Assembly: GCF_004010195.1 (NCBI RefSeq)
Contig: NC_057718.1
Coordinates: 7,692,785-7,725,703 of the forward strand
Reading direction: 5' to 3'
DNA: 32,919 nt
From: Chiloscyllium plagiosum
Lineage: Eukaryota
Part shown: in pieces, positions 1 to 32,919 of the stretch
How positions within the stretch are numbered: position 1 is the first letter of the stretch
How the letters are laid out: each line of letters starts with the position of its first letter
Made by a program: the position numbers and the translations under genes
Notes under the pieces: model-generated
What the model saw: the letters and a program-made list of their open reading frames with translations, nothing else
Databases searched by the model: none
Told to the model about the DNA's origin: nothing

Positions 1-107
1 GGCAATTGGATAGGTACATGGATGGGTGCTTAAGCTAGGACAAATGTTCGGCACAACATCGTGGGCCGAAGGGCCTGTTCTGTGCTGTATTGTTCTATGT
101 TCTATGT
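1..107 (+). mobile_element. CR1/HER1-type LINE extreme 3' end
   Basis: gggccgaagggcctgttctgtgctgta followed by a (TTCTATG)n tail. Confidence 0.75.
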
Positions 108-680
108 GATGAAGGCATTTGGTATGCTTTCCTTCATTGGTCAGAGCGTTGAGTACATGAATATTGCGAGCAATTCTGGTCTCCCTCCTATTGGCAAAAC
201 TTGAAAGGGTTCAGAAAACATTCACAAGGATGTTGCCAGGGTTGGAGGATTTGAGCTATAGGGAGAGACTGAACAAGCTGGGGCTGTTTTCCCTGGAGCG
301 TCGGAGGCTGAGGGGTTATCTTATAGAAGTTTATACAATCATGGATAGGATAAATAGACAAAGTCTTTTCCTGGGGTCGGGGAGTCCAGAACTAGAGGGC
401 ATAGGTTTAGGGTGAGAGGGGAAAGATATAAAAGAGACTTAAGGTGCAACTTTTTCACGCAGAGGGTGATGCATGTGTGGCATGAGCTGCCAGAGGAAGT
501 GGTGGAAGCTGGTACACTTACAACATTGAAAAGGCATCTGGATGGGTCTATGAATAGGAAGGGTTTAGAGGGATATGGGCCAAGTGCTGACAAATGGGAC
601 TAGATTAGGTTGGGATATCGGGTCAGCATGGATGAGTCGAGCCGAAGGGTCTGTTTCCATACAGTATATCTCTATGACTT
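108..680 (+). mobile_element. CR1-type LINE 3' fragment (ORF2 C-terminus, frameshifted)
   Basis: KLERVQKTFTRMLPGLEDLSYRERLNKLGLFSLERRRLRG and FFTQRVMHVWHELPEEVVEAG, then the ccgaagggtctgtttcc tail. Confidence 0.9.
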
Positions 681-685
681 GATGA

Positions 686-985
686 CTCAGTCCATGCCGA
701 ACATAATCCCAAACTAATCTAGTCCCACCTGCCTCCTCCTGCCCCCATATCCCTGCAAACATTTTGTATACATCTACTTATCCAAATGTCTTTTAAATGT
801 TATAATTGCACCCGCATCCATCACTTCCTCAGGAAGTTCATTCCACACCCGGACCAGTCTCTGTGTAAAAGATTTGCAACTCATGTCTTTTATAAATCTC
901 TCTCCTCTCACCTTAAAAACATGTCTCATAGTCTTGCAATCCCCACCCTAGGGATAAGACATTTACTGTCACCGTATCTATACTC
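686..985 (-). mobile_element. CR1-type LINE 3' fragment, tail-to-tail with the previous one
   Basis: Reverse complement resembles 400-640 (aatgaacttcctgaggaagtg, ggtgggactagattagtttgg). Confidence 0.75.
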
Positions 986-1099
986 CTCATCAACCCATAC
1001 CACAATGAAGTACACTTTAAAAAATCTAAGGGCATTGGCAGCACAGTATCAGGTGCACAGTGTGACTCTCTCCCACATGTTAATGTGTTTTAATGACGT

Positions 1100-1260
1100 C
1101 GATTGAGGGATAGGTGTTGGTCAAGATATTAGGGATAACTCTCCCTGCTCCTCTCTACTATGTGATCATCTCATTTCCAACCTCAACGTCCCTCCTCATC
1201 TGAAACACAGCTCTCCCTGCCTAACAGCTCAAAGTGTCAGACTTCTGCGAGCAAGTCTTC
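1100..1260 (-). mobile_element. highly decayed DeuSINE/SacSINE1-like fragment
   Basis: gagggataggtgttggtcaagatattagggataactctccctgctc..ctcatctgaaa resembles the recalled Deu domain; similar pieces at ~6535-6632 and ~13200-13330. Confidence 0.35.
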
Positions 1261-2357
1261 AAAGTCTGTCTCACTAACTCCCGACTGGGCTGCCTCCACC
1301 CACAGCAGAGGAGACCTGTGCCAACTCAATCCCATAAAGGTACCAAGTGTAGTTCCCTCGAGGGGTGGTCTACCAGTTTTAACTTTGTCATCTCCGGATT
1401 GCTTGTTTCTTTTTTTTTAAAAGAAATTAATTTCAAGTTTCCGAGGCCGTCTGGCCAGAATTTGAGCTCACGCTCTCTGCTGTGGGTGGACTCTCCCTGA
1501 CGCCCTTTCGCTGCTCTTTCGTATCTCAGCCCGAGGAAGGTGTGACCTGAAAGGGATGACCTTTGAGGTCGAGGAGAACAAGTTTGACAGCAGAGAACCG
1601 CATAATGAGTCAGCGCAGATCGTGTAAGGAATCCCCACCTTTAGTAAAGAGTCTGAGCTTTATATCTACAGGAACTCACACAGCAAGTCTGTTTAAACTC
1701 TACTATGGCGGCTCCTGCAGTACATTTACAGAGAGTCTTCTACACTATCCAGTACACACTGCCCACTTTTGGGCACCAATTATCAGAAGGTTTCTCATTC
1801 GGAAGCTATTGCTTTTTACTTTGTGGTGGGAACTTCTGCTTTATGGTTTTTATTGGGGGTCACCTGAGTTCTCTTCCCCAATTCTGGCCACTCATGTATT
1901 CCTGACTGACACCTTCAGCTGCCAAAAGCCCTGCACTCTGCCACCCTCTGGCGAAACGTCTCTGCATCTCTCTTTCTCTCTCTCTCTCCTTCCCTGCTTG
2001 GAGTTAAAACACACCTCTTTAACCAGGTTGGAGGGCAGCAGGCCCTAAAATATCACCTTGAAACGAAACGTTAGTGCCATGGATGCTGATAATCTGAAAT
2101 ACAAATGGATCGTGCCAGAGAAGTCGTGCAGAGATGGGAACAGAATTGAGTCTGATGATCTTCTTCAGACCTCTTTTGAAGACCATATGTGACCCTTCAG
2201 TCTAACACACCTCCTCAGCATATCCTGCCATGGCTTTCTGCCTGCTGTGTTTATTTAGGTCGGCCAGATCTAGCTCCATAGTCAATGTATTGCTGTTTGC
2301 CTCAGCTATTCCCTGTGGTACCTTGATCCAGGTCCAATCCAAACCCTGCCTAAGGTT

Positions 2358-2863
2358 GTTCTGGCGATGGAGGGAGTGCAGTGAAGGTTTACCAGACTGA
2401 CTTCTGGGATGCTAGAATGGAGAATGAGGTATGGGTGAATCGGTTCGGATTATATTTGATGGAGGTTTAAAGAATGAAGGGGGGATCTCACAGAAACCTG
2501 TCAAATTTTAACAGGATTAGACAGGGGTAGACCGAGGAAGGATGTTCCCAGTGACTGGAGAGTATGGAACCAGGACTCCCAGTCCAAGGATATGGGGTTG
2601 AATGCTTAGGCTGGAGATGAGGAAAAATGCTTTCACTTGGAGTAGGGAATGTGTGGAGTTCTCTGCTACAGAAAGCAGTGAAATCAAAATATTATTTCAA
2701 GAAGGAGTTGGACATAGCCTTTGAGCTAGAGGGATCAAAGGGTCTCAGGAGAACTTGTGAAGAGAGGACTGAGTTGGATGATTAGCCATATTGGTATTGA
2801 AATGACAGAGCAGGCTTAAAGGGTTCAAATGGCCTACTCCTGCTCGTCTCTATGTTTCTATGA
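2358..2863 (+). mobile_element. decayed CR1-type LINE 3' fragment
   Basis: gagtgcagtgaaggtttaccagactga..aaatggcctactcctgct..tatgtttctatg tail. Confidence 0.75.
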
Positions 2864-2888
2864 TCCAGAGTGACTCATAAATTTGGTC

Positions 2889-3090
2889 AAAAGGAGTGGC
2901 GTTGGAAAAGCACAGCTGGTCAGGCAGCATCCGAGGTGCAGGAGAGTCGACGTTTTGAGCATAAGCTCTTCAGCCGGATGTCTCAAAACGTCGACTCTCC
3001 TGCACCTCAGATGCTGCCTGACCAGCTGTGCTTTTCCAGCACCACACCTTTTGACTCTGATCTCCAGCGCCTGCAGCCCTCACTTTCTTT
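2889..3090. mobile_element. Penelope-like inverted-repeat insertion, family A, with 14-bp TSD
   Basis: Arms ~2886-2959 and 2982-3055 are near-perfect inverted repeats. TCATAAATTTGGTC is duplicated at 2875-2888 and 3091-3104. The hammerhead core is decayed. Confidence 0.75.
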
Positions 3091-3212
3091 TCATAAATTT
3101 GGTCCCTAGCTTTAGTTGCCTTTATAAAGCATCTCTTCTGTGTCTCCTCTATCAAAACCTCTGAGCATCTTCCCAAGTCCCACATCTATTTCTATCTAGA
3201 TGGGCAAGATGA

Positions 3213-3382
3213 GATACATGGGAACACAACCAGCTGCAAGTTCCTCCCCAAGCCACTCACAATCCTGAACTGGAAATATGGTGCCGTTCCCTCACTGGGT
3301 CAAAATCCTGGAATTCCCTCCTAACGACGCTATAGGTATCCCTACACAGCAGGGATTGCAGTGGCCCAAGATACCAGCAGTT
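3213..3382 (+). mobile_element. LINE 3' fragment (same family as 6637-7740)
   Basis: atgggaacacaaccagctgcaagttcc..ggtcaaaatcctggaattcc matches the reverse complement of ~6785-6895. Confidence 0.65.
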
Positions 3383-4447
3383 TGCAAAGTTCACCCCTTA
3401 ATTACAAAAGAGTGCCCAGATGGGATTCTCATTCCTGCTGGAGAGAAGACCCCCTGGTTTGTTTGATCGCTCATGGGGAGTACCACCTTCTTGCCAGACT
3501 TCCCCCGGCGGACACTGTCCCTAAACTAGAGTAGAAACTGTGTAAAAAAACTACGGGGCATTGCTCTGAACGCATCTCCCACATGAAACATCCTCAACCG
3601 GTTCTGCCAAAATGATCAGGGATTTGGCAAGTGAAGAGCCAGTCATTTCTATAAAGCTGCCAAGAGTGACAAGTTAGTATTTGCAAGCATTCTCCATCGC
3701 TCAGTAGCTGGGTGCTCATTTCCCCGTAGGTCACTGGCTAATAGTTTTCTGTGCGATCATTAGTTTCTCAAGTTAAATCCTTGAAACGGAAGTGCCTTAT
3801 CTTCCATGTAGTTTTCAGTCAAGGGGAAGTCAGAATTTTTGACAGTGTTCTGGATTCAAATATTGTCCTGCAACAGGACATGTAGAATTTAATTTGCCAC
3901 GGTGGGCACTGTGCCAAGAAGCTACCAATTCAATTATTTTTGTTAAAAGGAAGGATTTGATTACCGCATCTGGAATCAAGCCAAAGGCATCTAATTGAAT
4001 TCTTCCTCTTCAAAGTTATATTGTGTATTTTCCTTAACAAATTACATTAAGTTTACCCACAGCACAAAAGTTTAATTTACGCAGATGTTTAGTTGATAAA
4101 TGCCATTTCTAAGATTGTTTGTTAAATATATGTAAAAGCGTTTTTAGTTTTTGTTCTTGTGTTTGATAATGGCTTTAATCAGCTGATGGGGCCAGAAGGA
4201 GCATTAATGTAAAATATTTGTGACCACGCGCCCCAATCACTCATTGATACAACAGAAAGGAAGCCCTTCAGCCCATCATAATTGGCCTAGCTCTCAGCTT
4301 GAAGGATCAAATTGACCTGAAACACTGGACATTCTTTATGTTTAAGCATTGGTTTTAGAGCTACTGATGTATCCGCTTTTTCTATCACCGTTTCAAATCA
4401 TCACAATCTTACTTCACAAAAATAATATTTTTCTCGTTTTGGTGAGG

Positions 4448-4915
4448 AGACAGCCTAGTGGTGTGATGGCTGGTCTGCTAATCCTGAGATGAGAGTGTGT
4501 TGCTGGAAAAGCACAGCAGGTCAGGCAGCATCCGAAGAGCAGGAAGATCGATGTTTTGGGCCGAAGCCCTTCATCGGGAGTGAATCTAGTGTTAATCCAG
4601 AGACCCGAGTAATGGGAATGCAGGTTCGAATCCTGCCCGTGGCAGAGGGTGGAATTTGAATTCAATAAAAATATGCAATTAAGAGTCTCAATGATGACCA
4701 TGAATCCATTGTCAATTGTTGGGGGAAAGATCCATCTGGTTTACTAATGCCCTTTAGGGAAGAAATCTGCCATCCTTTCCTGGTCTGGTCTACATGTGAC
4801 TCCAGATCCACAGCAATGTGGTTGACTCTTTACTGCCCTCTGGGCAAATAGGGATGGACAATAAATGATGGGCCTGGCCAGTGATGCCCTCATCCTGTGA
4901 ATGAATAAAAAGAAA
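4448..4915 (+). mobile_element. tRNA-derived SINE sharing its 3' tail with the 6637-7740 LINE (interrupted at 4488-4580)
   Basis: B-box ggttcgaatcc, body ggaatttgaattcaataaaa..acatgtgactccaga, tail gggcaaatagggatgg..gaatgaataaaaa; further copies at 9195-10432 and 21927-22562. Confidence 0.75.
4488..4580 (-). mobile_element. Penelope-like family A terminus fragment inserted in a SINE head
   Basis: tgttgctggaaaagcacagcaggtcaggcagcatcc..gggccgaagcccttcatcgg, as in 5206-5341; decayed core. Confidence 0.65.
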
Positions 4916-5298
4916 ATTTTGCCTCGAGTTTTTCACTCAATTCAGCTAACAGCTCCTTCTCCCACCAGAGATCCTCATTCACCTTATCAAAGCCTTTCAC
5001 ATGTGTACTTCCTGTTAGCCTTCCATGTATGAAGGTGACAATTCCCAACTTGTGCAGGCCCTCCACCTAGCAACCATCTCTCATCCCAACTCGGACTCTA
5101 TTCATACTCTCTCAAAGGCATTCTTAAATTTGTTTCTCTGGGACATGGGCATTGCTGGCTTTACTGACCATCTCTATTTGCCCAGAGGGCAGTTAAAAAT
5201 CAAGCGGAGAAAGTGAGGTCTGCAGACGCTGGAGATCAAAGCTGAAACTTTATTGCTGGAACAGCACAGCAGGTCAGGCAGCATCTAGGGAACAGAAG

Positions 5299-5334
5299 AT
5301 TCGACGTTTCGGGCACATGCCCTTCTTCAGGAAT
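5299..5334 (-). ncRNA. minimal type-I hammerhead ribozyme motif (mirror copy)
   Basis: Exact reverse complement of 5354-5389. Confidence 0.72.
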
Positions 5335-5353
5335 GAGCAGACACTCTCTGCTC

Positions 5354-5389
5354 ATTCCTGAAGAAGGGCATGTGCCCGAAACGTCGAAT
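5354..5389 (+). ncRNA. minimal type-I hammerhead ribozyme motif (intact core)
   Basis: ATTC-CTGAAGA-A-GGGC atgt GCCC-GAA-ACGT-C-GAAT: helix I ATTC/GAAT, helix II GGGC/GCCC, palindromic helix III ACGT, cleavage triplet GUC ending at 5385. Confidence 0.75.
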
Positions 5390-5544
5390 CTTCTGTTCCC
5401 TAGATGCTGCCTGACCTGCTGTGCTGTTCCAGCAATAAAGTTTCAGCTAAAAATCAAGCACATTGCTCTGGATCTGGAGTCACGTGCAGGGCAGCAGATT
5501 TCCTTCCCTATAGGCCATTAGTGAAACAGATGTTTCCAACAGTA

Positions 5545-5832
5545 GGAGAGACTAGCACCTGAGGGCACAGCCTCAGACTGAAGGAACGACCCTTCAGAAC
5601 TGAGAGGAGGAGGAATTCCTTCAGCCAGAGGGTGGTGACTCTGTGGAACTCATTACTGCAGTGGAGGCCAAATCATTGAATGTCTTTAAGACAGAGATAG
5701 AAAGGTTCTTGATTGGTGAGGGATTCAATGATTATGAGGAGAAGGCAGGAGAAGCGTGTTGAAAAACATGTCAGCCATGATGAAATGGTAGAACAGACCG
5801 GATGGTCCGAATGGCCTGCTCCTGTGTCTTAT
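5545..5832 (+). mobile_element. CR1-type LINE 3' fragment
   Basis: aattccttcagccagagggtggtgactctgtggaactc..ccgaatggcctgctcctg. Confidence 0.75.
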
Positions 5833-5933
5833 CAGCCCTTAACCTTCTAAATTTGAGAAGAAGTAGGCTTAATTTGCCTTCTCAATCTCTCTTCATAACC
5901 TAATCCCTGAAAACCAGGTATTATTCTTGCAAA

Positions 5934-6058
5934 GAGAAAGTGAGGTCTGCAGATGCTGGAGATCAGAGCTGAAAATGTGTTGCTGGAAAAGCGCAGGTCA
6001 GGCAGCATCCAGGGAACAGGAGAATCGATGTTTCGGGCATAAGCCCTTCTTCAGGAAA
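5934..6058 (-). mobile_element. Penelope-like family A terminus with near-intact hammerhead core
   Basis: Colinear with 5207-5334; minus strand CTGAAGA-A-GGGC ttat GCCC-GAAACATC. Confidence 0.7.
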
Positions 6059-6074
6059 ACCGACAGGAGAAGGG

Positions 6075-6358
6075 GAACGTGGTGACCATGGCTGTTGGGA
6101 TTTTTTAAGGTGAGAGGAGAAAGATTTTAAAAAAGACATAAGGGGCAACTTTTTTTTAATACAGAGATGGTTTGTGTGAGGAATGAACTGCCAGAGGAAG
6201 TGTTGGATGGGTGTGCAGTTTCAACATTTACAAGGCATTTGGATAAGTTCAAAATTTGGAGGGATATTGGCCAGGTGGGACTAGTTTAGTTTGGGATTAT
6301 GGTTGGCATGGACTGGTTGGATTGAAGGGTCTGTTTCCGTGCTGTATAACTCTATGAC
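6075..6358 (+). mobile_element. CR1-type LINE 3' fragment
   Basis: Colinear with 405-680; ends gaagggtctgtttccgtgctgtataactctatgac. Confidence 0.8.
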
Positions 6359-6636
6359 ACTGAAGTCACCTGTTACTGTTGGTCATATATAGATATTAAA
6401 TTATGGTCAACTTTGTTTTGGCACAAAGATGATTGAGGTCAAAGAGTTGCCCATCACAGAAAGAGGTGAAGAGGATGTTCCCTCAAGCAGCAATGGGTGC
6501 ATTACCAGACAGTCTGTTTTTGGTGGCATTCATATATGGATAAATATTGACCACAGCTATTTGAAACCATAGTCTGGGATCTCTTACAACCATCCAACTG
6601 ACAATTCTCCCATAGGTACAGCACTGAGTACTGAAC

Positions 6637-7740
6637 TTTTTTTATCCATTTGAGGGATGTGAGTGCCACTGGCTGGGCCAGTGTTTATTGCCTGGCCCTA
6701 GTTGCCTCTTGAGAAGGTGGGGGGTGAATTGCATTCTTGAACTTTTGCAGTCTACCTGCTGTGGGTTGACCCACAATCTTAGAGATGGAATTCCAGGATT
6801 TTGACCCAGCAACTGGGAAGGAACGGCGATATATTTCCAAGTCAGGATGGTCTGTGATTTGGAGGGGAGCTTAAAGGTGGTGGTGTTCCCACATATCTGC
6901 TACCCTTGTCTTCCTAGATGGAAGAGGTTGTGGGTTTGGAAGGTGCTGTCTGAGGATCTTTGGTGAATTGTAGATGGCACTCACTGCTGTACTGAGCATC
7001 AGTGGTGGAGGGAGTGGATGTTTGTGGATGTGGTGCCAGTCAAGTGGGCTGCTTTGTCCTGGATGGTGTTGAGCTTCTTGAGTGTTGTTGGAGCTGCACC
7101 CATCCAGGCAAGTGGGGAGTATCCCATCACACTCCTGACTTGTGCCTTGTAGATGGTGGGACAGGCTTTAGAGAGTCAGGAGGTGAGCTACTCACCGCAG
7201 TCTTCCTAGTCTCTGACCTGCTCTTATAATCACTATGTTTATATGACACCAGGTTATAGTCCAACAGGTTTAATTGGAAGCACTAGCTTTCGGAGCGCCG
7301 CTCCTTCTAAGGTGACAACTACCTGGTGAAGGAGCGTCGCTGCGAAAGCTAGTGCTTCCAATTAAACCTGTTGGACTATAACCTGGTGTTGTGTGATTTT
7401 TAACTTTGTACACCCCAGTCCAACACCGGCATCTCCAAATTATGTTTATATGGTGAGAGCAGTTGACTTTCTGGTCAATGATAACTTCCAGGATGTTGAT
7501 AGTGAAGAATTCAGTGATAGTAACACCATTGAATGTCAAGGAGTGGTGGTTAGATTGTCTGTCTCTTTTTGGTGATGGTCATTGCCTGGCATTTGTGTGG
7601 CTTGAATGTTACTTGCCTTTTGTCAGCCTGGATATTGTCCAAATCTTATTGCATTCGGACATGGACTGCTTCAGTATCTGAGGAGTCGTGAATGGTGCTG
7701 AACATTGTGCAATCATGGGTGAACAGCCCCACTTCTGAGC
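6637..7740 (-). mobile_element. CR1/L2-group LINE 3' portion (ORF2 remnant), interrupted by 7246-7440
   Basis: Minus-strand TINILEVIIDQKVNCSHHIN resembles the ILGV-x-D-x-KL motif downstream of the RT domain. A-rich 3' end at 6637-6643; tail shared with the 4448-4915 SINE. Confidence 0.75.
7246..7440. mobile_element. Penelope-like inverted-repeat insertion, family B, with 12-bp TSD, nested in a LINE
   Basis: Arms ~7246-7313 and 7321-7389. TATGTTTATATG is duplicated at 7234-7245 and 7441-7452. Hammerhead-like core TAC-CTGGTGA-A-GGAGC gtc GCTGC-GAA-AGCT-A-GTG at 7320-7354. Confidence 0.78.
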
Positions 7741-7784
7741 TTTTTGTTCGGTTGTTAACCTTCAATTATATCCTCAAATAAAAG

Positions 7785-8493
7785 CCAAACACATGCAATG
7801 CTGGAGAAAATCAACAGGTCTGGCATCATCTGTGGAGAGAGAGAAACATGGTTCACATTTCCAATCCTAATAGGGTGGCACAGTGGCTCAATGGTTATCA
7901 CTGCTGCCTCACAGTGCCCAGGACTCAGGTTCAATTCCAGCCTCGGGCAACTGACTGTGTGAAGTTTGTACCTCCGTGTCTATGCTGGTTTACTCCCACA
8001 GTCCAAAAATAGAATCTTTGTAGAATCCCTGCAGTGTGGAAACAGGCCCTGCAGCCCAACAAACTCACACAGACCCTCTGAAGAGTAACTCATTCCCCCT
8101 ACCTTATATTTACCCCTGACTAATGCCCCTAACCTACACATCTCTGAATACTATGGGACAATTTAGCATAGCCAATTCACCTGACCTGCACGTCTTTGGA
8201 TGTGTAGGTTAAGGTGGATTGGCCCAGCTAAATTGTCCTATAGTGTTCAGGGATGTGCTGACTAAGTAGATTGGCCATGGGAAATACAGAATTACAGGGA
8301 TGGGTCTGGGTGGGATGATCGTCGGTGTGACTCAATGGGCCGAATGGCCTGCTTACACAGTATAGGGATTCTATGATTAACTAAACTTGCAAGAAGTTCT
8401 GAAGAGCCCTGGACTCGAAATGCTAACTCTGTTTCTCTCTCCAAACATGCTGCCAGACCTGCTGAGTTTATCCTGCACTTTCTGTTTTACTTT
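7785..8493. mobile_element. decayed Penelope-like inverted pair (arms ~7785-7868 and ~8395-8493) split by nested HE1-type SINEs
   Basis: Left arm (caggtctggcatcatctgtggagagagagaaaca) is complementary to right arm (tgtttctctctccaaacatgctgccagacctg). Core AGTT-CTGAAGA..CTC-GAAA-TGCT-AACT at 8395-8428. Confidence 0.55.
7872..8376 (+). mobile_element. HE1/V-SINE-type SINE containing an opposite-orientation HE1 3' half (~8010-8199)
   Basis: A-box tggctcaatgg, B-box ggttcaattcc, body tcccacagtccaaa, tail gggccgaatggcctg..ggattctatgatt. Confidence 0.85.
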
Positions 8494-9378
8494 CAATTCT
8501 ATGCTCAATGCTTGAATCTATGATTTTTTATTCCAGTGGCAAGAAACAGACTCCTGAGGCTAGCACAGCAAAAAAAAAACAAAATCAAGCAATTTCACCA
8601 AATTGTTTGTCTCAATTATAACATTTTGAGTTCGCCTTCAATTCAGGATCTGATGAAGAAAAACTAATCTTGTGTCTCTCGATGATTTTTTTTCTGTGTG
8701 ACTTGAACAAATCCGGGCTCCGAACGACATTTATCTAAAGGTTGCTGCAGAGTTTTATCACTCTCGTTTTTACTTTTGGATTCAAATAGAAACTTTCACA
8801 CTTGTGTGACGCTCTGAGAATGAAGTAACGGGTATAAACAGATGGGACACGGCAGGAAATATTAGTGAAATTAGAAAATAATTATCTGTCATTAACAGGA
8901 TAAAACCCAAATTTGCAAGAAAGCAGAGCTTCATGCTGCACAATGCACTTGTATATCACTCTAATCGGGTCTGACAGTAGTGTTAATCAGAGTCATTAAC
9001 CATTCATTACAAGCGACAGACAGTGGTGTTACAAGTCGTTGATTAGTCATTTGGATTAACAGTCTGGTGTTAACACCACTAGGGCCATACCTCCCCAATT
9101 TTCTGGACCATCACTAAGGCCAAAGCATCCTTCCGAAAATGTTGACACAACTGACCCAGTGATCCGACAGAAGAGAGAGTCCAGAAAATTGGGAAGGCGT
9201 GACTTAGTGATATTAAAGTCAGACTGCTAATGCAAAGACCCAGGTAATATTCTGGGGGCCTGGGTTTGAATCCCATCCAGAGCAGATAGTGGAGCTTGAA
9301 TCCAATCAAAGACAGGAATTAGGGGTCTAGTGAAGACTGAGAAATGATTGTCATAGGGTGAACAAAAAATATTTCTGA

Positions 9379-10293
9379 TGTAACAACTCCACAGAAACTG
9401 GTATCACGTCATCAAGTCCCCCTTTATCTACACATGCATAGTACTTGACACTGACCCAGCTCCCTCAGAGCCAGCTCTCCGAGTAAGCAGGACCTCTGAT
9501 ACTCCAGTTTATTTTTTATTAAATATTTCATTAAACAATACACGGTTTACAAATCAATTAACATTAAGTTGTACACAGAGAAGCAGCAATTTGACAAGGG
9601 AGAGGATCACCAAAGCCAGGCCCCAAACTCTACAGTTCAACCAGTTCTCATGGAAATGAGGAAATACCTCAAATCCCAGTTTCAATCATTCCAAAGCAGT
9701 AGCAATGACATTTTTTACATATAAGACAGTCCAATTACATTAAAAAAGTGCAGACAATACAGACCCCCAGAAACCCAGCAAGCCACCCGTCCCTCACTTT
9801 TGTTTTTTTTTTGTTTATTTTTTCTTTTTTTATTTACCCCCCACCCCCCCAACACTACCGCCTAACTACGATAATACTTATTTTTCCCCAGCAACCATGG
9901 TGTGTGTGTGCAGTTGTGAGACACAGTGAAAGACACAAGGTGCACGAATCTTTAATCAGTTTCCACCACCAAGAAGAAAGGAAACACCCGAGTGGCCAGT
10001 GATAAGCAGAGCCCTTCACATCAAAGGGCAGTGCTGTGTGATCAAAACAGTGATGGGGAGGGGAGGGATTAAATCAAAATAGAGTTGGAGGGGGAAATAA
10101 TGCACTCCACTCCCTGCGGCGCCCACCTCTCCCTGAACAACTCCAGGGTGTTGGTGGAGACCGCGTGCTCCTTCTCCGACATTCTGTTTATATCTATCAT
10201 CCAGGGCTTCCTGATTGGACCAGATTAACAGCCCCAATCAGGGAACTCATATTCTATGAGGTCCATCTGGCTGACCTCGTTCCAATCATTACA
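9379..10293. mobile_element. solo LTR (Gypsy-like, TGTAA...TTACA) split by a Tx1-like LINE tail
   Basis: Terminal inverted TGTAA at 9379 and TTACA at 10289-10293; decayed 4-bp TSD ctga/ttgg; pieces 9379-9512 and 10178-10293. Confidence 0.6.
9513..10177 (-). mobile_element. Tx1/L1-like LINE 3' end (ORF2 C-terminus plus ~550-bp 3'UTR)
   Basis: Minus strand 10176-10069 reads EKEHAVSTNTLELFRERWAPQGVECIISPSNSILI*, with an F-x-x-R-W terminal motif. Ends in aataaaaaataaa; flanked by a decayed duplication ending gtttat. Confidence 0.65.
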
Positions 10294-10499
10294 TTGGAAT
10301 CACAGATGTCCTTTAGGGAAGGAATCCAGCCTACATGTGGCAAACTCTGACCTTCCTTCTGGGCAATTAGGGTCAAGCAATAAATGCTGGCCTAACCAGT
10401 GACCTCCTCATCCTATGAATGATTCAATTAAAAGATTTACTGGAGCTTCCACTCTCTGGAGAGCTGCAGTCAGGATGAATTTGATCAAAATCAGTCAAG

Positions 10500-10640
10500 T
10501 CACCACGGTCTCAGAGGACGAGAGTGCTGCTCTTTCATTACAGAGACAGAGACAACTGTTGGTGAGGTTAACCTGGGGGTGACCATGTCTCAGGTAAGGG
10601 GCAAGGTTGAGAAGGTGGGACTTCCATGGGTATTTCAGCT
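10500..10640 (-). mobile_element. fragment of a third tRNA-derived SINE family
   Basis: Similar to 17170-17300 and to the reverse complement of 15540-15625. Confidence 0.55.
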
Positions 10641-10689
10641 GGGGTGGGACACAAGTCAGGAATGAAAGAGACACAGATTTAATGAGGGG

Positions 10690-11020
10690 TGAGCACATTG
10701 ATACTTATCCAGCTGTCACAGGTTGGGCGTAGATCGGATGTTTCCCCCCGGCTGGTGGGTCTTGAACCAGGGATCATTGTCCCAGAATAAGGGGCAAGTC
10801 ATTTCAGACTGAGCTGGGGAGGAACCCTTTCACTTGGATTGTGGTGAATCTTTGGAAATCTTCACCCCAGGCTGCTACGGAAACTCAGTGTTTGAACATG
10901 CTCAAGTCAGTAAGTTTCTGGGGGTCCAGGGCTCCAAGAGGCTATGACACTGAGGTAGAGGATCCGCCACTGTCTAATTGAACAGCAGAGCAGGCTGAAT
11001 AGCCTCCTTTTGTTCATATG
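10690..11020 (+). mobile_element. decayed CR1-type LINE 3' fragment
   Basis: ggatgtttccccc..gtggtgaatctttggaa..ggctgaatagcctcc. Confidence 0.65.
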
Positions 11021-11189
11021 GAATATGATTGGCAAAGAAACTGGAAACGATGTGAGGAAAGCTCTTTCTTAGACAGTTGTGATCCGGAATAAGAAAATCA
11101 GAAAAGGTTAAAGAAACTCAGCATGGAGAGAGAGAAACAGAGTTAATGTTTCAAATCTGCAGACCTTTCAAAACTCAAAGTTTTAATTA

Positions 11190-11838
11190 TGTTATGAGAT
11201 AATGCAATGGCGTTGAGGTGTATTTTGTCCTTAATTTAATGAAGAAAAGTTGAGACAGAGGTGCCAATCAGACTACTCAAAGCCAATACAGTAAACAGCT
11301 TGTGAGGCCTTGGATTGTTTTTAATGTTGGAACAATAGAAGCAGGCTGGATGGGTGAAGTGAAGCTGCCGCAGAACCAGGATTTATAGTTTTAGTTTTTC
11401 AGTAGCAGTTACTGGGATCTTGAAGCTGCAGTGTGTCTCTCCCTTCTATTCTCTCTCTCTCTCTCTCTCTGAGTTGTCTCTTGATGTTTATCCCCCCCAG
11501 ACTGGAGTTACATGTGAGACAATCTAATTTACTGAATCTGTCTTTGCCAAGGGTATGTGATTGGATCTTACTATACAAGAACAGTTACTGTTCAGTAGTT
11601 AAACACTGTAATCTATTATTCTTTCAAGTTCTCCAATAAAGTTATTCCAATTTTTTTCTTCTGTTGTATTTTAACTATAATGTATGAATAAAGTGTGTTT
11701 TGCTTCAAGCCTGGTAATTTGACCAATCAAATTGCATGTGGAAAGCAACACCTGGCACTTACCTTTAAAATAAGACAAAGTTAGGGTCTAGACTATTTTC
11801 TCCATATCGTTCAAGGGTGTTTGGTCTGGTCCATAACT
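11190..11838 (+). mobile_element. putative solo LTR (~650 bp)
   Basis: Begins TGTTATG and ends CATAAC(t); flanks atta/gtta; internal (CT)n tract; AATAAA at 11635 and 11687. Confidence 0.55.
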
Positions 11839-11846
11839 GTTAGGTC

Positions 11847-11932
11847 ATTCCTGATAAAGGACTTATGCACAAAACATCAATTCTCCTGCTCCTCGAATGC
11901 TACCTGACCTGCTGTGCTTTCCCAACAACATC
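11847..11932 (+). mobile_element. decayed Penelope-like family A fragment
   Basis: attcctgataaaggacttatgcacaaaacatcaattctcctgctcc..cctgacctgctgtgc. Confidence 0.55.
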
Positions 11933-12227
11933 AGTGACCCTCATCGAAACTATGTTAATTCAGCTTCACCTTTACATTTCACTGCTTCTTTCCTGGCCTC
12001 CTTCTGATTTCCTCCCGTGACTCACGGGAGCTCTTCCTTCTCAATTTTGGACACTTAACGGGTGAAAAATACTTGCTTTCACTTGACTGTGGACAGTATT
12101 GAAATTACTCAAAATGGAATGTTTAAGGCCTGTAAAATAAAGCCACTTAGCCCACCAGAATGCACTGAGCACTTAGATGAGGCCAGAGTTTTAATTTTAA
12201 CTATTGTCTCTTGCATAATCCCTGACA

Positions 12228-12480
12228 TTTGATTTGATTTGATTTATTACTGTCACTACCTAGTTACAGTGAAAAGTTTTGTTTTATGTGCAGTACAGGC
12301 AGTTCATACCTTACAAAGTGCATTTGGGTAATAGAACAGAGCGAGGAATACAATGTATGGCTGCAGAGAAGGTGCACAGAGAGCAAGATCAACATTAAAT
12401 TTAAAACTTGGGAGGATCATTCAGCAATCTGGTAATGGCAAGGAAGAAGCTGTTCTTAAACCTGTTGATATGTATGTTAG
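12228..12480 (-). mobile_element. non-LTR element 3' end with (ATCAA)n tail, clade uncertain
   Basis: tttgatttgatttgatttatt microsatellite tail next to a polyA-like signal on the minus strand. Confidence 0.45.
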
Positions 12481-12496
12481 TATGTAACATGAGACT

Positions 12497-12797
12497 CGCG
12501 GTGGCTCAGTGGTTAGCACTACTGCCTCACAGCACGAGGGTCCCAGATTCGATTCTAGCCTCGGCGACTGCCTGTGTGGAGTTTGCACATTCTCCCCGTG
12601 TCTGCGTGGGTTTGCTCCGGTTTCCTCCCATAGTCCAAAGTTGTGCAGGTCAGGTGAATTGGCCATGCTAACTTGCCCATAGTGTTAGATGCATCAGTCA
12701 GAGGGAAATGGGTCTGGGTGGGTTACTCTTCGGAGGGTCAATGTGGACTGGTTGGGCTGAAGGGCCTGTTTCCACACTGTAGGGAATCTAATCTAAT
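12497..12797 (+). mobile_element. near full-length HE1/V-SINE-type SINE
   Basis: tRNA-like head ggtggctcagtggttagcac..ttcgattc, V-domain-like ctgtgtggagtttgcacattctccccgtgtctgcgtggg, CR1-shared tail gaagggcctgtttccacactgta and (AATCT)n. Confidence 0.9.
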
Positions 12798-12974
12798 TAA
12801 ACAAATTGTCGGCTGAGTGAAATACCGTCGAGGTCATGATGGGATTTTTAGTCAGACCGTTAGCTGAGGTCCCTGGTGAAATAACCACTGTGCTTACCAA
12901 CTCTTGCCATTAATCAGGAATACTGCACTTCATTTCACCGTTAGTGTTGTGGAGGACAGAGTTAAATGAGGACA

Positions 12975-13203
12975 AGGGCAGCAGGTACATGGGGACGTCA
13001 CCCCCTGCAGGTTCCCCTCATCCTGATTTGGAAATGTATCGCCGTTCCTTCACTGTCACTGGGTTACAATCCTGCCACCCCTGCACCCAGGTGGACTGCC
13101 GTGGTACAAGAGGCAGCTTAGCCTCATCTTCTCGAGGGGCAATTAGGGATGGGCAGTCGGTTCTGGCCCAGCCAGTGCCCCCTACATCCTAGGAGTTAAT
13201 AAA
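12975..13203 (+). mobile_element. LINE 3' tail fragment (6637-7740 family)
   Basis: ttggaaatgtatcgccgttccttcactgtcactggg..gggcaattagggatgggca. Confidence 0.65.
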
Positions 13204-13372
13204 GACTTGCATTTGTATAGCGCTTTCCTCAGCCATGCCCTGTCCCAAAGCGAAGATAATGGAGTGCGGTTTTTCTTGTAATGTCAGAAATGCTGCAACC
13301 GATTTGTGCACAGCAAGTGCCTACAAACAGCTAATGCCACCCTGAGTAGAGAGTCTGTTAATTTTGATGCTG

Positions 13373-13530
13373 GGAGAAAGTGAGGACTGCAGATGCTGGA
13401 GATCAGAGCTGAAAATGTGTTGCTGGAAAAGAGCAGCAGGTCAGGCAGCATCCAAGGAGGAGGAGAATCGACGTTTCGGGCAGGAGCCCTTCTTCAGGAA
13501 TTCCTGTGCTTTTCTAGCAACCACACTCTT
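13373..13530 (-). mobile_element. Penelope-like family A terminus with truncated inverted arm
   Basis: Colinear with 5206-5334, followed by a short inverted piece (ctgtgcttttctagcaaccacactct). Confidence 0.7.
13466..13501 (-). ncRNA. minimal hammerhead motif (intact core) in a family A terminus
   Basis: Minus strand reads ATTC-CTGAAGA-A-GGGC tcct GCCC-GAA-ACGT-C-GATT; helix I has one mismatch. Confidence 0.65.
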
Positions 13531-13552
13531 TGTTCTGGGTATTAACCCTTCT

Positions 13553-13685
13553 TGAGTCCTGAGGAAGGGTTACACCTGCAACATTGACTTCTCCATCTGC
13601 TGATGCTGCCTGGCCTTGCTGTGTTCTCCCAGCCTCCTGCCTGTCTACTTTGGATTCCAGCATCTGCCATTTTTTTTGTTGTCTG
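13553..13685 (+). mobile_element. Penelope-like terminus, another subfamily
   Basis: AGTC-CTGAGGA-AGGgttacaCCT-GCAA-CATT-GACT followed by gatgctgcctggccttgctg..ttccagcatctgc. Confidence 0.55.
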
Positions 13686-13809
13686 TAACTAATTTTACAC
13701 TTGGGGTAACTCCCCAAATTTCTTCAAAGTGGTGTCTTGGGATGTTTGACAACTTGAACCTCCATCTGAAGCCTCATCAGGGCAATGATCTTCGAGTTCC
13801 TACATGGTG

Positions 13810-13950
13810 GGCAGGCTAGGTGGCTTGGCCATGGGAAATGCCAGAATAGGGTAGGTGGGTGGGTTTGGGTGAGTTCCTCTTCAGAGGGTCGGTGTGGACT
13901 TGATGGGCCGAGTGGCCTGCTTCCATGCTGTAGGGATGCTACGATTCTAT
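13810..13950 (+). mobile_element. HE1-type SINE 3' half
   Basis: ttggccatgggaaatgc..ctcttcagagggtcggtgtggacttgatgggccga..attctatg. Confidence 0.75.
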
Positions 13951-14185
13951 GGGAGAAACAGCCTTGATTTTCATGCTGCTCAGTCCTGAGGTCTCTGGGT
14001 TGTAACTTGGAGGTTAATGTGTTACCCACTGAGCGACAGCAAAGGGAAATGTAGCCATCTGGGTTTTACACCTGGGATTGTTGGGGGTGGTACTGTCGCA
14101 ATGAATGATTTGTACCAGCATCATCTCCTTCAATACCACATTCATGTTCCACAGCTTTTCCTGGGGGTCTAATCATGAATTAATT

Positions 14186-14550
14186 TAGGATATCTGGTCT
14201 GCATGAAGGAGTTGGACCGAAGGGTCTGTTTCCATGCTGTACATGTCAATGACTCTAGTCATCTGTTCCTCTGAGCTTGCTAGTGCTCTGCCATTCATTG
14301 AGAACGCCCTTGTCTTGTTATTTCTTCCAAAGTGCATCACCTCACAGTTTTCAGGGTTAAATTCCGTGTGCCACTCATCTGCCCATCTGATCAATCCGTT
14401 TAGATCATCATGTAACCTAACACCCTCTTCCTCACTACCAACCTCCCAGCCAATCCCTGTATTATGCACAAACATACTTACCATCCCTCCCACGTTCTCA
14501 TTGTCATCATTTATGTATGTCACAAATATTAAGAGATCCCATAGTGATCT
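14186..14550. mobile_element. CR1 tail (+, 14186-14256) abutting a CR1 RT fragment (-, ~14258-14550)
   Basis: Minus strand YINDDNENVGGMVSMFVHNT..DLNGLIRWADEWHTEFNPENCEVMHFGRNN is a decayed FADD region. Confidence 0.8.
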
Positions 14551-14848
14551 CTGCAGTGGATTAACGGAGTGATCTAATTGAGCTGTTTAAAGCAATTACA
14601 GGATTGGACTGAGGAAATGGAGAGACTCTTTGTCCTCAAATGCTGAAGGTCTGAACCATGTGTTCATTTCTTCACTCAAAATATTGTTTCGAACTCCCTC
14701 TCAGCAAAAGCTGCTGAGCCTGTGTCCCCGGGGTTTGGGGGGCGTGGCGATCAATTAACAATTTCAACACTCAGGTTCATAGACTTTGCCGTGCAAGGGT
14801 TTTCATGTTGAGGGATCCAAGATGGAGAAGTTGGGGGCTGAAGATGTT

Positions 14849-14943
14849 AGAGATCAGAGTTGAAGAGTGTGGCGCTGGAAAAGGTCAGGCAGCATCCGAG
14901 GAGCAGGAAAGTCGATGTTTTGGGCAAACGTTCATCAGGAATT
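14849..14943 (-). mobile_element. decayed Penelope-like family A fragment
   Basis: gagatcagagttgaagagtgtggcgctggaaaaggtcaggcagcatccgagg..ttcatcaggaat. Confidence 0.55.
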
Positions 14944-15057
14944 GATCAGCCCTTCATCCAAACTGGCTGTGGATGTAGCGAAGATTCAGATCAATTGTTA
15001 TCTGAGTGAATGATGGAATGGGCTCAAGGTATATCTTACAATCTTAACCCATCCACT

Positions 15058-15460
15058 CCATGCAAGGCACTAGTCAGACCACAAGTGGAATTCTGTAAAC
15101 AGCTTTGGGCCCTTTATCTAATGAAAGATATACTGGTCTTGGAGGTGGTCCCGATGAAGGTTAACTAGAGTGACACCAAGTATGGAAGCACAGAGGAACA
15201 AATTACTGCAGACGCTGGATTCTATGCTGAAAACAACAAATGGTGGCGATCACAGCGGGTCAGACAGAATCCATCGCGAGGGAGAGAGAGAGCAAGCTAA
15301 CATTTAGAGTCTAGATGACTTTTCAGCAGAGCTCTGATGAAGAGTTATCTGGACTCGAAACACCAATTATGGAAGGTCTGTCTTAGCAGGAGAGGGTGAG
15401 TAGATTAGGCCTGCACTCACTGGAGTTTAAAAGAATGAGAGGAGACCTTATTGAAATATA
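15058..15460 (+). mobile_element. CR1-type LINE fragment interrupted by 15189-15359
   Basis: aaggcactagtcagaccaca..agaatgagaggagaccttattgaaa. Confidence 0.7.
15189..15359. mobile_element. Penelope-like insertion, family C, with short inverted hammerhead-bearing end and 16-bp TSD, nested in a CR1
   Basis: ACACCAAGTATGGAAG (15173-15188) vs ACACCAATTATGGAAG (15360-15375), one mismatch. GCT-CTGATGA-A-GAGT..ACTC-GAAA at 15331-15360 is mirrored at ~15296-15332. Confidence 0.7.
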
Positions 15461-15462
15461 AT

Positions 15463-15625
15463 GGGGTCAGTTAGCTCAGTTGGTTGGACAGCTGGTTTGT
15501 AATGCAGCGTATGACCGATAGTGCAGGTACATTCCTACCAAGTCTCCTTCTCAACCTCTCCCCTTGCCTGAGGCATGGTGATGCTCAAGTTAAACCACCA
15601 CCAGTTATCTCTCTGACGAGAGAGG
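15463..15625 (+). mobile_element. tRNA-derived SINE 5' part (third family)
   Basis: A-box tagctcagttggt; body ctcaacctctccccttgcctgagg..gttaaaccaccaccag. Confidence 0.6.
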
Positions 15626-15626
15626 T

Positions 15627-16280
15627 AACCTTCTTCGCTGTCCACTACACCTCCAATTTTGGTGTCATCTGCAAACTAACTAACTATACCTCTTATATTC
15701 ACATCCAATCATTTATATAAATGACAAAAAGTAGTGGACCCAGCACCAATTCTTGTGCCACTCCACTGGTCACAGGCCTCCAGTCTGAAAAACAACCCTC
15801 CACCACTACCCTCTGTCTTCTATCTTTGAGCCAGTTCTGTATCCAAATGGCTAGTTCTCCCTGTATTCCGTGAGATCTAACCTTGCTAACCAGTCTCCCA
15901 TGGGGAACCTTGTTGAATGCCTTACTGAAGTCCATATAGATCATGTCCATAACTCTGCCCACATCAATCTTCTTTATAGTTCTTCAAAAAACTCAATCAA
16001 GTTTGTGAGACATGATTTCCCATGCACAAAGTCACATTGACTGTCCCTAATCAGTCCTTGCCGTTCCAAATACATGTACATCCTGTCCCTCAGGATTCCC
16101 TCCAACAACTTGCCCACCACCGAGGTCAAGCTCACTAGTCCTAACTTCCCTAACTTGTCCTTACCACCCTTCTTAAACAGTGGCACCAGTTAGCCAACCT
16201 CCAGTGTTCTGGCACCTCACCTGACTATCAATGATACAAATATCTCGGCAAGGAGCCCAGCAATCATTTCCCTAGCTTCT
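15627..16280 (-). mobile_element. CR1-type LINE reverse-transcriptase fragment (frameshifted)
   Basis: PLFKKG..VSLTSVVGKLLE..GKSCLTNLIEFFE; YMDFSKAFNKVPH..WLKDRRQRV..TSGVAQELVLGPLLFVIYIND. Confidence 0.92.
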
Positions 16281-16462
16281 AACAGATGTGGAGGAATTTC
16301 TTCTCTCAGAGAGGAGGGAATCTGTGGAATTTATTTTACAGGGCTGTTGAAGCTGGGTCATTAAGTATATCCAAGGCTGAGACAGACAGAATTTTAGTCA
16401 GGAGGGGATCAATGGTTATGGGGAAAAGGCAGGATAGTGGAGTTGAGGATTATCAAATCAGC

Positions 16463-16536
16463 CATGATCTCATCAAATAGCAACCATGACGTCATCGAAT
16501 AGCAACTGTGATGTCATCAAATAGCAGTCGTGATGT
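16463..16536 (+). repeat. 22-bp tandem repeat, ~3.4 copies
   Basis: catgatctcatcaaatagcaac / catgacgtcatcgaatagcaac / tgtgatgtcatcaaatagcagt / cgtgatgt. Confidence 0.85.
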
Positions 16537-16624
16537 GGAGGGGCCGATGTTGGACTGGGGTGGGCAAAGTTAAAAATCACTCAAAAGTACTTCCAAATAA
16601 ACCTGGTGTGTGATTTTCAACATT
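16533..16624. mobile_element. internally deleted family B inverted fragment
   Basis: tgttggactggggtgggcaaagttaaaaatcac is the reverse complement of the 7393-7426 motif, followed by aaataaacctggtgtgtgatttt. Confidence 0.55.
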
Positions 16625-17169
16625 GAATAGCAGAGCAGCCTTGATGGGCTAAATGGCCTACTTCTGCTGCTATGATCTTGCTATATCCTTCATTCCACCG
16701 CTACCTTCTGGCATAGACACTGCCTTTCCACAGGCACAGTAGGATTTGGAGGCGGGGACTGTAATGAGACTTTCAAATTGAACAATTGGGGTTTCTGAGT
16801 GCTGATTGTGGTGCAGGAGACGGAACTGCGTTCAGGCATGTTGTTGAGTTGTTGCCTGAAGGGTTTCTGTGTTTACTTTTGACCTCACTTAAATGCTTCC
16901 TTTGTTATGTAGTTCCTCAGATTCCAAGCAGATCTCATCAAACATTTCCTTTGTTGTGGAATTCCTTGAAATCTGCTGTTTCATCTTTGATGATTTCCCC
17001 AGTCTATGTGCATATATTAGAAGCTGCAAACATTGAGACTAAAGCTCATGAATACTCAGGATGTATCCAGCAGCTCTGGTGAGGGAAGCTCATTTTCCAG
17101 GTGTCAATTTACCACCCATACTTAGCAAACATTGGGCTGGCGTGGTGAGCATTTCCATGATTTGTTGTG

Positions 17170-17392
17170 GTGTCACCATTGTCTTACCAGACCATAAGGG
17201 GCTGCTCTCTTATCAGAGAGAGGCGATTGAAGGTCATTTAACCCTGGGGGTATACCAGGCTTCAGGTGAGGAAAGAGGTTGAGAAGGAGAGTCCTTCATG
17301 GTAACCTCAAACCGGTGATGGGAATTGAACCCACGCTGTTGGCATCACACTGCTCTGCAAACCAACAATCTAGCCAACTGAGCTCAACCAAT
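17170..17392 (-). mobile_element. tRNA-derived SINE (third family)
   Basis: Minus strand gagctcagttggcta..gggttcaattccc carries A/B boxes; matches 15463-15625. Confidence 0.65.
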
Positions 17393-17441
17393 TCCTTCCA
17401 TGATTTGAAAGCAAGTGTTTGTTGCGCTGGGGGATTCAATT

Positions 17442-17540
17442 AAAAAACACTCAACACCAGGCTATAGACCAACAGATGGTGTTGTGTGATTGTTAACTTT
17501 GTCTACCCCAGTCCAACACCTGCACCTCCACATCATGGCT
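17442..17540. mobile_element. internally deleted family B inverted fragment
   Basis: caacaccaggctatagaccaacag / tggtgttgtgtgattgttaactttgtctaccccagtccaacacc, as in 7246-7440. Confidence 0.6.
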
Positions 17541-17594
17541 AGTGGATTCAGACAACAAAGATCACAGGGCTCTGTGGGAGAGAGAAGGGATTGT

Positions 17595-18210
17595 GGAATG
17601 CTAGAGGAATGGAGTTTAAAAACAGGGAGATTATTCTACAGCTGTATGGGGTGTTAGTGAGGCCATACCTGGGAGTACAGCTACAGTTTTGATCTCCTTA
17701 CTTGAGAAAGGATGTCCTGGCACTGGTGGGAGTGCAAAGGAGGTTCATTAGGTGATTCTGGAGTTGAGGGGTTGGCTTATGAGGGCAGGCTGAATAGACT
17801 GGGACTATACTCATTGGAATGAGGTGGGGGGATCTTATAGAAACATAAAATTATGAAGTGAATAGTAAAGATAAAGGCAGGGAGGTTGTTTCCATCAGTG
17901 GGTGAAACTAGAACTAGGGGGCTTAGCCTCAAAATCAGGGGGAGCAGGATTTAGGACCGATTTGAGGAGGAACTCCTTCACCCAGAGGGTTGTGAATCTG
18001 TGGAATTCCCTGCCCAGTGAAGCAGCTGAGGCTACCTTCATTGAATGTTTTTAAGGTAGTGACAGATTTCTAAACAGTAAAGGAAGTAAGGGATACAGTG
18101 AGAGGGTGGGTAATTGGAGCTGAGGCCATGAAAAGGTCAGCCATGATCTTATTGAATGGCAGAGCAGGCTCGAGGGGCCAGATGATCTACTCCTGCTCTG
18201 AGTGCCTATA
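17595..18210 (+). mobile_element. CR1-type LINE 3' fragment
   Basis: gtgaggccatacctgggagtac..ccttcacccagagggttgtgaatctgtggaattccctgccc..tactcctgct. Confidence 0.85.
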
Positions 18211-18211
18211 T

Positions 18212-18455
18212 TAGAACATTACAGTGCAGTACAGGCCCTTCGGCCCTCGATGTTGCGCCGCCCTGTCATACTAATCTGAAGCCCATCCCACCTACACTAT
18301 TCCATGTACGTCCATACGCCTGCCCAATGACGACTTAAATGCACTTAAACTTGGCGAATCTACTACCGTGGCAGGCAAAGAAACTACCCCTGACATCTGT
18401 CTTATACCTATCTCCCCTCACTTTAAAGTTGTGTCCCCTCGTGTTTGCCATCCCC
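18212..18455 (-). mobile_element. CR1-type LINE 3' fragment
   Basis: acaggcccttcggccc is the reverse complement of the gggccgaagggcctgt tail. Confidence 0.75.
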
Positions 18456-19684
18456 ATGTTCTTTTGTAAAGGCAAGACAGAGGTTTACACTATCAAAAAA
18501 TGATCATCGAATGATGGAGCTGGCTGGATGGGTCAAGTGATCTCCTCAAACTCATGTTTTGTCTGATCATCTTGCTTTGAAAGTGATAGTGAAGGTCAAT
18601 CCAATTACAGTGGAGCTCTTGTTGACCTCAAGGCAAAGACAGAGTGTCCTAAGCTGTGGGATCAAAGGACATGAGGCACCAAGGGAGACCAAGCCTGAAA
18701 TAAGTGCAGCATGATTTAAGATTAGAGAATATTCTGTGGCTGTAAGGAAGAGAAACATAAAGCTTTTCTCAGTATCCTGCTCCAGTCCTACATTGCTCTG
18801 GGATCTCTACGATGACTCAAGTTCTGATCGCTTGACCATCGCTTTCATCTACTCCACTGACAACTGTGTCTTTAGCAGCTGAGGTCCAAAGTTCTGGGAC
18901 TGCACTATTTTCTGCCCCCAACGCCACTTTCAAATCCTAAGACCCTTGAATGAGCTGCTGCCTGTTGTACCTTCACCAGAAACTCTGCTATTGCTATGGC
19001 TTTCTTTTCTCAAACGAAGGTTAATTACAAATTGTCTTGTGTATGACATTTTATTTAGCGTTTATCTGGGAATCTGTGGTTTAATTATTCATCATACATA
19101 AAGAACATAGGTGCCCGTCTGTCTATAAATATTTGTGTTCAGCCTCATAAAGTAAGTTATGTTTGTAAAGCATGTTCTTACAGGCTCTGCGTTTAATCCT
19201 TTCCAGGGAAACCTGATGCCATGATAAGGGAGAATTGGAATTAGCACACAGAAGTGGAACTTGGCAGAAAATTAGGTAATGGATGATTCTAATGTGAGAC
19301 TTGTTCGTGCCTTATGAACTCGACACAATGAGGAGTGTTAACATTGGTGTAGTTGGGAGGATTCTCTGCTGCATGCTTAGATGCAAGATGTAACCTTGAG
19401 TCATGTCACACTCTCAGTCCCAGTATCAATGCAGTGCCTTCATCCAAGCAAGTGTGGTGATTTCATAATGCCCAGGAACTATCCTGTCATCTCTTCTGAC
19501 TGAGGTGTCAATCTGATGTTAATTGATTCTGTGTTGTTACTGTGTGACCATTGTGAATTTGCTTCAACAGCCCCCAAACTAAGTCTTCACGATATTAACA
19601 GGAAAAGACAGCATAGATAAAAGATAAACTATTTCCAGTGGTTGGAGATAGGGGCATTGTGTGAGAATTAGGAGCTGGACCATT

Positions 19685-20184
19685 CAAAGTACAAAGAACA
19701 AAGAAAATTTACAACTTTCGGCCCTCCAAGCCTGAGCCAATCCAAATCTACTGTCTAAACCTGTGGCCCAATTCCTAAGCATCTGTATCCCTCTGCTCCC
19801 CATGCATCTGTCCAGCCACATCTTAAATGAATCTGTCGTACCTGCCTCTTCCACCTCTGCTGGCAATGTGTTCCAGACACCCACCACCGTCTCTGTAAAG
19901 TACTTGCCGCGTGTATCCCCCTTAAACTTTTCACCTCTCACCTTGAAAGCGTGACCTCTCGTTATTGAATCCTTCACCCTGGGGATAAAGCTTGTCTCTA
20001 TCCACCCTGCCCATACCCTTCATGATTTTGTAAACCTCAATCAGGTCCCCCCTCAATCTCCTTTTGTCTAATGAAAACCTAACCTACTCAACCTCTCTTC
20101 ATAGCTAGCACCTTCCATCACCCTTGTAAACCTTCCCTGCACCCTCTCCAAAGCGTCCACATCCTGTTGGTAACGTGGCGACCA
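19685..20184 (-). mobile_element. CR1-type LINE 3' fragment inserted into a + strand CR1 fragment (~19620-20405)
   Basis: TRGHAFKVRGEKFKGDTRGKYFTETVVGVWNTLPAEVEEAG on the minus strand; host continues as DVRKYFSTQRVGKVWN on the plus strand. Confidence 0.85.
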
Positions 20185-20495
20185 GGGAAGATGTTAGGAA
20201 GTACTTCAGCACTCAAAGGGTGGGAAAGGTTTGGAACTGTCGTCTGCAGACAGCAGTAGGTGCTGGATCAGTTGTTAATTTTAAAGCTGAGATGGATGGA
20301 TACATTTTTATTAAACAAAGATATGAAAGGGATATGGACCAATGGCAGGTATATGGACTTAGGCCACACATCAACATTGATCTCATTGAATGGTACAATG
20401 GGCTCATAGAGTCCTACAGCATGGAAACAGATCCTTTGTCCCAATCCACTACACGGCGCTACCTCGTGCTCCCACAAGGAGGTTGAACAGTTCAT

Positions 20496-20570
20496 CTGAC
20501 CTGCTGTGCTGTTCCAGCAATAAAGTTTCAACTTTGATCTCCAGCATCTGCAGACCTCACTTTCTCCTCC
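20496..20570 (+). mobile_element. Penelope-like family A 3' fragment
   Basis: Nearly the exact reverse complement of 5206-5277. Confidence 0.65.
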
Positions 20571-20674
20571 CAATCCATTCACACTCAAGGGCCTGAATGG
20601 ACTCTCAAATTTGCCATTCATCCATCCAAATAAACCAGGGGAGGGTTTGTGCTTAAACGGATGTCTGCCCTGGG

Positions 20675-20910
20675 ACCGAAGGGACAACTTTTTCACGCAG
20701 AGGGTGGTACGTGTATGGAATGAGCTGCCAGAGGAAGTGGTGGAGGCTGGAAGAATTACAACATTTAAAAGACAGCTGGATGGGTATATGAATAGGAAGG
20801 GACATGGGCCAAGTGCTGGCCAATGGGAGTAGTTTAGGTTAGTAGATCTGGTCATCATGAACGAGTTGGACCGAAGGGTCTGTTTCAGTGCTGTACACCG
20901 CTATGACTCT
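20675..20910 (+). mobile_element. CR1-type LINE 3' end
   Basis: NFFTQRVVRVWNELPEEVVEAG and the ccgaagggtctgtttc..ctatgactct tail. Confidence 0.85.
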
Positions 20911-21181
20911 CGAGGTGAAGTGTAATCGATCCAATCATTGGTTTTTGCTCAGTAACATGGAAATTCAGAGATTACAATAAGAGGTGCCAAACCCAGTCAT
21001 GAACTAATGAAGCCTATTTATCTACTCCTCTGCTTGTACAGATCTGGAGGATGCTATAAAACTAAAGGCCTATTCAAAGGCTTTTGTCTTGCATTCCTCA
21101 AAAGTACAGAACTTCAAACTGAACAGCAATTTACACTGCTTGGGAAAATGGTGCTGGTTGGTTTGACAGCCGACTCTGGTT

Positions 21182-21388
21182 CATAGAATCCCTACAGTGT
21201 GGAAACAGGCCATTTGGCCCGTTGAGCCCATCCCTGTAACCCTGCATTTCCCATCGCCAATCCACCTAACCTGTACATCTTTGGACCATGGAAGGAAATC
21301 AGAGCACCTGCCCAGACTCAGGGAGAACGTGCAAACTCCATACAGACAGTCACCCGCGGGTGGAATCAAACCAGGGTCCCTGCTGCTC
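21182..21388 (-). mobile_element. internally deleted HE1-type SINE
   Basis: Reverse complement matches the 12530-12790 motifs. Confidence 0.75.
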
Positions 21389-21497
21389 ACTCTGGGTTTG
21401 GTTACAGTTTTGTTATGGTGGAACATGTGCCAAGGAACTGTTGTCATCCATCCTTGGTTTATTCTTGTTTGTAAAAGTCACAATGTTAAGACTGGAT

Positions 21498-21655
21498 GAC
21501 ACAGGAGTAGAATTAGGCCGTTCAGCCCATCGAGTCTGTTCTGCCATTCAGTGAGATCGTGGCTGATCTGACAATCCTCATCTCCACTTTTCTGCCTTTT
21601 CTCCATAACCCTTGATTCCCTTCCTGATTAGAAATCTGGGTGAGCCTCAGCCTTG
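21498..21655 (-). mobile_element. CR1-type LINE 3' tail
   Basis: caggagtag..aggccgttcagcccatcgagtctgttctgccattca. Confidence 0.7.
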
Positions 21656-21783
21656 CAATGGAATACTGGTTTATTTAGCTTGATAAAATATCACAGAGGT
21701 GGTTCTGGACGTTTGTTAGACTGGCAGTTGTTTAAACTGGTGTCCCCCTCAGGGGTCATTCTGGATACATCATTATATTGTTT

Positions 21784-21912
21784 GAAATCAGAAGCAAAAG
21801 ACAGAAAATGCTGGAGAAACACAGCAGGTCTAGCAGTAACTGTGGAGAGAGAAACAGAGTTAGCATTTCAAATCTAGTATGGCCCTTCTTCAGAGCTGAA
21901 CTTTCTTCAGAA
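21784..21912 (-). mobile_element. decayed Penelope-like terminus (related to 7785-8493)
   Basis: acagaaaatgctggagaaacacagcaggtctagcag..gagagagaaacagagtt..cccttcttcagagc. Confidence 0.55.
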
Positions 21913-21952
21913 TGTAAAGTTTGCAACGGCCTAGTCATATTATCACTGGATT

Positions 21953-22279
21953 GCGCCACAGGCCCGGGTTCGATTCCAGCCTTGGGTGACTGTCTGTGTG
22001 GAATTTGCACATTCTCCCTGTCTCTGAGTGGGCTTCCTCCGGGTGCTCCGGTTTCCTCCCACAGTCCAAAGATGTGCAGGTTAGGTGAATTGGCCATGCT
22101 AAATTGCCTGTAGTGTTCAGGGATGTGTAGGCTAGGTGGGTAAGCCATGGGGAAATGCAGGGTGATGGGAATTGGGTCGGTGGTGGTGAGTCTGTGTTGG
22201 ATGCTCTTCAGAGGGTCGGTGTGGACTTGTTGGGCTGAATGGCCTGTTTCCACACTGTAGCATTTCAATGATTCTATGA
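21953..22279 (+). mobile_element. HE1-type SINE nested in the head of a 4448-type SINE (21927-21952 and 22280-22562)
   Basis: gggttcgattccagcc..V-domain-like body..gattctatgat tail; the host resumes with gtttgaattctgccacagca..ggaatttgaattcaataaaa. Confidence 0.85.
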
Positions 22280-23420
22280 TCCGTTTGAATTCTGCCACAG
22301 CAAATGATGGAATTTGAATTCAATAAAAATCTGGAACTAAGGATCTAATGATGACCATGCATCGATTGTCAGAGAAAAACGCACCTGGGTCAGTAATGTC
22401 CTTCAGGAAAGAAAACTGCATTCCTTATCTGGTCTGGCCTACATGTGACTCCAGACCCACAGCGATGTGGTTGACTCTTAAACTGCCCTCTGGGCAATTA
22501 GGGATGGGCAATAAATGCTGCCTCCCCAGTGACGCCCTCATCCTGTGAATGAATTCAAGAAGAATTTGATTGAAAACTCACCTGTGTCAATGGTGGTGTG
22601 ATTAACATCAGGAGGGCTGCTCCTATAAAGTTCAGGTTTAGAGAGAGAGAGGTGGTGACATTTGAGGGGGTTGCAGAGATGGTGAGGCGCCAAAGGGATT
22701 TGATCAAGGTTTTTAAAATCAAGGTGTTGCTTAACTGGAAGGCACTTTAACTCAGGGAGTGCAGGAGGGTCAGTTGATTTTGAGTGTTTTACCTCACCTC
22801 CAGTTCACAGAGAGGAGTGAGCCAAGGAGCACAGGGATAGACTGGTCACAAAGTGCCCTCTGTAAGTGAATGTTGTTATTATTATCTCAGACCCCTGGCA
22901 TGGGTCCACAAGGCGGCCATGTTTGTATCCAGTGGTGAGACAGGCGCAGTGGCCTACTCTTGCCCCTATCTCCGATGTGCAGCTTTAGTGTAGAATGTAG
23001 CCTCACCCCCACAGAGCCGCCATTTCAGAACGGAAAGAGGCTCCAACAGAGCGTCCTGTGGAGATTGACTGACCCACGGAATGGCTCCTCATAGTTGCCA
23101 CTTCACTTTCGCTTTTCCCAGCATCTGTATTTCTGTTCATTTTAGCTCGTGCCTGCAGCATAGAATCCTTCTGCAGGCCTCACCATCCCCGTAACCCCCT
23201 CAAATGTCACCACCTCTGTCTCTCTAAACCTGGTCTTTATAGTAGGTTAATCACACTACCATTGACACACGTGAGTTTTCAATCAAATTCTTTTTGAATT
23301 CAATCACAGGATGAGGGCATCACTGTGATGTGGAATGAGTTCCAAAAAAAATAGATTAACAAACAGCAGTGGGAGATTGAGGGGCTGAATGGCCTAATTG
23401 TTTTCTTCTTACTCCTCCCA

Positions 23421-23482
23421 GTCAGGGATTTGAACCCAGTATCTTCAGAGTCTGAGGTGGGTGTGCTACCACTGAGCTGCAG
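23421..23482 (-). mobile_element. tRNA-like SINE head
   Basis: Minus strand gcagctcagtggtagcac..ctgggttcaaatccc. Confidence 0.5.
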
Positions 23483-23589
23483 CATACAGCCTGTAGTCCC
23501 AACATCAATGCATTCAGTAACACTAGAATCAATGGGATCTTTCTTTTTATTAATGTATTTTTCTTTTGCTTTCCCCCCCCCCCTTGTAG

Positions 23590-24162
23590 GAAGCTGCTGT
23601 TAGAGACTCTGAAGGACATTGTAAATCTGGTGTAGGGGACAGAGCGAGTGGGTTACGGATTTACACCCCCCTTTCGAGAATCAGGTAGGCCTCAGTCCCA
23701 GAGGAATGTGAAGTGGAGACGGAGGCACGAGTAGGAGGGTGGCGGCACCTGACATCTTCTTGTGCCCATTGAGAAGGCGGGCTCCGTTACCATGGAGAGG
23801 ACCAAGCGACTGAGAGTGACCGCTTACCGTGGCCCTGCCGCACACACAGCGGGAAAGACGGCGTGACTCCCGTCCGGAGAAGGAGGTCACCTTTGGTCCA
23901 GGAGAAAGACTAAGAGAGCGGGGGAGGGGGCAGAAGCTTGGCGTCCTAGCGTGAGGGATTCAGTGAGTGACAAGCCCTCTCCAGTTTGATGCTCAGTGAC
24001 GACCTCTGGCGGTGAGTGACCTGAAGAGGCAGCAGTTGTTTGAGCCCCATGCCGGCAGCGATCAGCCGATGGCAGCACTGGGAGACCGAGCCGAGCTTTA
24101 GATGCAGTTGACGGTTGCCTCAGCAACGAAGCCCCGGCACTTAGCGACCGTCCTGACCGGAA
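23590..24162 (+). other. 5'UTR portion of the giant HIVEP exon
   Basis: Long polypyrimidine tract (~23540-23585) ending in tgtAG (23588-23589), followed by a switch to repeat-free GC/CpG-rich sequence. An in-frame stop at 24109-24111 precedes the ATG. Confidence 0.75.
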
Positions 24163-27100
24163 ATGGAGCCGAAACGCGCGATGCTGGGCGCGGCTGAGGA
24201 CAGCGGCGCCCCCGGCCCAGTCCAACGGGACACCCCCCGGTTACAGCCCAGCGTTTTCCCTGAGCCGGGGGCTCAGAGGCTGGCGCCGGACCCCCAGGGC
24301 CCAGTTGGTGGGACAGGGCCTTACTACCACTCTGAACTTCAGCTTCCCGCTGAGGCTCCTCGTCAGGCCCAGTCACGGCAACTCCTGGGCGGCCCCTACC
24401 ACCACCACCACCACCACCACTACGCACCCCGTCCCTTCCCACATTTCCAGCGCCGGCCTGACCCCCGGGGATACCCCACTCCGGAGGCAGGAGCTGGGGT
24501 GGAGGGGCGACCCTGGCCCTTCGGTCGCCCCCTGGAAGCCACACCTCCCGAGGCCTTCCTGCCCCTCCAGCACCGGTCCCGTCAGCTAGGCAAGGCCCCC
24601 AGCCCGGCCTGCTACCGCCACTACCCCCAGGCTGTGCCCGGACCCCGAGATGAGGCCCTGAGGAGGGACAAGAAGCCCAAGAAGCCGGGCAAACACATCT
24701 GCCAGTACTGTGGGCGAGCATGTGCCAAGCCCAGTGTCCTCAAGAAGCACATCCGTTCCCACACGGGCGAGAGACCCTATCCCTGCGCCCCCTGTGGTTT
24801 CTCCTTCAAGACCAAGAGCAACCTCTACAAGCACCGCAAGTCCCATGCCCACGCCATCAAGGCCGGTCTACTCTCCGCCGAGGCTGAGGCAGAGCCCAGC
24901 TGCCGCTCGGACACAGAGCCTCTGGGAGGGGGCGAGGAGGCCGGGCTGCACTCCGATGCCGACGAGAGCACAGACACAGACGAGGAGCTCTGCCCTGGCA
25001 AGAGGCTGTCCCAGCCGGAATCGCCGGAACCAGAGGTGGCCGAAGCTGGCAATCCCATCCTGCAACGTTCCCTGAGGGTGTCTCAGAAATACAGCTCGGA
25101 CTCTGAGGTGCTCAGTGAGGAGTCGCCTGCCGGGCCCATGAAGGTGCCCATTCTCATCGTCCCCAAGTGCGGCCTCCAGGCACAGGCTGAGGGCCCGCCA
25201 GCCTACGTCAAAACAGAAGCTTGCCCCAGCCCCCCTGTCATGGTCTGGAAGTACGGGGGGCCGCATACCATCAAGCAGAGGCTGGCCCTGCGGCTGAACG
25301 AGAAGCGAGGCCAGGACAGTGAGCAGTCCGTTAACTTGCTGAGCCCCCACAGCAAGGGCAGCACCGATTCGGGCTACTTCTCCCGATCGGAGAGTGCTGA
25401 GCAGCAGGTCAGTCCCCCCAACACCAACGCCAAGTCCTACGCCGAGATCATCTTCGGCAAGTTTGCTAGGCTGGCCCCCAGGCCCATGGCGGTCAACGTG
25501 GCATTGCAGGAGCCCCCTCCGATGGCCTGCAAGGACAAGGCCGGCTTGGTGGCAATCCCTGGAGACAAGCCTGACCTGGAGAAGTTCATCGAGGAGCACA
25601 TCTTGCAGCTCATAAGCCACAACAACGTCTTGGTGGACCCCAGTCAACTAGACCCTGTCAAGCCACGAAGGTTCACCTGTTACCGGGGAGATGGCGGTGA
25701 GTTGCGGAAGCATCCAATGGCGCTGGGGGAGGCAGTCAGCGAGGCCAGGGCCTTCTCTGAGGAGTCACTGGGCCCGAGTGCAATGGACTGCTTTGTGCCG
25801 TCAGAGAAGGAGCTCTTGGGTATCCCGCCAGACACGGCGGACAGTGCCACGTTAACCCGGAGCAACTCCATGCCCATATCCTCCGGGAATGGCCTGGGAG
25901 TCCCCCAGGTGCTGAGGGGGAGCCACTCCTTCGACGAGAGGATGACGGGCTCGGATGATGTGTTCCACGCCGGCTCTGCCCTGCTGCCGCACCAGCGCAT
26001 GCTGAAACGCCAGACGGCCATCGAGCTGTTCTCTGGTCTCGAGGGCCACGCCCCGGGGAGTTGCGGGCACGACGACGGGGAGCAAGGGCCTGGGACCTTC
26101 CCCAGGGGATCTCCAGCCGCCACGGGAGCCACCAAGACAGAAGAAGGGGAGTTGGCCGAGGGAGGTGACCCATCGCTGCTGGTGATGAAAGCCCAGAAGG
26201 GAGTGGGCACGGTGTACGAGTGCGAAATCTGCGGCGTCAAGTACCAGATTTGGGACAACTTTGAGGCCCACAGGAAGTTCTACTGCTCGCACGGGCCGCG
26301 TGCCAAGTGTGGAGCGCCCAAACCCCTTGGCGAGGGTGGGCTGGAGTTATCTCAGACCACGGTCTACAAGGCTGGCCCGGTGCTGGAAAACTTACCATTC
26401 AGGAAACGAAGGAAAGAAAAGAGTGTTGGGGATGAGGAGGACATCCCCGGTCGCTATGGAGGCCCGTACGGAGGCCTGACCTGGTCACCCCCCTCAGGGG
26501 CTGAGCCCAAAGCTGAGGGGAATCCCCTCACCGATCAGGAACCAGTCCCCAGAACTGTCTCCGTGTCGACCATGACCACCTCAGGTTTCTTCGGCCTGCC
26601 AAGGGAGCCGGTCGCCGTGGCAACGGCAGAGGAGAGCGAGCCGCAGGCAATGGAGGATTCGCCAGGGGGGCAGGGCCTGGGCAAGCAGGATGGAGGCCGG
26701 AGGGGGACAGGCAACGAGATCTCCGTCATCCAGCACACCAACTCGCTGAGCTGGCCAGGCTCCTTCGAGCGGTCTGAGTCCATGGAGCTGCTTTCCGGTC
26801 CTGGGGGGCCCGACCCCTCCCCCGAGGTGGGGATGGGGGTGGGTCAGCACCCGCCAGCTGAGGTGGGAGAGCTCCAGGCCGGCCCACAGCCCCAGCCGAC
26901 GCCCAAGCTGGTGCGCCAACACAATATCCAGGTGCCGGAGATCCGGGTGACAGAGGAACCGGACAAACCGGAGAAGGAGCCGGACGAGGCCCCCGTCAAG
27001 GAGGCCGAGAAGGTGCCCGAGGAGTTCCAGTGGCCGCAGCGGAGCGAAACGCTGTCCCAGCTGCCCGCCGAGAAACTACCACCCAAGAAGAAGAGGCTGC

Positions 27101-29103
27101 GCCTCGCCGAGCTGCAGTACTCATCCGGGGAGTCGAGCCTGGAGTCCGGTACGCTGTCCCGGAGTCTGAGCCAGGACAGCAACTGGTCGCACAGCTCCAG
27201 CTTCTCACTCTCGCTGGAGAGAGACGAGGGCCCGAAGCCTGGGACCTCGGGCAGGCCGGAGACGGCCGAGTATCTGACGGTGCCCTACGTGGTCAACAGC
27301 CCGGGCCTATTGGGCCAACAGCAGCAGCAGGAGCAGCAGCAGCAGAAGGAGATGAGGCGTTCGGCTTCAGAGCAGGCCCCGTGCCAGCCCTATCTGGAGA
27401 TGGTGGAGACCCGCAGCAAGTCCTTCGACTATGGCAACCTGTCGGGAGGCCCTGGGGGGGCTGGGCCCCGCTGTGGGCCTGCTCCCGCCTCCTCCCCCGC
27501 TGTCAGGGAGAGGAGACGGTGCTTCCTGGTGCGCCAGGCTTCCCTCGGACAGTACTCAGAGAATTCCCAGCCGGAGCACGGGCTGGAGCTGGGCGAGCCG
27601 ATGCAGGTCTCCGGTCACCAGGCGTGCGGGCCCGCCCTCCCGACCCGGGGACCTCGACACCGCCCGGCCTCACCCACCGACCGTCCCTGTGACGCCCCTT
27701 ACCCTCCCCTCGACTTCCACCAGCCCTGGCAGCTCTACCAGCCGCCCCCGCCCTTCCCTGCCCCCGGCTCCGAGCCCTATCCCCCCACCGCGCAGTGGCC
27801 AGCGGTTCCCCTGCAGCTCCCGTGCCCCTCTCTCCCCCCCGGCGAGGCCTACCCCGGTCAGCCAGTGGAGAGGCGCCCTCAGGCCCGGCCGGGCTGGGGG
27901 GACAAGGAGCAGCCTTGCCCCTCGCCCCGGGCCTCCCCTCAGCACTCCCCCGGACGCCGGGCCCACGCCCCCACCCCACGCTCCAGCCGCACCCCTCCCT
28001 CCCTGCTGGTGCCCGTCAGGATTCAGGCCAACATGCCCATCTACGGCAGTGTCATGTACACCAGCGTCTCCCACGCTTCAGGAGGCACCCGCGGGCCGCT
28101 CAGCCACAGCCCTGGCCTGGTCATCTGCAAGGTGGAGGGCCGTTCGCCCGCCCAGGAGCCGGGTGGGGTAGGAGGAGCGCAGTGCGCCCCCTGGGGGCTG
28201 CCCACACCCTCGGCGACAGCAACAGCGGCGGGCACGGCCGGAGAAGTGTCGGTGCCCCTCACCGTGGGCCTGGTGAGCTCGGACGGGGGAACATCCATCG
28301 GGGGCAGCAAGCGCATGCTCTCCCCCGCCAGCAGCCTGGAGCTCTCCGTGGAGACCCAGCAGCAGAAGCGGGTCAAGGAGGAGAAGATCTGCGGGCAGAT
28401 GCTGGAGAAGCTCAGCCTGCGGGAGTCCGGCACCCCCAGCACGCCTGCCAATGCCAAGGCGGCCAAGCCGCAGCTGGTGCGCCAGTTCTGCACCACCGGT
28501 GAGGCGAGGGAAGGCCAACCGTCACCCTCTGGCTCCTCCCCGCGATGGCACGGCCCTCAGAGCCTGGAGTCCGCCCCCTCCGAGGAGCGCCTGTCGCTTG
28601 GCCAATGCAGCGACATGGAGTCCCTGGAGAGCCTTGAGGTGGAGAGTCCGCAGAGAGGGCCGCCATCGCCTGGCGACCTCCCCTCGGAGCCCCCGCCCCT
28701 GCTGCCCCCTCAGCACAAGTTCCCCATCAGCATGCTCCTCCAGGTGCCCGTCAGCCAGGGGGGCACGGTGGTGGGTGGCACCGTGCTCCTCTCGGACGTG
28801 TCTGACCTCCAGCAGTTCCTGCAGTTCCCCAGCCTCCGCACCTCCACCAGCGTCAGCTGGTGCTTCCTGAACTACACCAAACCCAACCCGACCCGGCACA
28901 TGGCCCCCAAGCTCTCCATGTACGCCACCTGGTGCATCAGCTCGTACAACCCCAACCCCCCGGGCACTGCCACGAAGGTGGCCCTGGCCCTCCTCAGGTC
29001 CAAGCAGAAGGCAGCCAAAGAGATCTACATCATGTCTGCTCTGAACTGGCCCAGTTCGGGAAAGCTGGTGGCCTCCAGCGGCTGGAAGCAGAGAATAGCC
29101 CAG
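24163..29103 (+). CDS. HIVEP3: HIVEP/Schnurri (ZAS family) zinc-finger transcription factor, coding part of the giant first coding exon (1647 codons, phase-0 end)
   Basis: The ORF contains the ZAS-N C2H2 pair (ICQYCGRACAKPSVLKKHIRSHTGERPYPCAPCGFSFKTKSNLYKHRKSHAH), SKGSTDSGYFSRSESAEQQVSPPNTNAKSYAEIIFGK, a lone CCHC finger, EEFQWPQRSETLSQLPAEKLPPKKKRLRL and FPSLRTSTSVSWCFLNYTKPNP. The ATG is in good context (ggaaATGg). The donor CAG|GTGAGG at 29103/29104 means the ORF-track tail to 29145 is intron read-through. The family call is firm; the paralog choice (3 vs 2) is only about 0.6. Confidence 0.95.
24400..24420 (+). repeat. coding (CAC)7 microsatellite, poly-His
   Basis: tac (cac)7 tac in frame. 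Confidence 0.95.
24694..24852 (+). other. ZAS-N tandem C2H2 zinc-finger pair (kappaB-motif binding in HIVEP proteins)
   Basis: CQYC..HIRSH-TGERPY-PCAPC..HRKSHAH with the canonical TGERPY linker. Confidence 0.95.
26215..26286 (+). other. isolated CCHC (HIVEP-type) zinc finger
   Basis: YECEICGVKYQIWDNFEAHRKFYC: C-x2-C-x12-H-x4-C. Confidence 0.85.
27316..27345 (+). repeat. coding CAG repeat, QQQQQEQQQQ
   Basis: caa (cag)4 gag (cag)4 in frame. Confidence 0.95.
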
Positions 29104-29205
29104 GTGAGGATCGGCCAGATGTGGATCACCTTGACAGCGTTGTAGGGCTGTTTCAAATCAGTTAGAACCAAGCTAATCAGAGAGACCAGACTAATTGGGA
29201 AGTCG

Positions 29206-29776
29206 TTGCCTCATAGCATCAGGGACCCAGGTTCAATACCAGCCTCGGGCGACTGTCTGTGTGGAGTTTGCAAGTTCTCCTCGTGTCTGCGTGGGTTTCC
29301 TCCGGGTGCTCCCGTTTCCTCCTACGGTCCAACTATGTGCAGGTTAGGGTGGGTTGGCCATGCTAAATTGCCCATAATGTTCAGGGATGTGCAGGTTGGG
29401 TGAATTGGCCATGGTAAACTGCCCATAGTGTTCAGGGATGTGCAGGTTGGGTGAATTGGCCATGCTAAACTGCCCATAGTGTTCAGTGATGTGCAGGTTG
29501 GGTGAATTAGTCAGGGATAAATGTAGAGTAATCGGATACGAATATGTCTCTGGGTGGGATACTCTTCGGAGGGTTGGTGTGGACTTGTTGGGCCAATTGA
29601 CCTGTTTCCACACTGTAGGGATTCCCTCTGATTCTCTGTCCAGGAATGTGCAGGTTATGTGAGCTAGCCATGGGGAATGCAAGGATAGGGTGGGTAGGTC
29701 TGGCTGGGATACTCTTTGGAGGATCAAGCGGAACTGATGGGCTGAATGGCCTGTTTCAACACTGTAGGGATTCTAT
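29206..29776 (+). mobile_element. HE1-type SINE with internal 51-bp tandem amplification and a second 3' half
   Basis: Head at 29206; units start at 29335, 29387, 29438 and 29489; tails end at ~29625 and ~29776. Confidence 0.85.
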
Positions 29777-30065
29777 AAAAACTCTTCTGGTTCACTAATG
29801 TCCTTTAGGGAAGGAAACTGTCATCCTTACCTGGTCTGACCTGGGGTGGATGGTTGGGGGGGGGGTCGCAGTCTTCGGGTGTTGTTAGGTCATTCAGGAC
29901 TGAGAGGGGGGAACCCATGGAATTTGCTGCCACAGAGAGTGGTTGAGGCAAAAACAGAATGTTTTCACAAAGGGGTTAAATGCGAAAGGGATCTAAAGGT
30001 CTGGAGGAGAAAGCAATGATCAGCCATGATCCTGTTGAATGACTCTATAACTGCTGCCAGACCGA

Positions 30066-30660
30066 GAGAACAAAAGCAGTACAGCACAGGAACAGGCCCT
30101 TCGGCCCTCCACGCCTGTCCCAATCATTGTGTCCTCACTAAACTAACAAACAAACCTCCCTGCCCATATGCAGTTTGTCTCCTTCTATTCCCTTCCTATT
30201 CATGGAGCCATCTGGGATGTTACCAATGTGCCTGCTTCCACCACCTCTTCAGACGGTGCATGCCAGGGCCCTACCACTCTCTGCTTGAAATACTTCCCTC
30301 TCACATCACCCTTGAATTTTCCCCTCTCACCTTGAACCTGTTCCCCCCTTGTAATTGAAACTTCAACCCTGGGGAAAAAGCCTATGACTATCCACCCTAC
30401 CCATGCCTCTTCTAATGGTGTGGACCTCTGTCAGGTCTCCTTTCAGCCACCATCATTCCAGTGAAAAGAATCCTCATTTTTTTAACCTTCCCCTCATGGC
30501 CAATACCCTCGAGACCAGGCAACATCCTGGTGAACCTTCTCTTCCACGTCACTCTCCCCTCGCCCTTCTCTTCCACGCCCTTCTGGTAGTGTGGCGACCA
30601 AAATACTGCAGACCATACTCCAAATGCGGCCTATTATGGCTGCAACATGGTCTATCAACT
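30066..30660 (-). mobile_element. CR1-type LINE 3' fragment
   Basis: cagcacaggaacaggcccttcggccc tail; colinear with 19685-20184. Confidence 0.8.
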
Positions 30661-30799
30661 CTTGTATTGCTGATGAAAGCAAGTGTGCCATGTTCGTCAC
30701 CTTGGGGCCACCCTCATGCCTGGTTTGCAGGGGCTTAGTCTGCAGGGACAACAAGGTGTCAGGAAAACCAATAGATCTTTCTGTGTATTGTGAGGGCAA

Positions 30800-31360
30800 T
30801 TGAATGTAAAAGTATGGAGGTTATGCTTCCATAATGCATAGCATTGGTGAGCGTGTACCTGGAGTACAGAGTGTGGTACTGATCACTGTACTGCCAGGAG
30901 GATGTTAATGCATTGGCAGCGGTTCAAAGACGCTTTACTCGACTAATCCCTGGAATGAGTTGATTGCGATATGAGGAAAGGCTGGGCCTGTATCCTCTGG
31001 AGCTTAGAAGAGTGAGAGGTGAACTAAATGAAACATATGAGATCCTGAGGGGACTTGGCCGGGTGGCTGTGGAAAGGATGTTTCCTTTTGTGGGAGAATC
31101 CAGAACGAATGGTGGTGGGGGGGTTAAAGTTTAAGAATAAAAGGTTGCCCACTTAAGATGAAGTTGAGAGAACATTCTTTTCTCTCAGAATTCCCTTCCT
31201 CTAAAGGCCGTGGGAGCAGAGCCTTTAAATATTTTAAGGCAGAGGGAGATAGATTCTTGATGACCAAGGAGGGGGTGGGGGAGGAGGAATGGAGAGTTGA
31301 GGTGAGCCATGATCTTGTTGAATGGCGGAGTGGGCTGGAAAGGCTGAGTGGCCTACTCTT
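30800..31360 (+). mobile_element. decayed CR1-type LINE 3' fragment
   Basis: cctggagtacagagtgtggt..gagcttagaagagtgagaggtga..ggctgagtggcctactc. Confidence 0.75.
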
Positions 31361-31711
31361 GTGCGTATGCATTACAACAATCCTGCCCATTCTCATTGGG
31401 GTCCTCACTCCAGTAAGCGTTTCCTTCTCCATTACCCTGGTCTCCTTTGTCAATTAAAACCCTGTGTCTAATGACACAACCCACACTGCTCTCAGTCAGA
31501 GGCAGTTCCAAAGACTTATGACTGTCTGAAGTAAGAAATTTCTCCGTATCTCTGTCGGAAATGAGCAAGCTTCCCATGGCGCGTTCCCTTCAATAAGACC
31601 ACTACACACTTTCCCCTTCTACAAATGCTCAGGACATGGAAGAGTTAAAAGCTTCAATCTGCTTGGACAGGACAGGAAACAAAATAACACAATGCCATCT
31701 GTCCTCGGCAG

Positions 31712-31869
31712 ATGAAATGGTATGAATCTTCGCAGTGTGATCATGATGCGGCTGGAAGGAAAGCAGCAGGAAGTTTTGAGAAGGAAAGGGATAAGATGGA
31801 GACGGGTGTGAACAAAGACCAACCTGGCAAGCAAGTGGAGCCCACCAGGATTAAAATCTTCGATGGCGG
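31712..31869 (+). CDS. HIVEP3: next HIVEP coding exon (158 nt; MKWYESSQCDHDAAGRKAAGSFEKERDKMETGVNKDQPGKQVEPTRIKIFDG-G)
   Basis: Acceptor ctgtcctcggcAG at 31710-31711 gives a phase-0 start matching the upstream donor. The frame is open and ends in the HIVEP-conserved EPTRIKIF(D/E)GG. Donor GG|GTAAAT at 31870 (phase 2). Confidence 0.9.
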
Positions 31870-31890
31870 GTAAATAACTCGGCACTGCGT

Positions 31891-32102
31891 TCCGATCACT
31901 TTCTGTCTCACAGCTTCCCCTGGCCCGGGACAAGCACTGGGTTCCAATGACCCACTCGGAGGTTTCATATATTCACACATAAATTCATATATATACTCCG
32001 ATCACTTCCTGTCTCACAGCTTCCCCTGGCCCGGGACAAGCACTGGGTTCCAATGACCCACTCGGAGGTTTCATATATTCACACATAAATTCATATATAT
32101 AC
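31891..32102 (+). repeat. 106-bp direct tandem duplication (2 copies, 1 mismatch)
   Basis: 31891-31996 matches 31997-32102 except for one t/c difference; followed by a poly-C tract (~32106-32136). Confidence 0.95.
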
Positions 32103-32919
32103 TCTCCCCCCCGCCCACCCCCCCCCCCCCCCCCCCACTAAATATGGTGTTATTTATGTGTTTGTGTGCTGACTAAAAAAAACGTTCTTAACAGATAAAA
32201 TGCCCCAAACAGGTTATAAAAAGAAGTCCTCTTGCTGGGAAGCTGAACTTTCCCACAGAAACAAAGTACAAATTGTTTCGTTCTACATTAATCTAGGCTT
32301 TAGCAGTCACTTTACGCATTCCTGCCTGTCCACAGTACCATGCTTTCAGATATGGTGCAAATTAGGCATTCCTCAAAGCTGTGGTTGACAACAGGAAGTC
32401 TAAAGGGTCCTAACACAAAGGTAGGAACATTGTAAAATATTACTAATTCCATTCACAGTTCTGGTTCCCCAAGGAAGAAACAATGAAACATAAGTTGACA
32501 CCGATATTACAAAAAGAATGGCATAGGATGTAATGTCCAAAATGTATTGAATGGTTTGGCATGTACACATTCAGCATGAATTGACATACAACATATCCAA
32601 GAGGGAAAACATGGTTTTAAAAAAGCAGTAATGCTTGGAAATGAATGTATTGGTCATACTAGAGCTCTATTTTGATGTATATGGTGAGTTCGACCAGTAT
32701 GCATCATTTATACGTTTTAGTTTTTTTTCTGGATTGCATTGATTGTAGGTGTATATCAGAGTATGTATACCAATCCCCAGTTCACTGTGAATTATAATAC
32801 TTTGTTTTTGATTTTTCTTTGTAATAAGGGCTCTGCTTAAATTCTTCCATAGTCAATTTGTGATCATAAAAACATTCACCTAATAAAGCTTACAGGATAG
32901 ATTATGGAGCCAATGCCAG

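Follow-up and report, generated by a model that had tools for sequence, protein, structure and literature searches.

Penelope-like elements (PLEs) with an endonuclease (EN+) insert as an inverted copy with a tail at one end, a target-site duplication (TSD) and palindromes at the junction, and their pLTRs contain TATA and initiator-like motifs, according to the available text of PMC8557442 and PMC3846280. These papers offer the idea that the cDNA primes itself and that the tail is left on one side, and PMC8557442 calls the mechanism of the inverted and tailed insertions undefined. In vitro, the protein of Poseidon from Anolis carolinensis nicks and extends both strands, independently of ribozyme cleavage, and reverse transcription has two internal start sites, which delimit the tail and lie roughly 110-120 bases past the hammerhead region (PMC11167929). 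In its available text that work ends at first-strand priming, and inverted products and a fixed 5′ end are not described there. Metazoan PLE pLTRs carry hammerhead motifs, mostly as single motifs in truncated PLEs, with dual motifs on opposite strands 100-700 bp apart; the available text of this survey does not mention sharks (PMC4209133). The animal non-LTR retrozymes are head-to-tail tandems and are known from one chondrichthyan genome, as far as the accessible part of the preprint goes (bioRxiv 10.64898/2026.07.22.740005). Our literature search found no account of the shark elements described here or of twin priming by PLEs. Repbase, Dfam, subscription journals and paper supplements, which lay outside its scope, may already contain these families.

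The window that we analysed is a stretch of 32,919 nucleotides from Chiloscyllium plagiosum (contig NC_057718.1). A first-pass annotation had described four inverted, TSD-flanked insertions from three families, with TSDs of 12-16 bp. All four were borne out (A/B type twice, C and D), with exact TSDs of 14, 12 and 12 nt and, in the fourth, one of 16 nt with one mismatch. In the following list, and throughout, positions within an element are counted from the C of CUGANGA as 0, with minus values upstream.

2875..3104, pair 1 (2889-3090), older A/B-type; TSD 2875-2888 and 3091-3104, exact, 14 nt; 74 nt of arms, 95% complementary
2889-2978, minus strand, tail-less arm of pair 1, reaching -2
2986-3090, plus strand, tailed arm of pair 1, starting at +21; the pair is without an intact core
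5194..5459, pair 2 (5206-5447), young A3-type; TSD 5194-5205 and 5448-5459, exact, 12 nt; 102 nt of arms, 100% complementary, one end longer by 34 bases
5206-5341, minus strand, tailed arm of pair 2, tail at 5206-5239
5299..5334, minus strand, minimal type I hammerhead motif in the tailed arm, core C at 5330 (strict descriptor)
about 5340-5447, plus strand, tail-less arm of pair 2
5354..5389, plus strand, minimal type I hammerhead motif in the tail-less arm, core C at 5358 (descriptor); cut presumably after 5385, by the hammerhead consensus
7234..7452, pair 3 (7246-7440), family C, core mutated; TSD 7234-7245 and 7441-7452, exact, 12 nt; 62 nt of arms, 97% complementary
7246-7307, minus strand, short arm of pair 3, ending at +66
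7315-7440, plus strand, tailed arm of pair 3, starting at -8 with a G directly before
15173..15375, pair 4 (15189-15359), family D; TSD 15173-15188 and 15360-15375, 8 nt exact or, by reading, 16 nt with one mismatch; 33 nt of arms, 85% complementary
15189-15335, minus strand, tailed arm of pair 4
15328-15359, plus strand, very short arm of pair 4, ending within the hammerhead at about +25

About ten more fragments or decayed pairs had been named, and every one of them is real.

4486..4583, minus strand, single tail-less arm, A/B-type, decayed, -6 to +91
5934..6057, minus strand, single tailed arm, A2, -3 to +123; passes the hammerhead descriptor
7782..8495, family F arms head to head, 7782-7866 minus and 8395-8495 plus (starting at -4); about 530 bases of other repeats lie between them and a TSD was not established
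11845..11930, plus strand, single tail-less arm, A/B-type, decayed, starting at -6
13370..13525, tailed arm with an inverted piece; the arm is 13370-13501, minus strand, -4 to +124, and passes the descriptor
about 13502-13525, plus strand, the short inverted piece beside that arm, by reading
13551..13677, plus strand, decayed arm of a further family (E)
14823..14942, minus strand, single tailed arm, A/B-type, decayed, starting at -4
16533..16620, family C tail piece (16533-16584, minus strand) with a short inverted plus-strand piece by reading
17420..17537, small family C pair without a hammerhead, 17420-17475 minus and 17477-17537 plus
20496..20568, plus strand, tailed A3 fragment without a hammerhead, +53 to +125
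21781..21900, minus strand, family F arm starting just 5′ of the core

The window contains 16 clusters of family matches, one per 2.1 kb (reversed-sequence control 0), in agreement with the earlier estimate of roughly one copy per 2 kb. Elsewhere, 190,885 bases of unselected genome held 61 clusters, one per 3.1 kb, and 7,784 of these bases (about 4%) belonged to such short copies, or stubs. By extrapolation, the genome would hold about a million stubs. One subfamily pattern alone gave 7,898 close head-to-head cores.

These insertions share with the EN+ PLE insertions of PMC8557442 and PMC3846280 the inverted copy, the one-end tail, the TSD and the junction palindromes, as well as the pLTR motifs. 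Tails are 34-38 bases long, compared with 30-40 bp in the known insertions. Unlike those, the insertions described here are 90-250 bases long, lack an ORF and have an inner end fixed within a few bases; their TSDs are 11-17 nt, whereas the rotifer examples in the available text have 8-10. Two internal starts bounding the tail, as proposed below, are found in Poseidon at a similar distance past the hammerhead, together with nicking and extension of both strands without a need for hammerhead cleavage (PMC11167929), although by its linker motif the parent here would belong to a different clade. Like the non-LTR retrozymes of the preprint, the elements are non-coding, carry a type I hammerhead and derive from a PLE pLTR. 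In contrast to those tandems, they are head-to-head pairs or singles with little sequence 5′ of the core. We rejected a retrozyme identity on this ground: among the window copies, all dispersed singles or head-to-head pairs, there were no head-to-tail tandem monomers. One adjacent head-to-tail pair was seen in the genome sample (L050:5578-5759).

On their upstream side, long copies continue into sequence that codes for the GIY-YIG domain and RT of a Penelope-like element. Broken RT, linker and GIY-YIG peptides lie directly upstream of the terminus in 4 of 30 loci (L007, L017, L022 and L027), giving the arrangement of EN+ PLEs: an RT, then a C-terminal GIY-YIG, contiguous with the terminal repeat. 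The GIY-YIG C-terminal and CxxC linker motifs in these peptides were assigned by eye. The first Atlas match for a parent peptide was ‘GIY-YIG domain-containing protein’ (score 0.95). Pfam returned nothing for nine of ten parent fragments and one weak match, of the RT peptide to RVT_1 (E 0.031, short of the cut-off); the RT peptide had 24,706 first-look candidates in the genome. The parent is probably of the Neptune clade, as L007 and L027 have a Cys-rich CxxC stretch before the GIY-YIG (read by eye), a feature common to Nematis. The parent is known from partial copies; L051, picked for its long open frame, is mostly assembly gap. In the window itself, tblastn with six parent peptides gave matches with one only, that which runs through the hammerhead terminus, confirming the earlier statement that the window contains no Penelope coding sequence. 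Finally, 340 copies overshoot the tail into the same 8 letters, where about 1 would be expected. Thus, the template extends past the tail. The suggestion that these are stereotyped short Penelope integrations is supported by the contiguity of parent coding sequence with the terminus.

A strict minimal-hammerhead descriptor found four motifs in the window (5330 minus, 5358 plus, 6054 minus and 13497 minus), none in any of 10 Markov controls of the window, and eight in the 190,885 sampled bases. The core CUGANGA and GAAA-N-UH with stems I and II are, as a sequence motif, those of a minimal type I hammerhead, and the order CUGANGA, bulge, stem II, GAAA and short palindromic stem III, with a short stem I, is that of metazoan PLE pLTRs (PMC4209133). 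Stems vary in sequence yet remain paired in families A/B, C and D/F, as read by eye from a MAFFT alignment in which family C is offset by one column. All four pairs had been called hammerhead-bearing. This holds for 5206-5447, the only one of them that passes the descriptor, but not for the others: the 2889 element is without an intact core, the 7246 element has the mutated core CUGGUGA and the short arm of the 15189 element stops before the cut site. An Rfam scan of the window gave no match to a hammerhead model. Its four matches at E<=1, all below gathering scores, were to three miRNA-hairpin models and, weakly, to a tRNA; we rejected a miRNA identity, regarding these matches as hairpin artefacts. 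Predicted folds formed stem II only and not the full hammerhead motif, and single-strand folds were no better than shuffles in three of four arms. Genome-wide, one core pattern had 90,060 exact matches. The proposed very large pool of genomic hammerheads therefore stands as a count of motifs, with ribozyme activity only predicted. This count is about tenfold above the published vertebrate counts, obtained with different search methods, of about 4,000 in coelacanth and 9,000 in Xenopus (PMC4209133).

On its outer side an arm ends at one of two points, which lie about 34-38 bases apart; on the inner side there is a single sharp end point. We compiled 27 pairs, a non-random sample in which 12 come from loci chosen for an intact core and one (L050:5675) is doubtful. 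A tailed arm is joined to a tail-less arm in 26 of the 27, where 48% would be expected from singles (p = 9e-8); one pair (L013) has two tails. The mixed pairs have the form of a PLE insertion, which combines an inverted 5′-truncated copy, a 30-40 bp tail at one end and a TSD. TSDs of 11-17 nt were found in 23 of the 27 by a search that permits at most one mismatch. The arm reaching further 5′ is the tail-less one in 20 pairs and the tailed one in 4, with 2 ties (p = 0.0015), and twice (L022 and L048:7309) the tail-less arm is ahead by more than 150 bases. In three pairs the arms hardly overlap, the tailed arm beginning at +81, +82 and +90; seven of 26 tailed arms reach +2 or further. By eye, a clear polarity was not apparent among family C pairs. 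There are also tail-less singles flanked by TSDs of their own (L003, L012, L026 and L030).

Among 50 junction matches listed, there were 36 different spacers, and by hand tally a 5-base spacer recurred in nine and a 9-base spacer in five. The 5-base spacing is found across subfamilies whose loops differ, and also in family B. Junctions are commonly palindromic or show microhomology; at the inner priming site no specific microhomology was found (mean 1.6 bases, compared with 1.3 at the tail end). The two arms of a pair are no more alike than separate copies (5.0% versus 3.1%), and in 1,221 columns 11 non-consensus variants were shared between arms and 53 were private, counts that suit one RNA and two RNAs from one locus alike. 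Homogenization of arms by gene conversion was rejected on comparing arm-arm differences (53/1,221) with differences between TSDs (6/337). Pair 2 has two variants that are common to both of its arms and occur in 0 of 88 other arms.

The inner ends cluster 4 bases upstream of CUGANGA and not at the ribozyme cut site. Among 63 arms from L031-L050 and the window, 30 reach +2; 25 of these stop within -8 to +2, none between -9 and -50, and five beyond -50. Genome-wide exact counts were 31,274 for -4 to +24, 11,051 for -13 to +20 and 12,338 for -37 to -4. Loose ends fell exactly at -4 in 152 reads of an RNA run and 186 times in contigs, and at +125 in 514 and 227. Trimming at joining may have shifted inner-end positions, and alignment ends from BLAST can be off by a few bases. 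A small sample had hinted at ends at the cut site (+28 to +33), but genome-wide no sharp peak appeared there: raw ends numbered 508 at +28, 377 at +32 and 376 at +24, and after a rough flanking-letter correction about 1,400, 1,200 and 700, compared with about 6,900 at -4, in a comparison of unequal pattern lengths that leaves room for a +28 excess of at most roughly twofold. The suggested link between breakpoint and ribozyme is thus retained as one of position and not of cleavage. The inversion centre had been placed at or just 5′ of the core; one arm usually does end at about -4, but the end of the other varies between -6 and +90.

Base -5 is C in long copies. In a hand tally of the first 100 of 2,674 matches with A or C at -6 and a base other than C at -5, that base was G in 65, A in 23 and T in 12. 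A G precedes 9 of 18 arms starting at -4, and the X8 joints at -4 have a following C on the plus strand. In short copies of family C (7315 in the window, L012, L032 and L047), the base preceding -8 is G by eye, whereas it is C in the long ones. Long family C copies (L013, L016, L045 and L050) contain TATAAAT 30-32 bases upstream of this start point; families A and B have TTATCT at about -32 and no TATA box. The extra G appears to resemble that of a capped RNA start. It could instead be target-derived, selected by pairing, or added without a template, and the excess of AG (55) over CG (10) suggests that the G often lies in the flanking DNA. Stalling of RT at the stem I base is disfavoured as the cause of the fixed end because family C ends 5 bases beyond stem I and because stalling does not predict an extra G. 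In RNA reads, which were polyA single-cell only, no discrete RNA ends were listed; 93% run into unlike flanks.

Based on these results, we propose a model in which one RNA is primed twice. The parent RNA would carry a cap and begin at an initiator-like A that lies 4 bases (8 in family C) 5′ of the core, and reverse transcription would set in at internal sites about 90 or 125 bases downstream. When the 5′-most copy of those sites is used, the result would be a cDNA of 90-130 bases that runs off the RNA start and may gain an extra base opposite the cap. The endonuclease would nick both target strands about 12-15 bases apart. The first nick would prime at the inner site, its cDNA running freely to the RNA start; the second would start from the tail site on that RNA, would have to displace the first cDNA and would halt at varying positions. 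Head-to-head joining of the two cDNAs at their 3′ ends, via microhomology and often with short templated inserts, may then yield an inverted pair that is flanked by a TSD and tailed at one end, whereas a single surviving priming would leave one arm, tailed or tail-less. The hammerhead would mark the breakpoint because it comes first in the transcript; its cleavage would not set it. In LINE-1 twin priming, two target nicks likewise prime two sites on one RNA, giving a 5′ inversion with a TSD, but with non-overlapping arms and an internal site that varies. Unlike in LINE-1, the second site here is fixed and the arms usually overlap, forming a palindrome. The Poseidon biochemistry (PMC11167929) fits this explanation. 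The four pairs whose tailed arm extends further 5′, the two-tailed pair (L013) and the short arms of window pairs 3 and 4 run counter to it, as does the lack of a TATA box in families A and B. To the explanation as a whole, that the elements are short insertion products of endonuclease-bearing PLEs, remade at each insertion by twin priming of PLE RNA with a capped start just upstream of the core, we assign a probability of about 0.6. A broader generalization, that the main PLE product here is a 90-130 base run-off of the capped RNA leader and that the inverted-plus-tail form of the class in general comes from one RNA primed twice, at two fixed sites and with strand displacement, is tentative and on balance doubtful.

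The arm polarity separates this model from self-priming, in which a cDNA whose 3′ end folds back serves as its own template, and this product is then cut by the endonuclease at the AT-rich inner site. Self-priming predicts tailed plus tail-less pairs, every family is AT-rich at the inner of the two outer-end sites, and palindromic or microhomology junctions are common; four pairs have the polarity it expects. However, a strand copied from the tailed cDNA cannot extend 5′ of it, and in 20 of 24 untied pairs the tail-less arm goes beyond the tailed one on that side. Simple fold-back is thereby disfavoured and a double priming of one RNA favoured, and the polarity also speaks against the self-priming proposed in the available text of PMC8557442 and PMC3846280. 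Tail-less singles with their own TSDs are also unexpected, as is a tail bounded in vitro by two RT start sites (PMC11167929). We therefore regard self-priming as very unlikely, and the data do not support the earlier suggestion of template fold-back as the principal route. If two RNAs were instead held by a protein dimer, with its subunits using the tail and inner sites, pairs with both arms at the RNA start would be understandable (7 of 26 tailed arms reach +2 or further), and the Poseidon protein is a predicted dimer that extends both strands (PMC11167929). To account for mixed pairs in 26 of 27 cases, such a dimer would have to be inherently asymmetric; it does not explain why the tailed arm is shortened or why it ends near the inner site in three pairs, and by inspection no pair clearly mixes subfamilies. 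We consider it unlikely.

A different question is which template is copied. The single arm (-4 to +125) could be a SINE-like non-autonomous family with an internal promoter, re-copied in trans. This is compatible with twin priming and differs in the identity of the template. The fixed 5′ end with its extra G and the private variants in both arms of pair 2 are in keeping with it, internal priming would exclude flanks from new copies, and Penelope of D. virilis has an internal promoter (PMC2377424, available text). Yet each examined stub subfamily with long copies has matching parent-linked long ones, the upstream TATA box of family C is lost in stubs, and the 340 overshooting copies enter one common downstream sequence, which leaves a SINE-like origin quite unlikely. 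We find it extremely improbable that the whole inverted unit propagates itself as a MITE- or retrozyme-like element, as the first-pass annotation had considered, or that ribozyme cleavage sets the breakpoint. The recurrent 5-base and 9-base spacers would suit a self-propagating unit, but most junctions differ, the 5-base spacing spans subfamilies with unlike loops, the arms are no more alike than copies, tandem monomers are lacking among the window copies and no sharp peak marks the cut site. A MITE identity was rejected in particular, for MITEs have equal TIRs, a short fixed TSD and a constant interior; here the outer ends are unequal, TSDs are 11-17 nt and the 50 listed junctions show 36 different spacers.

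In sum, the element is of a known kind, and its end positions and arm polarity provide a useful mechanistic footprint. Thousands of young, TSD-bounded events with countable ends are present in this genome, and with so many events to tabulate the fold-back, dimer and single-RNA twin-priming models become countably distinct. For annotation, stubs that make up about 4% of sampled bases mimic MITEs or miRNA hairpins. Should the stubs, or pLTR remnants that retain a promoter, be transcribed themselves, they would form a SINE-like population of about a million loci headed by predicted hammerheads, and head-to-head pairs would supply long double-stranded RNA in host transcripts.

The window holds four inverted elements flanked by target site duplications (TSDs), as the first-pass annotation had described; the arms and TSD of each were recovered.

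Inverted arms of the four window pairs, with arm-to-arm identity and TSD
2886-2959 / 2982-3055: pair 1, 95%, TSD of 14 exact bases
5240-5341 / 5347-5448: pair 2, 100%, TSD of 12 exact bases
7246-7307 / 7328-7389: pair 3, 97%, TSD of 12 exact bases
15303-15335 / 15328-15360: pair 4, 85%, TSD of 8 exact bases, or 16 with one mismatch by reading

With 11 family queries, BLAST found 16 family clusters in the window; in 190,885 bases of four other contigs it found 61, of which 19 include both strands. A reversed-sequence control gave 0. The earlier estimate of roughly one element per 2 kb agrees with the measured one per 2.1 kb (one per 3.1 kb in the four other contigs), and rough extrapolation from four 50 kb blocks gives about 1.1 million copies genome-wide. 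A strict minimal-hammerhead descriptor matched 4 motifs in the window, 8 in the 190,885-base sample and 0 in 13 Markov controls. The description of the elements as hammerhead-bearing is generous, since just one of the four retains intact motifs. Across the 3.56 Gb genome, a single degenerate core pattern is matched exactly at 44,946 + 45,114 places; the control gave 0. Excerpts of PMC4209133 describe minimal hammerheads as widespread singles and close opposite-strand duals, with about 4,000 motifs in coelacanth and 9,000 in Xenopus.

Among 30 loci taken around the degenerate core pattern, shared sequence continues upstream of the terminus in about ten. In four of these loci from elsewhere in the genome (L007, L017, L022 and L027) it runs into broken coding sequence, which we take to encode a Cys-rich linker together with the last part of a GIY-YIG domain; reverse transcriptase (RT) pieces are presumably present as well in L027 and L001. 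As this coding sequence is contiguous with the terminus, each arm represents the end module of a Penelope-like element (PLE). In Atlas, the L007 piece fell among GIY-YIG clusters (0.95); the RT piece was placed among eukaryotic clusters, in one set of which 14% of members carry RVT_1. Pfam gave RVT_1 at E 0.031 for one of five parent fragments and no match on five others. A first-look search of the genome with the RT peptide gave 24,706 candidates. None of the parent coding sequence was found in the window, in keeping with the earlier failure to recognize Penelope RT or GIY-YIG coding there. Long Penelope copies (L001, L005, L022, L051) are interrupted by runs of N; for this reason long open frames among the RT candidates often prove to be gaps, and too few full-length copies are represented. 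The linker motif, which excerpts of PMC8557442 associate with Neptune or Nematis, points to one of these as the putative parent clade.

The inverted copy, tail and TSD are shared with PLEs, for which they are standard in the portions of PMC8557442 and PMC3846280 available. Non-LTR retrozymes, in the partial accounts consulted, are tandem by definition, whereas the present elements are not. The elements are real, abundant and of a known kind, namely PLE insertions. We believe, with a probability of about 0.9, that they are short PLE-derived stubs rebuilt at each insertion.

The outer ends of arms form two groups, +120 to +127 (tailed) and about +80 to +98 (tail-less); within an arm, the C of the core CUGANGA is position 0 and numbering follows the reading sense of the hammerhead. 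Where TSDs map the end, 16 of 17 tailed arms stop at +120 to +127 and all 19 tail-less arms at +80 to +91. The gap between the groups is the PLE tail. Past the tail, 340 copies enter one common 8-letter stretch, against about one expected (an estimate from some 60,000 tail ends); thus, the template runs on and priming is internal. For Anolis Poseidon, excerpts of PMC11167929 describe a tail bounded by two internal RT start sites, nicking and extension of both target strands, and normal insertion by ribozyme mutants. Here the predicted cut site (+28) is no hot spot genome-wide, with 508 ends compared with 377 at +32 and 376 at +24.

The inner end is also fixed. The unselected sample and window together contain 63 arms, 30 of which reach +2; 25 of these 30 end within -8 to +2, none between -9 and -50, and five beyond. 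Genome-wide pattern matches show a step, then a plateau: 31,274 to -4, 11,051 to -13 and 12,338 over -37 to -4 (pattern lengths 29, 34 and 34). Loose ends lie exactly at -4 in both reads and contigs. In each family this point is a CA or TA that we take to be initiator-like. TATAAAT stands 30-32 bases upstream in long family C copies and CATAAAT about 30 bases upstream in a long D copy; in families A and B the corresponding sequence is TTATCT. In copies that depart from the parent at -5, that base is G in 65, A in 23 and T in 12 of the first 100 matches listed (hand tally; about 28 G expected), G or T at -6 having been left out, which removes the commonest pair junctions. When a capped RNA is reverse-transcribed, an extra G remains as a trace of its 5' end, and we infer that a capped RNA would start here; the G may instead be a flanking base chosen by pairing. 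TATA and initiator motifs in a PLE terminal repeat, and self-priming as a proposal, appear in excerpts of PMC3846280. The reads, which come from both strands, mostly lie within other sequence, and no place was found among them where many molecules begin. RNA reads do span inverted junctions (L015:1522-1534; one joint with 14 reads and 12 starts), and some palindromes are therefore transcribed. In one read set, X12, the most frequent differences include A>G and T>C, which by themselves do not show editing.

For one subfamily pattern, 7,898 closely spaced head-to-head cores were counted. The first 50 matches listed (49 loci) have 36 different spacers, one occurring nine times, one five times and two twice; about a dozen hold short re-copies of adjoining element sequence, presumably as in polymerase-theta joining. 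The commonest spacer is the one expected when an arm that stops at -4 and carries the added G is joined via one or two shared bases. Different subfamilies, and family B, show this spacing, so it arises repeatedly.

L001-L050 and the window together supplied 27 distinct A/B pairs in which pairing was scored (duplicate loci and hits ending before +60 dropped). A tailed arm is joined to a tail-less arm in 26 of 27, where singles (26 tailed, 18 tail-less; hits below 80% identity or 40 bases dropped) predict 48% mixed pairs (p 9e-8). Of the two arms, the tail-less one extends further 5' in 20 pairs and the tailed one in 4, with 2 ties (p 0.0015); +2 is reached by 20 of 26 tail-less arms versus 7 of 26 tailed arms. 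This polarity speaks against template fold-back, one of the routes first suggested. Fold-back of a tailed cDNA could not give a second arm reaching further 5', and from a tail-less cDNA the tail could not arise; two primings are needed. We propose that priming on a single RNA would start at the inner site and be followed by priming at the tail site, with the first cDNA displaced. This order would account for the polarity, for the fixed tailed/tail-less pairing, and for three pairs in which the tailed arm ends near the inner site. Possibly two RNAs on a dimer take the place of one RNA primed twice. In the 19 of 27 pairs with enough overlap, paired arms differ by a mean of 5.0% (nearest other arm 3.1%), with 11 variants shared and 53 private. 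TSD copies differ at 6 of 337 positions; set against the arm-to-arm differences, this rules out later homogenization of the arms. Two variants common to both arms of pair 2, and absent from the others among 90 arms, fit a common template. The data directly show the parentage, the positions of the ends, the polarity and the diversity of junctions, whereas the RNA start with its cap, the priming order, the displacement and the pathway of joining belong to the proposed scheme, which as a whole we consider somewhat better than an even bet.

Hammerhead-family arms also lie at or inside arms of other families (L013:1295-1659, L016:1339-1613, L017:1407-1594, L050:5578-5759), which suggests nested targeting. 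At L031:284-394 / 1193-1304, two decayed arms that are near-identical and share their flanks lie about 910 bases from each other; they are a local duplication, entered as two in the sample. A frequent family, tRNA-derived SINE-like by eye and often inverted between neighbours, occupies window 7875-8380, 12500-12800, 21180-21390, 21960-22280 and 29200-29780; one copy separates the family F arm at 7782 from that at 8395. A weak tRNA match at 17310-17392 on the minus strand (24 bits, below gathering score; similar stretch at 15465-15540 by eye) is probably a SINE head. The inverted repeat at 22527-22688 / 23177-23325 (arms of about 160 bases, about 490 between; 85% overall, 90-94% in parts) is unrelated to the hammerhead families. 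Two decayed inverted copies with 220-base arms (72%) lie at 360-963, their repeat recurring at 6100-6360, 14180-14270 and 20680-20910, and a tandem duplication of about 107 bases (99% identity) at 31891-32104.

Our search of the open-access literature found no account of a fixed 5' end, extra G or twin priming in PLEs. Arm polarity and the extra-G footprints turn a mechanistic question about PLE insertion into a countable one.

Follow-up and report, generated by a model that had tools for sequence, protein, structure and literature searches.

The window, a stretch of 32,919 nt from Chiloscyllium plagiosum (NC_057718.1, positions 7,692,785 to 7,725,703, forward strand), carries a hairpin-shaped insertion upstream of the gene HIVEP2a, which lies on the plus strand. 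The start codon of HIVEP2a is at position 24163, 18.7 kb downstream of the insertion, and the site is therefore either in a 5'-UTR intron or intergenic. The features of the locus, several of which belong to a Penelope-like element (PLE), are as follows.

4800..4865, minus strand: uninterrupted inverted paralogue of the host repeat, given as context (pairs I2 and I3)
5194..5205, no strand: left target-site duplication TAAAAATCAAGC (in-window repeat; single copy in one X7 contig)
5206..5239, minus strand: 34-nt PLE tail, TTGATCTCCAGCGTCTGCAGACCTCACTTTCTCC on the minus strand, a 3' extension found on the left arm only
5240..5341, minus strand: left arm, the element's 3' end copied with 5' truncation, in sense orientation on the minus strand
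5299..5334, minus strand: minimal type-I hammerhead motif with helix I AUUC/GAAU and its core at 5303-5330 (core search and description in PMC4209133)
5342..5346, plus strand: loop CACTC, templated as the next 5 nt of the element and extending the right (plus-strand) copy upstream
5347..5447, plus strand: right arm, the same 3' end, again copied with 5' truncation, with the tail-less terminus ...AATAAAGTTTCAGC
5354..5389, plus strand: minimal type-I hammerhead motif, predicted cut 3' of C5385 (sequence reading and core search)
5448..5459, no strand: right target-site duplication, 12 bp (in-window repeat)

Comparison of inverted repeats within the window bore out the perfect 102-bp hairpin described in the first-pass annotation: the arms, 5240-5341 and 5347-5448, are each 102 nt long and 100% complementary, with 5 nt (CACTC) between them. 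The 12-bp flanking duplication that it had reported is equally real, with exact copies of TAAAAATCAAGC at 5194-5205 and 5448-5459 that lie within a longer direct repeat (5190-5205 / 5444-5459). The span of 5206-5459 given earlier holds the insert plus one copy of the duplication (254 nt), and had to be corrected for the insert proper, which is 5206-5447 (242 nt) because the right arm and the duplication overlap by one base, T5448, which closes the former and opens the latter. That the loop is templated can be read from two other loci, one with the loop CACTCTCTGCTCAT (L006) and one reading ...GAACACTCTCTGCTCATTCC (L035). The left arm has its 5' end 11 nt upstream of the hammerhead core, and the termini of the insert, ...CTTTCTCC and ...GTTTCAGC, are without a run of A, meaning that there is no poly(A).

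The feature is an insertion, because both flanks match a single uninterrupted stretch at 4800-4865 that represents a paralogous empty site; within the window, the inverted copies are 86% identical for 4822-4865 / 5160-5203 (I2) and 83% identical for 4800-4835 / 5444-5479 (I3). In addition, a contig from another sample with the same species label (record 25 of X7, possibly an RNA run) bridges the empty site itself, covering 5023-5194 followed by 5453-5513; the two covered blocks are separated by 4 letters, and exactly 254 nt are missing relative to the window. Since this contig spans the empty site, the insertion looks polymorphic, and comparison of the two sequences suggests that it is segregating at the locus upstream of HIVEP2a. 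Copies elsewhere in the genome are 100% identical to the insert over 136 and 108 nt. Arms that match at 102/102, identical copies elsewhere and an empty site in one X7 contig together support the earlier description of a coding-free, very young insertion.

Neither of the filled junctions (5205/5206 and 5447/5448) is bridged by a contig among those listed from four runs, in which the contigs break at the repeat. Because no listed independent contig bridges these junctions, the filled allele rests on the assembly together with the family pattern. An assembly fold-back artefact would account for this and for the one contig with the empty site, and the accessible text of PMC8557442 describes the palindromes of PLEs as error-prone in assembly. 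Such an artefact would, however, create neither a 12-bp duplication nor a tail on one arm nor ends that coincide with the two termini of the family, and many other loci repeat this design, with a duplication particular to each. We therefore consider a fold-back artefact extremely improbable.

Each arm carries the intact minimal hammerhead core that had been recognised at first sight, AUUC-CUGAAGA-A-GGGC(AUGU)GCCC-GAA-ACGU-C/GAAU. The pattern CTGAAGA-N13-GAAACGTC occurs without mismatch at 5358-5385 on the plus strand and at 5303-5330 on the minus strand, and cores with at most 2 mismatches number 5 in the window compared to 0.17 expected, a count that 0 of 100 shuffles reached. Assignment of the hammerhead to the minimal type seen in PLEs, its helix III being a palindrome without a loop, is supported by comparing the sequence with the numbering and criteria of PMC4209133: both strands have the core positions C3-U4-G5-A6-N7-G8-A9, G12-A13-A14, A15.1-U16.1 and a non-G at 17, and also the additional A after CUGAAGA (between 9 and 10.1), G10.1-C11.1 and the palindromic 15.2-16.2 (ACGU) without a loop 3. 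Helix II is paired here as GGGC/GCCC. The description as two ribozymes needs qualifying, in that each transcript strand would have only one sense core and a monomer is unable to form helix III. The nearest core on the same strand, at 6027-6054 (minus), is part of a separate, older copy with 88% identity.

The hammerhead families of Rfam are Hammerhead_1, Hammerhead_3, Hammerhead_II, HH9 and HH10. A search of the window against Rfam, whose Hammerhead_1 model had been named in the first-pass annotation as a check on the motif, gave 0 matches at the gathering score, and none of the hammerhead families was among the 15 matches obtained at E <= 10 on 5150-5500. Across 31 distinct copies, helices I and II were paired in 89.1% of cells, a level reached by 139 of 500 column shuffles, and had only 2 double changes, which 76 of 500 shuffles reached; covariation in these copies was not clearly above that of slid controls and was dropped as support for the motif. 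In the nearest-neighbour model the monomer fold of the hammerhead has a z of about 0, and a double hammerhead reaches -15.7 kcal/mol compared to -27.6 kcal/mol for the optimum of the dimer, so that the model does not favour the hammerhead fold. The hammerheads are passengers, candidate ribozymes neither of which can close helix III by itself. The minimal PLE hammerhead is missed by the Rfam models, and ribozyme motifs of this kind are under-annotated.

Folded as RNA, 5190-5470 reaches -228.2 kcal/mol (z = -26.95), a stability matched by 0 of 200 shuffles. On this predicted fold the dsRNA stem may be self-muzzling and may be a substrate for ADAR or Dicer, as had been proposed. The same extreme stability, together with sub-threshold matches to miRNA precursors (MIR6136 at 64 bits, for example), would be in keeping with a functional hairpin-RNA gene, that is, a miRNA or endo-siRNA precursor, or with a regulatory dsRNA element of HIVEP2a. 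The Rfam miRNA families (MIR6136, mir-4662 and others) nevertheless gave no match at the gathering score on 5150-5500, their scores of 64, 52.5 and 37.7 bits lying far below the respective thresholds of 99, 97 and 63 bits. The sub-threshold matches in this interval, to miRNA and lncRNA families, are symmetric on both strands, as they would be for any perfect hairpin, and we read them as generic hairpin matches. In view also of an insertion that appears to be segregating, 18.7 kb away from the start codon, a functional role of this kind is scarcely credible, and we infer that there is nothing functional at the locus.

A search of the shark's genome with the 242-nt insert gave 84 matches, and an exact 28-mer spanning the 5' side of the core was counted 5,506 times. 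We examined 14 hairpin loci including the window, a set that was retrieved with the hairpin as query and is biased towards look-alikes. Their loops measure 0 to 48 nt, and their arms match at 102/102, 102/102, 108/108, 105/105, 92/93, 106/107 and 62/62 in the first seven loci and at 92/92, 89/91, 90/90, 119/121, 86/87, 99/102 and 74/81 in the other seven. Each of these loci has, where its flanks are readable, a target duplication of its own of 12-15 bp, and duplications in this range were read at L002, L005-L007, L009, L010, L035, L036, L038 and L039. The family has two discrete 3' termini 34 nt apart, with 32 tailed and 25 tail-less ends among 57 sampled ends whose flanks are all different. 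A constant 5' end of the RNA at 17 nt upstream of the core, and hence a possible transcription start, was rejected as a general end because 5,094 of the 5,506 exact 28-mer matches run on upstream and at most 7.5% stop there; in a query-biased sample of 68 cores, ends lie 17 nt upstream of the core in 12 loci and 11 nt upstream in 6.

At another locus (L010) the element can be followed upstream for about 300 nt, where it enters a GIY-YIG ORF, L010:299-700 scoring 22.8 bits against PF01541, which is only just above the cut-off of 22.6 bits (E 1.1e-4). A 134-aa piece of this endonuclease is 92-100% identical in all 150 scored genome matches. The link to a reverse transcriptase rests on the proteins of relatives, since the interiors of long copies in this genome read N; in relatives from two sharks and a skate, RVT_1 lies directly before the GIY-YIG piece (RVT_1 at 69.1 bits in P0004, 22.7 bits in P0003, where GIY-YIG has 23.2 bits, and 16.4 bits in P0002). 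Long open frames of 1042 and 1137 aa were rejected as reverse transcriptase ORFs, being runs of N. A Pfam search of the genome for GIY-YIG, in which 150 of 14,403 candidates were scored, gave one weak match on another contig, and the window ORF 14185-14586 (minus strand) matched no Pfam family.

An inverted 5'-truncated copy and a tail of 30-40 bp at one end are typical of PLEs according to the accessible text of PMC8557442, such a tail is also described in PMC11167929, and minimal hammerheads occur in PLE repeats, sometimes paired on opposite strands 100-700 bp apart (PMC4209133). The Penelope-like origin suggested by the first-pass annotation is supported by a terminus that continues into a GIY-YIG ORF and by a tail, an inverted truncated copy and variable duplications that match published PLEs. 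Judged by these sequence characters, the hairpin is very probably a PLE insertion product. A DNA transposon of the foldback type, or a MITE, whose terminal inverted repeats are long and whose hammerhead-like words are present by chance, would share the terminal inverted repeats, the target duplication and the high copy number. In such an element, however, one would not expect duplications that vary from 12 to 15 bp between loci, ends made asymmetric by a 34-nt tail, arms that are the 3' end of an element with an upstream GIY-YIG ORF, or turnarounds that vary, with one arm longer by hundreds of nucleotides in many pairs. Such a transposon is a most implausible source of the hairpin.

A further explanation is that the hairpin was copied whole from a pre-existing, hairpin-shaped master element that retrotransposed as a unit. 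One other hairpin (L002) matches that of the window in arm length (102) and loop (CACTC), and contig C1 has, at different positions, sets of hairpins with the same loop (131 nt five times, 71 nt twice and 36 nt twice), 7 of these hairpins adjoining a common flank, which indicates that some are copied as units. The hairpins of the window and L002 nevertheless differ from each other at the same positions on both arms (AGC/AGT, and CATGT/CCTGT in loop II) while each is internally perfect, as they should be had each hairpin arisen anew from a single template. Moreover, the insert ends exactly at the tail-less terminus of the family with the duplication directly adjoining and no shared flank, and turnarounds differ among the other hairpins. 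Copying from a hairpin-shaped master is thus an improbable origin for this insertion.

Taken together, these data make it very probable that the hairpin is the single, recent retrotransposition product of a highly abundant endonuclease-encoding PLE family, dead on arrival and made up of two head-to-head copies of the element's 3' end. In shape it is the ordinary trace left by the PLE class rather than a new kind of element, and what is new is one more member. Only the last 100-140 nt of the element would have been copied, namely the pseudo-LTR part with the minimal hammerhead and AATAAA. The first copy would have started at the 3'-most site and so bear the 34-nt tail, the second, tail-less copy would have started 34 nt deeper in the element, and the 12-bp duplication would stem from cuts in the target staggered by 12 bp.

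The pairing of the two termini bears on how such a product is made. One tailed and one tail-less end were found in 11 of the 12 determinable hairpins of the biased set and in all 8 of the less biased pairs (L009, L010, L021, L033, L035, L049, L055 and L057), that is, in 19 of 20 determinable pairs overall, where free choice at the ratio of 32:25 predicts about 49% mixed pairs. The exception has tails on both arms (L041). Adjacent pairs within 5 kb, taken from 100 listed matches on one contig, comprised 26 in -/+ (head-to-head) orientation, 0 in +/- orientation and 6 on the same strand. The subfamily variant in loop II of the hammerhead is identical on both arms in 7 of 7 loci, and the longer arm is the tail-less one in 7 pairs and the tailed one in 6. 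Turnaround points vary between loci, and in many pairs one arm is the longer by hundreds of nucleotides.

Building on the observed anatomy, family, GIY-YIG link and empty allele, we infer an order of events in which an RT-endonuclease primes at two sites, a route that we hold, within the PLE reading, with about even confidence. A single element RNA would be bound by the RT-endonuclease and both target strands would be cut, after which each 3'-OH would serve as primer for reverse transcription from one of two internal start sites lying side by side. The resulting cDNAs would stop at nearby points and their 3' ends would be joined by a template jump or by repair, resulting in a perfect palindrome whose loop is the difference in length between the two cDNAs. 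The protein of an anole PLE cuts and extends both strands, is predicted to dimerise and starts reverse transcription at two adjacent internal RNA sites whose spacing equals the tail (PMC11167929).

The same element could also have arrived by another route, in which the cDNA from the tailed site snaps back and copies itself, and the endonuclease cuts one arm back as far as the tail boundary, after which joining to the target follows. Perfect arms would follow from such a reaction, as would loops of 0-14 nt, which 9 of the 14 hairpins have, and L041, tailed on both arms, looks as if it had been left untrimmed. The accessible text of PMC8557442 ascribes the tail to endonuclease-mediated resolution, and earlier work cited in PMC11167929 found the tail to be needed for recognition by the endonuclease. 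Snap-back requires, however, that the tailed, first-made arm be the longer, which the 7 pairs with a longer tail-less arm compared to 6 with a longer tailed arm contradict; the tail-less copy exceeds the tailed one by hundreds of nucleotides in L009 and L010, and the loop in the window extends the tail-less copy. A tail-less cDNA that copies itself, for its part, cannot yield a tail. Simple snap-back as the sole mechanism was rejected on this asymmetry of arm length, and we regard the version with trimming as unlikely, if worth keeping in mind.

Two-site priming by an RT-endonuclease may in addition be concerted. In vitro, neither of the start sites showed a strand preference (PMC11167929), so the near-strict pairing of a tailed with a tail-less end is not predicted by the published data alone. 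The pairing in 19 of 20 cases, the single template variant in 7 of 7 loci and the freedom of either arm to be the longer (7 versus 6) could be the in vivo footprint of a reaction in which an RT-endonuclease dimer sits on a single RNA, each adjacent start site is occupied once and priming proceeds from the two cut target strands. We hold this interpretation tentatively, with slightly less than even confidence.

The locus itself is a neutral-looking, probably segregating transposon insertion that is of use mainly as an insertion polymorphism. It also carries a warning, as palindromes of this type can be mistaken for miRNA hairpins in scans and can disrupt assemblies. Two start sites side by side and cleavage of both strands were found in PMC11167929, the only in vitro study of PLEs, and a family that is highly abundant and apparently active, and that has hundreds of clean insertions in head-to-head form, would permit a genomic test of the concerted use of two sites. 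Should the concerted reaction be confirmed, the perfect arms and the segregating insertion at this locus would point to a family active at present, which would provide a vertebrate system for catching PLE integration intermediates.

Among known systems, twin priming of L1 also has both target strands priming reverse transcription, giving an internal inversion within one duplication-flanked insertion; in that case neighbouring but distinct stretches of the RNA become joined, and the insertion has a poly(A) end. In the hairpin described here, by contrast, the arms are the same part of the RNA, the two starts are fixed 34 nt apart and there is no poly(A).

Non-LTR retrozymes (PMC7229834; bioRxiv 10.64898/2026.07.22.740005, both as far as their accessible text goes) are similar in being short, non-coding derivatives of PLE repeats with a type-I hammerhead. 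Elements of the retrozyme type are derived from PLE repeats and have been reported in one cartilaginous fish, according to the available part of the bioRxiv report, and retrozymes are described in the accessible text of PMC7229834 as tandem hammerhead repeats that give rise to circular RNAs. As portrayed in these texts they are direct tandem repeats with at least two sense ribozymes per transcript, whereas the present insert is inverted and has one sense and one antisense core. With its two units inverted and not in direct tandem, the hairpin was rejected as a non-LTR retrozyme.

The minimal hammerheads of metazoan PLEs (Cervera and de la Pena 2014; PMC4209133) resemble those described here in their core, in G10.1-C11.1, in the palindromic ACGU and in a short helix I (4 bp), and also in being present genome-wide as mostly truncated copies, some of them paired on opposite strands; helix II has 4 bp here compared to 6-8 bp in the examples from Schistosoma and Drosophila virilis. 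In the anole PLE, whose hammerhead was assisted by protein, the ORF begins at stem II of the hammerhead (PMC11167929), whereas no ORF of the shark family starts inside the hammerhead. EN+ PLEs of the Penelope/Poseidon and Neptune type (accessible text of PMC8557442; PMC11167929) differ from the copy in the window in that the latter has about 100-140 nt per arm and no ORF, its reverse transcriptase being seen via relatives only. They share with its family the heavy 5' truncation and the head-to-head inverted truncated copy, a tail of 30-40 bp at one end (34 nt here), a variable duplication and the absence of poly(A), as well as a hammerhead in the terminal repeat and a GIY-YIG at the C terminus in the ORF just upstream.

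Self-comparison of the window showed that positions 5240-5341 and 5347-5448 form a 102-nt inverted repeat whose arms are 100% complementary and separated by the 5-nt spacer CACTC. The hairpin is bounded by the duplication TAAAAATCAAGC at 5194-5205, which is repeated at 5448-5459, and since T5448 is common to the right arm and the target duplication, the insert itself comprises 5206-5447 (242 nt). The hairpin is asymmetric, with 34 nt at 5206-5239 (the tail) preceding the left arm and lacking a right-hand partner. Its flanks are a copy of a repeat whose inverted partner is uninterrupted, providing an empty-site control inside the window itself; this host repeat aligns 4800-4865 with 5160-5205 plus 5460-5479, placing the inverted partner ~300 nt upstream of the insertion. 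As RNA, the hairpin region is predicted to fold at -228.2 kcal/mol (z = -26.95).

Each arm carries a complete set of conserved hammerhead core positions, reading AUUC-CUGAAGA-A-GGGC(AUGU)GCCC-GAA-ACGU-C-GAAU. The corresponding word, CTGAAGA-N13-GAAACGTC, occurs on the + strand at 5358-5385 and on the - strand at 5303-5330, and with up to 2 mismatches it is found at 5 sites in the window compared to 0.17 expected. These inverted-repeat, duplication, word-match and fold data bear out the perfect 102-bp hairpin with a 12-bp duplication and hammerhead cores described in the first-pass annotation. As in the minimal hammerheads of Penelope-like elements (PLEs) described by Cervera and de la Pena (PMC4209133), the cores have one additional base following position 9, pair G10.1 with C11.1, and are palindromic at 15.2-16.2 with no loop 3. 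The Rfam check proposed in the annotation turned out negative, with no hammerhead family matching at the gathering score in the whole window or at E <= 10 in 5150-5500. Of the 15 weak Rfam matches in the latter interval, 14 involved miRNA precursors and one an lncRNA; every one was far sub-threshold, and the stronger miRNA-model matches scored similarly on both strands, like any perfect hairpin. In a set of 31 distinct copies drawn from the window and the retrieved loci, 89.1% of the cells in helices I and II were paired, which is not above control (139/500 column shuffles do as well), and only two double changes occurred in these helices, a number reached by 76/500 shuffles. Because ACGU is contiguous, helix III cannot close in a monomer. 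The 43-54 nt hammerhead segment was predicted to fold no better than shuffles, and the folding model gave -15.7 kcal/mol for the double hammerhead versus -27.6 for the best dimer. These negative or neutral results are in keeping with published reports that minimal PLE-type hammerheads show low activity in vitro (PMC4209133) and that the anole PLE hammerhead cleaves with the help of protein (PMC11167929). The motif is assigned from its agreement with the consensus in the literature and from its context, with cleavage being predicted; whichever strand is transcribed, a transcript would contain one sense core only.

The insertion lies 18.7 kb upstream of a start codon, since the first residue of a 2321-aa bamboo shark protein, called HIVEP2a by its sources, aligns to 24163; the site would thus fall either in a 5'-UTR intron or outside the gene. 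The muzzled ribozyme and the ADAR or Dicer substrate suggested in the first-pass annotation are speculative extrapolations from the predicted fold. The open frame at 24157-29145 (+), encoding 1662 aa, is 99% identical to this protein (1647/1649 shown). HIVEP2a's large first coding exon (24044-29145) lies in a very GC-rich stretch in which long open frames overlap on the two strands, an effect we attribute to composition.

A 238-nt contig from a public run of another study with the same species label (X7) matches 5023-5194 with 0 differences and 5453-5513 with 1 difference, with 4 letters between. It lacks exactly 254 nt and retains a single duplication copy, and thus represents an empty allele. 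The filled junctions were bridged by no contig listed from the public runs, because contigs break at the repeat, so that the filled allele rests on the assembly and the family pattern. Unique left-flank contigs from two further runs, X1 and X2, end at 5197, within the duplication and short of the junction; the X5 left-flank contig reaches 5205, and a right-side X1 contig begins at 5444 with 11 unaligned letters. Heterozygosity for the insertion could account for these contig ends. The hairpin arms are identical to each other and copies at other loci show 100% identity across 136 and 108 nt, which, together with the X7 contig, upholds the earlier description of a young, coding-free insertion. 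The insertion is young, coding-free and probably polymorphic.

The repeat belongs to a large family. A search of the 3.56-Gb genome with the 242-nt insert returned 84 matches (43 first-look candidates, 40 scored), and 5,506 exact occurrences were counted for a 28-mer spanning the core's 5' side. In four public runs, summed contig depth was 4-5 orders of magnitude higher for the insert than for its flanks, a figure that does not equal copy number. The window also contains eight other fragments, derived from this or related PLE repeats, with 69-97% identity to the insert.

Repeat-derived features within the window
2903-3088, PLE-repeat fragment
4487-4583, PLE-repeat fragment
5934-6057, PLE-repeat fragment
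6027-6054, - strand, older hammerhead variant
11845-11928, PLE-repeat fragment
13373-13501, PLE-repeat fragment
13470-13497, - strand, older hammerhead variant
14824-14942, PLE-repeat fragment
20496-20567, + strand, 72-nt tailed 3' end of the PLE repeat

We examined 14 hairpin loci, the window counted among them. Arm identities were 102/102, 102/102, 108/108, 105/105, 92/93, 106/107 and 62/62 in the first seven, and 92/92, 89/91, 90/90, 119/121, 86/87, 99/102 and 74/81 in the others, with loops of 0-48 nt and varied turnaround points. Each locus with readable flanks has its own 12-15 bp duplication, and every readable hairpin has one tail-less arm end, ...AATAAAGTTTCA(A/G)C, and one tailed arm end, ...CACTTTCTCC, extending 34 nt further. 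Across all sampled loci, the 57 element 3' ends fell into these two classes only (32 tailed and 25 tail-less), and their flanks all differ, with a similar TCG(A/T)A opening five tailed flanks, two of which (L041 and L044) continue into common sequence. Loose contig ends with diverse flanks accumulate at 5206 and 5445 in 4/4 runs, marking the same two termini.

Two other arrangements were observed. L041 (397-739) and L044 hold two same-strand repeat copies ~200-240 nt apart, the first reading through the tail into the common sequence TCGAAGATTTCAACCTACTGC..., with an ATG inside; this direct arrangement, retrozyme-like or partial-tandem, has two sense hammerheads. On one genome contig, C1, seven head-to-head pairs (L046, L050-L054 and L058) share a flank, TTTGATATCCAAATGAATCC..., that replaces the normal tail after one arm, the flank at the other end being variable. 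Identical loops recur in nine fetched C1 loci (131 nt in five, 71 nt in two and 36 nt in two), and in two of those with the 131-nt loop the common flank is absent or masked. Given these recurring loops and the common flank, some C1 hairpins, or long elements adjoining them, were therefore copied as units; either a composite hairpin-bearing element was copied, or the flank represents the body of a long element, inverted and belonging to a related subfamily. The C1-type flank is absent beside the window's hairpin copy.

Head-to-head orientation is the rule in this family: among the first 100 exact matches listed on one contig, 26 -/+ pairs of neighbouring copies lay within 5 kb, compared with zero +/- pairs and six same-strand pairs. 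One tailed and one tail-less end were present in 11/12 determinable hairpins from the hairpin-query set, which is biased, and in 8/8 pairs found otherwise (L009, L010, L021, L033, L035, L049, L055 and L057). Free end use at 32:25 would give ~49% mixed pairs, and a chance of ~0.003 for 8/8. The exception was L041, where both arms are tailed. Both arms carried the same hammerhead loop II variant at 7/7 loci, two variants being common overall. Snap-back of a single cDNA was rejected as a general route, because a tail-less start cannot yield a tailed partner and because the first arm should always be longer, whereas the longer arm was tail-less in 7 pairs and tailed in 6 (3 equal or undetermined). 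The simplest fit, we infer, is that two cut target strands would prime reverse transcription on one RNA, with each of two start sites used once. The 3' ends of the two cDNAs would then be joined by template jump or repair, and the hairpin loop would correspond to the difference in their lengths. In the window, the loop CACTC continues the + copy.

Copies whose ends fall 17 nt (at 12 loci) or 11 nt (at 6 loci) before the core pointed to a constant 5' end of the RNA. This idea was also rejected, since 5,094/5,506 exact genome matches continue upstream, leaving a minor class at most; copies stopping at the 17-nt end account for at most 7.5%. These recurrent ends, seen in the window at 5341/5347 and at L002, L004-L009, L040, L041, L043 and L044, may mark a pause or jump site, or reflect sampling bias.

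Three loci (L010, L009 and L035) each contain one long arm in which the hammerhead is preceded by ~300 nt of non-coding sequence and, upstream of this, an open frame containing ...IIYCIRCSRCGLFYIGETGRLLAERFREH... that matches Pfam GIY-YIG at 22.8 bits (cut-off 22.6). The 134-aa GIY-YIG piece had 146,797 first-look genome candidates, and 150/150 of those scored were 92-100% identical. Further upstream the long copies consist of N, so that reverse transcriptase is not visible in this genome's own copies. The piece has four public relatives, all of them uncharacterised proteins (two sharks, one skate), and in three of the four RVT_1 directly precedes the GIY-YIG-like stretch (P0004, 69.1 bits; P0003, 22.7; P0002, 16.4). 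The GIY-YIG link on which the first-pass annotation staked its reading was found, while the reverse transcriptase link is indirect, through the RVT_1 of these relatives.

Taken together, the feature is a head-to-head insertion of a hammerhead-bearing PLE end, ordinary for its class, and it is chiefly of value as a clean case from a family in which the numerous insertions of this kind could be used to test how integration proceeds. The earlier Penelope-like reading was largely correct, with a GIY-YIG frame upstream, and a tail and inverted copy as published for PLEs. Craig et al. (PMC8557442) describe PLE insertions as highly 5'-truncated and often partial tandems. According to these authors, an inverted copy, itself 5'-truncated, often adjoins the 5' end, a tail of 30-40 bp is found on just one end, and the hammerheads are located in the pseudo-LTRs. 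Opposite-strand pairs of minimal hammerheads 100-700 bp apart are described by Cervera and de la Pena (PMC4209133), and a 2026 preprint (bioRxiv 10.64898/2026.07.22.740005) traces animal retrozymes back to PLE repeats and places them in one cartilaginous fish. The anole PLE protein, a predicted dimer, cuts and extends both target strands and begins reverse transcription within the RNA at two neighbouring sites, the distance between which corresponds to the tail, with hammerhead cleavage being dispensable for insertion in vitro (Frangieh et al., PMC11167929). The window's feature fits this known PLE class point by point.
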